From Macrostomum lignano (lineage: Eukaryota): a stretch of 64,000 nt of DNA. How positions within the stretch are numbered: the stretch's first letter is position 1; each line of letters starts with the position of its first letter. The stretch spans positions 1 to 64,000 of the forward strand of contig NIVC01002705.1 in assembly GCA_002269645.1 (NCBI GenBank), given 5' to 3'. The translations under genes and the position numbers were made by a program. Below are positions 1-64,000 of this stretch, piece by piece. The notes beneath the pieces are model-generated. The model worked only from the letters and a program-made list of their open reading frames with translations. It was not told the DNA's origin and did not search any database.

Positions 1-882
1 TGCTGTGGTATGACTTGAATTGACTAAAAATATTCACTCGTCGATATCGTCCTACCATGGCCAGCAGTCCTTGAACACGGGTCTGTTTGCTGACTTTTGT
101 AAGTAAAAATGCATAGCGGATGCCGCACAGAAGTATGAAGTGTACAGCACAATGTACAACCAAGTCTTTGTATGGATCCAAAATGCTCCATGCTAAAGCT
201 TCGGGCTAAAATTTATTTTCAATAATTCCTCTGCATTAATCTTTTTTTGGCGTCATCAGCGATTGCAAGGCAGTTCTGTCCCTTAAAAATAGACTAAAAG
301 ATTCTGCCAGAAGAAACTGGAGCTAGCTATAAAAAAATTGTTGGCTTCTTCAGCAGGCAAATTGTTTCACTTACCCCGGTTGCCAACCATTCCAGCTGAG
401 GAAACAAACAAGCTGACTGACTCAGAGATATTGGAAATGCGAAAGATTTTCCTCACCCACACTGCACCAGGTGCGCTAAGTATAGAGCGCGGCCGAGATA
501 ATGGACTTCCATTTGCCTCCATCAAAGCTCCAGCGTTCGCTGTTCTCCCAAACATGATGCGCTGCTTCCACTCTAATTCGGCAGTTTTTATCCTCCTGAT
601 GGATAAGTTTTCATGCCAAAAATAAAGCCGAAGAGAAATTGCATTTATCGTATTCGCTAGCCGAGACAAACCACAATTGGGAAGTTTTTCACCCCAACCG
701 CAGCGATAGGCCGAGCGAGCCAGAGTGACTCGAGCCGATGATGACTTTGGCTAGGATGGGGACTATTTCACTGAGCTGCACTGAGGACTCTGCTGGGGTC
801 TGCTTCTAATTCTGTCCAGAGACTCATCTGTTGGATTCTGTCAATCTCGATTCAGCAAGCTAATAAGCCCTAACAAGGCAGT

Positions 883-1234
883 ATGACTACCCCAGCTCGG
901 CAGTACACGTTGCTGATGGCCGTTCTTCTCGGCGGGGCCCTGCTGACGCAGCACCTGGCCTCAGCCAGACCCACCAACGCCAAATTCAAGGACGTCGAAG
1001 AGACCGTGGACGAGGCATTGGCTTCGCGGCCGCCTCCACCGCCGCCGCAGCGACTGATGCGAGCTCCGGACCGACGAACGGTGGAGAACCCGGATGAGCA
1101 GCGAGCCAAGCTGATGTCCAGCCTGCTCAACAGCCTGCGATGGTCCGGCCAGATGAGGTGAACAATCTGTGGCTATTCAAAATAATAAGCATCTGTTACA
1201 CATTCCTCGATTCTGTTTCAGATTTGGCCGCTGA
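883..1234 (+). CDS. npf: NPY/NPF-like RF-amide neuropeptide precursor (exons 883-1157, 1222-1234)
   Basis: Hydrophobic signal peptide (YTLLMAVLLGGALLTQHLASA). A 64-bp GT-AG intron (1158-1221, acceptor ttctgtttcag) splits the Arg codon AG|A, giving ...LLNSLRWSGQMR-F-G-R-stop, i.e. RF plus a Gly amidation donor plus a basic residue. Pro, Glu and Leu fall at the spacing of NPY P13/E15/L24 when aligned from the C-terminus. Confidence 0.75.
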
Positions 1235-2296
1235 AGAATCAAACCAAGCTGAAGGCACTCCATCTCTGATTCACTGTGACAATCAGCTGAGGAAGAACAT
1301 TTTTCCCGAAAAGCTGTAAAATACACGAAAAAGTTCAGAGAGTTGCGCAGTTTTATTGAATTTGTCTTAGTTTCAATTTTGTACAACTTTAAAAAAACAT
1401 AATGAAAAGAGTAATCTATATATGAGCCAGTTTAGTCTAGGAGCAAGCAAGTTAGAATTAAGATATTGAAGACTTGCTTTTCATTGTCAATGGTCCAAAA
1501 GGAGGTCTGTGAAGCGATCAATTTAAGAAGTTTGGCATGCAATTGTGCAGGCCTCTTAGACCATAAGGAAATAACAGATTTTATTAGACAAACAGAGATA
1601 TGGCAAATGACGAATAATTTAGAGACGTCGAGAGAGGTGAGAATATTTTGCGATGGCCGAACGTAAATAGAAAAGCAGTGCATTCTACGCTACGACATCA
1701 TGGGGTTGCGGAGATCGAGCAACACAAGCAACTGCTTCTTTCATCACTGGACACCTATTCAGACCACAGATACTAAAATGGCTAGATGGGCCACTCAGGC
1801 ATATATACTTAGTAAAACAGCTTTCTACTTTCAGTTCAGTAGCAAAGAAGAATACATAAGCTATTTTTTTTAAATAAAGGCGGCTGAAATGACTTTGATA
1901 AGTTTAAGAAGCCCAAGCTTGCAGGCGTAAACAACTTGCTAATTGGTTCAGCAATAATGTACATTCGCCAGTCCACTTTTGCCACTGGGCTGATGCTGTC
2001 AATGAGAATTAGACGATCTTAACTTTTTTTCTATGTAGGCTTCAAATAGGGTAATTTTAAATTCAAGTTACATTTTATGGGTAAGCTTTTATGTACCCCT
2101 AATCTCTTCAATAGGTACCCATGTCTCAATTCAAGTTTAGGTATATAAAAGCAATCCCCATGAAGAATCATCCCACCTTAGAACCCCCTATTCCCCATGC
2201 CCCAGCTACATGAAAGCAAAGCTTAAATTTGAAATCAAAAGCCCATATAGAGACTCAAATAAATACTCAAATCAAAATTGCAGCTAATTTACTAGC

Positions 2297-2677
2297 TTGT
2301 CTCTGCTTCATGTGTCTGTTTCATTTCCTAGCGGGTTGTCGGGTTGTCTCTGCTTTATTTGTCTGTTTCCTAGCGGGTTGTCGGGTTGTCTCTGCTTTAT
2401 GTGTCTGTTTCCTAGCGGGTTGTCGGGTTGTCTCTGCTTTATGTGTCTGTTTCCTAGCGGGTTGTCGGGTTGTCTCTGCTTTATGTGTCTGTTTCCTAGC
2501 GGGTTGTCGGGTTGTCTCTGCTTTATGTGTCTGTTTCCTAGCGGGTTGTCGGGTTGTCTCTGCTTTATGTGTCTGTTTCCTAGCGGGTTGTCGGGTTGTC
2601 TCTGCTTTATGTGTCTGTTTCCTAGCGGGTTGTCGGGTTGTCTCTGCTTCATGTGTCTGTTTCCTAGCGGGTTGTCT
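2297..2677. repeat. 42-bp minisatellite, about 9 copies
   Basis: Unit tctgctttatgtgtctgtttcctagcgggttgtcgggttgtc repeated head to tail; the ORFs across it are 14-aa periodic artefacts. Confidence 0.95.
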
Positions 2678-3127
2678 CTGGTTGATTTTTCTGTCTTCTT
2701 GTGAGTTGTCAAACAGCAAGAAAAGTGCTTGCTCAGACAATTGTTTAGGACCCGAGCAGCGGGTCAACCTGCTAGTATACCGCAAAGTTCAAGAAGTCTC
2801 CTTCTCCTTGGACAATGGAAAGCAAGTCTTCAATAGCTTTATTCTCCCGCTAAATTGAACTGCATGCATCTGGGTAAAGTTTTCTATATTAGTTGGGTTG
2901 AAAAGAGTTGAAAATTTTAGAATGAAATCGTTTGTTCAGAACTTCAATATCTAAACAAGCATATTATCTGAATAAAATATCCAAGTTAGTCTGATATCAG
3001 AGTCCGAGTAGTTATCTGTGCATGCAACCTTTTTATAATAATAAGCAAACCGTTTTGTGATACGCCTTGAGTTGGTTTAAGAGCATATCAACGTGCAAAC
3101 GTAATGCTTTATTCATGCGCCATTGTG

Positions 3128-5712
3128 TCACAAAAAGTTGCATGACTTCAACTTCTCTCGGATGTCCTCGTTGTCATGCCCGTCAATCGTCCGGTCAGCA
3201 CTGGTCTGCGTTTGTGTTTCATCATTCTGGTCCTGTTTGTTGTCGATGCTTGACTTCGCTTTGGCAGTTGCAGCACGCATAAGCCGGATGTCCTCCTGGG
3301 TGACGGCCGTCTCCGCCAGGGCGGCGTTCTTCCGTTGCTCCTGCTTCAGAGCCGCCCAGTAGGTGGAGGCTGGGGGAAGCCGATGAATCCGTAGACCCGT
3401 TGGTGGCCCTTGAACGCGTAGCTGTGGTGCAGGCTGAGGTTCACGGTGCAGCTCAGGTCTTCCCTACCATCCAGTCGCCTCTGTCGGGTGTTGAGGTGCT
3501 GCCTGACGTAGCTGTTCATCGCCTGCAGCAGGCGGTCCAGAAACTTGATGTCTGGCTCTGGTGATCTCGATTCCAAGGCGTGCTTTGGGTGCTCAAGTGA
3601 GCCGAAACCGAGCATTGGCTGCTCCTGGTGCGGGATGAGCAAAAAGTCCTCAAACAGGTCGAATTCTCCCCGCAACCGCTTCGCGGGCTTCCGTTTTGCG
3701 ACTTCCGACGGCGGGTTCCGGCGCGTCACCAGCAGCTCCGGCATCTTGACCAGCTGCAGCCTGCGAAGCACGTTCTTCTCGTACAGCTTCATTGTAAGAC
3801 GGGGATCCTTGTCGCTCGAGCTCGAGCTCTCCTTGGAGTAGGTCCAGAACTCGGTCACGTAGCTCTTGTCGGGCCAGTTGGGGATCGCACAGCTGCTCTT
3901 TTTCTGGCGCACGCCCGGCTTTACAGGCGGATTGCAGACCTCGAAAATCTCCAGGTACTTGGTGTGGTCCGGAACGATGATGTAAGCGAAGAACGCCGGG
4001 TAGGCATTGGTGCGATACTTTCCGTGCGGTACCTGCAGCGTGCAGTGGCCAAGGTTGTAGCTTGTGGTGATGTCCGTGGCCGCCTTCACAAGGTCTTGCC
4101 GTTCCTCTGCGTCCAGACAGTCGTACAGCTGCTTGTGGAACTTGTAGTGCAGCAGGAACCTGGGCAGGCAGTGCACCAGATCGAATCGCACCGTGAAGCT
4201 GTCGTTCTTCCTGCGCGCAAACAGCAGATCGTAGTACTTTGCAACACTATTGAAGGGCGAATTGGCAGCTGATGCCTCTTTTAACTCGCAGCAATCGCAT
4301 GGATACCTGCCATCGCTACCATCAACGAAATCCTGGCGAAGCTCTCTGCAGAGCTTGTCTCGTGCTTCCTGCTCTTCTGGGCTTAAGACTTCGGAAGTTG
4401 GCGCTGCCACGAGGCCGCAGAGGCTGAGCAGCTGTGCTTTGCGTGCCTTCTCTTGCTCAGATTCTCTCTGGTATTCGCTGCGCTTTCCCTGCGATCCATG
4501 CTTAGCTGGCTCAAGCGATGTTTCTAGACGCTGGTTAAAGTCCACAGTGTCCGTCCCAACCTTCGACGATTGCGTGTTGCCAATTGTTTTCGTCGCCTCA
4601 ACAGGCTCATCTCCGCCTTGATTTTCGTCCTCGTTTTCATCAGAAATCACGCCATCAGGCTGGTCTACGCCGATTCTGCTTCGGGGACCACGGCTGCGCC
4701 AACCGTCTTCTGCGCTTGGCGCGGCGCTCTGAGCCTGGAGCTTAACCAGCCAAGCAAATTCGTAGTCATCGACGCTTTCACCTGGAGTTGGAAGGTGCTT
4801 GAACCGCTGCTTGTGCTGGAGATTGCGATCCTGTAGCTGCAGCTGCTCGTATCTGGCTAGGCGGAACAGCCGCTGACTCGGCAGCAGGCCGGAGTCGTGA
4901 TCATCTCTGGCCTGCAAGTACGGGTCCATCGGTAATTCAACGTTGCCCTGCTCGTCTGTTATCTGTCCAAATCTGTCCTCATGAAAGAAGTTCTTCACTT
5001 GCTTTTTTAGCGACCCGATTAAATTAGATTTCTTCTTCTGCTCATTCTTGGTTACCGGAATACCCTGAGTAAGTATCTTCGTGAAGTCGATCGTTTGCAC
5101 TTGCTCGCCAACAGGTGCAAAAACGTCTTCGTCCGTCACAGAGGTGTCACTCCGTTCTGTCGGTGTGGCACTTGACAAATCAGTTACTCTTACCTCCCCG
5201 CCTTTGGAAACATTTCTATCCTTAGCGTCGACAGCGTCCTTGCCCTGCGCCGGTTTAGCCGGACTCTGCGGAAGGTTTGGTGTTTGAAGACTAGCAGGAA
5301 CTGCGCCGCCTGTGCCGCTCCCAGACTGCGGCTCAGTAGCCCGCGAAATGCCAGAAGCTGCCCGACTGTGACTTCGTTGGACATCCGATTTTGAATCGCC
5401 TTTGGTGGCACTTGATGACAGCGATTTAGCGTTGGTAGATTTAGGATAGGTGGCCACTGACGCTGAATTGGCATCGCTTTTAGTAGAAGCATTTTGCGAG
5501 CTCGATCGATCCTGGACGCCTACAGAGGACGTTGCCCTGTGCTGCGGCTCAGCCTCTGTAGATGTTGGCCTCTGCTGGCCGATGGATGTCGAGGGTCGAT
5601 TTGGCACTGGTGCAGCCAGCATTATCTGGCGTGAGACTGTAGTCGAGTTAGAGTCGTCTTTTGAGGCTACACAACTTTTATTTTCTCTCTCTAGAACCCG
5701 TCGGCAGCACAC
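3128..5712 (-). CDS. Uncharacterised ~870-aa protein: Ser/Thr/Pro-rich N-half, globular-looking C-half
   Basis: 788-aa open frame 5712-3346 with GC-rich coding-like codon usage. One extra C in the run near 3372-3376 would extend it (FPPASTYWAALKQEQRKN...KSCNFL) to a stop at 3128-3130. True start uncertain (first in-frame ATG near 5625, or an upstream exon). Confidence 0.7.
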
Positions 5713-7701
5713 CTTACTTTTATAAAGTGTGCTTAAGCGTACAACATAGAAGATTAAATCTAGCAGAGATGGGTGGGTTAAATAAGATGTATAAACTGAA
5801 TTCGGCTAGTGAAAATGCTGGCTCAGCTTGAATAGGCTCCATTGTTATCTGAGTGGTGGCGAGTACAGAGCTGCATGCGATACTCTTGGGTTGAAAGCAT
5901 TTAAGGCTGACTGACTGTACGTGGAGGCACTATAATAGCTCCGACATGAAGATGCACCCCTGTAGAAAAATTTAGCCTGTGCTCTGTGTTAAATTTCCAG
6001 GATTTCTCTCCTTGGTAGCAGCCATCATAGAGACGACGATTTGACCCAGCAGGTGACGCGCCATTTAATTAGCATGGGTGTCAAAGCCAGATGAGCCATG
6101 TTACGCTGATTTATGATTTCGTGGAAAGCGCCGTGGGCACCAGTACAAAGGCCGCTATTGCCAAGGGCTCTAGTCGTAGCCATACAGTATATGGGCGCGG
6201 CCATTACATGTACTACATGTACTACAAGGCAAGTGATAGTATCGATTAGTGATCTATTTAATCATATAGCGATTACATGTATATTTCACACCGATCTGAC
6301 ACTCAGGTACCATATCATAAAGTTAATAAAATGTGCTTGTTTTAAGCGATTTGTTTTTTTCGAATTGCGAAGCGAAAATAATTTATTTACGCGGATGAAC
6401 GTGAAAACACGGCATAAAAGTCTAAACACTTCAAACAAGAAGGCATATAGTTTCAGCTTTTACTGCAAAAAACCAAATCCATGAGCTAAATAAACAAATA
6501 ACAAAATACTGCGAGAAAAATTAACTGTTATTGTACATGTATATATGTATATATTGATTGACAATTGATCACTAACGTAAAGTCGCATCTATAAGCTGCC
6601 TTCTTTAAATGCATTAAGTGGTATGTGAAAGTAGGTTTTATACATGCATGAAAATGCAAGAAAAATGCGAGTTTGAATATATTCCTAACAATTTTTCATA
6701 AAGTGAAGAAAGGATTAAAAACTGGTTGCTTGCATGCAAAAATATAAGCCCGAATGAAAGATGACATCATTGTGACGTTGCTAGTTTAAGTGGTCCCGCA
6801 AAAGGGCCGTTGGACTATAGTTTCCCTTGCAATTTCTCGTTTTAATTTCTCCAATAGTTTATTTTAACGTTTACTTGTAGTAGCGTGCAAATAATCTGTA
6901 TCAACTGCTAATTCACTGTGTATTTGGTAGGCCTTGCGCTCGTCTGTGAATTTTGGCACGATCGATAATTTCAAGTTCTCTCGCCAGCCAATGAAAAATC
7001 TCCGCGTGTATTTTGCTAGCCCTCTGCGCTCTTTATTAACCCCCGCCTGGCGGCGGGCTCCTCACTTCTGCCCCTTCTCCTGCCTTCTGTCTGCCTCCTT
7101 ATCTCTCGCCACGGCTCCTGTGTCTGGGCCAGCCTGTTTACACTGCCTGCCACTGTCTGCCACGGCTAACGCCAATCTCACCACTACGCATCCGCCATTG
7201 CTGTGCTCATCGCCGTTACTCACCACGTTGCATCGCCTTGCATCACTCGCCTACCACTCGACTACAATTTCTAATTCACCTTCAATTCAAAACCATTATT
7301 GCAGCCGCCAGTGTCCCAAAAGCGCAATAAGTTCTGTATTAACATTAACCAATTTGAATATTGATCTCAAGAATAAAACAACTACGGCAGTTACCTGCCT
7401 AGTACGCCAAGTGCTCCGCTACACAATCCGCTTCTCAAGACTTGACTCGATTCATTTTGGGACTACGACTTACGACAACTCGTAAAACGGCCCTTCTAAG
7501 GGTCATAGCCTCTACGCCAATAACGTGAAAATCATCAAAATGCAAACAAATTTTTGTTGAAAAGAATAAAAGCCCAATATTGATCATTTGAGTTTTTTAT
7601 TAATGTTGTGAGTTCTACAAGTCCTCCAGTATTGCATTGTATTGTCCGTCCAGCAGTATTGTATTGATTAAAGCATTATTATCTGTGGAAAGGGGTTTTT
7701 C

Positions 7702-10700
7702 GGGTCTGTATAAAAGCTGGCACTGGCACATTGGACACATTGGACACCCCTTTTTATAACAAAATTAAATATGAAAATGCAGAATAAACTTGCGGAGTTA
7801 CTTTAAAAATTTTTTTTTAAAATGATAATAATAAAAATGACATCCTTGCTTTCGTGATAGATGATTTGTTAAATATTCTTTGTATTATCGTTTTCTGTAC
7901 ATGTTTAATTTGGCATTCGATTTTTTAAAATAATCGCACATGCAAAAACTGCAGCTTGCAATGCTATTACACTGTGATTTTACTACCCCGAAGGTTCTGT
8001 ACTACAGGCGTACCGATTTAATGCTAAATATGCGCAAAAATGATCAAACTAATAGTCAGAACTTAATTTTCCATAAAATGAAGCATTCTGCTCTTATCAA
8101 AAAACCACAACTTATTCTGTTAGGATTACTTCATGAAGAACGAACTTTGGATATTCCAAATTGCAAGTATTTCTATATTAAAAAAGTTAATACATTGGCA
8201 GATTATTTGATGAAAAAATTGCACCCAAAAAGTTTTTTTTTACTTTGTAAGATGATGATTAAATAAATAATTTCCAAGCTTATTCTTTTATTAGTTCAAT
8301 TACTTTTTGTATGATTTCAACCAACAAAAAAGGAATAGCTACTCAGTGAGAGTTCAAATTACAGTCTCTTCTTTATATACAATCCTTTTTATTTTAAGAA
8401 AACCTTTAATATTATGAATAATTTGCCAAGTCATGATATTTAAGAAATTGTGCTACTCATTTAAATTATGAGGTAAAAAATGCAAGCATATAAGTAAAAA
8501 ATCTACCTTACAGACCAGGAAGTCTTTTTACTGAAAAGTTATATGTGATGCTTTGAATAAACAACATATAAACCATCTTCACATAACATTTATTGTCATT
8601 ATTTATTTCAGACCTAAATCCTTTAGCACATAAATATTCTGCATGTATGTTGCAGGGTATACTTCCTTCTTCTAAAATCCTATGAATGCCACAAAGTTTT
8701 AATAGGCAAATTTATTAGTATTGTTTATATTAATATTTCTATATTTATGAGAAATTTTCCAATAAGAACAAGTGCCCAATCAGTAAAACACTATTTTTTA
8801 ATTCTAATGTCCAAAATTATGGCATTCTAAGGGACCAAGTGATAGGTTTTAAGCTACTATTAGCACCTACATGATTTATTTATTTAATACCTACACATTC
8901 CTTAATGTCTATAGTTTGCCTAATTGCCTAATTGCTAACCCTAATTCTAGCCTTCTTGGCTTACAAGTCTGAGTCTTCACAGCATATTATTCAATTCAAG
9001 CCCTACTAATTTTATTAGCCTCTCTTAATTTTATAAAATAATAATTTTCTTTAGTGTAACTGCTCCAAAAATTTAAATTGTGCATTGCTTTTCATTTTTA
9101 TATAATCTGTTTGCCCAAGTTGAGAATTATTTAATACAAAGGTATCTATTCTAGTTCTATTAGTTTCCATTCTAGAGGCAGCATAGTCTTAAAAGAAATC
9201 AAGAGTTCACAATCTACATGTATAGAAATATATGAATATTAGTATGAACTCATACATTGTTGCAAAGAGCTAGATCCATATAGTGGGTATGTCCACTTTT
9301 GGTAAGATTTTGAAAAATACTACATTTTATTATCTATAGATGGAAAACATCTGATTAAAATTCTTCCCTCCTAATGTCAATCTCCATCTGCCACATTTTC
9401 TTCGCTGTCTTGCAAGGTTTTCTCCACAGGAAAGTAGAATTTTTTTATAAAACTTTTAGGAAATTTAAAGGTAGCCTAAGACATTCTCCGTAGTGAGTTT
9501 AGGGTGGGTGCAAAATTTGGTGTCATTTGGTTGAGTGGTTTGGGAGTCCATAGCAATCAAAATTGTACACACACAGACAGACACATAGAGTTTTGATTTT
9601 TATAGGTAAAGATAATGAAGAAATAAATGAGACAAAAACTTCAAAAACGTAAAAAAACTTTAAATTCTTCAGCCAAATGACATCATTTTGAAGCGGCAGC
9701 ACCAGGACCTGAAAATCTTGGCAACGATTTGGCTCCCGTAAGTTTAAAAAGCTAAATTGTTACTAGTTACTGAAAAAAGCAGCTGATTAGATTAAAAGCT
9801 GTCGTTGTGCATCGCAGTGAAGCGGCCAACAAGGGGCACTACATCTGCTACACATTCGCATCAAACGGTACTGTGTACGAAGTAGACGACTTCCATGTTC
9901 GCTTCATCCCAGCGGGGATTCCCTTGGATTCTCTGTCGCGAGACTCTGTCATTGTGATGTATGCATCTAGTGAATCCAGGGAACCTTAGTTGTGCAGCTC
10001 AAGCAACATTGAAGAATAACATTCAAAGCTTACATGCAGAGTTTTAACTTTGTGCTAAATCTGCACAGAGCTAGAATTTTTTAATTGAAGTCACCACAGT
10101 TTGCGCGTCCATTTTTTATTTTAAGCCAACAGCCAGGGACACTAAGAACTAGGAGAAGTTGCTCATATAGTTATTAGAGGATGCTTTTTCTTGTAGCCTG
10201 TTAGTAGGCTAATACAAGGACAGACCCAAGAAGGCCATAACCTTCATGAAGCAGGGGGAGTTGCAGCAGTCAATTTCTAGCCTAATGACCCCCTTTCCCA
10301 TGTATAACAATACAAATCTGTGCAATTTTTTTAGAGTGACAAAGTTCACTTGGTGTGCCGAAACACCACTCGCACCATTACAGCCCTGTCTATAATTTCT
10401 TTGTGCTAATTGGTTGACCACTTTCAATAATTTTCTTGGGTCAAGAGTGTGATATATGCATATTGCAGCATGAATTTTTAAAAGAATCCCTAGTTTTATA
10501 CAAGGAATCATATATATTTATAAAAAGTTAGCTCTTAGAGTAGAGATAAAGTACATAAGACTATTAATAGCAAATTTTCATACAATTGCTTATGGTAATG
10601 ATTTTTATTGTTATAAAGTTACAAATGAATAAAAAATTACATTGCATTTAAACTATACTTTATGAGTTGTAAGCCATTCAACTCAGAGTGCACTTCAATT

Positions 10701-11734
10701 GCTTTAATATACATTGCTAGATGTTATTTAGCATTTCTTTGTTATTTATCATTTAATTCATTGTATTGTTTAATTGCTAATTTCATTTGCTCATTGCTCA
10801 GGTGCAATATTTATTACTTTTTTATTAATGCCAATGTTTGTTATACTTTTTCTCCCCATTTTTAGTGTTTTTGGTATTCTTTTGTCAAATTTTAATTTTT
10901 TAGCTGTATCTATCTTTACGAAAAATTGTACCTGTAAATTTATGGTTTTTTGCTTACAATGGTACTGTACTAAATTGTATTTATTTCCTTGTTAGATTCT
11001 CTAAATTGATAAAGTAATGCACTGCTTTATTATCATGCATATTGAATATTAAGGATAGTTAGTATTCCTTCCTTGAAAAAGATTCTAGAGTTGGATTCTA
11101 TTTGATAAGAGAATAAATAATTTATTGAGTTTAAATGTTTTTAAAACATTAATTAATTGCACTTTGATGGAAATCATAACTTAAAAAATTATTCGTTTTT
11201 TATTTAAGACACGGGGGATTTTAAAAGTCCATATTAACAACAAATCAAACATTAACATTATGGGAGAGAGAGAGAGAAGGATTACATTCACATTCACCAT
11301 TGCTGTTGATTTATGGAAAGGCAGTAAACAAGCAAGAGCAGCTGCAAATTGTCAAATATGCCATGTCCGGCTATAAAATTCTGCAACTAGTCTGCTGCTA
11401 ACTTTTTCCAACGTTTAATGAGGACAAGAAACGGCATTTAATGTTTCTATGTTTTCTGTAAGTGCACCACCTAGGTAAATGAAAATGACGTACCGAAAGT
11501 AGTTCGACAATAAAGCAAGATAAGAAATGAATTTAAATGTAGAATAAAACTTGTTGATACTACCAATCTCATGGTTGTTAAAAGTATATGAAAAAGTGCA
11601 ATTATAAATAAATGTTTACATTTTCATCCGAAGACAAAGTTTATTTATACAAGCAAAACAACGATCAAAACTCGATTTTTGTTAATATAAGGGGTGTCCA
11701 ATGTGGCAATGGTGCCCTGGTTTTATACAGACCC
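7702..11734. mobile_element. Mutator-like (MULE) DNA transposon, probably non-autonomous, ~4.0 kb
   Basis: Imperfect ~60-bp TIRs starting GGGTCTGTATAAAA (7702) and ending TTTTATACAGACCC (11734). Exact 10-bp direct repeat GGGGTTTTTC on both sides (7692-7701, 11735-11744). AT-rich interior with no transposase recognised. Confidence 0.8.
9673..9989 (+). pseudogene. Ubiquitin-specific protease (peptidase C19) C-terminal/His-box fragment inside the MULE (exons 9673-9737, 9791-9989)
   Basis: Spliced translation PNDIILKRQHQDLKILATIWLP|LKAVVVHRSEAANKGHYICY...VYEVDDFHV...VIVMY resembles the USP motifs LPxxLxIxLKR..KI...P, LxAVVxHxG...GHY, DD and final Y. No Cys box was found. Confidence 0.55.
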
Positions 11735-12841
11735 GGGGTTTTTCAATACGCAATAACATTTGTTTTAGTTATAACAAAAATACTAGTTTGATAATGGGGA
11801 AACCACAGTAAAAATTTCAATAACAGTGCAATGCAGATAAATATTACACTTTTTTTCACAACGATCTTTTAGACCTCCTGTAAAACTAATGACAACAAGT
11901 AACCATGAAGGTTTACTATTTTGAAATCCAAGTAAAGTCGTAATCGAGGTCAACGAAGTCTTATCATATTTATAGATTGCAGTTTTTCTCACTTCCTAAT
12001 TCTTCTTATTTCTTAAAAAAAGAATATTGTTACTTCTTACAAAAACATCAATTTAAGTATTGAAAGTTTGCCTTTAATCGATTTAAATCATATTTAACTC
12101 ATATTTTTTACTGCAACAGTTTATCTATGTACAACAAAACAATTGATATAATTCAAAGAACCAGAATTAACTTTAACTAATTTTAATTATACTGTCACAA
12201 AAAATTGTGCTCAGAAAATTTTTATTGGCTTTTAAAGTCGAATACAGAAGGGACCAGACTATCTAAAATTTACTTTCGTTCCAAAGCATTTACTAAAATT
12301 CTCGTGTTAATTACAAAAGATTCCAACACCAATATTTTGTTTTTAAAAATTAAGAGAAAATAAATTAAGAGAAATATTTTTAAAATCTAATTTTTCCTTT
12401 TCAATTCCATAGATTTTTGCCTTGAAACATAAAATTTAGATATAATAAGCAGGTAATACAAAAATCATATTATTTGACAAATTTCAATTTAACTAAGTAC
12501 ATATAATGCATAATTTTTTAATGTCTTCCTTGGAGCTGCGAGAAAAAGTAGCTCATCCATAATAAATCTATTTAATCTAGATAATTACTATGGATAACTA
12601 AAATTTCCTTATAGGATCTAAGTAGGTATCTGATAAACAGAATTTTAATAGCTAATACAAATAACAAACATTCGAACTGTGCAATCCACTCGTGAACCTA
12701 GTAAAAATACATATTTTAGACTTATAAAATTGGAAAACCATTTGAACCTTTATTTCCATCGTAGATTGGCAAACTATTTTAAAATTCTTTAATTCCTCTG
12801 TTTTACCATCTAAAAATCAATAACAGCTACTAAACCTTTGC

Positions 12842-15800
12842 ATGAATTCACGAGAGCCCTCCGATGTGGGAGGGGCCGAACGGATCGGCTCAGCTCACAG
12901 CCGCCACTCGCGGCCAGTGCGGTCAGCCAAGCGGCCTGCGCTGCACAAACGGCTGACCAAACACTCGGAAATGATAGGAGCGCTCACCGAGTTTGACCCA
13001 TTAGCAGTCTACCTAAAAGTCATGAAAGGCCGTCTGGACGACCTGCCGATCATGAACAGCCGCGTCGTGCGCATCTTCCTGTCGTCCACCTTCTCGGACA
13101 TGGGAACGGAGCGCAACTACCTCATGCAGCACGTCAATCCAAGGCTGAAAAAGTTCTGCCGCGACTCCTTCGGACTCGAGTTTCAAACCATCGACATGCG
13201 ATGGGGAGTCGGTGACGAGGTACAGCTCGACCACCAGGGTCCGTACATGTGCTACCAAGAGATCGACAACTCGCTCATCATGTCAGCCGGCCCCTACTTC
13301 ATCTGTCTGCTGGGTCAGCGCTATGGCAACCAGCCGCCTGCAGCCCTTGTCGAGGTCGACGTTTTCAACAACATCGTGGAAGCGTTGAAGGAGGACGGAC
13401 GCGACGTCTCGTGTCTACACGAGTGGTACACGATCGATGAGAACAACAAGCCACCAATCTGCGTGCTGAGACCGATTGCAACTCTAGCAGAGGCGGTAAG
13501 TGTGATTTTTAACGATTAATGCAGCGCTTGTTTTTCAGAGTTTGCAAAAGGATAAATTTAATAACCTCTAATCTCGTAATTCATTGTTCCAGGCGGACAA
13601 GGAGCTCTTGAAAGCTGCTCGACAGCGGTGGGAAGCTGTCCAAGACTCCATCATCGGACTCATGAAGAGAGGTGCCGAGTTGTGTCTTCAAAAGACTTTG
13701 ATCTCGCACGCGACAATGAAGAAGTTCACGGCGTCTGTCACCGAGATGGAGGTGATCAGCGGAATATTGTCAAAACCTCCGCAAAAGTTGGCTCAGGCTC
13801 TCGCATTCGTGAGAGAATTCTCTGATCTGGAGTCTCAGCGCGACTTCTCTCGAGGAAAGATGTTCAAGTTCATCGACCTGACCGACTCTTTGAACGAAGA
13901 TGGCGAGGCAGTAAAGGTTCTTGATGAAGCTGTGAACGCGATGGTCAAGGAGTTGAACAGACACGTTCTGACTCGAATGGCGGGATCCAATTCCTTCACT
14001 TACTCACTAAAATGGACCAATGACGCTGAGGGTGTGGGCATGAGTAGCCACAAAGACTATCTGGAAAAGTTTGGCAGCGACTACTGCGATAATGTGAAGC
14101 GCCTCGTGGCCGAATCCGTGCGGGAGAGCATGCGGCTCCGATCGGACGACCTCTACTCGGAGGTGCTGCAGCACTCGACTGCATGCGTCAACTACGTGAA
14201 GAAGTTCCAGGGTCGGCAAGAGATCATCGACAAGGTGAAAGCTTATGTGCAAGCGAGCAACACAACGGAGCCTCTGGTGGTGTACGGCGACTCGGGCAGC
14301 GGCAAGACCTCTCTACTTGGCAAGGCCGCCAGTCTGGTGCGAAGCTGGTTGCCAGAGTCCGATTCCAAAGATGCCATCGTGCTGTTGCGATTCCTCGGCA
14401 CCAGTCCCGGTACGTCGAGCATTCGACAGACACTCAAGTATCTGTGCCGTCAGCTCGCTGTGTTCGGCAACGAGGACGACCAGGAAAAGTGCGAGTCACT
14501 CGACGACTTCAAGGAGATCTTGAACACCTTCTACTCCATGCTCGAACGCATGGGCCAGTTCAGGAGAATCTTGGTGTTCCTTGACAGTGTTGATCAGCTG
14601 GACAGCTCTGACGGTGCCTACCATCTGACGTGGGTGCGGACGCCATTGCCTGCCAACGTGAAGATGGTTGTGTCCACTCTGCCCAACATGTTCGATTTGC
14701 TGAAGACATTCAAAGGGAAGCTGCCTAACCCAGACATCTACGTGGAGGTGACGCCACTGGAGACCAGTCTGTGCACCAGCATTTTGTCGGCTCTGCTCAG
14801 CGAACAAGGTCGCACTCTGAACGAGCAGCAATGGGCTCTGGTCGAGCAGGCATTCTCCAAGTGCTCACTGCCAATCTATGTTCACCTGCTGTACCACGAG
14901 GTTCTGAGATGGCGCTCTTACCAACAGGTAGATGAGTCGTCTCTGCGCTACACCGTTCGTCAGGCAATATTTCAGCTGTTCGAGAAACTCGAGTTGAAGC
15001 ACGGCAGGCTTTTTGTAAGTATTTCGTTCGTGTTAGTTACTGTAGCCCAGGCTAGTGAGAATATTCCACAACTATCCACTTATCTACAGTGATTGGATTA
15101 TTCTAGTCAGAATGACTCTCTCTGCTCATTTGTTTTTCCAGACCTCTCACGCCCTGGCATTTATCACTGCATCGAGAAACGGACTGTCAGAGTCGGAGCT
15201 GGAGGATCTGCTCAGTCTGGATGACGCCGTCCTCATTGACGTGTTTCAGCATCACCTGCCGCCCTTCATCCGCATCCCGCCGATCTGCTGGGCTCGACTG
15301 CGTCACGACATTGGCTCTTACCTGGTCGAGAGAGAGGCGGACAACATCCGGGTAGTGTTCTGGTACCACCGACAGTTCATCGAGGTGGCTCAGGAGTACT
15401 TCTTGTCGGACGAAAAGACCAGACGGGACATTCACTCTATCATGGCAGACTACTTCTTGGGTCTGTGGAGCGGCAGGAGAAAGAAGTTCGTGTACCCAGC
15501 CTATCTGCGCAAGAAGCTCGTAAGTGATGAGCACTGAAATTGATCTGTTCTCTGAACCGACTTACTGAGCCGTTCATGCATTCGTTCTCACTCCAGAACC
15601 TGCCCGAGTTCTCAATGGAGGACCGAGCCGTTCCCGAGCAGCCATTCGTGCTCCGCAAAGATGAGGACGGCACTGCTCAGTACAACCTGCGAAAGCTGAA
15701 CGAGCTGCCGTGGCACCTCATCAAGTCCGGTCGAGTGAACGAGTTCTACGACTACATTGTGTTTGACTACGACTTCATGTTCAACAAGCTGAAGGGCACG

Positions 15801-18800
15801 TCTCGGTACCTGCTGCTGAGAGACCTCGACCTCCCGCAGAAGCTCGGTGTCGAGTACATCAAAGAGGCCGAGCTCGTGTACAATGCAATCCGACTCTCCG
15901 CTCAGAGTCTCGTATACGACCCTGTCAATCTGAGCGTTGATCTCATCGGTCGGCTCATCATGTACGAGAAGGACTGTCCTCGAGTGAAGCTGCTGCTCAA
16001 CCAGTGTCGCCAGTCGAAACAGGCTCTCAGCAACTGCTGCCTCATCCCGAAGGTGCAGTGCTTCGACTCCGGGTCTGGAGTTCTCTACTCCAGCTTTGAT
16101 CTCGGACTCGGAATGGGACTGGTCATGCCCAACGGTCAGCTGGTGTCCTTCTCACTCATCAACAACGAAGTCACCTGGTACGACATCGAGGGAAATGAGA
16201 TCAAACGGTTCAGCTCCGACTACAACCTGTTCCTCAGCATGAAGTACATGTCGACTGGATACATCCCAGACGACTGCGTAATGCACGTGCTATCGATGCG
16301 CTCGAAGAATGCCGGTGTCACCGAGGACGACATGCAGGCGCTTGTCCTTAACATGGGTCGGAAGAAGATCCAAGAGGAGATAGAAGAATACGAAGCGTGC
16401 AACAAGGATGTGCCGCAAGAGCTGCGAGACATGATGGAATCGCTCAACGCTGGAGAGATTCCAGACAGCATCATGGAGAAGCTGGACGTAGACGGGATGA
16501 TGAAGAAGATGATATCTGGAGAGGAAGAGGCGCAGAAGTCGCAAGATCTCGTTCGAGTCGACTTCATGAACGGCAGGGTGACGAAACTGATGACTCTGGA
16601 CCCATCATGGAGTGTGTCATCTGATGACGTAGAATATGTGACAAAGGACTATGTGCTTTGTTGCAAGGGAAAGAGTGACTCAACGGGAACAAGCACTCTT
16701 AGACTGCTGTCACTCGGAGAGAAGAAGTTTGTTGCGCTTTATGAAGAAAATACAAGCGGAACGTCAAGAATCGGCACCCAAAACCTCGATAGCAAAAACA
16801 ACTTGCTGTGCTTTGGGATCGAGGCAGGCAGCAACCACTCAACATTGCTCGTGTTCATGAACTTAAACACGAAAGAGATCGTTCGAGGTTCTTTGCCTGA
16901 CATCTTCAAGTCAGCTGACAAAGCGGAACTTGAGTCCATGTGGCGCCACTCACCACTAAAGCAACCTGACAATAAGAAAGAAGAAAAGACACCGGATGAA
17001 AATGACGAGAAGACAAAAGCGGACGAAAGTCCGGCAGCGAGTGAAGCCGACTTGAAATCGAAGACCATCGAGTTACTTCAGCAAGCTGAAGAAGTTTCTG
17101 CTAGCTCCTGTCTCATTGATCATGAGGGAAACATCGTTGCTATTGTAAACGCAACAAAATCTGCTGAAGAAGGCAGTGGGAAGCAAGACAGTACTTTTTT
17201 CGTTACATTCGCCATCTCTGACAGCCTCAAGCCCATTTGTATTGTGGACCTTCAGGAAAGCTTCGATATAAAGTACAGTCAGAATTTCGTAAGCCCAAGT
17301 CGTCGTCGAATGACTTTCCTTCTGAAGAGAAAGTCCAGAGTATACGGTCAAACAAGCGTTCTTCGCGGTCTGTTGTATGACTGTGACGAAAAGCGCGCTG
17401 TTGGGATGACAATATCACCTGAGCAAGACAAGTTCAAAAAGGCTGCATCAAGTTTTGGTGACGGAACGCAGGCTAAATTTACCGAAGACGAGCGATTGCT
17501 AGTTACGTCTGGTTCTAAGGTGCTTCTACTTGTGTGGTCCGTGCAAACTGGCGAACTTTTGGAAGGAATCTCCCTGGGAACGGCCGAAAGCTTTCTTTGT
17601 GGCCAGCCGAAAGGCACGGACTTCTTCACTATCTGCCATTTTCCTGACGAGTCTGCTGGCGACTCTGACGAGCGAATGTTCATCATGACTAAGGTGTACA
17701 ATTTGAAACACTTCACCGACAAGCTTAGTCACCACAGCGAAGAGGATGCACTGCTTCCAATGTATACTCAGTTCAAGCCGTGTAAGAATGCGACAGCGCT
17801 CACCGATTGTCACACGGTTGACATTCGCACTAATGAGGCTCTGATTTCATTGAACACTCGGACACTGGTGGTTAAGAAGTCCTCTTCACGCGACTCGAAA
17901 GAAGACGATCAGGTAGAGACGCTCAGGCTGTCGGATAAACCTCCCATTATTGAGCTTCGCCGCGATCCGAAAGCTCCTTTTTCTGTTGGCATCTCAGTGA
18001 TCAGCAACCAGCTGGTAGAAAAAGTTTTTGGTAGCACATCAAAGGAGGAACTCCTTCAAAGTCGTAAGTCCAAATCAGTTGGAGGGGTCGAGTTCAAATT
18101 TCACGTCGACGCAGAAAACGAATCGAGTGACAAAGAAATGGAACTACAGGCTTCACTGCGTATCTCAAAGAACAACATCTTCGCCCAGACTCCGATTTCG
18201 CATGGATCAAATTCTCTAGAATTAGGATTTCTTGATGAATCTCGACAGTGCTTAATTTCACTTAAGTGCCACGTTCAGTACAGCTTCAAAGAGAGTTTTG
18301 TCTCACTTGTCCATCTCCCCACAATGGAGAGCGTGGTATTCAAGTTTACGAAAAATAATCATCTAGACAGCGGCGATGATAGCTCAGACAGGCTCTCACA
18401 AGATTTTATCGAGCGGTTTTCAGAGGTCATTTATGGCGGCCTAAAGGCGACATCTAAGAAGAAAGGCAGTAAAAAGCAAAAGAGGAAGAAAGACAAGAAG
18501 GAAGAGACGAAGGAGCCTTCCGAAAACCAGGAGACCAAGGAAGAGAATTCAACCGAAACCAAAGGCGATGAAGAAGAGCTGACGGAAGCGGCTAAGAAAG
18601 CGAAGGAAGAAAAGTTTCTAAAAAAGCGATTGAATAATCGCAATGACCTTGTCGACATTCAGTTCCTGCCAGAGAAGTGCACGCTCAACCTGGCCTTCAG
18701 CCAACACCTCAAAGCGTCCGAGGAGATTCGCGTCGGCGTCGGAGTTCCTCCGATTTGGCTCGGCGCGGTTGTGCGCCTCGACTACAGCGACGTGGAGAAA

Positions 18801-20200
18801 GGAACTCCGACCAGCGAGATGCAGTTCCAGCACTCCATCGGCAAAGTGTTCGACATGGGACCCGCAGTGGCCTTCCTCCACGACAACCAGCACCTGGTCA
18901 ACTACAAGCTTCAAATTGTGGACTACATGAAAGGCGAAGTGATCCGCTGTCTCAGCCAGGACGAGGACTTGTACTTTGTTAGACTGCAGGCCACGCCAGA
19001 CTGCAGCCTGCTTGTTAGCCAGGTGTACTTTCCCGCCTACGAGGTGGAGTTCGCCGTATTCGATGACGAATCCATGAACAATTCGGACATGTTCGCAATT
19101 GTTCCGCCTCGAGGCTTGCAGGTGAGATTAGCAACGATTGTTATTGGGAATGGCAAATCTTTTAATGCTTACGCTTATAAGAATCCGATCTAAAGATGCC
19201 TTTTCTCAATGACTGCGTTTAATTTCTGCACTCCAGGTCTATGTAATCAGTGATGGACGCCGCGTTGCAAACTACCTGTTTGAGTCGGATCCTTTCGGAC
19301 TCTGCTTGGTTGGGGAAGATGGTCGGGACCTGCTGGTGCTGACGCATAACGCACCAATCATGCTGTTTGAGCTTCACGACCCGCAACCGCTAGTTGCTGC
19401 TGATGGAGCTGCCCAGATGCACTCGATGAAGGCGATTGATGAAAAGGCGAATACAGACTCGAGTGTCGGTTCGCCGGCGAGAGCACCTGGTCCAAGACCG
19501 GAATACCTGGACATGCTGAGTGAGATTCAAGGGGTTGTTGATTACAACTTAATACGTGGTAGTTAATAGGCGTTATTGCCCTAGATGTATTCCGGAAGGC
19601 TTAATTGAAGTTGGGATTCTTCGCTGAGGGAAGTTACTGATCTTATTTCATCCCAGTGGGATTTTTCAGAATCCTCAAAATTGTGCCTTCAGATTCCTTC
19701 CCACAGTGGTGTCTTCAGGGTCCTTCTCAGAGAATTGGTATCTTCAGGTCCTTCCCACATTGGTGTCCTCAAAGTCATTTCCACAGTGCTGTGTTCAGAG
19801 TCCTCCCTTCCCAAATTGGTGTCCTCAAAGTCCTTCCCACAATGATTTTTTCCGGTTCCTTCTCTCAGAGTATTGTCTTCAGAGTCCTGCTCAGAAAGCG
19901 GTGTCTTCAGCCTCCTGAGAGAGCGGTGTCTTCAGGGTCCTTCCCGAGAGTGGTGTATTCAGATCCTTCTCAGAGTGTGGTGTCTTCAGAGTCCTTTCTA
20001 TAGTGGTGTCTTTAGATTCCTTACCCTACGGAACTCGTTGAGCACTACAAAATTCCCCCCATTTCTTCATTCCAGAGCCAGCACTGGCCAGCTCAATGGC
20101 CGAGGTAGCGAACGCGAGGCCCGTGGACCCGATCGAGTTCCTGGCGCAGTGCCTGCTGCGCTACAAGGCGCAGTGCGACAGCCAGCAGCCAGATATCTGA
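12842..20200 (+). CDS. NWD-type STAND NTPase copy 1 (DUF4062-like + NACHT + degenerate propeller + Dpy-30-like tail), ~2128 aa; exons 12842-13495, 13593-15014, 15142-15519, 15597-19121, 19237-19519, 20076-20200
   Basis: [17 protein letters not shown]...IDMRWGV N-terminal domain as in NWD1/NWD2/TEP1; Walker [10 protein letters not shown]; Walker [12 protein letters not shown]. All splice junctions are GT-AG and keep the frame. Without the last splice the frame stops at 19566. Confidence 0.88.
19690..20030. repeat. Degenerate ~21-bp minisatellite (ggtgtcttcagagtccttc-like) in the last NWD intron; also at ~35865-36050
   Basis: Recurrent ggtgtcttcag/agtccttccc motifs. Confidence 0.7.
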
Positions 20201-21119
20201 TGCTGAATTTCCTTGATGTGACTCGCTGTCTTGAAGCTTACCTGACCGTGCGCCTTGCCTTATTGATTGCACTCTGGTTAAGTTGGTCAAGCTGTCATTA
20301 TAACTTCATTCGAAAATTTGCAATCCATCAAGTCAGACACAGTATGCGAATGAAGATGGCAGATATTGAATTAAATACCGATTTAATGAGAAATTACTTG
20401 ACCTTCACCTATCCGCTTGCCACTTAAATTCAATTTCTGTCGGAGTTGCTAATTTTTTTACCTCTATTTACTCAAACTCTAATCTCCTTTATTTACCACT
20501 CGTGCTCATATTTTACTGCTTATTGGACTCTTTAGCACAGAAAAAAATCCCAGATATTTTTCAGCCCTTTTCTGTACCAAGCTCTTAAAATTATCAAGTG
20601 ACATCACTGCAACCGTTGTGTTTTTTTAGCCTTACCTTATTTTAGAGATTGTTGAAGCAACATTCTGTAACTAGCAATCAACTCAACAGACAGTCTAATA
20701 AAAAATTTAATCTTGCACGATTTTTATCGCATTTTTAACTTTAAACTGTTACTGGATATTTTTTTTATAAATTTGTCTTTTTGTTTACAGTACAAACTAA
20801 GCGATGTGTTCTTGATAGTTCAAGAATTCTCTCCGATTTGCGATAATTTGATCACTGCTGGCACCCGATCTGTCCTGTTTTATCTGTGTTTCCATTATTT
20901 ACTCAAACTAATACAAAGTCAAAGAGACTGCCTTAATACGATATTTTTTGCTGAAAAAGTTAATCTACTTTGATTAACTGGCTTATACTTTCTTTTATAA
21001 AAAATCAAACATTAACCTAAAACAATCACCAGTTCCTGAGAAACTGCTGGTTTGTCATGCAACGAAGTGTTTCTTGATCTGCATGCTTTTGCCCTGTCCG
21101 ACACCTTTTAATAGTTTTT

Positions 21120-21414
21120 ATGGACATGTTCCCCAACTGATGTACATGTTCCTGAGCTGTTGGACATGTCCCCAACTGTTGGACATGCTCCCAAACTGTT
21201 GGACATGTTCCCAAACTGATGTACATGTTCCTGAGCTGTTGGACATGTCCCCAACTGTTGGACATGCTCCCAAACTGTTGGACATGCTCCCCAACTGTTG
21301 GACATGTTCCCCAACTGATGTACATGTTCCTGAGCTGTTGGACATGTCCCCAACTGTTGGACATGCTCCCAAACTGTTGGACATGCTCCCCAACTGTTGG
21401 ACATGTTCCCAAAC
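21120..21414. repeat. 20-bp minisatellite variant array (catgttcccaaactgttgga family)
   Basis: Tandem 19-20-bp units with a recurring variant unit (aactgatgtacatgttcctgagctg). Confidence 0.92.
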
Positions 21415-21765
21415 GCGAGCCTGCTGGGTGACTTGAGGAAGCGGGTGTTGGCCGACACCATATCCTGCCTCTCCAGGAAGTCCTGCAGCGCCTGGGTGTT
21501 GCCGTTCTCGCGGGGCGTCACAAACAGCGACCGCTCGGACCTCCGAGTACGACCACCGTGTCGCGCCGAGCAGTCTCCTCCACGCGCGCAGAGAGCTGCT
21601 CGAAGAAGTCCTGAGCCTCATCTGGGCGGGTGGCAGGTGGCGCGTACACGCAGAACAGGCGAACGTTCCGGCCGCGAAGCCGGACGTCTACCCAAAGCAT
21701 CCGGGGGACAGGGAAGAGCAGCGATAGCTCTGCTGCAGTCTTGGGCCGATCAGTGCTCCAACTCC
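21415..21765 (-). mobile_element. Fragment of a non-LTR retrotransposon APE endonuclease (RTE-like), frameshifted
   Basis: Across frames the minus strand gives GVGALIG..., RMLWVDVRLRGRNVRLFCVYAPP..., VVVLG(D), ENGNTQALQDFLERQDMVSANTRF, matching the APE motifs GVG, YAP, LGDxNA and NxNG..L..NT.F. Confidence 0.75.
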
Positions 21766-21775
21766 TAACGTCCTA

Positions 21776-22222
21776 ATAACAGTTCCCAAACTGTTGGACA
21801 TGTTCCCAAACTGTTGGACATGTTCCCAAACTGTTGGACATGTTCCCAAACTGTTGGACATGTTCCCAAACTGTTGGACATGTTCCCAAACTGTTGGACA
21901 TGTTCCCAAACTGTTGGACATGTTCCCAAACTGTTGGACATGTTCCCAAACTGTTGGACATGTTCCCAAACTGTTGGACATGTTCCCAAACTGTTGGACA
22001 TGTTCCCAAACTGTTGGACATGTTCTTAAACTGTTGGACATGTTCCCAAACTGTTGGACATGTTCCCAAACTGTTGGACATGTTCCCAAACTGTTAGACA
22101 TGTTCCCAAACTGTTGGACATGTTCTTAAACTGTTGGACATGTTCCCAAACTGTTAGACATGTTCCCAAACTGTTAGACATGTTCCCAAACTGTTAGACA
22201 TGTTCCCAAACTGTTGAAAATG
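21776..22222. repeat. 20-bp minisatellite (catgttcccaaactgttgga), about 22 copies
   Basis: Near-perfect tandem array. Confidence 0.97.
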
Positions 22223-22555
22223 TCCTCTCACAGCTCGTAAAGATGTCCTTAATTCTGTTTATAGTTCTCCCCATTGGTAAAGATGCTCCTTAAGTGCCCA
22301 TTGGACAAGTCATTAGACAAGTGCACGTTATTCAGCAGCTCTTTTCCTGGCAAGACCACCAGTATTGTCAAATAAAAGACTAAACGCGGAGAAAACAGTT
22401 TGAAATTGAAAAAGAAACGAATGGAGCGTTTCGGTCTCTGCTTTGAGCCGTCTATAGTTTTACTTCAGATGACGCTTTGCATCCAAATTTACCCAACTCA
22501 GCCAGACTTTTTTAGTTTTCATGTTTTAAACAAAATTATGCGCTGGGTGCGCGGC

Positions 22556-25500
22556 TCAGGCAGTCGCGGTCTCGCGGTAGAGACTGCACAGCCGGTCGCA
22601 CTGGGCAGGGGCACCAGCGCGCTTGCCAGTTTGCCCGGACTGAGGTTTAGCTGTCCAGGAAACCGGACGCAGGCAGTCAGGCCCAGCATCATGGATTCCG
22701 GGTACAACTGCAGCCTCCGGAGGTTGAGAATAGTATCGCCAGTGTAGACATAGCGGAGGAGTTCCCAGCGGTTTTCAGTGGCCTAATCGGACTCTGCAAA
22801 GGGGCGGTGCACAAGCCGAGAGTAAATGCAGCTGTGCTACCAGTGCAGCAGCCGCTGCGCCGCCTTCCCCTCGCAAAGCAACAGAAAATAGGCAATGAAC
22901 TTGACCGCAAGGAGAACTTGACCGCATTGAACGAATAAACTCCAGCCCATGGATATCCAACATGGTTGTCGCAAACAAGAAAGACGGCAACATTCGAATC
23001 TGCATCGACGTGCGAGAGCTGAATAAGTCGCTTGTAATCGATCGACATCCGATGCCTCAGCTGGACGAGATTTCGGCAAAGATCAAGGCAGCAAGTGGCC
23101 GCGTATTTTCAAAGATCGATCTCAAAGCTGGCTACATGCAGTTGGATGAGGCATCGCGTGACTTGACAGCATTCATCACGCACCAGGGGTTGTATCGGTA
23201 TTGCAGAGTGCCTTTCGGCTTAGCGTCAGCGCCAGCAGCCTTCCAAAGGATGTTGGACGACTTAGTAGCCGGACTTCACGGGGTCGAACATATTCTGGAC
23301 GATTTTTTTGTTTTCGGAGCAAACATGACTGAACATGATTCAAGACTGCGAGCGCTATTAGGGCGTATGAACGACGCTGGCCTAACGGCCAATAAGGACA
23401 AATGCCTGCTACGCAAGACGGAGGTAGAATTTTTCGGCTTCATCTTCTCAGCCGACGGTATGCGAACTTCAGAGTCCCAGACCAAGGCATTCAGCCAGTT
23501 GCGCTCACCGTCTAACCGGAATTGGAGCTGCAGGCGTTCCTAGGATCTGCAAACTACCTGATACGCTTTGTACCCAATTTTGCTGAAGTCACAGCGCCTC
23601 TGAGGGCCCTACTGAAGGGGGATGCGGAGTTCGAGTGGTCGACGGACTGCGAAAGAGCGTTCCAAGAGCTAAAAGCAGCAATCTGTAATCCACCAATCCT
23701 GGCGCACTTTGACCCAGAGGCTGAGACGATTGTCACCAGCGACGCCAGTGCGGAGTCTCTCGGTGCAAACCTGTCCCAGATCCAAGACGGCGTCGAGCGT
23801 CCAATCGCCTTTGCCGCCCGAGCCTTGACCGACACCGAGAAGCGATACGCTGAAAATGAGCGGGAGGCATTGGCCAGTCTGTGGGCCATGGAGAAGTGGC
23901 ACTACTACCTATATGGGCGTCACTTTGAGCTGCGAACAGACCATCAAGCGGTACGTCAACTACTGTTGGGACCCAGCGGCACGGGACATCGGCCGCTGCG
24001 CATCCATGGCTGGTGTGACAGATTTAAACAGTACGATTTCCACGTAAAATATCCGCCAGGCAATCGGAACTTCGTGGCCGACATGTTGTCAATGTGGAGC
24101 TGTGGGTCGGACATGAATATCGTACAGCTACCGGACACTGCGATGCCTCGAGTCCGAGTAGTAACACCTACCCAGCTAGCGACAGCCACGGCCGAGGACA
24201 CGGTTCTGCGCGAGGTGATTAAGCGAGTGACTAGCGGCAACTGGGGCTCAACGAAGGACACAGAGTTGCACCCGTTCTTCAAAGTCAGAGAGCACCTCAG
24301 CGTTTGGCAGGATGGCACATTGCCTGGCTTTCCAAGAGCGAGCAGTTATTCCACATCAGCTGCGGCGTAACCTACTGGAATCGGCGCACACCGGACATCC
24401 GGGTGTGGTTCGCACTAAGCAGCAGCTCCGCGAGTTTGCCTGGTGGCCAAAGATGGACTTCGACGTCGAAACGTTTGTCAGAAACTGCAGTGCCTGCGAG
24501 ACCGCAGAAAAGAATTTCAAATTGCGACCGGCTCCTCTGCAGCCTCTGCGGTGGCCAGATAGGCCGTGGACACAGATCGCCATCGACATCGTGGGTGAGC
24601 TACAGGCAGCACCAGCATCGTCACGATTCCTTTTGGTCATTACGGATCTGCATAGTAAATGGCCGGAAGTATTTGCAACGTTAAACATCACCACCGAGAC
24701 GATCTGCAAAGTGTTACGCAGCCTGTTCGCTCGCTGGGGTCTCTGTAAGACGGTGCTCACGGACAACGGACCGCAGTTCGGCAATGCGCTCACGGGGTTC
24801 CTGCGGGAGCGCGGCATCCAGCATCAGAAGACCAGCCCGTACCGTCCGAGCACGAATGGCCAGACGGAGAGACTCAACCGGACTCTGGTAGACAGCATAC
24901 GAGCGGCCAGGGCAGAGAATGTCCCAATGAAAGACGCGCTGTTGCAATTCCTTGTGACCTACCGCAGTACGCCGCACGCCCTGACTGGCAAGAGTCCAGC
25001 GGAGCTGATGCTAAGAAGACGTTGGCGCACTGCACTGTCTCTACTGGCCCGTTTAAGGACACCACGGCGGCACAACCAGATTTCGCCCAGCGAATTTAGG
25101 AGAGACAGCAGCGAACGGCAGCTTATACCGACCGGCGGCGGGGGGTGCGACCACCAACATTGTGCGCCGGTGACTGGGTTCGAGTGCATCGTCCAGTTCG
25201 AAAGGGAAAGCTGGGGACGCGGCTTTCTGGACCACTACAGATCGTCAAGACAACGAACACCGTGTGTAGACTAACGGACGGCAGCACCTGGAATCAGCAG
25301 GCGCTTGTACCAACGTCTTTGCGGCCGAATTCTGAGCCACCAGGGCCAAACGAGCTTGACCCCCCTCGTGGACATTCAAAGGCAACAACCTGCACAATGC
25401 GGCGGAGAGACCAACGTTCAAATACTAGGACCAGCCTCGGGACCTGCGAATCCACCGCTGAGACGTTCGAACCGTCAGTGGCGACCGGTGCAACGTTACG

Positions 25501-25825
25501 GCTGGTGAACCTCTCAGAGAGGGGGAAGATGTTGTGTCTTGATTTATTATTTAAGTACTTGTCACTGAGACTACATAAAGCTTGGCGGGCAAATCTCCAC
25601 GGGCAAATCTCCTGTGGGCAAATCTCGGCAGGCAATTCGTCTGCGGGCATTTCTCATGGACCCCGACTCCGCAAAGTTCACGCCGATCTTTTCAAGCTGC
25701 AACGGGCTGGAGCCAACAAACTGGCCCTGACAGTCCAGGCCGTGCTCGTCGGCCAGGCTCTCCCAGTACTTGAGCCCGACGCAGACGCCGCACTGACCAA
25801 TGTGGATGGTGATAATCTCCTGCAT
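22556..25825 (-). pseudogene. Disrupted copy of the divergent beta-tubulin-like gene
   Basis: N-terminus MQEIITIHIGQCG...VNFAES at 25825-25664; then 2970 bp of foreign DNA replaces 503 bp; then MMLGLTACVRFPGQLN...ALVPLP at 22693-22601; then a 783-bp deletion relative to the copy at 38117-39701; then the last codons and stop (22556-22558). Confidence 0.88.
22694..25583 (+). mobile_element. Ty3/gypsy LTR retrotransposon, 5'-truncated decayed pol with polypurine tract and start of the 3' LTR
   Basis: RT (KKDGNIRICID, FSKIDLKAGY, FGLASAPAAFQ, HILDD), RNase H (TSDAS...LSQ, ERPIAFAAR, ELRTDH), integrase (HTGHPG..C..C, IDIVG, TDNGPQF, NGQTERLNRTL) in RT-RH-IN order over several frameshifts. PPT agagagggggaaga at 25516-25529 followed by TG at 25530. 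Confidence 0.93.
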
Positions 25826-28049
25826 GCAGGCTTTGGTTAAGCTGTCAGTGTTACCTAAGTCAGTAGTCTAGCGGTACAGTGAGGCCTTGAGCGAGCTTGG
25901 TTGATCGATGCACTGCTGCTGCCCACTTAGCCTGGCTGACTGAATAAGCCTGGCCAAGCCAAGCATGATGATTTGAACCACGATGAGGCCCCTAGCGCTT
26001 ATGAATATATTTTTCATAAAAGTGAAGAAAGAGTAAAAAACTTGGCTGTTTTTTATGTATGCAATAATTATAAACCTGCACGAAAGGACAATCAGATGCG
26101 ATCAAAGTTTTGTTGAAAAGAATACAAGCCTAATCTTGATAAAGCTGTTTTGATCATGTTGTGTCTAAAAGTCCGTCCAGTAGTATATGTGTGACAGTGT
26201 AATTCGTAGAAAGCATATGTATCGTATTTCGATTATCTCGCATGCACACCGTACCACTTGTATTCTTTCTTTCATTGTAACAACAATCTATACGTATTAT
26301 TATTGCGCTTACGTTACTGTTGAATACTTTGTTTTTGTAGCCTCGTATGTATTTATTTCATTAATTGTATTTCATGCATTGTGTATTATTTCTCGTAAAG
26401 TAGTTCCATGCATCTATGTACATGTATTGACGTTATGGTATTCTGGCACGATACTCTTATTTTATCGATTAATTTGTACATGTACATTGCGCCTGAGGGG
26501 GGTTTGTCTGAGGGGGTTTGTCTGAGGGGGGTATAAAATAAACAAGTTTGGATTAAGCTTGTTATCTTTGTTTACTCACCAATTACAAACATACACTTGC
26601 AGTCAGCGGCCGCTCTCTCCCTTCGCTTCTTCGCTTCGCTTCTCGCTCAAGCTTGCGGGCCCCTTAGCTGTCTGGCCTCCTTGCCATCAACTCTTCCGCC
26701 GCCTACCTCGGCCCACCAATTAATTCATAAACTGATTCCGATCTTTGCAATTGCAATTTGCAATTTGCAAGGCCTAACAATTCAAAGTAACGCTAAGGGT
26801 GAAAGCGGCTTGCCGATCTGCTAAAACTAAATCGAGAACTATCCAATTAACCGCTACACAAAACCGTCTTCCCGCCTTATGTCGTCACGTATGGATGAAT
26901 TTGTCGTCACGTATGGATGAATATGTCGTCATTATGTCGTCAAATATGCATTTTTATTATCTAGTGGCAACAGGATTTTTTTATGAGCATTAACATTAGT
27001 ACTAGTTAAAACAAAAGTACGAGTTTTTAATAACAAAATCACAATATCGATAAAGTTCAACGGCAAAACGAGACAAAGGAAAATATTTTACTTTTCTTCA
27101 AACCATCTCTCAGACTTTTAAAACTCATGACAACAAGTAACCATGAAGATTTACTATTTTGAAATCAAAGTAAAGTCGTTAGGGTTGACCAACAAAGTCT
27201 CTCAAATTTGTAGCTTGTATTTTTTCCTAATTCCTTATTTTTCAAATACCCTCGATGTAAATACATTAAAAGTTTGTCTTCAATTGATCTTAGTCGGTTT
27301 TCCTTATATTTTTACTAAAACAGTTTATCTATACACATATTATTATACACATATTATATTATTGTCATCATTCTAAGAACCAGAATTAATTTTGACTTTA
27401 AAGTTACAAATCAAAAATTTTGCTCAGAAATGTTATTTCCTCAGTCGAATATACGAAGCACGAATCTAAATATTTGTTGTACCAAAAAAATTCACTAAAA
27501 TTATATTGTGTCTACAACAAAGGACTCCAAAACCAATATTTTATGATTAGCAATTTAAAGCAAATAAAAAAATCAAAATTGTCTTTTAACTTGCATAGAT
27601 ATGTGCTTTGTAAAATCAAATTGTAATATAATAAGTAGATAATACAAAAATTATATTATTAGCAAAATTTTCAATTTTACTATGAGCTAATAGTAAAATA
27701 TAAGACATGAATTTTTAAATGACTTCCTTTGAGCTACGAGAAAGATAAATAAATCTAGCTAATCCACAATAAATTTATTTAATCTAGATAATTAATCTAG
27801 TTAACTAAAATTTTCATACAGGATTTTGGTAGGTATTTAATGAATCGAATTTAGCAGCCATTATAAGTAACAAAAATTGGAACTGTCCAATCAACTCATG
27901 AATCTAATAGAAAATACATTTTTAAGACTTTTAAAATAAGAACCATATGAAATGAACCTTGATGGAAAACACAGATTTGAGGACCATTTTACCATTTCTT
28001 TGAGATTCCTCTCTTTTATCGCCTAGTATCCAACATCCCATTTACTAAA

Positions 28050-31000
28050 ATGGTCAAAACTAAGCAGGTGCTTTTCACAATGAAAACAAGAAAATACTAG
28101 AAAATCAATAACAGCTACTAAACCTGTTCCAGAATTCACGAGAGCCCTCCGATGTGGGAGGGGCCAAACGGATCGGCTCAGCTCACAGCCGCCACTCGCG
28201 GCCAGTGCGGTCAGCCAAGCGGCCAGCTCTGCTAAAACGGCTGAACAAATACTCGGAGTTTATAGGAGCGCTCACCGAGTTTGACCCATTAGCAGTCTAC
28301 CTAAAAGTCATGAAAGGCCGTCTGGACGACCTGCCGATCATGAACAGCCGCGTCGTGCGCATCTTCCTGTCGTCCACCTTCTCGGACATGGGAACGGAGC
28401 GCAACTACCTCATGCAGCACGTCAATCCAAGGCTGAAAAAGTTCTGCCGTGACTCCTTCGGACTCGAGTTTCAAACCATCGACATGCGATGGGGAGTCGG
28501 TGACGAGGTACAGCTCGACCACCAGGGTCCGTACATGTGCTACCAAGAGATCGACAACTCGCTCATCATGTCAGCCGGCCCCTACTTCATCTGTCTGCTG
28601 GGTCAGCGCTATGGCAACCAGACGCCTGCAGCCCTTGTCGAGGTCGACGTTTTCAACAACATCGTGGAAGCATTGAAGGAGGACGGACGCGACGTCTCGT
28701 GTCTACACGAGTGGTACACGATCGACGAGAACAACAAGCCACCAATCTGCGTGCTGAGACCTATTGCAACTCTAGCAGAGGCAGTAAGTGTGGTTTTTAA
28801 CGATTAATGCAGCGCTTGTTTTTCAGAGTTTGCAACAGGATAAATTTAATAACCTCAAATTTCGTAATTCATTGTTCCAGGCGGACAAGGAGCTCTTGAA
28901 AGCTGCTCGACAGCGGTGGGAAGCTGTCCAAGACTCCATCATCGGACTCATGAAGAGAGGTGCCGAGTTGTGTCTTCAAAAGACTTTGATCTCGCACGCG
29001 ACAATGAAGAAGTTCACGGCCTCTGTCACCGAGATGGAGGTGATCAGCGGAATATTGTCAAAACCTCCGCAAAAGTTGGCTCAGGCTCTCGCATTCGTGA
29101 GAGAATTCTCTGATCTGGAGTCTCAGCGCGACTTCTCTCGAGGAAAGATGTTCAAGTTCATTGACCTGACCGACTCTGTGAACGAAGATGGCGAGGCAGT
29201 AAAGGTTCTTGATGAAGCTGTGAACGCGATGGTCAAGGAGTTGAACAGACACGTTCTGACTCGAATGGCGGGATCCAATTCCTTCACTTACTCACTAAAA
29301 TGGACCAATGACGCTGAGGGTGTGGGCATGAGTAGCCACAAAGACTATCTGGAAAAGTTTGGCCGCGACTACTGCGATAATTTGAAGCGCCTCGTGGCCG
29401 AATCCGTGCGGGAGAGCATGCGACTCCGATCCGATGACCTCTACTTAGAGGTGCTGCAGCACTCGACTGCATGCGTCAACAACGTGAAGAAGTTCCAGGG
29501 TCGGCAAGAGATCATCGACAAGGTGAAGGCTTATGTGCAAGCGAGCAACACAACGGAGCCTCTGGTGGTGTACGGCGACTCGGGCAGCGGCAAGACCTCT
29601 CTTCTTGGCAAGGCCGCCAGTCTGGTGCGAAGCTGGTTGCCAGAGTCCGATTCCAAAGATGCCATCGTGCTGTTGCGATTCCTCGGCACCAGTCCCGGTA
29701 CGTCGAGCATTCGACAGACACTCAAGTACCTGTGCCGTCAGCTCGCTGTGTTCGGCAACGAGGACGACCAGGAAAAGTGCGAGTCACTCGACGACTTCAA
29801 GGAGATCTTGAACACCTTCTACTCCATGCTCGAACGCATGGGCCAGTTCAGGAGAATCTTGGTGTTCCTTGACAGTGTTGATCAGTGGACAGCTCTGACG
29901 GTGCCTACCATCTGACGTGGGTGCGGACGCCATTGCCTGCCAACGTGAAGATGGTTGTGTCCACTCTGCCCAACATGTTCGACTTGCTGAAGACATTCAA
30001 AGGGAAGCTGCCGAACCCAGACTTCTACGTGGAGGTGACGCCACTGGAGACCAGTCTGTGCACCAGCATTTTGTCGGCTCTGCTCAGCGAACAAGGTCGC
30101 ACTCTGAACGAGCAGCAATGGGCTCTGGTTGAGCAGGCATTCTCCAAGTGCTCACTGCCAATCTATGTTCACCTGCTGTACCACGAGGTTCTGAGATGGC
30201 GCTCTTACCAACAGGTAGATGAGTCGTCTCTGCGCTACACCGTTCGTCAGGCAATATTTCAGCTGTTCGAGAAACTCGAGTTGAAGCACGGCAGGCTTTT
30301 TGTAAGTACTTCGTTCGTGTTAGTTACTGTAGCCCAGGCTAGTGAGAATATTCCACAACTATCCACTTATCTACAGTGATTGGATTATTCTAGTCAGAAT
30401 GACTCTCTCTGCTCATTTGTTTTTCCAGACCTCTCACGCCTTGGCATTCATCACTGCATCGAGAAACGGACTGTCAGAGTCGGAGCTGGAGGATCTGCTC
30501 AGTCTGGATGACGCCGTCCTCATTGACGTGTTTCAGCATCACCTGCCGCCCTTCATCCGCATCCCGCCGATCTGCTGGGCTCGACTGCGTCACGACATTG
30601 GCTCTTACCTGGTCGAGAGAGAGGCGGACAACATCCGGGTTGTGTTCTGGTACCACCGACAGTTCATCGAGGTGGCTCAGGAGTACTTCTTGTCGGACGA
30701 AAAGACCAGACGGGACATTCACTCCATCATGGCAGACTACTTCTTGGGTCTGTGGAGCGGCAGGAGAAAGAAGTTCGTGTACCCAGCCTATCTGCGCAAG
30801 AAGCTCGTAAGTGATGAGCGCTGCAGTTGATTTGTTCTTTGAACCGCCTTCAATGCGTTCTCACTGCTCCCCTCCAGAACCTGCCCGAGTTCTCAATGGA
30901 GGACCGAGCCGTTCCCGAGCAGCCATTCGTGCTCCGCAAAGATGAGGACGGCACTGCTCAGTACAACCTGCGAAAGCTGAACGAGCTGCCGTGGCACCTC

Positions 31001-34000
31001 ATCAAGTCCGGTCGAGTGAACGAGTTCTACGACTACATTGTGTTTGACTACGACTTCATGTTCAACAAGCTGAAGGGCACGTCTCGGTACCTGCTGCTAG
31101 AGACCTCGACCTCCCGCAGAAGCTCGGTGTCGAGTACATCAAAGAGGCCGAGCTCGTGTACAATGCAATCCGACTCTCCGCTCAGAGTCTCGTATACGAC
31201 CCTGTCAATCTGAGCGTTGATCTCATCGGTCGGCTCATCATGTACGAGAAGGACTGTCCTCGAGTGAAGCTGCTGCTCAACCAGTGTCGCCAGTCGAAAC
31301 AGGCTCTCAGCAACTGCTGCCTCATCCCGAAGGTGCAGTGCTTCGACTCCGGGTCTGGAGTTCTCTACTCCAGCTTTGATCTCGGACTCGGAATGGGACT
31401 GGTCATGCCCAACGGTCAGCTGGTGTCCTTCTCACTCATCAACAACGAAGTCACCTGGTACGACATCGAGGGAAATGAGATCAAACGGTTCAGCTCCGAC
31501 TACAACCTGTTCCTCAGCATGAAGTACATGTCGACTGGATACATCCCAGACGACTGCGTAATGCACGTGCTATCGATGCGCTCGAAGAATGCCGGTGTCA
31601 CCGAGGACGACAGACAAGCGCTTGTCCTTAACATGGGTCGGAAGAAGATCCAAGAGGAGATCGAAGAATACGAAGCGTGCAACAAGGATGTGCCGCAAGA
31701 GCTGCGAGACATGATGGAATCGCTCAACGCTGGAGAGATTCCAGACAGCATCATGGAGAAGCTGGACGTAGACGGGATGATGAAGAAGATGATGTCTGGA
31801 GATGAAGAGGCGCAGAAGTCGCAAGATCTCGTTCGAGTCGACTTCATGAACGGCAGGGTGACGAAACTGATGACTCTGGACCCATCATGGAGTGTGTCAT
31901 CTGATGACGTAGAATATGTGACAAAGGACTATGTGCTTTGTTGCAAGGGAAATAGTGACTCAACGGGAACAAGCACTCTTAGACTGCTGTCACTCGGAGA
32001 GAAGAAGTTTGTTGCGCTTTATGAAGAAAATACAAGCGGAACGTCAAGAATCGGCACCCAAAACCTCGATAGCAAAAACAACTTGCTGTGCTTTGGGATC
32101 GAGGCAGGCAGCAACCACTCAACATTGCTCGTGTTCATGAACTTAAACACGAAAGAGATCGTTCGAGGTTCTTTGCCTGACATCTTCAAGTCAGCTGACA
32201 AAGCGGAACTTGAGTCCATGTGGCGGTACTCACCACTAAAGCAACCTGACAATAAGAAAGTAGAAAAGACACCGGATGAAAATTGTGAGAAGACAGAAGC
32301 GGACGAAAGTCCGGCAGCGAGTGAAGCCGACTTGAAATCGAAGGCCATCGAGTACTTCAGCAAGCTGAGAAGTTTCTGCTAGCTCCTGTCTCATTGATCA
32401 TGAGGGAAACATCGTTGCTATTGTAAACGCAACAAAATCAGCTGTAGAAGGGAGGGCAGAACAACTCAATACTTTCTTCGTTACATTCTCCATCTCTCAA
32501 AGCCTCAAGCCCATTTGTATTGTGGACCTTCAGGAAAGCTTCGATATAAAGTACAGTAAAAATTTCGTAAGCCCAAGTCGTCGTCGAATGACTTTCCTTC
32601 TGAAGAGAAAGTCCAGATTATACGGTCAAATAAGCGTTCTTCGTGGTCTGCTGTACGACTGTGACGAAAAGCGCGCTGTTGGAATGACAATATCACCTGA
32701 GCAAGACAAGTTCAAAAAAGCTGTTTCAAATTTTGGTAATGGAACGCAGGCTAAATTTACCGAAGACGAGCGATTGCTAGTTACGTCTGGTTCTAAGGTG
32801 CTTCTACTTGTGTGGTCCGTGCAAACTGGCGAACTTTTGGAAGGAATCTCCCTGGGAACGGCCGAAAGCTTTCTTTGTGGCCAGCCGAAAGGCACGGACT
32901 TCTTCACTATCTGTCATTTTCCTGACGAGTCGGCTGGCGACTCTGACGAGCAAATGTTCATCATGACTAAGGTGTACAATCTGAAACACTTCACCGACAA
33001 GCTTAGTCACCACAGCGAAGAGGATGCACTGCTCCCCATGTATACTCAGGTCAAGCCGTGTAAGAATGCGACAGGACTCACCGATTGTCACACGGTGGAC
33101 ATTCGCACTAATGAGGCTCTGATTTCATTGAACACTCGGACACTGGTGGTTAAGAAGTCCTCTTCACGCGACTCGAAAGAAGACGATCAGGTAGAGACGC
33201 TCAGGCTGTCGGATAAACCTCCCATTATTGAGCTTCGCCGCGATCCGAAAGCTCCTTTTTCTGTTGGCATCTCAGTGATCAGCAACCAGCTGGTAGAAAA
33301 AGTTTTTGGTAGCACATCAAAGGAGGAACTCCTTCGAAGTCGTAAGTCCAAATCAGTTGGAGGGGTCGAGTTCAAATTTCACGTTGACGCAGAAAACGAA
33401 TCAAGTGACAAAGAAATGGAACTACAGGCTTCACTGTGTATCTCAAAGAACAACATCTTCGCCCAGACTCCGATTTCGCATGGATCAAATCTCTAGAATT
33501 AGGATTTCTTGATGAATCTCGACAGTGCTTAATTTTACTTAAGTGCCACGTTCAGTACAGCTTCAAAGAGAGTTTTGTCTCACTTGTCCATCTCCCCACA
33601 ATGGAGAGCGTGGTATTCAAGTTTACGAAAAATAATCATCTAGACAGCGGCGATGATAGCTCAGACCGACTCTCACAAGATTTTATCGAGCGGTTTTCAG
33701 AGGTCATCCATGGCGGTGAACAAGAGCTGACGGAAGCGGCTAAGAAAGCGAAGGAAGAAAAGTTTCTAAAAAAGCGATTGAATAATCGCAATGACCTTGT
33801 CGACATTCAGTTCCTGCCAGAGAAGTGCACGCTCAACCTGGCCTTCAGCCAACACCTCAAAGCGTCCGAGGAGATTCGCGTCGGCGTCGGAGTTCCTCCG
33901 ATTTGGCTCGGCGCGGTTGTGCGCCTCGACTACAGCGACGTGGAGAAAGGAAATCCGACCAGAGAGATGCAGTTCCAGCACTCCATCGGCAAAGTGTTCG

Positions 34001-36226
34001 ACATGGGACCCGCAGTGGCCTTCCTCCACGACAACCAGCACCTGGTCAACTACAAGCTTCAGATTGTGGACTACATGAAAGGCGAAGTGATCCGCTGTCT
34101 CAGTCAGGACGAGGACTTGTACTTTGTCAGACTACAAGCCACGCCAGACTGCAGCCTGCTTGTTGGCCAGGTGTACTTTCCCGCCTACGAGGTGGAGTTC
34201 GCCGTATTCGATGACGAATCCATGAACAGTTCGGACCTGTTCGCAATTGTTCCACCTCGAGGCTTGCAGGTAAGATTAGCAACGATTGTTATTGGGAATG
34301 GCAAATCTTTTAATGCTTACGCTTATAAGAATCCGATCTAAGATGCCTTTTCTCAATGACTGCGTTTAATTTCTGCACTCCAGGTCTATGTAATCAGTGA
34401 TGGACGCCGCGTTGCAAACTACCTGTTTGAGTCGGATCCTTTCGGACTCTGCTTGGTTGGGGAAGATGGTCGGGACCTGCTGGTGCTGACGCATAACGCA
34501 CCAATCATGCTGTTTGAGCTTCACGACCCGCAACCGCTAGTTGCTGCTGATGGAGCTGCCCAGATGCACTCGATGAAGGCGATTGATGAAAAGGCGAATA
34601 CAGACTCGAGTGTCGGTTCGCCGGCGAAAGCACCTGGTCCAAGACCGGAATACCTGGACATGCTGAGTGAGATTCAAGGGGTTGTTGATTACATCTTAAT
34701 ACGTGGTAGTTAATAAGCGTTATTGCCCTAGATGTATTCCGGAAGGCTTAATTGAAGTTGGGACTCTTCGCTGAGGGAAATTACTGATTTTATTTTAATA
34801 TTTCATCCCAGTGGGATTTTCAGAATCCTCAGTATTGTGTCTAGTTTCGTTTGGGCCACAAACGATTGCGTCGACGGAAATTGTGAACTAAGTAAATTTT
34901 TGCGCGCCTTTCAGGCATCGAAACAGGAATACAACAGATTGCTTATCTGCGAATAGTCTATGGTCAAGCCGCCCCCCATCTTTGGATATTCCCAACGGGT
35001 TATATTTGGATATACCCATTTGCAGAAAAGCAATCTGTATATTCCTGTATCAATGCGTTTGTGAGGATATTTTTTATTCAATACAACAATTAAAGCTGAA
35101 TAAACAGATTGTATACATGTACGAAAACGGCCGTAACGTGGGCATAATGAAACGTGGACCAATTGTTCCGCAATAATCGATGAGTAGAGCTAGAATCGAC
35201 AATAATTACACTCACATCAGCCGAATTGCATGGTTTGTTCCGCATGGGATCCTCGGGGCAAGCCTCTTCTTTGCTTGGCAGTGGTGGCAGAGCATCATCG
35301 TTACCGCATTCAATGAATAGGATGAACTCTATCAACTCTTCGTCATCCGCCTCGTCACGTTCACCCATACTCAAGTCGCTGAGAAAGTTGACCTCATTTC
35401 CATTCAAGCCGTCAATGCTTTCAATCGGCAAATTCGACCAATTTATCATTCGTATGAGTGGCATGAATAGAGGTTAGGGCAAACAGAAGAAACAGGAACA
35501 TGTATCCTCTGCTGCAGAGTTCCAGCTTATAAGACCACAACTTCATTTAACATGTTTCGTCTATGGTAATTTCAGACTGTTCCGCTTAACTTTTCGTTCC
35601 AGACGATTAGTCTATGGCCATTATCTGGCTTGCGCCAAGTGGAAAATGCCTATGACACAAATCCCTAGAATCACTCAGTGAACAATTCCCGTCTGGGAAG
35701 TTGTGTCCTAGCCATTTTGAATTGGTTTTTGGACGAAACTAGACACAATTCCACTATCGAGAGTTCACGATTCACACACAACTGCCTTACCGCGTCTCGG
35801 CCTACCGGCCTCGACGCTATGGCAGTTGTGTGTGAATCGTGACCTCTTGATAATCATACATTGTGCCTTCAGATTCCTTCATTCCTTCCCAGAGAGTGGT
35901 GTCTTCAGGGTCCTTCCCACATTGGTGTCCCCAAAGTCCTTCCCACAGTGGTGTCTTCTGGGTCCTTCTCCCAGAGTATTGTCTTCAGAGTCCTGCTCAG
36001 AAGGCGGTGTTTCCAGCCTCCTCAGAGAGCGGTGTCTTGAGAGTCTTTACCCTATGGAACACGTTGAGCACTACAAAATTCCCCCCATTTTCTCATTCCA
36101 GAGCCAGCACTGGCCAGCTCAATGGCCGAGGTAGCGAACGCGAGGCCCGTGGACCCGATCGAGTTCCTGGCGCAGTGTCTGCTGCGCTGCAAGGCGCAGT
36201 GCGACAGCCAGCAGCCAGATATCTGA
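28050..36226 (+). CDS. NWD-type STAND NTPase copy 2; exons 28050-28067, 28133-28783, 28881-30301, 30429-30806, 30878-34269, 34384-34666, 36102-36226; several single-base frameshifts
   Basis: Near-identical to copy 1 over most exons and introns, with a candidate MVKTKQ micro-exon upstream. One-base losses near 29886, 31099, 32353-32368 and 33491 break the frame (error or pseudogenisation). Confidence 0.8.
34834..35860. mobile_element. ~1-kb insertion specific to unit 2, with a 17-bp inverted repeat and a 3' hairpin (non-autonomous DNA element)
   Basis: Absent from the matching site in unit 1 (19681 aattgtgccttcag). attgtgtctagtttcgt (34834-34850) is the reverse complement of acgaaactagacacaat (35733-35749). 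Stem-loop at ~35762-35846; attgtg occurs at both junctions. Confidence 0.65.
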
Positions 36227-37031
36227 AGCTGAATTTCCTTGATGTGACTCGCTGTCTTGAAGCTTACTGACCGTGCGCCTTGCCTTATTAATTGCACTCT
36301 GGTTAAGTTGGTCAAGCTGTCATTTGATTAAATTCATTTGAAGAATTCACAGTACGCTAAAGAAGATTACAAATACGAGCTATGAATAGAAAAAAACTGC
36401 TTGACCTTCACTGGCCGCTTGCCCTTCAAATTACTTTCAATCGGAGTCGCTAATTTTACCTCTTTTTACTAAAAAGCACAAAAGAAATGCCCAGATATTT
36501 TTTCAGTCCATTTCTGTATCAAGCATTAAGGTGACATCACTGCGCCTATTTTTTGTGCTATTTTTATGGCCTAACCTTAGATTAGAGATTATTGAAACAA
36601 AATTCTCTACCTAGCAACCAATTCAGCAGATAGACTAAAGAAATTCTTACACGATTTTTATCGCATTTTTACTTTCAGCTATTACTGAATGAATCTTTTA
36701 TATACAAGTTTGTCTTTTTTAACAGTAAAATCAGAGTGATTAGTTTTTGATAGTTCAAGAATTCTTTGATTTGCGATAGTTTGATCACTGCTGGCACCCG
36801 ATCTGTCCTGTTTTATCTGTGCTTCCATTATCTACTCAAATTAATACAGTCAGAAAGACTGCCCTAATACAATTTTTTTAAAATAAAAGGTGATCCACTT
36901 TAGTTAACTGGCTTATACTTTCTTAATTTTATAAGAAATCAAATATTAACCTGACAATCACCAATCCTGAGAAACTGCTTGTTTGTCGTGTATACTAAGG
37001 TGTCATTCAGAATAATTTAACGTCCTAATAA

Positions 37032-37780
37032 CAGTTCCCAAACTGTTGGACATGTTCCAAAACTGTTGGACATGTTCCAAAACTGTTGGACATGTTCCCA
37101 AACTGTTAGACATGTTCCCAAACTGTTAGACATGTTCCCAAACTGTTAGACATGTTCCCAAACTGTTAGACATGTTCCCAAACTGTTAGACATGTTCCCA
37201 AACTGTTAGACATGTTCCCAAACTGTTAGACATGTTCCCAAACTGTTGGACATGTTCCCAAACTGTTGGACATGTTCCCAAACTTTTGAAGATATCCCCA
37301 AATTGTTGTAAATGTTCGCCAGCTGTTAGACATGTTCCCAAACTGTTAGACATGTTCCTAAACTGTTAGACATGTTCCTGAACTGTTGTACGTGTTCCCA
37401 AACTGTTAGACATGTCCCCAAACTGTTAGACATGCTCTCCAACTGTTGGACATGTTCCCAAACTGCTGATAGACATGTTCCCAAACTGTTAGACATGTTC
37501 CCAAACTGTTAGACATGTTCCCAAACTGTTAGACATGTTCCCAAACTGTTGGACATGTTCCCAAACTTTTGAAGATATCCCCAAATTGTTGTAAATGTTC
37601 GCCAGCTGTTAGACATGTTCCCAAACTGTTAGACATGTTCCTAAACTGTTAGACATGTTCCTGAACTGTTGTACGTGTTCCCAAACTGTTAGACATGTCC
37701 CCAAACTGTTAGACATGCTCTCCAACTGTTGGACATGTTCCCAAACTGCTGTTAGACATGTTCCCAAACTGTTGGAAATG
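37032..37780. repeat. 20-bp minisatellite (catgttcccaaactgttaga/gga) with a ~285-bp higher-order duplication
   Basis: Tandem 20-mers; the variant block aacttttgaagatatccccaaattgttgtaaatgttcgcc occurs at ~37281 and ~37565. Confidence 0.95.
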
Positions 37781-38116
37781 TCCTCTCACTCATAAAGATG
37801 TCTTTGGTTCTGTTGATAGTTCTCCCCATTGGTAAAGATGCTCCTTAAGTGCCCATTGGACAAGTCATTAGACAAGTTCACGTTATTCAGCAGCTCTTTT
37901 CCTGGCAAGACCACCAGTATTGTCAAATAAAAGACTAAACGCGGAGAAAACAGTTTGAAAATTGAAAAAGAAACGAATGGAGCGTTTCGCTCTCTGCTTT
38001 GAGCCGTCTATTGTTTTACTCCAGATGACGCTTTGCATCCAAATTTACCCAACTCAGCCAGACTTTTTTAGTTTTCATACCCTGTTTTAAACAAAATTAT
38101 GCGCTGGGTGCGCGGC

Positions 38117-39701
38117 TCAGGCAGTCGCGGTCTCGCGGTAGAGACTGCACAGCCGGTCGCACTCGTCCAGAGCTTCGCTCATGTCGCCCTCGGTGATGCC
38201 CTCCTGCTGGTACAGGTGGAAGAAGGCCCTCCCGCTGGCAAACAGTTTGCGCACCTGGGTAGCTTGCTGCTCAACCAGGTTAGCTGTGGAGCTCGAGTTG
38301 ACAAAGAAAGCCGCCGAGACGGTCTCGCCGCGCGGCGGAATGTCGCAGACGCCGGTTGAGAAGGCGTGAGTCAGCCAATTGGGAAAGACGGCCTCGCGAC
38401 GCGCCGAAGGTCGGTGAGCGCTGAGTCCAGCGCCTGGATTGGCACCCGGCCGCGGAAGATGCCGGCCGCTGAGAGGATGCGGCCCGCCGAGGGGTCGCAG
38501 GCCGCCAGCTGCGCCTCCGGGCTCAGCATCCGAGCAGAGAGCTCACGGACCGAGTTGCCGTGCGTGGAGCCCCAGCCCAGCGAGGACAACAGGAAGTGCA
38601 GCCTGCGGAAACGAGTCCGACACTGTTAATCAGCCTTTGAGCACCTTGAAAGCACCTTAATCTTTAGTAACCTGTAGAATTTCAGCTTTCGATGTCTAAT
38701 ATATTCAATACTTAGATTAGCGAGAGACGAACGCGGAGATAATTTCTTTATTGGAGCTAAGTGAAACTTCGAGCGTAAAACCGAGGGGGAGAAGAGCTGA
38801 CGAAGCGTACAAGCGTGGATTCAGAAACCCATCCTTACCTTTAAGGAGTTCGAATTACACCTATACAATCTTAACTACAATGCCAGCCAATGCTAATATT
38901 GAGTCTCCATTCTGAACTCAAATTTCTCTCAAACGAGTTCTCACCTGGGCAGGGGCACCAGCGCGCTGGCCAGTTTGCCCGGACTGAGGTTTAGCTGTCC
39001 AGGAAACCGGACGCAGGCAGTCAGGCCCAGCATCATGTTGGCCGCTGTCCGGTTCACGTCTTCAATGTCCGGCTTTGGACGTTCGCTGGCCGCGCGCAGG
39101 CCGGCCAAGTCCCAGCAGTAGGTGATCTCGGCACTGCTGGCCAGGTGCGGCGCGCACAGGGTGGCGTTGTAAGCCTCGATGATGGCCGGCTGGCCGGGGA
39201 ACAGGCTGAAGGTGTGCACAGGGACGCCGGACAGTCCCTGCTGGAGCAGGCGGCTGGTCAGGCCGGAGCCGGTGCCGCCGCCCAGGCTGTGGACGATGTG
39301 AACCGCGCGGACTCGATCGCTCAGCTCGAGCTGTCGCTGAACGGAGGTCAGAATTGACTCGGCCATCGCCTTGGCTCCGGGTGAGTCGTAGCCGCGCCCG
39401 TATGTGCTGGCGGCCTCCCCGGTGCCTTCAATGAGGCTGTCCGGCCGGAACAGGCCGGTGCAGGAGCTGGCGGACAGGGCGGCCACGCTGGTGGAGTCCA
39501 GATCGGCGAACACAGCTCTGGGCGAGTGCCGGCCCGACTGCGACTCCGCAAAGTTCACGCCGATCTTTTCAAGCTGCAACGGGCTGGAGCCAACAAACTG
39601 GCCCTGACAGTCCAGGCCGTGCTCGTCGGCCAGGCTCTCCAGTACTTGAGCCCGACGCAGACGCCGCACTGACCAATGTGGATGGTGATAATCTCCTGCA
39701 T
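38117..39701 (-). CDS. Highly divergent beta-tubulin-like protein, ~414 aa (exons 39701-38945, 38602-38117; one missing C in each exon)
   Basis: MQEIITIHIGQCG, PRAVFADLD, HSLGGGTGSG, IEAYNATL, RFPGQLN, PLPR|LHF across a phase-2 intron, AACDP..GRIL, VCDIPPRG, RAFFHLY..EG. Restoring one C near 39640 and one near 38381 gives an intact frame. Confidence 0.85.
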
Positions 39702-40169
39702 GCCGGCTTTGGTTAAGCTGTCAGTGTTACCTAAGTCAGTAGTCTAGCGGTGCGGTGAGGCCTTGAGCGAGCTTGGTTGATCGCTGCACTGCTGCTGCGC
39801 TCTCAGCTTGGCTGACTGAATAAGCCTGGCCAAGCCAAGCAAAAGCCATAGACTATACAGCATACAGCAACCAGATCCCGACATAGGGAAGCCTAGCCAC
39901 AGACTTAAGCCAGTTACTCGCTTTCCTTTTTATATTTTATAATTTTGCTAAACTTGAGCACACACATTCACGCAGTTTATACGTACTCAGGGGCACACAA
40001 ACAGGGTTTCCAGCGTTCCTGACTTTTCTATTCGCAAGGCATGTACACTCTCTGTGTTATAAAGGGGTTGGCCCTAATGGGCGTGAATTGCATACATACC
40101 AATTGCTGTGTTGAACATCTCGCACAAAAAGGTATTTTTCTTCAGTGCTTGTCAGTTTCTAGGAATAGA

Positions 40170-40565
40170 TTTAGAAAATCTGTTTCTAGGAATCAGAAAG
40201 TCTGTTTCTAGGAATCAGAAAGGCTGTTTCAAGGAATCAGAAAGTCTGTTTTTAGGAATCAGAAAATCTGTTTCTAGGAATCAGAAAGACTGTTTCTAGG
40301 AATCAGAAAGTCTGTTTCTAGGAATCCTAAAGTCTGTTTCTAGGAATCAGAAAGTCTGTTTCTAGGAATCAGAAAGACTGTTTCTAGGAATCAGAAAGTC
40401 TGTTTTTAGGAATCAGAAAGTCTGTTTCTAGGAATCAGAAAGGCTGTTTCTAGGAATTAGAAAGTCTGTTTTTAGGAATCAGAAAGACTGTTTCTAGGAA
40501 TCAGAAAGGCTGTTTCTAGGAATTAGAAAGTCTGTTTCTAGGAATTAGAAAGTCTGTTTTTAGGT
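40170..40565. repeat. 22-bp minisatellite (ggaatcagaaagtctgtttcta)
   Basis: About 17 tandem units upstream of the coiled-coil gene. Confidence 0.95.
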
Positions 40566-41162
40566 TGTTTCTGTTTTTTAGTTTGTATAAAATTTTGCAG
40601 CAATTTTACCCTTTGAATATATTTTTTCTTCAGAACTGTTAGAAGTTTGGTCGGTATTTATTGCTAACAGTAGTTCCTTTGCTTTCTGGCACAGAAAATT
40701 ACCAGAGGCTACTTGCAAAGCACCGTCATTCGTCTATTCAGCCTTTCCTCACAACCAGTTAAAAAGTATCAAAGGCTTGATATTACAGTGGGCTACTAGA
40801 GGTCTCTGCTCTGCTATATTGCTGCTACCGCCGTGGCCTGAGTACTCTGCTCAGCCTCCATTGTCAAAAGAGCGAGAGAGACTCAGGCAAAGCAGCGAGA
40901 CCAGCGCCATCGCCGCTCGCCTCCTTTTGATATCTAAGCTCTTCCTTTGGCTCAAGACTAAGTTTTCAAAGCTTTGCACGAGAGGGGGAGAGAGAGAATT
41001 TCTGACAGGTAGAAGCGGGGCAACTTAAAAAATGAGCATTTAGAGCTTGGCTGGCCATCTCGTCGCTAAACTAGTCTGTAAATTAGAGCCCCAACTCTCG
41101 CATTAAGAACCGGCGGCCTCTCAAACAAAATTTGAACTCTCAGAACAACCGAAATCAGCAAA

Positions 41163-44100
41163 ATGGCGTCCAGAGTCAGCGAGCTGCGCCTGCGACTGGA
41201 CTCCGAGCCAGCGGACGAAGTCGATCAGGATGAGCCGGACGACAGCGGCTGCTTGGAGTTCCCGCAGCAGCAGCCGCCGACGCCACCGCCTCCGCCGAGG
41301 CCAACCAGAGCGGAGCAGCAGCCGCCGCCGCCAGCGCAGTCGCAGTCTGCAACAAAGAAACCTGACGCACCAACGGCTGAGCTGTCGTTTCAGGAACAGC
41401 TGCGCCGCATTGCTTTCGGCGGCAGCCGGCAGAAGCGGCCAACTGCCAGCGGCGGCTCGATCGAAAAGCTGCCGGCGGCGGCGGCGGCTGCAGCGCCAGT
41501 CGAGAAGGCGACAGGCAAAGCTTCAGTTGCGTCGTCGGCGATTGGCGACGAAGATCAGCGACAGCCGTCAACGCTTGACCTGATCGCCAGAGTGCGGAGC
41601 AGCTTGACGACTTATCAGGTACCTGCTGATGCTGTCTCACCGTTCTTTGTAGCCATCCAATCCGCATAATATAGGCCTGGAAGCCGATACCGTTTCATAG
41701 AAACGTACTCTATTTCCTGGAAAACTATTCCTTTTCCAGGAAAACTATTCCATTTCTTGGAAACCTGATTAATTTCCTAGTAATCTATTCCATTTTCTAG
41801 AAATTAATTTAGGAACCTATTCCATTTCCTGGAAACCTGTTCCATTTCCTGGAAACCTATTCCATTTCCTGGAAACGTATTCCATTTCCTGGAAACGTAT
41901 TCCATTTCCTGGAAACCTATTCCATTTCCTGGAAACCTATTCCATTTCCTGGAAACCTATTCCATTTCCTGAAAACCTATTCCATTTCCTGGAAACCTAT
42001 TCCATTTCCTGGAAACCTATTCCATTTCCTGGAAACCTATTCCATTTCCTGGAAACCTATTCCATTTCCTGGAAACCTATTCCATTTCCTGGAAACCTAT
42101 TCCATTTCCTGGAAACCTATTCCATTTCCTGGAAACCTATTCCATTTCCAGGAAACCTATTCCATTTCCTGGAAACCTATTCCATTTCCTGGAAACCTAT
42201 TCCATTTCCTGGAAACCTATTCCATTTCCTGAAAACCTATTCCATTTCCTGGAAACCTATTCCATTTCCTGGAAACCTATTCCATTTCCTGGAAACCTAT
42301 TCTATTTCCTGGAAACCTATTCCATTTCCTGGAAACCTATTCCATTTCCTGGAAACCTATTCCATTTCCTGGAAACCTATTCCATTTCCTGGAAACCCAT
42401 TCCATTTCCTGGAAACCCATTCCATTTCCTGGAAACCCATTCCATTTCCTGGAAACCTATTCCATTTCCTGGAAACCTATTCTTGTTTCCAGGAAATCTA
42501 TTCTCTTTCCGGAAAACCTATTCTGTTTCCTGGAAACCTTTCATATTTCCTCGAAAGCGATCGAAATCTACTCTCCTACCCGAAAAGCTTTACTCTACTT
42601 CAAGGAAACCTTCTCCACAGTTTTCTGGAGCAAAAGCACGGCGGAGATTGCATTTTTTCCTTTTTTGCTTACGCAAAGATTTTACAACTTTTTGAGGACT
42701 TTTTTGACTCCTATAGAATCAAAACTTTACGGATAATAGAAATGTATATTATTCGAGCATCTATTGTTAACAGATCTATAAATCGAAATAACAGGCTTAA
42801 AATAGCCACTGCCGCAAATAAGATCCCTGTCCGCTCCGCAGACTGCAGCACCTCCGCCACCAGCCGCTGTCGAGAATGACGTGGATGACTACAATCGCTA
42901 CTATTACCGAGAGGCGGCGGCCTCCGCCCCGGTGCCCGCTTATCCTGCAGACGACGCCGCCTACGATTATCGCGGCGGGGACGGCAGCAACGGCTTCAAT
43001 GATGAGGCAGTCCTCAGAGACGGCGGAATCTTCTTCGAGGACGATCCGTGCTACGATCCGGGCGTCGGATCCCAGGACGACTTCGATGATGTCGGCTTGC
43101 AGCGCCGGCAGCAGCAGCCGGGCTCCATGCTGCGGGAGGTCCGGGCCCGCTGGGCGGCACAGCGCGAGGAAGAGGTCGAACGGCTCAAGGAGATGTCGAA
43201 CCAGCGGCAGCTGGAGACTCAACTGAGAGAGGAGTGCCGACAACTCAATGAAAATGTGAGCACCTAGTGAGACCGGGAGTGAGGGGTAGCTTTAAAAATG
43301 AGTTCACACTAATCAAGCGACATGGATAAGAGATCAGTTCCAGCTGGGTCACGCGCTGCAGGTTCTCAATACTCAAGTTTTAATAGTTAACATGTATGCC
43401 GAGTCCAATGTCATAATTCTATACCTTGATCCCAATCCCGATTCCAATCCCAATTCCAGTACTGATCCTAAATCCTAAATCCCAATGTCAGTTCTGATCC
43501 CAAATCCCGATCTCAGTTCTGATCCCTAATCCCAAATCCCAATCTCAGTACTGATCCCAAATCCCATTTCCAGCTGTACGAGAAGCAGCGAGAGGTGCAG
43601 GCCATGGCCGACCAGCTCGACTTGCTGAGGCGTCTAAACGAGCAAACCAAGAGCGACCTTATGGCTGCCGTGGAGAAAGGCGACTTTCAGGTAGGGTCTG
43701 AGTCTGCTTGGGCTTTTATATATGCAGCTTTGAGGGCTTTGATTTTACGAGCAAAAGCAGGCAGTAGCCACCATTCGAAATCCCAGGTTCAAAGGTTCAC
43801 AAGATCAAAGTGTCACAAGATCAAAGTGTCACAAGATCAAAGTGTCACAAGATCAAAGTGTCACAAGATCAAAGTGTCACAAGATCAAAGTGTCACAAGA
43901 TCAAAGTGTCACAAGATCAAAGTGTCACAAGATCAAAGTGTCACAAGATCAAAGTGTCACAAGATCCAAGTGTCACAAGATCCACGTGTCACAAGATCCA
44001 AGTGTCACAAGATCAAAGTGTCACAAGATCAAAGTGTCACAAGATCAAAGTGTCACAAGATTTCACAAGATCAATTTTTCAAAGCCGCGCAACGAAAATC

Positions 44101-46879
44101 CGCCAAATTCTTTATTTCAGGCGAGCGAGCTGAAGCTGGTGATGGAGGAGGACCGGCAGGTGCTCGAGGCCACCCGCCGGGAGAACCTGGAGCTCAAATC
44201 CAAGATGGAATGCGACGAGCTGGAGATGCGCGGCCTGGAGGGCCGCCTGGCCGGCCTGGAGCGGCAGCTGCAGTCGATGCAGTCGGAGAACGGTCGCCTC
44301 GCCCAGCAGATGCGGGAGACGTCGCTCAGCGTCCAGGCCGGCGCGATGGAGCGTCAGGAGGCTGGACGGTTGGGACAGCAGCTGGTGGCGCTGGAGACCG
44401 AGCTGATGCGGCTCCGCAGGGAGGTGGCCAATCAGCATCTGGTCGGCAGTCAGCAGGCAGCGGCCGTCGCTGCCGCCGCCGTCAATGTCGCCGCGCCCAC
44501 GAAGCTGCCGACGACCACGGCGACCGCATCGACAATGACGACGCCAAGAGTGGCCGCGGTTGAGCAGCCAGCATGCAGAACCACTGCGGGGCCGAGCAGG
44601 CTGCAGCGGGCGCTAGAGGTTTGAGAATGTGTTGAATTTCTGTTTTAATAACTTGCTGGGGAACTTTTCTGACCCTGTCTAACAGTTACAGATACTGTCT
44701 AACAGTTGCCTATCCTGTCTAACAGTTACAGATACTGTCTAACAGTTACAGATCCTGTCTAACAGTTGCCGATTCTGTCTAACAGTTACAGATACTGTCT
44801 AACAGTTGCCGATTCTGTCTAACAGTTGCCGATTCTGTCTAACAGTGTTAAGATACTGTCTAACATGTCTTACACATTTTGATTTTCTGTAACAGGTTCA
44901 AGTCCTATTTATCTAACATTTTTTAACAATGCTACTATTTGGCAGCTAATTTAAGTTGAATCTTATTAAAAACATATTACTAATTGTTTAAAATAATGTC
45001 GGAGCTACGCAATTTTAGATGAGCATTACCGGAACCTCGGCGAAGCCATCGACTGCTGCCTATGAACCGGCGCCCCCTGCGACACAGCCACCGCCGCCAC
45101 CGCCGCGTCAGAAGCAGCAGCCGCAGCCCACAACGCCGCCTCCGGCGCCCCGGCTGCAGCGCAGCGCCGAGGACGAGCAAATCTCCGACAGGGTGCGCGG
45201 CTTCCTGACGCGGATGCAGACGCCGCCAGCAACGCCAAAACCGCAGCAGCAGCAGCAGCAACAGCAGCCGATGTCGGAGTCCCGCCGGCGGCAACTGCGG
45301 CCGGTGCCAATTCAGCGGCTTCAGCAATTGCAGCAGCAGAAGCAGCAGCAGCAGCAGACACAACAGTCGGTTTTTCAAAGTCGACAACAGCCGCAGATTC
45401 GCCGACCAATTCGAACCGGAAGTTTTGGAGCCGGCGGCAGTGGCGGCAGCATTGTCGAACGACTTCGGGCCGAATTTCGCGACGCTCATTCGTCGGAAAT
45501 TAAGCGACTCGCCGCCGCGTCGACAGCTGCGTCGCCGTCGGTGCCGGCGATGGCTTCGTCAACCGCGGCGCCACAAAATCCGCAGCTCTCGTGGCGGCCG
45601 CCGGCAGCTCAGCAGCTGCAGCAGCCAAGGCGCAGCGCAGCCTCGTCCATGACGAACATCCTGCAAGGTCTCGAGGCCATGAACTCGTTCCGCAGCGGCG
45701 CCGGCGCTGCCGTCGGGAGCGCGACATCGAGCGCCGTCCCCAGACTGTCTCTGGAGTCGGGGGCTGGCGGCGAGACTGGGAGGTGAGGCCGCTGCGTTAG
45801 CCAGCCATCTGTCACTCTAATAATCTGTCCCTCTGATATCTGTCACCTGTCACTCAGGTAATCTGTCACTCCAATGATCTTTCACTCTAGTATTCTGTCA
45901 CTCCAATGATCCGTCACTCCAATGATCTGTCACTCCAATGATCTGTCACTCTAATGATCTGTCACTCCAATGATCTGTCACTCCAATGATCTGTCACTCC
46001 AATGATCTGTCACTCCAATGATCTGTCACTCTAATGATCTGTCACTCCAATGATCTGTCACTCCAATGATCTGTCACTCCAATGATCTGTCACTCCAATG
46101 ATCTGTCACTCTAATGATCTGTCACTCCAATGATCTGTCACTCCAATGATCTGTCACTCTAATGATCTGTCACTCCAATGATCTGTCACTCCAATGATCT
46201 GTCACTCCAATGATCTGTCACTCCAATGATCTGTCACTCCAATGATCTGTCACTCCAATGATCTGTCACTCCAATGATCTGTCACTCTAATGATCTGTCA
46301 CTCCAATGATCTGTCACTCCAATGATCTGTCACTCCAATGATCTGTCACTCCAATGATCTGTCACTCTAATGATCTGTCACTCCAATGATCTGTCACTCC
46401 AATGATCTGTCACTCCAATGATCTGTCACTCCAATGATCTGTCACTCCAATGATCCGTCACTCCAATGATCTGTCACTCCAATGATCTGTCACTCTAATG
46501 ATCTGTCACTCCAATGATCTGTCACTCCAATGATCTGTCACTCCAATGATCTGTCACTCCAATGATCTGTCACTCTAATGATCTGTCACTCCAATGATCT
46601 GTCACTCCAATGATCTGTCACTCTAATGATCTGTCACTCCAATGATCTGTCACTCCAATGATCTGTCACTCCAATGATCTGTCACTCCAATGATCTGTCA
46701 CTCCAATGATCTGTCACTCTAATGATCTGTCACTCCAATGATATGTCACTGCTCGCAGAAGTGACACCCGCTGGAATCATCTTCGCGACTACGCCGAGGC
46801 TCGGGAGCTGACCGCCAGCGCTAGAAAGTACGCCGACTCGTTGGTGACGAAGTACCTGAGCCAGCAGGGGGCCAGCTGA
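41163..46879 (+). CDS. Uncharacterised ~789-aa coiled-coil and Pro/Gln/Ala-rich protein; exons 41163-41618, 42842-43255, 43574-43690, 44121-44618, 45019-45782, 46759-46879
   Basis: Six GC-rich segments joined by GT-AG introns that keep the frame (four phase 0, one phase 2). Heptad-like E/Q/R/L-rich region in exons 2-4; stop at 46877-46879. Confidence 0.72.
41810..42482. repeat. 20-bp minisatellite (tccatttcctggaaacctat) in intron 1
   Basis: About 33 near-perfect tandem units. Confidence 0.97.
43798..44066. repeat. 16-bp minisatellite (gtgtcacaagatcaaa) in intron 3
   Basis: About 16 tandem units. Confidence 0.96.
44674..44865. repeat. 20-bp minisatellite (ctgtctaacagttacagata and variants) in intron 4
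   Basis: About 9 tandem units. Confidence 0.92.
45895..46750. repeat. 16-bp minisatellite (ctccaatgatctgtca) in intron 5
   Basis: More than 50 tandem units, preceded by degenerate units from ~45808. Confidence 0.97.
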
Positions 46880-47367
46880 CCTTCATTGTTCCTTCATCGG
46901 TGGATACGAATAATTAGGCGCAGGGGTTACAAAGGTTAGAAATCTTCAGAGACAGTCTTCTCGTAGCAAAAAGTTTTTATCTATCGAATTTCGAAAATAA
47001 ACTTGATAAAAATTAAGTTCGCTTTAATTTTTTTCGTCATTCACGCGCAGAACATTCTACTGTAGCCAGTAGTAGCTTTGAAACAAGTCCGCTGGGTCGG
47101 AGCTTGTCCGGGAATGGGGGCACCGTCTTCTAGATAGCTGTCATGTGCATTCACGCGTTACAGTTGTGCACCGCTTAGTAAGCACCTGTGGTGCTGTTCA
47201 CTTTCATACTTTACTCTCGCGAACTTCGTTTTTTATAGTTCATGTTATTGACGTTTTTCAGCAACCAAATATAGTTCATAAAGGTTAAGATTGATTTAAT
47301 ATTTTGGCGTATACATGTATTTCTCTGTCAGACTCCTAAGCATCACTCTGTATGTATGTCTCACTTG

Positions 47368-48700
47368 GTCACTCTGTAAGACTCTCTCAGTCACTCTGTA
47401 TGACTCTCTCAGTCACTCTGTATGACTCTCTCAGTCACTCTGTATGACTCTCTCAGTCACTCTGTAAGACTCATTTGGTTACTCTGTATGACTCTCTCAG
47501 TCACTCTGTATGACTCTCTCAGTCACTCTGTATGGCTCTCTCAGTCACTCTGTATGACTCTCTCAGTCACTCTGTATGGCTCTCTCAGTCACTCTGTATG
47601 ACTCTCTCAGTCACTCTGTATGGCTCTCTCAGTCACTCTCAGTCACTCTGTATGACTCTCTCAGTCACTCTGTAAGACTCATTTGGTTACTCTGTATGAC
47701 TCTCTCAGTCACTCTGTATGACTCTCTCAGTCACTCTGTATGACTCTCTCAGTCACTCTGTATGACTCTCTCAGTCACTCTGTATGACTCTCTCAGTCAC
47801 TCTGTATGACTCTCTCAGTCACTCTGTATGACTCTCTCAGTCACTCTGTATGACTCTCTCAGTCACTCTGTATGACTCTCTCAGTCACTCTGTATGACTC
47901 TCTCAGTCACTCTGTAAGACTCATTTGGTTACTCTGTATGACTCTCTCAGTCACTCTGTATGACTCTCTCAGTCACTCTGTATGACTCTCTCAGTCACTC
48001 TGTAAGACTCACTTGGTCACTCTGTATGACTCTCTGAGTCACACAGTTTCACTCTCTCAGTCACTCTGTATGACTCCTCAGTCACTCTCAGTCACTCTGT
48101 ATGACTCTCTCAGTTACTCTGAATGACTCTCTCAGTCACTCTGTAAGACTCACTTGGTCACTCTGCATGAGTCTCTCAGTCACTCTGCATGAGTCTCTCA
48201 GTCACTCTGTATGACTCTCTCAGTCACTCTGTAAGACTCACTTGGTCACTCTCTATGACTCTCTCAGTCACTCTGCTTCACTCTCTCAGTCACACTGTTT
48301 CACTCTCTCAGTCACTCTGCATGACTCACTTGGTCACTCTGTATGACTCTCTCAGTCACTCTGCATGACTCACTTGGTCACTCTGTATGACTCTCTCAGT
48401 CACTCTGCATGACTCACTTGGTCACTCTGTATGACTCTCTCAGTCACTCTGCATGACTCTCTCAGTCACTCTGCTTCACTCTCTCAGTCACACTGTTTCA
48501 CTCTCTCAGTCACTCTGCATGACTCACTTGGTCACTCTCTATGAATCTCTCAGTCACTCTGCTTCACTCTCTCAGTCACACTGTTTCACTCTCTCAGTCA
48601 CTCTGCATGACTCACTTGGTCACTCTCTATGAATCTCTCAGTCACTCTGCTTCACTCTCTCAATCACTCTGTTTCACTCTCTCAGTCACTCTGTTTCACT
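47368..48700. repeat. 22-bp minisatellite (ctctcagtcactctgtatgact) with interspersed variant units
   Basis: ~1.3-kb array that becomes more degenerate at the right end. Confidence 0.96.
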
Positions 48701-49297
48701 CCCTTGAGTCACTCTGTTTGATACTCAACTCGAAAAATATCAGATGAAACTGTTCTGATTCGATGAAAAGTCAAACAAACAGCGACACTTGTTGAGCAGC
48801 AGGCCCACAGTGTTCTCAATGAAGATTGCAATACGAAAGGCAAGAAGTGTTGGAGACCAGCAGAGCAGGCCAGGGGACAATTCTGATCCCATCTCAGCAC
48901 CGAGAGCAACAGAGATCATATGGGCAGAATGAACTGCAGCTGGCTCTAAATTAGGCATCAGATCAAAAACGCTCAGGGCAGGCTCTGTCTCTCTCTCTCT
49001 CTCTCTCTCTCTTTCTCCACTATTAGAAAAAACTCAGAGCAATACGATTGTCTAATCTGCAATACTTCTGCAGCCGGTCCAATTCTAAAAAATGTAAGCT
49101 GCAATTTGCGTCGCTTTTGGATCGATGGAGAGGGTCCAGCATCCCGTGGCTCTGGACAGAGGGGCGGAAACCGGGGCGGGCGATGGCTGGGGTTGGAAGG
49201 GGGATAGAGATGCAGCAGTCAGTCCGCGGCTAAGCGTATTAAAGCAGCGATTTCTACCTGAGACCTAGGCAACAAGAGTTGTCTGAAGCAGAGGAAC

Positions 49298-49699
49298 ATG
49301 TCCGAGCTGGTGTGGATCGCCCACCTGACCCTTGCGGTGGTTTTCATCGCACTGCTGGTGGCCTCGTTCGCCAAGTTTCACTGGAAGCGCCGGCAGCAGA
49401 GGAAACGCCAGGAGGACAGCAAACTGGCCAGGGCGCTGCACAGGCAGATTCTGCTCAAACGGATGGCCCAGGCCGGAAGCGCCTTCGCCGCGGGCGCGCG
49501 GCTGCAGCAGCAGCAGAGGCAGCAGGCGCCAGTTCGCCTCGGTGCCATAGTGGAAGAGATGGACCGCGACTGTTCCAACTTTGGCGGCGCCGGGCCGAGC
49601 GGCTTCCAGGCCCAGCGAAGTCCGGAGCGGTTGAAACCGGCCGGACTCAACCTGGTGCTGTCCAACTTCAGGCGGGCAGGTGGGCACGGAAACGGATGA
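49298..49699 (+). CDS. Small single-pass membrane protein, 133 aa, unknown function
   Basis: ATG-initiated GC-rich ORF with a hydrophobic N-terminal segment (LVWIAHLTLAVVFIALLVASFA) followed by a basic stretch (KFHWKRRQQRKR). Confidence 0.55.
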   Translation: MSELVWIAHLTLAVVFIALLVASFAKFHWKRRQQRKRQEDSKLARALHRQILLKRMAQAGSAFAAGARLQQQQRQQAPVRLGAIVEEMDRDCSNFGGAGPSGFQAQRSPERLKPAGLNLVLSNFRRAGGHGNG

Positions 49700-49737
49700 A
49701 GCTTAGACTGCACCGCGTGTGAGTTTTTCTGCAGTGT

Positions 49738-50160
49738 AAACTACCGACTACCTAGTGTAGAATACCAAATACTAGGGTAAACTACCGACTAGCTAGTGTA
49801 GAATACCAAATACTAGGGTAAACTACCAACTAGCTAGTGTATAATACCAAATACTAGGGTAAACTACCGACTAGCTAATGTAAAATACCAAATACTAGGG
49901 TAAACTACCGACTAGCTAGTGTATAATACCAAATACTAGGGTAAACTACCGACTAGCTAATGTAAAATACCAAATACTAGGGTAAACTACCGACTAGCTA
50001 GTGTAGAATACCAAATACTAGGGTAAACTACCGACTAGCTAGTGTAGAATACCAAATACTAGGGTAAACTACCGATTAGCTAGTGTAGAATACCAAATAC
50101 TAGGGTAAACTACCGATTAGCTAGTGTAGAATACCAAATACTAGGGTAGACTACCGATTA
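49738..50160. repeat. 41-bp minisatellite (aaactaccgactagctagtgtagaataccaaatactagggt)
   Basis: About 10 tandem units. Confidence 0.96.
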
Positions 50161-51044
50161 GGGATGCCTACTTCGATGACGGTAGTAAATAGCTTTTAGA
50201 CAATAAAATACATTTGCGTACTACTTAAGATGTGTACATCCTGGCTATTGGAATCAGTCGTGCCGCAGATTGTGGATAAATTACACTTGATATTAAGACA
50301 CTCATATCTAATATTTTTAAAGCAGTCTACTTGAATATTTACAACATCTTTTGCGCGCATATTCCAATATTTAAGGCAAAGCTTTATTGAACTTTTGAAG
50401 CTATTTAAAACTATCATTAGAATAGAGCTAGTATATTGCTGGGCACGCCTACTTTTCTATCTATACTCTGTCGATAGGAAGATATTCATTGATATCCATA
50501 TAGAAAATGTCAATTTATCTTACTCTGGGATACCTGCCAACTCCAACATGTACTGCCTAGATGTCTTCCCTCTCAGATCCTGTTTCCTGACTTTGGCGGC
50601 AAGTTTTACTATACTGCTACTGTAATCCATTCTTCTCTTTGTCTCCGTTTGCTGTGATGTTGTACTATCTGTATGCTTTGAGACCTCTCCATTTTTGCTG
50701 TATTTTTGCAATTAATGATAAATATAAATGCTTACGTACCAAGCAGACATTTAAAAGCGAGTAATTCTGATGTTATTCGATAGTAATTTAGCAATTTAGT
50801 AATTTAGTAGTTTGATAGTAATGCGGCTTTGTTCTGCGCATATGAAGTGTCCTGCCAACTGGGGTCTTGCAGACAGTGCAACAGGTCGCTTGGACAGGTC
50901 AGGCCAGAGTCTATCGAATGAGCCAAGATCTATTGGCCATTGTCTACATGTATGTTCCTTGCTTCAATGTCTATTTATGGTCTACAACCTGTGCTCTATG
51001 GTCCAGGGTCTATAGGCTACGGTCTATATGTTCCCCCACCGGTT

Positions 51045-51740
51045 CAAGGTCCATGAGCTACGGTCTATGTTCCATGGTTCAAGGTCTATAAGCTACGGTC
51101 TATGTTCCATGGTTCAAGGTCTATAAGCTACGGTCTATGGTCCTTGGTCCAAGGTCTATAAGCTACGGCCTGTGTTTCATGGTTCAAGGTCCATGAGCTA
51201 CGGCCTGTTTTCCATGGTTCAAGTTCCATGAGCTACGGCCTGTTTTCCATGGTTTAAGGTCCATGAGCTACGGCCTGTTTTCCATGGTTCAAGGTCCATG
51301 AGCTATGGCCTGTGTTCCATGGTTCAAGGTCCATGAGCTACGGCCTGTGTTCCATGGTTCAAGGTCCATAAGATAGGGTCTGTGTTCCAAGGTTTAAGGT
51401 CCATGAGCTACGGCCTGTTTTCCATGGTTCAAGTTCCATGAGCTACGGCCTGTGTTCCATGGTTTAAGGTCCATGAGCTACGGCCTGTGTTCCATGGTTC
51501 AAGGTCCATGAGCTACGGCCTGTGTTCCATGGTTTAAGGTCCATGAGCTAGGGTTTGTGTTCCATGGTTCAAGGTCCATGAGCTACGGCCTGTGTTCCAT
51601 GGTTCAAGGTCCATGAGCTAGGGTCTGTGTTCCATGGTTCAAGGTCCATGAGCTACGGCCTGTGTTCCATGGTTCAAGGTCCATGAGCTACGGCCTGTGT
51701 TCCATGGTTCAAGGTCCATGAGCTACGGTCTCTGTTCCAT
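51045..51740. repeat. 35-bp minisatellite (gctacggcctgtgttccatggttcaaggtccatga)
   Basis: About 20 tandem units. Confidence 0.96.
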
Positions 51741-52617
51741 GGTCTATGGCCCACTGGACTCTGTCTATGTTCCTTAGTCCATAGTCCATGGTCTGTGATC
51801 TACCGGTCAATGATGAAATGTGTTGGTCTGTCGTCTATGGTAAGTGATCTGTGCACATGATATGAGTATTAGCCTCGTACATGGCTCATGGTCGATGATA
51901 ATAGTTAAAAATCCAGATAATCACAATTAAGTCGAAACTGAGATTAGGATGCAAATTGCAAAGCCAGTCTTTCATAAATATCGCTACAGTGTGTTCTATA
52001 AGGCTAAATGGACGCGCCAAGCTTATGGAAGGGACCGTTGACAGTGCAAGGCCTGCAATCTTTGGGTTGGGAGGCTTATTGACTGAGACAGAGAGAATAT
52101 ACAAACACAAGCAGGCACGCGCAGGGTGAAGGAAGTACTAGGTAAAAGAAGGCATTGGCTAAGATCTAAACAAGCAAGACATCGCCGAGTGTCTCTGGCA
52201 TCTAAGTAGCGTTAGATCCAAGCTAAGTAAGCGGCAACAAGGCAGAGGGCAGCCTCTGCAACGTCGGAATCACGGCTCCCATGGCTGTGTTTGCTCAGGC
52301 TTTTTACAGGTATTATTGGCCTGTCGGCTCTGTCAGCTGAAATAAAATCTGAAGCCCTTTCGGCGTCAAGAATCCGAGGCGAAACATGGCTTTTTTTATG
52401 CGCAAAGTTCTCTACTAATAGTACTGCCGAAAAATCATTATGTTTCAAGCATTGAACAAACCGATTAAGATAGTCATGAAGAAGGTCCTGAAGAGGCAAG
52501 ACAAAACTACGCTCGTAAATATAATAAATGGTTGGATAAAAATAGTCAAACAATTTTTTCTGCCAAAACAATTGCATTAACGAAAAGTTTGAAATTGTTT
52601 AAACAAAGCAATTCATG

Positions 52618-55600
52618 TCAGAGGCAGGTACAGCATCGGCGGGGTTGCGATTCCGTCGCATGGGACTCAGTTTTTGACGAATCAGGGGTCGACAGCTCAG
52701 ATGAGGTTGAGCCGGGAGAGTTTGATTCAGTTGGGTCAAGCAGCTCAAACAGCATAATGGGCGCATTGTGCGTGAGAACCAGAAGGTCCCGCCCGGCCTC
52801 ACCGATCAGGCAGAAGCCAACGGGGTCTGACTCAAACAGGTAGTTAGCAACGCGACAACCGTCTGATATACGGTACACCTGAGCAAGATCGGGCAATGAG
52901 GTGCAAAACTGTGAAGATCCGAACTCTACACCAGTATCCGGAATTATAAGTAGTAAAAACTACAAATTTACTAAATCTCACTTGCAAGCCTCGAGGTGGA
53001 ATAACTGCGAACATGTCCGAATTGTTCATGGATTCGTCATCGAATACGGCGAACTCCACCTCGTAGGCGGGAAAGTACACCTGGCCAACAAGCAGGCTGC
53101 AGTCTGGGGTGGCCTGTAGTCTGACAAAGTAGTGGCCTGTAGTCTGACAAAGTACAAGTCCTCGTCCTGGCTGAGACAGCGGATCACTTCGCCTTTCATG
53201 TAGTCCACAATCTGAAGCTTGTAGTTGACCAGGTGCTGGTTGTCGTGGAGGAAGGCCACTGCGGGTCCCATGTCGAACACTTTGCCGATGGAGTGCTGGA
53301 ACTGCATCTCGCTGGTCGGATTTCCTTTCTCCACGTCGCTGTAGTCGAGGCGCACAACCGCGCCGAGCCAAATCGGAGGAACTCCGACGCCGACGCGAAT
53401 CTCCTCGGACGCTTTGAGGTGTTGGCTGAAGGCCAGGTTGAGCGTGCACTTCTCTGGCAGGAACTGAATGTCGACGAGGTCGTTTCTTTTTGACATCCGC
53501 TTGTTAATGAAGTCCGCTATCATTTCTTGTCGGTTTTGACTTGTAAAGTCCTGCCGCGTTTCCAAATTTCCATCCTCTGCTTCATCGGCACGACTGGTAG
53601 CTTCAGATGGAAATATTATGTGGTTAAATTTTTTCATGAAGCTTTTTGATAGTACTTTGTCAAAAGAGTCAGTACTTAGTCCAAATTGGTCGCTCAAATC
53701 GGAAAGATTGTACCTGCACCCTCTGAGAGTTGTGAGTCTGATGACTGATAAATAGCTCTCTTTAATGTCCTGCAGTGTAAGCCTAATTGTAATTAGCAAC
53801 TTCTTCGCTTCGTTTATAAAGACAATGTCTAGTATGTTGTCTTCAGACAAAATCGGCGATTGAAGGAACTTGGTATTCATCATATTAGCTTTTGCTGTCG
53901 TCTGAAGGGCGCAGCGTTGCTGTTCCCTTGTGGGATCCTCATTGGGATGCTCTGAAGCAACAGTAAATCGAACTCCAAATACATCTTTGCTCTCATTCTT
54001 AGACTTCGGTTGTTCGTCATTGGCACCGAATAACGACTCAATCAGATCAGAATCGCGTATAACAATCGTCGTGACCTCTCTTTGTCCGGGTCGGCAACGA
54101 ACTTCAATTTGGGGCTTAGTGGAAAGGACGCACTTTTCTTCATCTTGATCAAGCGTATTCGAAGACTTTTCGCGAATGTTTATACTAATTGTCTCCTTAC
54201 CTATGATATCGACTTCGTATTTGTTAGTTAGCGATACAGCGCAACGTGCTTGCCTTCTCTGGGTAAATTTTGGAAGCATGACGGCAGACTCCTCTCTAAT
54301 TGACGCATCGTGAAATGACTTAGTGTTGTACACCTTAGCCATGATGTACATTCGCTCGTCAGTGTCACCGGCCGACTCATCGGGAAAATGGCAGATGGTA
54401 AAAAAATCGGTACCCCTTGGCTGACCGGATAAAAAACTCTCAGCCGATCCCATTCGAATGCCTCTGATGAGTTCACCTGATTCAACTGACCAAACTAGAA
54501 GCAGAAATTTAGTGCCAGAAGTAAATAGGAGCTTTTCATCTTCCGTAAATTTTGCTTGAGTTCCGTCACCAAATGCCGAAACTGCAGATTTAAACTCGCT
54601 GTTTGCCTGAGTAATCCTCAGTGGAGTCGCCTTTCGCGCTGCAACATCGAATATGACTCCCCGAATTGGTTCCTGTTGCGCGTCAGTCAATTTGGCTCGC
54701 TTTTTCAAAAGAAAGGCTAGCCTCTCTCTGGAGGCGCTTGCAAAGTTTTGCGAATATTTCACTTCGAGAACAGTATTCAAATCTATTATGTGAACAGGTT
54801 TGAGAGACCCACAAGTAGAAAAAACGACGAAAAACGTTCGCGACTCAACATCTCTATTATTAGTCTCTCCAGTGGCAGTTATCATTGCGACAATATCTCC
54901 TTTGGGGCCAAAAAGGCAAGCATTTGCTCGAATTTTTTCGGCACTTAATAGTAGATTTAAAGAGCTCGAGTTGTCCGACACAGCTTTTGCAGAGCTTGAC
55001 CATGAGTCCATGCGCCACATACGTTTAAGATCAGCTTTGTCCATGGACTGGAAATTTTCAGAAAAATATAACCGAGAAGTCACTCTAGTCACCAAATTCA
55101 TAACCACCAACAATGAAGACGCCTTATCATTTATCTCCAAACAGAAGCACAACAGATTGCTTTTGCCGTCGAGGTTTTGGGTGCCAATATTTGAAGTTCC
55201 ACTTGTCTCTTCGTCATAAAGAGTAACGAACTTCTTCTCTCCGAGTGACAGCAGTCTAAGAGTGCTTGTTCCCATTGAGTCACTCTTTCCCTTGCAACAA
55301 AGCACATAGTCCTTTGTCACATATTCTACGTCATCAGATGACACACTCCATGATGGGTCCAGAGTCATCAGTTTCGTCACCCTGCCGTTCATGAAGTCGA
55401 CTCGAACGAGATCTTGCGACTTCTGCGCCTCTTCCTCTCCAGATATCATCTTCTTCATCATCCCGTCTACGTCCAGCTTCTCCTTGATGCTGTCTGGAAT
55501 CTCTCCAGCGTTGAGCGATTCCATCATGTCTCGCAGCTCTTGCGGCACATCCTTGTTGCACGCTTCGTATTCTTCGATCTCTTCTTGGATCTTCTTCCGA

Positions 55601-58600
55601 CCCATGTTAAGGACAAGCGCCTGCATGTCGTCCTCGGTGACACCGGCATTCTTCGAGCGCATCGATAGCACGTGCATTACGCAGTCGCCTGGGATGTATC
55701 CAGTCGACATGTACTTCATGCTGAGGAACAGGTTGTAGTCGGAGCTGAACCGTTTGATCTCATTTCCCTCGATGTCGTACCAGGTGACTTCGTTGTTGAT
55801 GAGTGAGAAGGACACCAGCTGACCGTTGGGCATGACCAGTCCCATTCCGAGTCCGAGATCAAAGCTGGAGTAGAGAACTCCAGACCCGGAGTCGAAGCAC
55901 TGCACCTTCGGGATGAGGCAGCAGTTGCTGAGAGCCTGTTTCGACTGGCGACACTGGTTGAGCAGCAGCTTCACTCGAGGACAGTCCTTCTCGTACATGA
56001 TGAGCCGACCGATGAGATCAACGCTCAGATTGACAGGGTCGTATACGAGACTCTGAGCGGAGAGTCGGATTGCATTGTACACGAGCTCGGCCTCTTTGAT
56101 GTACTCGACACCGAGCTTCTGCGGGAGGTCGAGGTCTCTTAGCAGCAGGTACCGAGACGTGCCCTTCAGCTTGTTGAACATGAAGTCGTAGTCAAACACA
56201 ATGTAGTCGCAGAACTCGTTCACTCGACCGGACTTGATGAGGTGCCACGGCAGCTCGTTCAGCTTTCGCAGGTTGTACTGAGCAGTGCCGTCCTCATCTT
56301 TGCGGAGCACGAATGGCTGCTCGGGAACGGCTCGGTCCTCCATTGAGAACTCGGGCAGGTTCTGGAGGGGAGCAGTGAGAACGCATTGAAGGCGGTTCAA
56401 AGAACAGATCAACTGCAGCGGTCATCACTTACGAGCTTCTTGCGCAGATAGGCTGGGTACACGAACTTCTTTCTCCTGCCGCTCCACAGACCCAAGAAGT
56501 AGTCTGCCATGATGGAGTGAATGTCCCGTCTGGTCTTTTCGTCCGACAAGAAGTACTCCTGAGCCACCTCGATGAACTGTCGGTGGTACCAGAACACTAC
56601 CCGGATGTTGTCCGCCTCTCTCTCGACCAGGTAAGAGCCAATGTCGTGACGCAGTCGAGCCCAGCAGATCGGCGGGATGCGGATGAAGGGCGGCAGGTGA
56701 TGCTGAAACACGTCAATGAGGACGGCGTCATCCAGACTGAGCAGATCCTCCAGCTCCGACTCTGACAGTCCGTTTCTCGATGCAGTGATGAATGCCAGGG
56801 CGTGAGAGGTCTGGAAAAGCAAATGAGCAGAAAGAGTCATTCTGACAAAGAGAGATAAGTGGCGGATAGTTGTGGGTTTTTCACACTAGCCTGGGCTACA
56901 GTAACTAACACGAAGTACTTACAAAAAGCCTGCCGTGCTTCAACTCGAGTTTCTCGAACAGCTGAAATATTGCCTGACGAACGGTGTAGCGCAGAGACGA
57001 CTCATCTACCTGTTGGTAAGAGCGCCATCTCAGAACCTCGTGGTACAGCAGGTGAACATAGATTGGCAGTGAGCACTTGGAGAATGCCTGCTCGACCAGA
57101 GCCCATTGCTGCTCGTTCAGAGTGCGACCTTGTTCGCTGAGCAGAGCCGACAAAATGCTGGTGCACAGACTTGTCTCCATTGGCGTCACCTCCACGTAGA
57201 AGTCTGGGTTCGGCAGCTTCCCTTTGAATGTCTTCAGCAAGTCGAACATGTTGGGCAGAGTGGCCACAACCATCTTCACGTTGGCAGGCAATGGCGTCCG
57301 AACCCACGTCAGATGGTAGGCACCGTCAGAGCTGTCCAGCTGATCAACACTGTCAAGGAATACCAAGATTCTCCTAAACTGGCCCATGCGTTCGAGCATG
57401 GAGTAGAAGGTGTTCAAGATCTCCTTGAAGTCGTCGAGTGACTCGCACTTTTCCTGGTCGTCCTCGTTGCCGAACACAGCGAGCTGACGGCACAGATACT
57501 TGAGTGTCTGTCGAATGCTCGACGTACCGGGACTGGTGCCGAGGAATCGCAACAGCACGATGGCATCTTTGGAATCGGACTCTGGCAACCAGCTTCGCAC
57601 CAGACTGGCGGCCTTGCCAAGTAGAGAGGTCTTGCCGCTGCCCGAGTCGCCGTACACCACCAGAGGCTCAGTTGTGTTGCTCGCTTGCACATAAGCTTTC
57701 ACCTTGTCGATGATCTCTTGCCGACCCTGGAACTTCTTCACGTAGTTGACGCATGCAGTCGAGTGCTGCAGCACCTCCGAGTAGAGGTCGTCCGATCGGA
57801 GCCGCATGCTCTCCCGCACGGATTCGGCCACGAGGCGCTTCACATTATCGCAGTAGTCGCTGCCAAACTTTTCCAGATAGTCTTTGTGGCTACTCATGCC
57901 CACACCCTCAGCGTCATTGGTCCATTTTAGTGAGTAAGTGAAGGAATTGGATCCCTCCATTCGAGTCAGAACGTGTCTGTTCAACTCCTTGACCATCGCG
58001 TTCACAGCTTCATCAAGAACCTTTACTGCCTCGCCATCTTCGTTCACAGAGTCGGTCAGGTCGATGAACTTGAACATCTTTCCTCGAGAGAAGTCGCGCT
58101 GAGACTCCAGATCAGAGAACTCTCTCACGAATGCGAGAGCCTGAGCCAACTTTTGCGGAGGTTTTGACAATATTCCGCTGATCACCTCCATCTCGGTGAC
58201 AGAGGCCGTGAACTTCTTCATTGTCGCGTGCGAGATCAAAGTCTTTTGAAGACACAACTCGGCACCTCTCTTCATGAGTCCGATGATGGAGTCTTGGACG
58301 GCTTCCCACCGCTGTCGAGCAGCTTTCAAGAGCTCCTTGTCCGCCTGGAACAATGAATTACGAGATTAGAGGTTATTAAATTTATCCTTTTGCAAACTCT
58401 GAAAAACAAGCGCTGCATTAATCGTTAAAAATCACACTTACCGCCTCTGCTAGAGTTGCAATAGGTCTCAGCACGCAGATTGGTGGCTTGTTGTTCTCAT
58501 CGATCGTGTACCACTCGTGTAGACACGAGACGTCGCGTCCGTCCTCTTTCAACGCTTCCAGGATGTTGTTGAACACGTCGACCGCGACAAGGGCTGCAGG

Positions 58601-59222
58601 TGGCTGGTTGCCATAGCGCTGACCCAGCAGACAGATGAAGTAGGGGCCGGCAGACATGATGAGCGAGTTGTCGATCTCTTGGTAGCACATGTACGGACCC
58701 TGGTGGTCGAGCTGTACCTCGTCACCGACTCCCCATCGCATGTCGATGGTTTGAAACTCGAGTCCGAAGGAGTCACGGCAGAACTTTTTCAGCCTTGGAT
58801 TGACGTGCTGCATGAGGTAGTTGCGCTCCGTTCCCATGTCCGAGAAGGTGGACGACAGGAAGATGCGCACGACGCGGCTGTTCATGATCGGCAGGTCGTC
58901 CAGACGGCCTTTCAGTACATGTCGGTACAGAATAGAGCTAGATGGTCCTTGTTTACCAACTTGTTTTTCTTTGGCCGAATGAAATGGTTTTAAAAGCCAT
59001 TTTCCTTTTTTCGAAGCCTCTGAACATACAATTTCAGAACCTTTCGATGTGCGTGACGATTTACTTGTACTAGATGATGAATCTGAAGATGCACTTGTTG
59101 AAGAGCTGGTATCAGACAGCACAATGGCATCTATTGGGCTGGCTGTCTAGAGTGGGGGATTATTTTGGTAGTTATACATGTATGCACACTTTGCAGCTAT
59201 ATCATTTCGATATACTAACCAT
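52618..59222 (-). CDS. NWD-type STAND NTPase copy 3 (inverted, chimeric); exons 59222-59220 (candidate ATG-only), 59146-58442, 58344-56923, 56810-56433, 56361-52982, 52878-52618; 23-bp duplication frameshifts exon 5
   Basis: Same motifs and intron positions as copy 1. It has a unique Ser-rich N-terminus, a diverged central segment (~55230-53480) and a unique tail ending RRCCTCL-stop. Confidence 0.85.
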
Positions 59223-60325
59223 GTGAAGATTACTGGTTCGATTGTGTGATTGTTTAGATTGACATAATTAAATTAAGTATCTGCACAAACAATTACCTAC
59301 CATGATGCGATTTCGTTCAGTACTCGTAGTATTTGGAAGTTTTCAATCGCTGTCACGCAGCAGAATTGTGCTTTAGTGTAATCCTCGGCATGGGCATACC
59401 GCCGTACCGATTTAAGATGCCATGCAACTAAGCAATCTTGAGATCGCGCGTAGAGCTACAATTAATGCACTTCAATGGTCTACTTGGTATCGAATTGACA
59501 CCCTGCATCGCCGCTAGTTTAATAGGTTATATACAGTGCGAAAAAAATAAATCAACATAAATATTTTCGTGGGAAACGTCTCATTTAAAGCTTGAGAACA
59601 ACAGCTTGAATGGCGCGTCAACAAACCTTTTATGTTTGAGAACGAACGCTCCAGAGCAAGGCATTTTGCTGTTTCATGGCTTGTAACTTGAAGCAACGAC
59701 ATACGACTTCCCACGATCCGCTCTATGGACATCGCTACGAGTTTTTCTCATTTTCGTAGCCACAGCGTTACTTTCAGAAGGAAGCGCGCAACTTGTAACG
59801 CAATACTCGTAATCATTTAACAGTGACTGAAACTGAGGTCAATGAAGTCACGAAATTTTTGCTTCCACACACACAAAGCAAGTTGCAGCACAAGTAAGAG
59901 AAATCGTAACTAGCGCTGAGGGATACTTCGATCTTTTAATGTATTAAACTCTTAATAGTTCTTGCTTGCTGTACTACGCGTATTTCAAACCGAAGTACCC
60001 TCGATGGGCAATGAAATTTATTTCTTTTTTTTGAAAATTCAAAACTGCTCTGCAGTACTAGGCAAAATAATAATAATAGCGAACAAGAAGTGATTAGAGT
60101 AAAAATAAATGTTGGTATTTGAAGAAATGAAAGCGCGAAAACAAACTAGGCACCTCAGTTTAGACTTTAATAAGACTATTTGGCATGAAAATGAATATCA
60201 GTTACATAAGTAAGCAAACGTAACTTACAGAGCGTATCGTGGTGATATTATACGGTAGATCGCATGAAGTCGAATGCTCATGTCTGGATTACAGAGAGCA
60301 AGTTAAGCAGATAGTAAAATCAACC

Positions 60326-60951
60326 TCAAAGTTCGGAGTCTGAAGCTTCTTCAACAGCCGCATCCGGCTCTCGAATGGCAACAGACCTGACGCCATTCTT
60401 CAATCCAGGTGTGCCCATCAGCTTACCTGCAGTTGAGTTTGTAGGGCCTTATGAACTTTAATTTTGCTCCAGAAATCATATTTCTCTATTCTAACGTTAG
60501 TCCTCCAAAGTTAAAGCTTACAGGCAGCGCCCCGGCTAAATAAGAGTTAGATAGTTCGAAACCAGAAAGTTTAAAACGAAGGTAGACAATACGTTGCAGG
60601 TGTCGTCTATAAATTTTGTTGTTCTGAAGATCAGAATATCTCTTACGTGGGAAAAACCAAAAGACACCTGCACACCAGAGTTAGGGAGCATTGGCTGAAA
60701 AAATCTGCTATCCAGGACCACCTTCTGGAATGCAAGGGCTGCTGTGACAGAGAACAGATTGAATTGTTTAAAATTATCGACCGTGCTAACTCTGAATTCA
60801 AGCTTAGCATTCTTGAAGCGCTGCACATCAAAGCTCAAAATCCCAGTCTCAATGTGCAATTGCTACATAGTGGTGCGGGCCACCTTCTTAGGGTGTTTTG
60901 AGTTTGACTATTTTTTGTTGCGCGTACATTTTGTTGTTTTACATCTGTTTG

Positions 60952-61008
<57 letters not shown>

Positions 61009-61735
61009 TTCTCGCTTAACTCCAACCCCTAGTTTTTTATGTTTTTCGTACATTGTTACCCTCCCGTTTTCAATTTGACACTTGAGATAGTACAATCGTT
61101 TGCTTATTTATATTGAGTGTTTCGTTCAGTGATAAAATATACCCTGACGACGGCCCTAGTGGGTTGAAACGCGTTGGTTTTCGCCATAAATGTTGATCTT
61201 AAGCTTTATTTATTTGCTATTAATTAAGCGAGCAACTCTACCACAATACGTGATCAATTTTAATTGTCCCTCATGCTTTCTCCAGTGCGATATCTGCCTG
61301 CATCCGATTGTGTACTGCGTCAGTTCCACATCCCTGAGGAAAACTGATCCCACACGCGGCAGAAGCCTCACCGAGTACTCTACCGTGGAAGCGAACAATG
61401 AGCATCTGATCCGTAGTGCTACTCTTCAGAAGCACAGTGGCAAGCATGAGGCCTTCAGTTTGGGCGAACAGTTGAAACACAAATTGATCGCCGTCAGAGC
61501 CATTGCAGCAGCTCAGCAGTTTAACCTGGGACCGCGAGTTCGAGACTGGATTCTGTCCCAGCTGGTGGTGCAGCGCTGGCAGTATGATTTCGTAAACATG
61601 GCCGACTTGCAAAAATCCCAGCTGAATGTCAATTGACTCGCCGTCTGTGCCCCGCTCGATCGTGATGTCATCCGTGTGGTTGAGCAGATGGTCGGGATTG
61701 AAGTGGACCCGTCCCCCTCCTTGCTTGTCGGCCAT
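60326..61735 (-). CDS. ADISSP: C20orf27/UPF0687 (ADISSP) homologue, 154 aa; exons 61735-61372, 60426-60326
   Basis: RVHF, LGFLQVGHVYEI, AQTEGLM, VRFHGRVL and, after a phase-1 GT-AG intron, GKLMGTPGLKNGVRSV. These follow the family motifs VHF, VGFLK.LHRYEI, AHKEG, V.ARV and GTP.L..GV.CV (recalled, not searched). Confidence 0.8.
60530..61190 (+). mobile_element. 5'-truncated Penelope-like element (GIY-YIG endonuclease end plus 3' region with (TC)n), antisense within the ADISSP intron
   Basis: GVVYKFCC...SYVGKTKRHLHTRVREH...SAIQDH...FKII...LSILEALHIK.QNPSLNVQ is the Penelope-type GIY-YIG pattern. Boundaries are approximate. Confidence 0.85.
61141..61178 (+). ncRNA. Minimal hammerhead-ribozyme-like core of the Penelope element (degenerate)
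   Basis: acc-CTGACGA-c-ggccc-tagt-gggtt-GAAA-cgcgtt-ggt: core boxes, stem II hairpin, palindromic AACGCGTT stem III and a 3-bp stem I. The base of stem II has a C.U mismatch. Confidence 0.5.
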
Positions 61736-63518
61736 GGCTGCCTGGTTCTTCAGCGGGTCGGCTTACTTTAATGTTGGTTGAATCAGGGGGATTTTAAAAT
61801 ATTAAATTTAACAATAATTAAATAATTTAATACATAGTCATTCCTTGTGTCTCACAGAGTAAGCATGGGTGCAAGGAACTTCAGACGCCAAAATCTCCAA
61901 GAATTTCTAGAGAAGTTTCTCTTTCCAATTTCTCTTTCCAATATTTTAGAACTTGTACTTGCCTCCCAGCAAGTTTTTTAATCTATACTTATCGATTTAA
62001 TTAGCACCCCTATACTATTTAAAATCATTAGATTCTTCAATACTAAATAAAATGTCATTAAATTAAGCAAATAATGACATTATAATTATGCCATCTCATA
62101 ATCATTGGCCCATCAGTAAGTTGAAAAACAGATAACTATAAAATTTTTGCTCAAGTCTATAATATTTAGTAGGTACATTTATAATATGTTTATAAATTGT
62201 ATAAAGGTTCCATGATTCAAAATTTATTCATAATTATGAAACCAATATGATTACTGTTCTAATACTAAACTTGTTTAAAATGCTATACAACTATTTATAT
62301 AGCCAAAAACTTATGTTACTAAGTGGATAATTATACTGATTAATAAATTAGATGAAGTGATAAAAAATGAATCCTAAAAAATAAATCTTGAATTCATTTA
62401 TCTTTCATTTAACAGATAAAAGTATAATTTACATATGAGCATTCAATTTTATTTTTCGTATCTAATGCTTAGTAAAATGAACAAATAAAAGACGAGACAC
62501 GGAAAAGTAAGCATAAAGTTTATGAAAATTGAATGAATTCAAACAACCAAAGAGAAATAAGTAATAAACCATACTAAGTATAAAAAGTAAAAGTAAAAAC
62601 TTCTGTATTCTAAGCTAGAAGTCCTTCAGTTCAACGTAATTTTCTTCTAATAAAGTTTAAATTTTTAAAACATAATAAAGTATAGTTTGAAGAATTTTTT
62701 CCTTAAGGACGTCAAATTTTTATAAGCAATATAGGGGTGTTTCAACACAAAAAATTAATCTCGTGAGAACACCTGATCGTATATAAATATAATTAACACA
62801 CAATCGTCAATATATCAAGGTCTAGTCAAAGCGTTGAAAAAGTTTTAAATATTTTCCCATGCAGCCGGCACGATTGCGCGAAAATTAAATGTATTAAAAA
62901 AATACAGTTTCACATCAATCGACGCTAAAACTAGGCGCAGATACATGTAAAATATTTTTTTTATAATGAGTTACTTTTTGCTTGTAATACCAGCATCACA
63001 ACAAATACTATTAAAAAGTTTTTGTTATATTGGGTAAAACAGAAAATTCTAGTGGTTTGAAACCTTCTATGAAATACTTCAAGTACATGTCATGATGTAG
63101 TACTGTAGCTGAAACTTGAATTTGGGTTGCTCTGCGTCATTCAATTGCATTTATGTACCTTCTGGAAGTTTCTAGTAATTTATGTAGGCTTTTCTTCGGA
63201 AACCGCGAGAACCAATTTTAGCTGTTTTTACCCAATATTTTGAATTCATAACTGCAAACGAACCAAGACTATCGATACATAGTGAAAATAAGAATGCTTG
63301 GGAAGTTCTAACAAGCTTAAACAGTTACAAGACTCTCAAATTTAACATTTTAATCCCTGTTTTAGAAGTACTTTCACAGCCGTCGTCTCAATACTTTTTG
63401 GTAGATTCTAGGTAGAATTAGTTTGTTTCAAGAAACACCCCGATCTACATATGTACTAAATAATGCACAAATCAACCAGACTCCAGAGCAGACAGTCATG
63501 AATCCAACTGCTGTTCCG

Positions 63519-64000
63519 TTATGCATGGTAGTAGCACTGCATAACCATATGTGGACGTTTGTTTTGCTGCAGGTGATCCGTTCTCCACCTTGGCTGGCCA
63601 CGAAACAGACGCACCCCAGCAGCTCGGTCGGTGCCACCGGCACCTCCGTTCCTAGCTTCTGTTGCGTGCGCACCAAAACAAGGTGCAATGTTTAGCCAGC
63701 AGCGGCGTAAGCGAAGTCGAAGTCTCACACGAAATTCTGCACTAGAGCCGCAATAGACGACAAAGTTAACTAAACTGTCCACCAGCATTAGAAGGTTCAG
63801 TATGCGAGTGTTGCAGCGTCGATTTTTTATAAATCGAAGTAGGGCACACACAAATGTTGGACAGTTAAGCGATATAAAAACCAGCGACAGCGGCAGTACT
63901 ATTCTTGTAGCGCGCATGCACAGGTAGGCCGATACTGACGAGGAGCGCCGCTTTGCGAAGGTGATAGCAATTACACCAACAGAGCTGACGCCCACAAGAG
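63519..64000 (-). CDS. 3' part (TM6, TM7, tail) of a rhodopsin-family, peptide-receptor-like GPCR; the gene starts beyond the window
   Basis: Basic loop, then ATRIVLPLSLVFISLNCP (TM6 FxxxxxP), then NLLMLVDSLVNFVVYC..S..FR (TM7 NxxxY variant plus helix 8). Confidence 0.7.
   Translation of the reverse strand, partial: LVGVSSVGVIAITFAKRRSSSVSAYLCMRATRIVLPLSLVFISLNCPTFVCALLRFIKNRRCNTRILNLLMLVDSLVNFVVYCGSSAEFRVRLRLRLRRCWLNIAPCFGAHATEARNGGAGGTDRAAGVRLFRGQPRWRTDHLQQNKRPHMVMQCYYHA

Follow-up and report, generated by a model that had tools for sequence, protein, structure and literature searches.

Spliced leader letters at an acceptor of a Macrostomum lignano gene most likely stem from assembly polishing

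Directly upstream of its first annotated exon, a Macrostomum lignano gene carries the letters TTGCATG where a paralogue carries a splice acceptor, which raises the question of whether the end of the spliced leader (SL) was written into the DNA of the animal or into the text of its assembly. The M. lignano SL is CGGTCTCTTACTGCGAAGACTCAATTTATTGCATG (PMC8629364), a 35-nt sequence ending in ...TTATTGCATG with a flatworm-type 3'-terminal AUG, and the claim of a sequence-only reading that the SL of the source species ends in TTGCATG is borne out by the published sequence (PMC8629364). The window (the whole 64,000-nt stretch of contig NIVC01002705.1 that was analyzed) is part of assembly Mlig_3_7, and locus L004 is identical to it (13356/13356). 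Three copies of the gene lie in the window, and three further loci were compared with them at the junction: L001 (copy-1 type), L002 (copy-2 type), and L003.

12813 to 12837, plus strand: final 25 nt (3' end) of the outron, the same in copy 1, copy 2, L001, L002, and L003
12838 to 12844, plus strand: TTGCATG, spelling the final 7 nt of the M. lignano SL in the acceptor place; paralogues have GTTGCAG or GTTCCAG
12842 to 12844, plus strand: in-frame ATG of the copy 1 heptamer
12845 to 13495, plus strand: copy 1 exon 1 (BOX15_Mlig026330g1, PAA55802.1), annotated 5'-partial, CDS start 12845 (NSREPS...)
13022 to 13024, plus strand: conserved Met (MKGRLDD) in copy 1 exon 1
13593 to 20197, plus strand: copy 1 exons 2-6 (13593-15014, 15142-15519, 15597-19121, 19237-19519, 20076-20197)
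28026 to 28100, plus strand: 75-nt block in copy 2 and L002, missing in copy 1, containing ATGGTCAAAACTAAGCAG/gt
28050 to 28069, plus strand: putative micro-exon ATGGTCAAAACTAAGCAG/gt of the sequence-only reading, unannotated; its cis intron would be 65 nt
28126 to 28132, plus strand: copy 2 acceptor GTTCCAG, which fits YTNCAG
28133, plus strand: start of the annotated 5'-partial CDS of copy 2 (BOX15_Mlig023669g2)
59146 to 59148, minus strand: copy 3 acceptor ctctag/A, AG at 59148-59147, exon from 59146 downwards
59303 to 59301, minus strand: ATG of a possible upstream exon of copy 3, which ends ...ATCATG/gtaggt

The copy 1 product combines DUF4062, NACHT, and an NWD1-type WHD, and the five introns of the gene (77-556 nt) are all kept with canonical GT..AG edges. 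A protein search with exon 1 returned an Adineta vaga DUF4062 protein as the sole match, and exon 4 returned M. lignano matches.

The junction heptamer and its polarity

Copy 1 reads aaaatcaataacagctactaaacct (12813-12837), TTGCATG (12838-12844), and AATTCACGAGAG (from 12845), and in copy 2 these 25 nt recur (28101-28125), followed by GTTCCAG (28126-28132) and the shared exon (from 28133). The two heptamers differ at four of seven positions without any indel. Direct comparison thus confirms what had been observed at 12838-12844, a 7-nt swap between shared flanks, and also the absence of an upstream block of about 80 bp from copy 1, the block being the 75 nt at 28026-28100 that copy 2 has. The MVKTKQ micro-exon proposed within this block is missing from the annotation; a possible donor (CAG/gtgctt), likewise unannotated, lies 65 nt upstream in copy 2 and L002. 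Exon variants specific to copy 1 exist (G at 12878), and AATTCACGAGAGCCCTCC...GGGGCCGAACGG spells copy 1 variants.

The junction heptamer is GTTGCAG in L001, GTTCCTG in L002, and TTGCATG in L003, and the heptamers of the five copies show no indel between them. L003 (on NIVC01002068.1) is 99.92% identical to copy 1 and lacks an insertion of about 4 kb that the window carries at 7701-11735. L001, like copy 1, lacks the 75-nt block; the upstream outron of copy 1 is collinear with L001, and L001 groups upstream with copy 1 (96% vs. 76%). Since an AG is kept both by copy 2 and by the copy-1-type homeologue L001, and since the latter groups with copy 1, the comparison shows that the AG acceptor is ancestral and that TTGCATG is a nested, derived state reached by a change toward SL bases. 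L002 differs from copy 2 at the junction only at position -2, which is flipped to the SL base. As the two loci are 98.5% identical, position-blind arithmetic gives this flip to T a chance of about 0.3%. An ordinary point mutation could also account for the change in L002, as could a short tract of conversion by a copy-1-type paralogue.

With 10 matches in the window vs. 13.8 expected, TTGCATG shows no enrichment as a word, yet chance is ruled out as an explanation by the uniqueness of the difference cluster. In 59.6 kb of homeologue alignment, the junction is the only gap-free cluster with at least four differences within 7 nt and clean 12-nt flanks; the heptamer is SL-directed. A scan for further replacements of an acceptor by the SL end had been suggested for the genome; within the 59.6 kb of homeologue alignments, no clean-flanked, gap-free cluster of this kind came up besides the copy 1 site. 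One further cluster resembling compensated indels lies at 6019-6025. The last 21 nt of the SL have zero matches at up to three mismatches anywhere in the window, which contains neither a longer SL nor a gene for SL RNA, and no further site with an SL suffix followed by an ORF is present in the window and L001. The remaining TTGCATG sites are kept between homeologues. One of them, upstream of copy 3 (59427-59421), was considered as a second case and dropped, because it is identical in the homeologue L005 and so gives no contrast. The start of a tubulin-like gene (CTGCATG vs. CGGCATG) differs by one base, no more than chance would allow with about 1,000 differences between homeologues, and was set aside.

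The putative trans-splice site and its start codon

Copy 1, copy 2, and L003 each have a 5'-partial NCBI model whose first base is that of the exon (NSREPS...), which is the expected output of the TBONE pipeline (PMC5730564), and the copy 1 heptamer sits exactly at -7 to -1 of the annotated gene start. The published M. lignano trans-acceptor motif, [T/C]TNCAG, is matched by copy 2 (TTCCAG) and L001 (TTGCAG), and L002 reads TTCCTG at this position. No AG is found in the TTGCATG of copy 1 and L003 as assembly text, which may differ from the DNA; as written, this text holds no AG at all and the site would therefore not be trans-spliceable. The copy 1 site thus resembles M. lignano SL trans-splicing in lying at an annotated transcript 5' end with motif-fitting acceptors in the paralogues, but differs from it in that the text of copy 1 and L003 lacks the AG. 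Taken together, annotation and motif support the idea that the site at 12845 behaves as an SL trans-splice acceptor, and the models of copies 1 and 2 start right after the heptamer, as expected at such a site. The acceptor described before the first large exon of copy 3 is likewise present (ctctag/ACAGCC on the minus strand, AG at 59148-59147). The remaining 5'-partial genes in the examined loci begin at non-acceptor places and were rejected as extra trans-splice sites; reads may also multi-map among paralogues.

The heptamer supplies a start codon, as had been proposed, only in the assembly text, where the ATG at 12842 opens an ORF of 225 codons. In four of the five copies, an SL-borne AUG would share the frame of the ORF with no stop between; from 12845 the frame stays open in copy 1, copy 2, L001, and L003, and a 5-nt deletion breaks it in L002. 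A conserved Met lies 59 codons downstream of the SL-AUG position, and the added extension is poorly conserved (19 of 175 columns variable and a frameshift in one copy, vs. about 2% over the remainder of exon 1), a difference from flatworm SL-AUG initiation.

Explanations for the heptamer

We infer that TTGCATG is most likely a polishing error and not a change in the DNA of the animal. Most likely, 12845 is a genuine SL trans-splice acceptor, the real DNA reads GTTGCAG, and TTGCATG was introduced by RNA-seq polishing. STAR-mapped RNA-seq reads served to polish the Canu assembly Mlig_3_7 with Pilon; the only STAR setting given is --alignEndsType EndToEnd, with the mode of the polishing step, the number of Pilon rounds, and the flank left unstated, and SL trimming is described only for the later mapping of trans-splice sites (PMC5730564). 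Pilon weights single-base evidence by base quality and mapping quality (PMC4237348). Untrimmed SL-bearing RNA-seq reads, aligned end-to-end over the acceptor, would have piled their SL bases onto the last bases of the outron; Pilon would have down-weighted genomic reads that were ambiguous between two 99.92%-identical loci and would then have switched the outron bases one by one to SL bases at copy 1 and L003. Three steps of this account are inferred, namely that STAR ran end-to-end during polishing, that RNA outweighed DNA evidence here, and hence that the real DNA has an AG. With local alignment and soft-clipping the artefact would not arise.

Several features of the junction fit such a course. 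SL-bearing reads are expected at copy 1, L003, and copy 2 because their annotated transcripts start at the first exon base. The full overwrite is confined to two loci whose 99.92% identity would lower the mapping quality of genomic reads. Seven nucleotides replace seven, base by base, as a contiguous SL suffix from -1, with the 25 nt upstream and the whole exon unaltered; a pile-up caller yields such a same-length change, whereas nothing would make a junction keep the length when the SL cDNA is non-homologous. The junctions also form a graded series, from GTTCCAG (copy 2) through GTTCCTG (L002) to TTGCATG (copy 1 and L003). The change is thus akin to Pilon pile-up artefacts from misaligned read ends in its kept length, its contiguity from the exon boundary, and its grading among paralogues, in an assembly that was corrected with RNA-seq possibly bearing the SL. 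In a toy model, whose defaults were at most 10 mismatches and 10 ignored end bases, positions -2, -3, and -4 flip in round 1 and -5 and -7 in round 2, giving exactly TTGCATG, although these 7 nt result under just one of several plausible settings; position -8 is not reached, and for GTTCCAG the flip with the most support is -2.

Other findings count against the polishing account. Copy 2 is unaltered although its annotated start lies at the site, the cis-intron edges of copy 1 are all free of overwriting, and about 150 kb of Mlig_3_7 yielded no further, unrelated gene showing such a defect. Overwriting of intron edges, considered as a separate sign of RNA polishing, proved uninformative, all edges being canonical. 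No published description of SL ends written into an assembly by polishing was found. Neither read-derived (Logan) contigs across the junction, sought via exact ORF products, nor ML2-assembly loci, sought via UniProt proteins P0003 and P0004, are on record.

The sequence-only reading had instead proposed genomic write-back by RNA- or cDNA-templated repair, for which no support emerged. In the copy-1 ancestor, a double-strand break close to the acceptor would have been repaired from a trans-spliced mRNA or cDNA, copying 7 nt of SL, and the allele would then have been duplicated; we regard this as unlikely. Read as an RNA-templated micro-conversion in an intron-bearing animal gene, with the AG destroyed and a genomic ATG gained in the allele of the window and L003, it has the same low probability, and the germline text would need to read ...aaacctTTGCATGaattc... 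The heptamer is SL-directed and derived, it occurs in two distinct loci or haplotypes (told apart by the 7701-11735 insertion), and its ATG opens the 225-codon ORF in frame, all of which speaks for write-back. SL sequence has also been reported in assemblies at the 5' end of one trans-spliced M. lignano gene (PMC8629364). Dinoflagellate relict SLs from recycled cDNAs are known, as 22-nt SLs that are either whole or truncated and often serial, in intron-poor retrocopies (PMC6050394, PMC5585692), and such mRNA recycling is the only well-documented SL write-back in vivo. Copy 1 resembles these relicts in having SL-derived letters directly 5' of a coding region, but it differs in showing 7 nt in a base-for-base acceptor swap next to an intact outron; it contains no substantial part of the SL and has lost no intron. 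The match stops at 7 nt, the eighth base being genomic (T at 12837, -8, where the SL has A). With five introns kept and at most 7 nt of SL present, a cDNA template is disfavored, and the same-length, base-wise, graded change is better explained by an artefact. Write-back would further leave the exact length preservation at a junction of non-homologous sequences unexplained and would require a separate event for the single change in L002. In the annotation, the ATG lies before the transcript start, as would be seen at a trans-splice site in use, which would need an AG. The polishing history of the assembly would be a simpler cause.

Real small mutations are very improbable. Loss of a G and gain of a T would turn an L001-type acceptor, cctGTTGCAG, into cct[-]TTGCA[T]G, the SL likeness arising because YTNCAG is one T away. 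L001 already contains TTGCA, two one-base indels account for the difference, the reported consensus is [T/C]TNCAG, and the cluster at 6019-6025 offers a comparable case. Across about 8 kb, 19 indel events separate copy 1 from L001, and apart from intron sites exons 1-4 contain none of them; that two indels should fall within 7 nt at exactly this spot, restore length, and give the exact SL suffix has a probability of at most roughly 1e-5, and MAFFT favors five substitutions. Least probable of all is that TTGCATG is the ancestral, normal start codon and that copy 2 and L001 gained their AG acceptors afterwards, a reading favored only by the ORF opening at the 12842 ATG and opposed by AG in two separate lineages (copy 2/L002, which has the 75-nt block, and L001, which lacks it) and by the upstream grouping of L001 with copy 1.

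Consequences for the reference assembly

If the DNA truly contains the heptamer, this would be the first instance of SL write-back into a metazoan gene with introns, turning an SL-dependent start codon into a genomic one. If it is a polishing artefact, the biological claim falls and a practical warning for trans-splicing organisms stays: polishing with untrimmed RNA-seq can erase AG acceptors and plant false in-frame ATGs at the 5' ends of expressed genes, with duplicated regions most easily hit. About 28,000 trans-splice sites are annotated in Mlig_3_7, which serves as the reference for a regeneration model; near such sites, an effect could reach motif statistics, start-codon calls, and the design of promoters or outrons.

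Gene copies and the exon 1 junction

The product of the gene contains DUF4062, NACHT NTPase and NWD1-type winged-helix domains, and its top protein matches are Macrostomum lignano proteins with 91-99% identity. One fetched locus, L004 (reached via NCBI protein PAA55802.1), is identical to the window at 13356/13356 positions, which identifies the window as positions 1-64000 of NIVC01002705.1 in assembly Mlig_3_7 (GCA_002269645.1). Copy 1 retains all five introns, each GT..AG. The annotated product of copy 2 (28133-34900), P0018, ends after 561 aa and its open reading frames fall into seven fragments, as expected either of a decaying paralogue or of leftover one-base indel errors in a PacBio assembly. 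Between copies 1 and 2 there are ORFs for the reverse transcriptase and integrase of an LTR-type retroelement (22962-25840), also present in loci L001 and L003. Tandem repeats with a period of roughly 16-42 nt form numerous arrays, some of them common to the regions downstream of copies 1 and 2.

Features at the junctions, and tandem-repeat arrays
12813-12837, +, copy 1, 25-nt block aaaatcaataacagctactaaacct
12838-12844, +, copy 1, TTGCATG, between aaaatcaataacagctactaaacct and the exon start AATTCACGAGAG
28026-28100, +, copy 2, 75-nt block holding ATGGTCAAAACTAAGCAG followed by gt, absent from copy 1
28101-28125, +, copy 2, 25-nt block identical to that of copy 1
28126-28132, +, copy 2, GTTCCAG, after which the same exon sequence begins as in copy 1
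59148-59147, -, copy 3, AG of the acceptor ctctag preceding the first large exon
Arrays, first half: 2297-2676, 21120-22225, 37031-37784, 40173-40564, 41676-42556
Arrays, second half: 43789-44061, 45807-46750, 47320-48720, 49733-50161, 50951-51800

The two 7-mers differ at four of seven positions without indels. The sequence-only reading had described the junction in these terms (shared flanks, 7-mers, missing block and copy 3 acceptor), and the window sequence bears out that description as written. Homology of copy 3 with the other copies begins only at 13023/58914. Upstream of copy 3, a stretch at 59427-59299 (-) reads cttagTTGCATGgcatc and, 118 nt on, ATCATG/gtaggt; it could represent a short 5' exon supplying a phase-0 ATG to the large exon at 59146, and it is identical in the homeologous locus L005.

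Spliced leader, acceptor and ancestral state

The M. lignano spliced leader (SL) is CGGTCTCTTACTGCGAAGACTCAATTTATTGCATG (PMC8629364), so that the ending TTGCATG given in the sequence-only reading holds for this species. The annotated coding sequences begin immediately 3' of the 7-mer, at 12845 in copy 1 and 28133 in copy 2, and the corresponding NCBI proteins (P0017 and P0018) are marked "partial" and share an identical N-terminal start without Met. The coding sequence of a third gene on another contig (protein P0019, locus L003) likewise begins right after the 7-mer. Transcript 5' ends in the Mlig_3_7 annotation were set at peaks of SL-trimmed reads (PMC5730564), and the published trans-acceptor motif, [T/C]TNCAG, is matched by both TTCCAG (copy 2) and TTGCAG (L001). 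The proposal that these acceptors are trans-splice sites is thus favored by the coding sequence starts and the motif fit; other 5'-partial genes in the examined loci begin at non-acceptor places, and the trans-splice acceptor is predicted from annotation and sequence. Adding one T to the trans-acceptor consensus YTNCAG produces TTGCATG. A tubulin-like gene, compared in five copies (window 25822 and 39698, both -; L001 18052; L002 24625; L003 22797), has the 5' end CGGCATG/CAGGAG in four and CTGCATG/CAGGAG in one; with this single change 6 nt instead of 5 match the SL suffix, which is within chance.

Three additional Mlig_3_7 loci were compared. The diverged upstream region of the copy-1-type homeologue L001 (NIVC01004056.1) is collinear with that of copy 1 (96% identity, compared with 76% to copy 2), and the L001 junction reads cct GTTGCAG aattc. 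L003 (NIVC01002068.1) carries TTGCATG and matches copy 1 at 99.92% identity across 6.5 kb. A stretch of about 4 kb (7701-11735), probably a mobile-element insertion, is found in the window and is missing from L003 and L001, so the window and L003 represent distinct loci or haplotypes. L002, a copy-2-type locus on the same contig as L003, is 98.5% identical to copy 2 and reads GTTCCTG, without AG, at L002 9822-9828. Since L001 and copy 2 keep the AG and L003 shares TTGCATG, the acceptor is ancestral and the 7-mer derived, upholding the polarity proposed earlier. The copy 1 and L001 junctions differ by five substitutions, or by a 1-nt deletion plus a 1-nt insertion; length is kept either way. 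Across the 59.6 kb homeologue alignment, the 7-mer is the sole gap-free cluster with at least four differences within 7 nt and clean flanks. A unique cluster at positions -7 to -1 of the trans-splice site (-1 being the last base before the exon) that spells the SL suffix is not due to chance and indicates that an SL-directed process acted, which bears out the SL origin of the letters.

Authorship of the TTGCATG tract

The sequence-only reading attributed the tract to RNA/cDNA-templated repair in the animal; the author of the write-back was probably the polishing software and not the worm. The Methods of the assembly paper (PMC5730564) describe polishing of the Canu assembly by Pilon with RNA-seq reads mapped by STAR; --alignEndsType EndToEnd is the sole STAR setting that the paper reports, and SL trimming is mentioned solely where trans-splice sites were mapped at a later stage. 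Pilon derives each base from the read pile-up, with base quality and mapping quality as weights, and disregards a few bases at the ends of reads (PMC4237348). End-to-end forcing of SL-bearing reads across an acceptor would stack bases of the SL over the 3' end of the outron, and where such reads outweighed genomic reads Pilon would swap these outron bases singly. Misalignment should be especially easy across TTGCAG, as a single inserted base turns this acceptor into the SL end.

Four predictions of a polishing artefact agree with the data. Length is preserved with everything else intact, and the replaced bases make up an uninterrupted suffix of the SL, counted from -1. A less affected paralogue shows an intermediate state: L002 is flipped at -2 only, to the SL base, which has a chance of about 0.3% at 1.5% divergence by position-blind arithmetic. 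The effect is strongest in the 99.92%-identical pair of window and L003, where genomic reads map ambiguously. A toy model that tolerates at most 10 mismatches and disregards 10 end bases, values taken as the defaults, flips -2, -3 and -4 in its first round and -5 and -7 in its second; the outcome is exactly TTGCATG, and -8 cannot be reached. On GTTCCAG the best-supported flip is -2. The model speaks to feasibility and is not proof, as other settings would yield other lengths.

Repair from RNA or cDNA in the animal is unlikely, although SL relics from recycled cDNAs exist in dinoflagellates and a sequence first taken for M. lignano SL RNA is reported to map to a trans-spliced gene, at its 5' end (PMC8629364). 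Copy 1 retains its introns, the SL match spans just 7 nt with a genomic eighth base, a non-homologous SL/outron junction gives no reason for length to stay the same, and L002 would need a separate second event. Furthermore, identity between the tandem copies 1 and 2 rises from about 77% to 97.7% at 12810/28097, about 35 nt 5' of the trans-splice site; over more than 5.6 kb from there, exons and introns alike remain highly similar. This pattern points to DNA-level gene conversion with its 5' edge just inside the outron; as the tract begins 35 nt 5' of the exon and spans introns, the concerted evolution of the two copies is DNA-based. Ordinary mutation is a very improbable source of the 7-mer, and TTGCATG as the ancestral state is scarcely credible given the ancestral AG found by comparing L001 and copy 2.

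Candidate start codon

An ORF of 225 codons begins with the ATG at 12842. This ATG of the assembly text is in frame, and the SL AUG of a trans-spliced mRNA would share its frame, which is open in four of the five copies. The 175 nt from the junction to a conserved Met at 13022 (MKGRLDD) have 10.9% variable columns, compared with about 2% in the remainder of exon 1. Within this 175-nt stretch L002 has lost 5 nt (AACAA, ~9940), a frameshift that breaks the SL-AUG frame, and its annotated coding sequence begins at the conserved downstream Met. Given the variable 175 nt together with the frameshift and downstream start in L002, the AUG donated by the spliced leader would be only a candidate initiator of these NACHT/NWD proteins.

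Follow-up and report, generated by a model that had tools for sequence, protein, structure and literature searches.

Patchy interlocus gene conversion probably explains a mosaic NACHT-propeller paralogue in the flatworm Macrostomum lignano

Introduction

How can one member of a small gene cluster be almost identical to its neighbors across an NTPase core, yet be anciently diverged from them in the middle of its propeller region? This question is raised by a 64,000-nt stretch of Macrostomum lignano DNA (hereafter the window), in which an NWD1/2-like STAND gene occurs three times, twice on the + strand and once inverted. A sequence-only reading of the window had proposed that these paralogues share a homogenised NTPase chassis and swap propeller cassettes, forming a candidate receptor-diversification system. 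We examined the mosaic by self-BLASTN, repeat finding and a three-way MAFFT alignment of the copies. As judged from the sequence of one assembly, the mosaic was probably produced when interlocus gene conversion overwrote parts of an old sister paralogue, and not by cassette import.

Results

Gene copies and reading frames

The three copies and the gene models used are as follows.

12842-20200, + strand: copy 1, with GT-AG introns, a single open frame and Pfam domains
about 28097-36226, + strand: copy 2, a tandem duplicate of copy 1
59303-52618, - strand: copy 3, an inverted mosaic paralogue
12842-13495, 13593-15014, 15142-15519, 15597-19121, 19237-19519 and 20076-20200, + strand: the six exons of copy 1
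59303-59301 (ATG only), 59146-58442, 58344-56923, 56810-56433, 56361-52982 and 52878-52618, - strand: inferred exons of copy 3
53109-53154, - strand: 23-nt tandem duplication, two copies of TACTTTGTCAGACTACAGGCCAC, private to copy 3 in the three-way alignment

Copies 1 and 2 lie in tandem with a period of about 15.28 kb. Self-BLASTN gave 97.7% identity between 12810-18439 and 28097-33716, and a second near-identical block was found at 18564-19685 versus 33712-34839. Whereas the gene bodies are 97.7% identical, the collinear flanks are merely 72-80% identical, and for this reason we rejected the possibility that copies 1 and 2 are falsely duplicated haplotypes. Among the remaining open reading frames in the window, Pfam scans recognised a retroelement pol, a tubulin fragment and a DUF4517 ORF, and nothing else.

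As assembled, copy 1 is the sole intact copy of the three. Its introns (97, 127, 77, 115 and 556 nt) are all GT-AG, its last splice matches public models P0001 and P0003, and its product is 2128 aa long. The frame of copy 2, as assembled, is broken by five 1-nt deletions (29885, 31098, 32352, 32368 and 33489); this copy also has an in-frame deletion of 129 nt at 33716 and carries CAG where copy 1 has its ATG start. These indels were called from an alignment with copy 1 and with locus L001 on the Mlig_3_7 contig NIVC01004056.1, which is free of all of them, and copy 2 as assembled looks like a pseudogene. Translation of copy 3 would begin in a predicted ATG mini-exon followed by a 154-nt intron. 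Its 23-nt duplication shifts the frame within the distal homogenised tract (tract C, below), giving a stop at 53026 and a product of 1947 aa as assembled. Two of the three copies may be pseudogenes.

Domain architecture

Copy 1 encodes, in order, a DUF4062/TeTIR domain, NACHT, an NWD1 winged helix, a helical domain, beta-propellers and a Dpy-30 motif, of which the following were placed by Pfam.

13070-13339, + strand: DUF4062/TeTIR core, aa 77-166 of copy 1 (PF13271, E 2.4e-8, above cut-off)
14271-14801, + strand: NACHT domain, aa 445-621 of copy 1 (PF05729, E 3.6e-9; AAA_16, E 1e-10)
20076-20200, + strand: Dpy-30 terminal exon of copy 1 (PF05186, 34.4 bits, cut-off 22; also TBLASTN)
36102-36226, + strand: the equivalent Dpy-30 terminal exon of copy 2

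The DUF4062/TeTIR domain sits directly upstream of NACHT, which carries the Walker A motif GDSGSGKTS and is followed by the NWD1-type winged helix (PF25469, E 1.3e-10). With all three domains found, the assignment to an NWD-like gene is upheld. The TIR-like domain of copy 1 matched PDB chain 11gz_A, the TIR-like domain of TEP1, with an E value of 5.9e-10. The IDMRWGV loop aligns with IDLRWGV of TEP1, and SVTEMEV, which is encoded in exon 2 after the DUF4062/TeTIR core, aligns with the same motif in TEP1; this motif, expected to bear the catalytic glutamate, holds two glutamates, either of which is a possible counterpart of TEP1 E1008. TBLASTN with the Dpy-30 exons matched copies 1 and 2 only, and no Dpy-30 exon was found in copy 3.

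Pfam gave no WD40 match in the C-terminal region. An AlphaFold2 model of this region (pLDDT 67.8) has about 51 strands in four-strand groups, the top Foldseek PDB matches to the model are all WD40 or other beta-propeller proteins, and an HMMER scan revealed one canonical WD40 repeat, matched by generic WD40 proteins, in the central tract described below. The predicted fold is that of a beta-propeller, in agreement with the sequence-only reading. The closest protein matches are M. lignano proteins with 95-98% identity, which confirms the flatworm origin that had been suggested; non-flatworm NWD2-like proteins have 35-38% identity across the N-terminal 45%. Searches of the literature for M. lignano NACHT genes, Smp_145280 and Mlig021732 gave no relevant result. 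By analogy with Apaf-1 and TEP1, the protein may act as a switch in which the propellers sense, NACHT oligomerises and the TIR-like domain serves as effector.

Boundaries of the mosaic

Alignment of copy 3 with copies 1 and 2 divides the gene into tracts with these coordinates.

Copy 1 13023-16729 (+ strand), copy 2 28311-32009, copy 3 58914-55229 (- strand): homogenised tract A, 3.7 kb
Copy 1 16730-18640 (+ strand), copy 2 32010-33788, copy 3 55228-53486 (- strand): unconverted central propeller tract (the “cassette”)
Copy 1 18641-19128 (+ strand), copy 2 33789-34276, copy 3 53485-52975 (- strand): homogenised tract C, 0.49 kb

Tract A includes introns 1-3 and encodes the TeTIR domain, NACHT, the winged helix, the helical domain and the first ~3 propeller blades. 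Copy 3 58914-55145 is 97.5% identical to copy 1 13023-16813, and within the tract these two copies have a dS of 0.029, a dN of 0.004 and 99% amino acid identity (1136 codons). Near identity had been claimed through NACHT and three introns; it holds for NACHT and for introns 1 and 3, but intron 2 keeps a diverged patch. An abrupt switch had been placed at ~55230, and dense differences do begin at copy 3 55228, which corresponds to copy 1 16730. The central tract that follows is 1.75 kb long in copy 3. Its DNA can be aligned with copy 1 in patches only (BLASTN, 72-74% over about 250 nt), and the encoded proteins are 43% identical (573 codons) with a pN of 0.40 and a pS of 0.83, which is saturated. 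The description of this tract as diverged protein with heavily changed synonymous sites is therefore accurate. Amino acid identity in the core blades of the copy 3 cassette is 75-77%, and the cassette frame is open from end to end in copies 1 and 3. Pfam matched neither version, and the AlphaFold2 model of the cassette has about 31 beta strands along with three long inserts that are disordered or helical.

Near identity returns exactly at the motif named in the sequence-only reading (copy 1 18641, copy 3 53485) and ends at copy 1 19128, copy 3 52975. Tract C thus comprises the last part of exon 4 and runs to about 13 nt inside intron 4, with a dS of 0.082 and 97.5% amino acid identity between copies 1 and 3 (160 codons). 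Beyond it, exon 5 has a pS of 0.83 though 86% of its amino acids are identical. The N-terminal exon, last intron, exon 5/tail and both flanks of copy 3 are anciently diverged, intron 4 and both flanks being unalignable, so that the claims of differing N-termini and renewed divergence in the last intron and tail are borne out by the alignments. The contrast between the low dS of tracts A and C and saturation elsewhere is far beyond chance. Differential constraint alone, acting without conversion, would not homogenise synonymous sites and introns, and was rejected on this ground.

Because all parts of copy 3 beyond the two identical tracts are old, copy 3 would be an old paralogue with an overwritten core and not a recent copy into which a cassette was brought. 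An identical within-gene mosaic would result from the mirror-image history, in which copy 3 arose recently by duplication of copy 1/2 and its N-terminus, cassette and tail were converted from an unseen old paralogue located elsewhere in the genome. In its favor, the copy 3 cassette has stayed open and constrained (by its pN relative to saturated pS and by its core blades). Note, however, that this history requires three replacement tracts, two of them running indefinitely into the flanks, which amounts to placing copy 3 at the locus of the old paralogue. Its donor was seen neither in the window nor in public proteins, and we consider it highly improbable.

Exchange among the copies

In tract A the three copies are about equidistant, so that transfer may have run in any direction between them. 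The 92 informative sites of this tract fall into 39 runs versus 60.9 expected (P<1e-5; the observed value was reached by none of 100,000 shuffles), and the copy that is the odd one out switches in blocks. Copies 1 and 3 agree in intron 1, intron 2 is private to copy 3, and copies 2 and 3 agree in intron 3, whereas copy 1 there agrees with L001. Such sharing requires several independent exchanges with different partners. Together with the low dS of tract A, the block-wise sharing of variants supports one part of the earlier proposal, namely that the tandem and inverted paralogues share a homogenised NTPase chassis. The converted tracts have a GC3 of 0.72-0.75, as against 0.42-0.51 for the cassette. 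Such a difference is compatible with GC-biased conversion without proving it, and codon bias of conserved domains is expected to give a like result.

The same data bear on whether the mosaic is an artefact of assembly or polishing, in which case copy 3 would truly be diverged throughout, as a paralogue or pseudogene, and its identical tracts would come from mis-joined or mis-polished reads of the copy-1-type genes, which are more numerous. M. lignano is a neopolyploid with SNP divergence of about 2% among its three subgenomes, and chimeric scaffolds make up 36% of the Mlig_3_7 assembly length (PMC10733133). When an independent assembly of copies 2 and 3 was sought in public contigs, the sole find was NIVC01004056.1, which is collinear with window positions 49-26499; because it ends just before copy 2, copies 2 and 3 are without independent confirmation. 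(The contig of a second NWD subfamily, L002, likewise ends at the gene and carries no adjoining paralogue.) In addition, no copy-3-type protein was found in public protein sets, and the 23-nt duplication and the 1-nt deletions of copy 2 are possible assembly errors. An artefact is nevertheless very unlikely. The four boundaries are clean and keep the frame and all splice sites, and copy 3 bears private substitutions inside tract A while matching copy 1 in intron 1 and copy 2 in intron 3. Moreover, anciently diverged introns would be unable to draw mis-mapped reads; homogenisation is nevertheless seen in introns 1 and 3, though not in intron 2.

Cassette relationships, variety and selection

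Under the receptor-diversification model, actively exchanged propeller cassettes on a common NTPase chassis would vary ligand specificity in innate immunity or allorecognition. The architecture resembles that of an immune STAND receptor in its TIR-like DUF4062/TeTIR domain, NACHT and beta-propellers (bioRxiv 10.64898/2026.09.21.753143; 10.64898/2026.05.01.722283), and the variable part is the presumed sensor. A second pair of M. lignano NWD proteins, P0005/P0007, has an equivalent mosaic at the protein level. The breakpoints lie near predicted module edges: in the AlphaFold2 model the 5' breakpoint is at a blade end and the 3' breakpoint at the first strand past a long insert. Because of these positions, the tract boundary may be modular and selected.

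Several findings stand against diversification. The window holds two cassette types only, and these are each other's closest relatives. Per-tract identity matrices place copy 3 nearest to the copy-1 type in every tract, with P0004 next. Its cassette is 43% identical to the copy-1 type, 26-28% to P0004 and 19-20% to P0122; for exon 5 the figures are 86% versus 59-61%. On these sequences the tract topologies are congruent and differ in depth of divergence, contrary to the incongruence that cassette swapping had led the sequence-only reading to look for. The cassette is of the copy-1 type in each of the public M. lignano models P0001-3 as well as in L001. When 1.84 billion representative proteins were scanned exhaustively with HMMER, none was nearer to the copy 3 cassette than the copy-1 type, and neither a third cassette nor a donor came to light. 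A word-indexed homologue search with the copy 3 cassette gave no matches, the copy-1 type included, probably due to low-complexity words.

The recent dN/dS of the cassette (copy 1, copy 2 and L001) is 0.22-0.30, so no adaptive signal was found in it by this sequence comparison, which includes few sequences; the old comparison of copies 1 and 3 is saturated (pN below pS). Direct repeats of at least 40 nt are absent from the propeller-coding DNA of copies 1 and 3, leaving no internal repeats able to shuffle. The flanks, termini and last intron of copy 3 are as old as its cassette, and therefore it was the chassis that moved and not the cassette. The frames of copies 2 and 3 are broken as assembled, and the family amounts species-wide to about 5-6 lineages only, with no large repertoire. 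In vitro, full-length human NWD1 and NWD2 lack NADase activity, only TEP1 being active, and NWD1 is reported to be without a known immune role. The exchangeable cassette of the earlier proposal is accordingly not supported, and receptor diversification is a very unlikely cause of the mosaic.

Comparison with known systems

The closest parallel is the zebrafish NLR-B30.2 (NLR-C) family, in which NACHT and sensor exons undergo differential gene conversion (Howe et al. 2016, PMC4852459). Both systems have clustered NACHT paralogues with homogenising conversion limited to part of the gene (PMC4852459), and both combine a uniform NACHT with a C-terminal recognition region of other history, synonymous divergence being sharply domain-dependent. 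The fish family, however, has hundreds of genes as opposed to three copies with two sensor versions here. Its B30.2 domains have high dN/dS, unlike the cassette, and its conversion also spreads B30.2 variants. Two of the flatworm copies are frame-broken. The flatworm sensor is a beta-propeller and the effector a TIR-like DUF4062 domain.

Podospora anserina HNWD/NWD genes likewise encode NACHT with WD repeats and exchange sequence between paralogues by recombination or conversion (Paoletti et al. 2007, PMC1805685). There, highly similar WD40 units shuffle in concert and are hypervariable and positively selected (PMC1805685), whereas the blades here have no mutual DNA similarity and the middle of the propeller escapes exchange.

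Animal NWD1, NWD2 and TEP1 share with the flatworm gene a DUF4062/TeTIR domain, NACHT, winged helix, helical domain and WD40-type propellers (bioRxiv 10.64898/2026.09.21.753143; 10.64898/2026.05.01.722283), and the RWG loop and SVTEMEV motif are kept. The order TeTIR-NACHT-WD40 is also common to C. elegans QUI-1 (PMC8871372). In contrast to these proteins, the flatworm propellers are very divergent, without a Pfam WD40 match, and contain long acidic or lysine-rich inserts; the C-terminal Dpy-30 motif is missing among the non-flatworm matches listed; and M. lignano has the gene in multiple copies. Apaf-1, whose full-length structure 3sfz is among the Foldseek matches, also combines a STAND NTPase with a downstream helical domain and tandem beta-propellers, but it has NB-ARC in place of NACHT, its effector is a CARD and not a TIR-like domain, and it is single-copy without a mosaic.

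Discussion

Partial overwriting among copies is an ordinary mode of gene-family evolution, and the mosaic can be understood in these terms. Copy 3 would be an old paralogue, sister to the copy 1/2 lineage, in which repeated short, non-reciprocal recombination between inverted and tandem copies overwrote two stretches. The first, of 3.7 kb, would have covered the TIR-like domain, NACHT NTPase, winged helix, helical domain and first blades, and the second, of 0.49 kb, a conserved part of the last propeller. Conversion tracts would stop at their edges because the fast-evolving propeller middle, the termini and the flanks are too divergent for pairing, and a mosaic would remain. Tract boundaries would then be set by divergence-limited pairing and not by selection for two sensor types. 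The same process would have homogenised copies 1 and 2 over their entire transcription unit, leaving flanks much older than the gene bodies.

There is a slim chance that these genes form a small, clustered family of TIR-like-NACHT-propeller-Dpy-30 STAND receptors in free-living flatworms, in which conversion keeps the signalling core interchangeable and selection preserves alternative sensors. If so, the locus would correspond in an invertebrate to the NLR-B30.2 clusters of fish or the NLR clusters of plants, with an NADase-type effector, and P0005/P0007 would be a second instance.

As a product of patchy conversion, the locus provides a clean, small case of an animal STAND gene whose concerted evolution is limited to certain domains. 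A conserved chassis with a variable sensor can come about passively, because conversion acts only where paralogues still pair. Note that trees of these M. lignano genes based on NACHT will badly underestimate the age of the paralogues. The family also gains a Dpy-30 docking motif at its C-terminus, previously undescribed, and a plausible biochemical handle, since DUF4062/TeTIR is predicted to adopt a TIR-like NADase fold.

Gene copies and encoded proteins

Copies were located by self-BLASTN and repeat finding, which placed three in the window:

12810 to ~20318 (+), copy 1
28097 to ~36347 (+), copy 2, tandem to copy 1 with a period of ~15.28 kb
58914-52974 (-), copy 3

Six exons of copy 1 separated by GT-AG introns (12842-13495, 13593-15014, 15142-15519, 15597-19121, 19237-19519 and 20076-20200, +) form a single open frame of 2128 codons, in which Pfam recognizes:

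aa 77-166, DUF4062
aa 445-621, NACHT
aa 674-783, NWD1-type winged helix
last exon, Dpy-30 motif (34.4 bits against a cut-off of 22)

The spliced product is matched best by the M. lignano proteins A0A1I8HEY0, A0A1I8HIM4 and BOX15_Mlig021732g1 (95-98% identity), next by further M. lignano paralogues (42-46%) and then by trematode proteins (~40%); NWD2-like and NWD1-like proteins from many animals match its N-terminal half at 30-38%. Because of this ranking, the labels “flatworm-type” and “NWD” given in the sequence-only reading are right. Copy 3 has the same four internal introns as copy 1 and a different N-terminal exon; from the sequence, we infer that its first exon would supply the ATG only (59303-59301). 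Its tail also differs and is without the Dpy-30 exon.

The DUF4062 region of copy 1 also has a match in the PDB structure of the human TEP1 TIR-like domain (11gz_A, E 5.9e-10), with both the RWG loop and the SVTEMEV motif kept in the alignment. DUF4062, or TeTIR, is described in two 2026 preprints as a TIR-like NADase fold common to TEP1, NWD1, NWD2 and NPHP3, with clear in vitro activity in those studies for TEP1 only (bioRxiv 10.64898/2026.09.21.753143; 10.64898/2026.05.01.722283). A Dpy-30 dimerization/docking motif forms the C-terminal end of flatworm NWD-like proteins (window 20076-20200 and 36102-36226; public homologues P0001, P0003 and P0006-P0009). Among the homologues listed, PF05186 is restricted to M. 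lignano proteins; the C-terminal sequence of a Paragonimus homologue, P0012, looks similar to the Dpy-30 tail. No mention of the TIR-like/NACHT/propeller/Dpy-30 architecture was found in the literature searched.

Other features of the window are:

6769-11736, AT-rich block of ~5 kb (~31% GC)
22962-25274 (+), Ty3/gypsy-type retroelement pol fragment between copies 1 and 2
38941-39669 (-), isolated ORF between copies 2 and 3 with a tubulin GTPase-domain match (E 1.3e-23)
61271-61735 (-), ORF just beyond the 5' end of copy 3 with a DUF4517 match (E 4.3e-14)
2297-2676, 21121-22216, 37034-37781, 40173-40564, 41676-42556, 43789-44061, 45861-46750, 47353-48721, 49736-50161 and 51041-51743, from many long tandem arrays with periods of 16-42 nt, each at most 1.4 kb

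The Mlig_3_7 contig NIVC01004056.1 (L001) shares the pol fragment, whose RT, RNase H and integrase domains lie on consecutive frame-shifted ORFs. The AT-rich block, whose ORFs gave no Pfam match, is missing from this otherwise collinear contig and may be an indel difference between subgenomes or assemblies. The tubulin ORF probably represents part of a gene or a single tubulin exon. Tandem arrays make up much of the 16 kb separating copies 2 and 3, and the 20-nt array 3' of copy 1 is common to copies 1 and 2.

Mosaic structure of copy 3

Three-way alignment bore out the earlier description of copy 3 as a mosaic, with two near-identical tracts around a diverged middle. In 100-nt windows between 13023 (= 58914) and 16729 (= 55229; tract A), copy 3 shows 95-100% identity with copies 1 and 2, the surroundings of introns 2 and 3 excepted. 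Across 16730-18640 in copy 1 coordinates (the cassette) alignment is weak or absent. Near-identity is back at 18641 (= 53485; tract C) and extends to ~19128 (= 52975), 13 nt inside the last intron, downstream of which copy 3 is diverged.

Codon-level comparison of copy 1 with copy 3
Tract A: 99% amino acid identity, dS 0.029
Cassette: 43% amino acid identity, pS 0.83, saturated
Tract C: 97.5% amino acid identity, dS 0.082
Exon 5, conserved part: 86% amino acid identity, pS 0.83, saturated

Saturation of exon 5 at synonymous sites shows that copy 3 has an old background even under strong constraint on the protein. The near-identical tracts are therefore the anomaly, not the cassette.

There is a risk that the mosaic is a chimera or polishing artefact of the assembly: M. 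lignano has three subgenomes with an SNP divergence of ~2%, a third of an older assembly was chimeric (PMC10733133), and the sole public contig found for the locus ends before copy 2. However, all four junctions of copy 3 preserve the frame and all splice sites, copy 3 has private variants within tract A, and its introns are unevenly homogenized, some being so and others not.

Gene conversion versus cassette swapping

The sequence-only reading proposed that cassettes are swapped within a homogenized chassis. This was not supported, as copy 3 is old everywhere outside tracts A and C, including both flanks, the N-terminal exon and the last intron; the locus is therefore that of an old paralogue. 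Per-tract identity matrices, which took in P0004, P0005, P0007 and P0009 (M. lignano), two trematode proteins and the outgroup P0122, gave the same order in all tracts, copy 3 being nearest the copy-1 type throughout. Identity of the copy 3 cassette falls from 43% with the copy-1 type to 26-28% with P0004 and 19-20% with P0122; for exon 5 of copy 3, the corresponding values are 86% (copy-1 type) and 59-61% (P0004). Incongruence between tracts, a suggested check, was not found by these matrices: topology is congruent and depth alone varies.

Within tract A the odd-one-out copy switches in blocks, with 39 runs observed versus 60.9 expected at 92 informative sites (0 of 100,000 shuffles as low as 39). 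The introns are patchy in the same way: copies 1 and 3 have identical versions of intron 1, copy 3 has an intron 2 of its own, and one haplotype of intron 3 is common to copies 2 and 3, copy 1 and the Mlig_3_7 contig carrying a second that differs at ~18% of sites. Such a pattern requires several exchanges, and not always with one partner. As in copy 3, the history of copies 1 and 2 has two tiers: identity is 97.7% across the gene bodies with their introns versus 72-80% for the collinear flanks (11700-12841 vs 26950-28129; 20201-21100 vs 36227-37100), so the gene sequences make the tandem pair look far younger than it is. A swapped cassette in copy 3 is disfavored by the old sequence outside both tracts, the congruent topology, the patchwork of tract A and the two tiers of copies 1 and 2.

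The simplest mechanism would be interlocus conversion in repeated short tracts, with initiation and extension confined to regions in which paralogues can still pair. Conversion would continue to act on the TIR-like/NACHT half, which is conserved, and on the best-conserved propeller segment, and the fast-evolving propeller middle would have been lost from the pool. The converted tracts have a GC3 of 0.72-0.75, compared with 0.42-0.51 for the cassette, which is compatible with biased conversion without proving it.

In a second M. lignano NWD subfamily (locus L002), P0005 and P0007 form a mosaic of the same kind at the protein level, with identities of 60-75% (aa 1-180), 90-100% (181-440 and 501-840), 0-50% (propeller middle) and 90-95% (1874-1934).

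Propeller fold and breakpoints

Pfam found no WD40 in the cassette of copy 1 or copy 3. Exon 4 of copy 1 was modeled with AlphaFold2 from 44 aligned sequences (mean pLDDT 67.8, pTM 0.63), giving a helical domain and then ~51 beta strands grouped in fours and broken up by three long low-confidence inserts. The top Foldseek matches in the PDB were all WD40 or other beta-propeller proteins, full-length Apaf-1 among them, and in an exhaustive HMMER scan generic WD40 proteins matched one repeat of the copy 3 cassette (FGDGTQAKF...LLLVWS). The label “propeller” is supported because of these matches and the predicted strands.

The cassette corresponds to exon-4 residues 380-1015 (~31 modeled strands). 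Its 5' breakpoint falls at the strand that closes a predicted blade, where confidence in the model is low, and its 3' breakpoint at the first modeled strand past a disordered lysine-rich insert and helix. As to whether breakpoints fall on blade boundaries, the predicted positions are compatible with modular edges and equally with shifts in sequence conservation, which changes at the same positions.

Coding state and diversification

Copy 2 carries five 1-nt exon deletions and a 129-nt in-frame deletion, none of which is in L001, and is without the ATG of copy 1. The start context of copy 1, GCATGAAT (12839-12844), is TCCAGAAT in copy 2 (28126-28131) and there resembles a splice acceptor; translation of copy 2 would have to begin in an upstream exon or at the internal Met of KVMKGRL. 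In copy 3, a 23-nt tandem duplication within tract C (53109-53154) shifts the frame, leading to a stop at 53026. The copy 3 cassette keeps an open frame of 581 codons despite saturated divergence, and any inactivation is therefore recent, or an assembly error. As assembled, copy 1 is the only intact copy.

Among copy 1, copy 2 and L001, the three genes of copy-1 type that diverged recently, dN/dS was 0.22-0.30 for the cassette and 0.09-0.14 for tract A. Both are under purifying selection, weaker in the cassette, and the adaptive signal sought there was not found. The public M. lignano models P0001-P0003 and L001 all have the copy-1-type cassette. Nothing closer to the copy 3 cassette than this type (49% over the alignable part in the protein scan) was found among 1.84 billion representative proteins, and no shufflable internal repeats in the style of fungal HNWD were found in the propeller DNA. 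Species-wide, the family perhaps comprises five or six lineages, with no large repertoire. The suggested immune or allorecognition role of the locus would be an analogy and should be considered very improbable.

In fungal HNWD the exchanged part is the repeats, unlike at the M. lignano locus. The closest precedent is the zebrafish NLR-B30.2 family, in which conversion acts on NACHT exons differently from sensor exons and leaves some gene parts unhomogenized (PMC4852459). The M. lignano locus adds a small new example of an established process, in a protein family that is itself known.

Follow-up and report, generated by a model that had tools for sequence, protein, structure and literature searches.

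Macrostomum lignano carries a gene in which an ATPase of the NWD1/NWD2 family ends in a Dpy-30 domain. The window analyzed here (the whole stretch of DNA, 64,000 nt long) contains three NWD1/NWD2-like genes, each combining DUF4062, NACHT, and an NWD1 winged helix. Our account of the whole, which we consider probable, is that the cluster is a small group of M. lignano NWD1/NWD2-family STAND ATPase genes. Copy 1 has six exons, is cis-spliced from 19519 to 20076, and encodes in exons 5 and 6 a C-terminal Dpy-30-type D/D domain, a homodimer and docking tail that would replace a prenyl anchor in flatworms. A tandem duplication of ~15.2 kb accounts for copy 1 (12.8 to 20.3 kb) and copy 2 (28.1 to 36.3 kb), while copy 3 is inverted (59.1 to 52.6 kb). 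Scaffold NIVC01004056.1 of assembly Mlig_3_7 (locus L001) is collinear with positions 49 to 26499 of the window at 96 to 98% identity. Minisatellites are abundant in the window.

The proteins closest to the spliced copy 1 product are from M. lignano itself (95 to 98% identity), and full-length homology extends to nemertean, annelid, arthropod, and vertebrate NWD1/NWD2 proteins, with E values down to 1e-200. The NWD-Dpy-30 gene is real and already in databases, yet a description in the literature is apparently absent: our literature search found no paper on Dpy-30 combined with NACHT or on M. lignano NACHT genes, and a survey of the D/D superfamily mentions neither NACHT nor NWD (PMC8339350). 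An earlier reading made from sequence only had known of no NACHT fusion to Dpy-30. That statement does not survive a database search, as six M. lignano entries combine PF05186 with NACHT.

Copy 1 is the sole intact copy in this assembly and has no lesions. All of its introns are GT-AG, and its frame is open over 2128 aa. The gene model on the plus strand is as follows.

12842 to 13495, plus strand: exon 1, with the ATG start; encodes DUF4062 (Pfam E=1.3e-9).
13593 to 15014, plus strand: exon 2; NACHT NTPase with Walker motif (Pfam NACHT E=3e-10, AAA_16 E=7.5e-12).
15142 to 15519, plus strand: exon 3; NWD1-type winged helix (Pfam HTH_NWD1 E=3e-8).
15597 to 19121, plus strand: exon 4; a single open frame of 1175 codons encoding a strand-rich C-terminal region with acidic and basic low-complexity inserts, possibly degenerate WD blades.
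19237 to 19519, plus strand: exon 5; ends PRPEYLDML plus A and encodes the short helix with which the Dpy-30 domain begins.
19520 to 20075, plus strand: last intron, 556 nt, with a 26-nt minisatellite at 19683 to 20022.
20076 to 20200, plus strand: exon 6; Lys plus 40 residues plus stop (20198 to 20200), the helix-loop-helix core of the Dpy-30 D/D domain.

The order of DUF4062 (PF13271, E=1e-9), NACHT (PF05729, E=3e-10), and winged helix (PF25469, E=3e-8) is that of the NWD1/NWD2 family, and the Walker A motif is intact (GDSGSGKTS). The region downstream of the winged helix, which had been called a propeller, is less clear. No Pfam WD40 family matched this ~1300-aa region at E<=1, and an AF2 model of the 994-aa exon 4 region was strand rich but unreliable (pLDDT 43). 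The propeller claim is weakly supported by a local hhalign comparison, which set the C-terminal regions of flatworm proteins against the WD region of NWD2 from non-flatworms and gave a probability of 82% (E=1e-5) over the last ~120 aa only. The region likely consists of degenerate blades with charged low-complexity inserts between them.

Both its sequence and its predicted fold make the C-terminal tail a genuine Dpy-30 motif, as had been proposed from its letters. The last 50 residues of the spliced product matched Pfam Dpy-30 (PF05186) with E=1.8e-8 and 34.4 bits against a cut-off of 22. Exon 6 alone scored 35.0 bits, so exon 5 contributes almost nothing to the score; the tails of paralogues scored 39 to 44 bits. 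In a phmmer search of PDB sequences, the best matches were the D/D domains of human DPY30 (3g36/4riq; E=4.9e-6 to 1e-5). This alignment covers query residues 8 to 52 with one 1-residue gap and sets PRPEYLDM of exon 5 against PTRAYLDQ. The exon 6 peptide, modeled by AF2 with a flatworm alignment, was predicted to form a helix-loop-helix (helices at 2 to 13 and 18 to 36; pLDDT 91.5). When this model was compared with the PDB by Foldseek, nearly all of the top 34 matches were Dpy-30/RIIa-type D/D domains, including axonemal DYDC/DPY30 and DPY30-ASH2L. Superposition on DYDC/DPY30 gave an rmsd of 0.6 to 1.1 A at probability 1.00; the E values were just 0.05 to 0.5 because the domain is so short (40 aa). 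An exhaustive phmmer search with the 40-aa exon 6 query returned only P0001 and the chimeric model P0121, a query of that length being too short to judge tails on other long proteins.

The last two exons of copy 1 are cis-spliced. The donor CTGA/GTGAGA (19519/19520) and the acceptor cattccag (ending at 20075) lie exactly where they had been placed, and joining 19519 to 20076 is in frame at phase 1, with A and AG forming a Lys codon to give the 2128-aa protein. Without splicing, the frame runs to a TAA stop at 19564 to 19566. The exon 5 donor, A/GTGAGAT, shares its intron bases (GTGAGAT) with the exon 4 donor, and the last acceptor is similar to the other acceptors of the gene. The last intron measures 556 nt in copy 1 and 1435 nt in copy 2; at the Mlig_3_7 locus it is 409 nt long. 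Exon borders are constant across these loci, while the 26-nt minisatellite and insertions within the intron are variable. Since the Dpy-30 alignment starts in exon 5 and crosses the junction, the start of the domain is encoded upstream of the intron, which is direct internal evidence of cis-splicing.

Public gene models agree with this junction. UniProt entry A0A1I8HEY0 (P0001) has a C-terminal sequence identical to the spliced copy 1 tail. The NCBI model BOX15_Mlig021732g1 (P0003; GCA_002269645.1) has the same ending with an LLRCKAQ variant and uses the same donor and acceptor at its locus. Exon 6, which had been described as hidden, was therefore already present in both models. The M. lignano annotation is a StringTie/TACO genome-guided transcriptome based on RNA-seq together with a de novo assembly; it was divided at trans-splice and poly(A) sites that had been mapped by experiment, and open reading frames were called by TransDecoder (PMC5730564). 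The junction in BOX15_Mlig021732g1 is thus derived from transcripts, and support for the copy 1 junction is second-hand, via public models.

Many M. lignano mRNAs are trans-spliced, and polycistronic precursors account for ~7% of transcripts (PMC5730564). The Dpy-30 exon could be a separate downstream gene, with trans-splicing at the 20075 acceptor or a start at an internal ATG (20096), and the NWD protein would then stop at 19566. One public model of 818 aa, P0121, does start at the ATG inside the Dpy-30 exon. However, past its first 25 residues P0121 reads a tubulin-like locus (38.1 to 39.7 kb) antisense and then sense, so that it is chimeric, and a start at this ATG would remove helix 1 of the domain. 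The domain begins, in frame, with PxxYLD in exon 5; the TBONE-processed model leaves the exons joined; and both Schistosoma and a 43%-identical paralogue have the split domain with the same intron phase (see below). With P0121 an artifactual chimera and the split domain conserved, we rejected the separate-gene, trans-spliced reading, which is highly improbable.

Both the fusion and the position of its intron are shared by other flatworm genes. Four M. lignano proteins that are 42 to 43% identical to copy 1 (P0005, P0006, P0008, and P0009) carry PF05186 at their extreme C terminus. At the P0006 locus (L002), a phase 1 intron splits the domain in the Arg codon of YLQHI-R-ALL, which corresponds to the Lys codon of YLDML-K-PAL in copy 1. 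A local HMM made from these M. lignano tails matched NWD homologues of Schistosoma and Paragonimus over their last ~40 residues (e.g., ...LDYFEESGLTEMMKKAMFDVVDKRPIDPISYIAKSLLKQHHSQNN) and gave zero matches to non-flatworm homologues. Dpy-30 was the best Pfam family for these trematode tails, with 27.5 bits in Schistosoma turkestanicum; the other tails scored below threshold. A phase 1 intron (ESGL A/gtaagt ... ttattcag/CT) is also present in the S. turkestanicum gene (L003), exactly 14 residues N-terminal to the conserved RP, and its position matches that in M. lignano. The fusion and its phase 1 intron are common to distant M. lignano paralogues and a trematode and therefore arose before the split between Macrostomorpha and Neodermata. 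The ATPase with its C-terminal Dpy-30 domain has been kept by purifying selection across flatworms.

The trematode models also bear on whether the last intron is always removed. P0013 of Schistosoma mansoni and P0063 of Paragonimus kellicotti diverge exactly at this intron point and run into the intron, and short read-through open reading frames are found in copy 1 and in Schistosoma. The 19519 donor could on these grounds be optional, with intron retention producing a regulated isoform that lacks the D/D domain. However, the read-through peptides are unconserved (15 codons in copy 1, 5 in P0006, and unrelated in Schistosoma), and the simplest view is that the read-through models are annotation errors. 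We regard an optional donor as improbable and P0013 and P0063 as misannotated at the tail. Other trematode models that end in ...ESGL or ...ATGL, as S. mansoni P0013 does, are probably without their last exon as well.

Copy 2 is a tandem duplicate that is ~97% identical to copy 1.

28130 to 36226, plus strand: copy 2; its exon 6 occupies 36102 to 36226 (LLRCKAQ variant).

A six-frame search of the whole window found two Dpy-30 exons, those of copies 1 and 2. The donor and acceptor pair of copy 1 is present in copy 2 at 34666/36102, as the sequence-only reading had noted. That reading had taken both copies for Dpy-30 fusions. The junction is indeed found in both, but copy 2 is frameshifted by five 1-bp exonic deletions (at 29886, 31099, 32353, 32368, and 33490), none of them in homopolymers. 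It also has an in-frame 129-bp deletion at 33717. Compared with copy 1, copy 2 has a dS of 0.045, a dN/dS of 0.26, and no nonsense substitutions. Copy 2 is either a very recent pseudogene or a victim of long-read consensus errors; either fits. If its frameshifts are assembly errors, the six-exon reading extends to copy 2.

Copy 3 lies on the opposite strand and has a different ending.

52618 to 59122, minus strand: copy 3, with exons at 59122 to 58442, 58344 to 56923, 56810 to 56433, 56361 to 52982, and 52878 to 52618.
53109 to 53154, minus strand: duplication in exon 4 of copy 3, a 23-bp tandem (TACTTTGTCAGACTACAGGCCAC, twice), which shifts the frame and leads to a premature stop at 53028 to 53026.
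52618 to 52641, minus strand: copy 3 tail RRCCTCL plus stop (CGC CGA TGC TGT ACC TGC CTC TGA), with CTCL at 52632 to 52621.

The RRCCTCL-stop ending had been read correctly and is found at 52641 to 52618. As assembled, it is out of frame; with the duplication removed, the open reading frame ends in RRCCTCL. The six-frame search, which covered the whole window, gave no Dpy-30 exon downstream of copy 3. This copy is mosaic in structure. Identity to copy 1 is ~97% over its 5' 3.8 kb and over the final 0.5 kb of exon 4 (dS 0.04 to 0.06; dN/dS about 0.2), while in the middle part of exon 4 and in exon 5 the divergence is ancient, with saturated synonymous sites and low dN (0.5 and 0.10, respectively). 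This pattern of substitution indicates that copy 3 is an old, long-constrained paralogue that has been partly overwritten by gene conversion. A total of 1897 codons are open, including the region saturated at synonymous sites.

No copy 3-type protein was found among public protein matches. A search with the C-terminal 802 aa of copy 3 and a profile search with aligned C-terminal tails both gave zero matches, yet known homologues such as P0001 share long identical stretches; we read this result as a limit of word-based candidate selection and not as absence.

The lesions of copies 2 and 3 raise the possibility that both are true pseudogenes. Copy 1 would then be the one working gene, a picture in which each of two tails has its own destination would not apply to this haplotype, and the CaaX tail would be a relic. 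The five deletions outside homopolymers in copy 2, the 23-bp duplication and premature stop in copy 3, and the public matches without a copy 3-type protein speak for this explanation. The substitution data point the other way: dN/dS is 0.2 to 0.26, nonsense substitutions are absent from both copies, and copy 3 stays open for 1897 codons through a synonymously saturated region. The copy 2 lesions, moreover, are all single-base deletions, which are the signature of long-read consensus error, and another public M. lignano model (P0002) also has part of its tail out of frame. We give the pseudogene explanation serious weight but hold it to be the less likely one.

The ending of copy 3 resembles that of many relatives outside flatworms. 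Among 63 non-Macrostomum NWD homologues (P0010 to P0072), 20 have Cys at position -4, as in a CaaX box, against a Cys background of 1.9% in those proteins (binomial test, P about 3e-19). The 20 are spread over nemerteans, an annelid, a horseshoe crab, rotifers, amphioxus, fishes, frogs, and a mammal. Basic residues often precede the box, and characteristic examples are KSRACVVS, QPSRTCVLS, and KTKSSHACLLL. QPRRCCTCL of copy 3 matches QPSRTCVLS of a Tachypleus NWD2 homologue at the Q, P, R, and C positions. Since 20 of 63 homologues end in this way, the CaaX ending of copy 3 looks like the ancestral ending of the family and not like chance read-through.

Whether the ending acts as a CaaX signal, as had been claimed, is a separate matter. 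Cys at position -4 is family-wide, and in copy 3 it lies exactly four residues from the C terminus. The motif is out of frame in the assembly, however, and CTCL is noncanonical at a1 and a2, which are Thr and Cys and not aliphatic; homologues have VV, LI, LL, VL, and similar pairs there. Pfam matched no family to the copy 3 tail, and no paper on prenylation of NWD1/NWD2 was found in our literature search. CTCL might then not be a prenylation signal at all, and the Cys-rich end might be palmitoylated, metal binding, or without function. The a1 and a2 residues, the lack of a Pfam family, and the frame of the tail as assembled would all agree with this alternative. It is countered by the excess of Cys at position -4 over background, by the QP-R-C spacing shared with the Tachypleus homologue, and by X=L, the commonest ending among vertebrate homologues. 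On balance, we consider a nonprenylated end rather unlikely, and a CaaX box is a plausible reading of this tail that makes sense phylogenetically.

DPY30 docks on ASH2L, and AK7, NME5, and RSP2 dock on axonemal scaffolds through their C-terminal Dpy-30 domains. By analogy, the Dpy-30 tail of copy 1 would homodimerize as an antiparallel four-helix bundle and so pair two NWD molecules by their C termini. The groove of the dimer may then dock on an amphipathic helix of an anchoring protein, which would fix the two NWD molecules at a defined site. In flatworms, a protein-protein tether would in this way have come to localize the protein, as a prenyl membrane anchor would do in other members of the family. 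This proposal follows from the established behavior of Dpy-30/RIIa D/D domains, as seen in DPY30-ASH2L structures and in RSP3, whose amphipathic helices bind Dpy-30 domains (PMC3494852). That the two tails send paralogues to different sites, as had been suggested, is plausible.

More broadly, and more tentatively, we propose that NWD STAND ATPases need a C-terminal localizer. The ancestral CaaX prenyl anchor, found from rotifers and nemerteans to vertebrates, may have been swapped for a Dpy-30 D/D domain before the Macrostomorpha-Neodermata split, the new tail docking on an AKAP-like helix, possibly in cilia, with M. lignano keeping both kinds of tail. This proposal has somewhat less than an even chance of being right. 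If it is true, M. lignano would be a natural system for comparing the two tail modes. The function and site of action of NWD1/NWD2 are poorly understood, and a conserved tail offers a testable handle on location: a lipid anchor in many animals and a dimerizing docking module in flatworms. From the flatworm tail one would predict a C-terminal dimer that is constitutive and a specific partner with an amphipathic helix. Such a partner would be accessible by pull-down in M. lignano, in which transgenesis and RNAi exist, or in Schistosoma.

The most direct comparison is with NWD1/NWD2 themselves. The N-terminal DUF4062, NACHT, and NWD1 winged helix of these proteins are the same as in copy 1, but copy 1 is without recognizable WD40 repeats in its 1300-aa C-terminal region. 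While many NWD homologues of other animals carry a CaaX box, copy 1 has a Dpy-30 D/D domain in its place.

For the tail alone, the reference proteins are DPY30, a subunit of COMPASS/WRAD, and DYDC1/2. Aligned over 45 residues, the flatworm tail is about 47 to 56% identical to the DPY30 D/D domain, and its predicted fold superposes at ~1 A, although it is shorter by one residue between YL and the conserved Pro. The setting of the domain differs as well: DPY30 and DYDC are small and barely more than a D/D domain, whereas in the flatworm protein, a 2128-aa ATPase, the D/D domain makes up the last 2%. The closest working analogues are AK7, NME5, and RSP2, in which a nucleotide-binding protein is tethered through a Dpy-30 domain. 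The domain is C-terminal in AK7 (residues 686 to 718 of 723) and in NME5, as it is in copy 1. The catalytic parts of AK7 and NME5, however, are kinases unrelated to the flatworm STAND ATPase, and while AK7, NME5, and RSP2 are located in radial spokes and the central pair, a ciliary site for the flatworm protein is a guess.

The other tail has its counterparts among CaaX-anchored proteins, such as farnesylated hGBP1, a large NTPase, and the Ras and Rho proteins with their polybasic-CaaX tails. These end in C-x-x-X, often after K/R-rich residues, and the same is seen in copy 3 and in 20 of the 63 NWD homologues. Compared with hGBP1, Ras, and Rho, CTCL of copy 3 is noncanonical, and its motif is out of frame as assembled.

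Copy 3, one of three NWD1/NWD2-like genes in the window, proved to be a mosaic when 52982-59122 (minus strand) was compared with copy 1 (12842-19121, plus strand). Two of its tracts, which match copy 1 at 13023-16813 and 18645-19129, are approximately 97% identical to copy 1, while in the middle part between them synonymous divergence from copy 1 is saturated. Near-identical tracts flanking a saturated middle part suggest, from the sequence, gene conversion between old paralogues. The exon-1 ORF of copy 3 lacks an in-frame ATG, and a possible start was located upstream:

59303-59301, minus strand, candidate one-codon first exon of copy 3, ATG with the donor gtaggt directly next to it

This exon could join the acceptor ctctag at 59147 (next base 59146, minus strand), a splice for which the predicted N-terminus begins with 17 residues not shown here.

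Compared with copy 1, copy 2 carries five single-base exonic deletions (29886, 31099, 32353, 32368, and 33490), none of which lies in a homopolymer and which are not accompanied by any insertion, as well as a 129-bp in-frame deletion at 33717, inside a Lys/Glu-rich stretch. There were no nonsense substitutions relative to copy 1. Either copy 2 is a pseudogene of very recent origin or these differences are errors of the assembly. Its last intron contains approximately 1 kb of extra sequence (34843-35883) that is missing from both copy 1 and the Mlig_3_7 locus, a collinear M. lignano scaffold. The surroundings of the copies contain the following:

Features outside the NWD1/NWD2-like copies
3346-5712, minus strand, 788-aa ORF with no Pfam match; at the Mlig_3_7 locus its counterpart is a called gene of 850 aa
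22522-22695 and 25601-25855, minus strand, tubulin-like gene remnants flanking the pol fragments
22962-25274, plus strand, frameshifted Gypsy-type retrotransposon pol fragments (RT, RNase H, integrase)
38071-39731, minus strand, tubulin-like locus downstream of copy 2 (ORF 38941-39669)
61271-61735, minus strand, ORF with a DUF4517 match (E=4e-14)
Minisatellite arrays:
2282-2743
21101-22365
36898-37780
40080-40650
41674-42550
43733-44140
45703-46500
47233-48000
49651-50224
50936-51900

Downstream of copy 1, the Gypsy-type fragments lie between the tubulin-like remnants; nothing interrupts the corresponding tubulin-like gene that follows copy 2. Long minisatellite arrays are numerous (units of 16 to 42 nt), and copies 1 and 2 are each followed by the array with a 20-nt unit.

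The public protein model P0121 (818 aa) starts at the internal ATG of the copy 2 Dpy-30 exon, of which it covers 36122-36196, and past this part translates the tubulin-like locus (38071-39731), at first in antisense and afterwards in sense orientation. This ab initio model is a chimera. The trematode NWD models P0013 (S. mansoni Smp_145280), P0019, and P0063 stop directly past ...ESGL or ...ATGL; they run on into the last intron and probably lack the Dpy-30 exon.

The C terminus of copy 3 was compared with the CaaX endings of related proteins:

52621-52632, minus strand, CaaX-like tail of copy 3

A literature search for NWD1 prenylation found no paper. A C-terminal CaaX box, often with basic residues before it, is conserved in 20 of the 63 NWD1/NWD2 homologues from outside Macrostomum (carriers within P0021-P0070), in rotifers, nemerteans, one annelid, one horseshoe crab, amphioxus, fishes, frogs, and one mammal.
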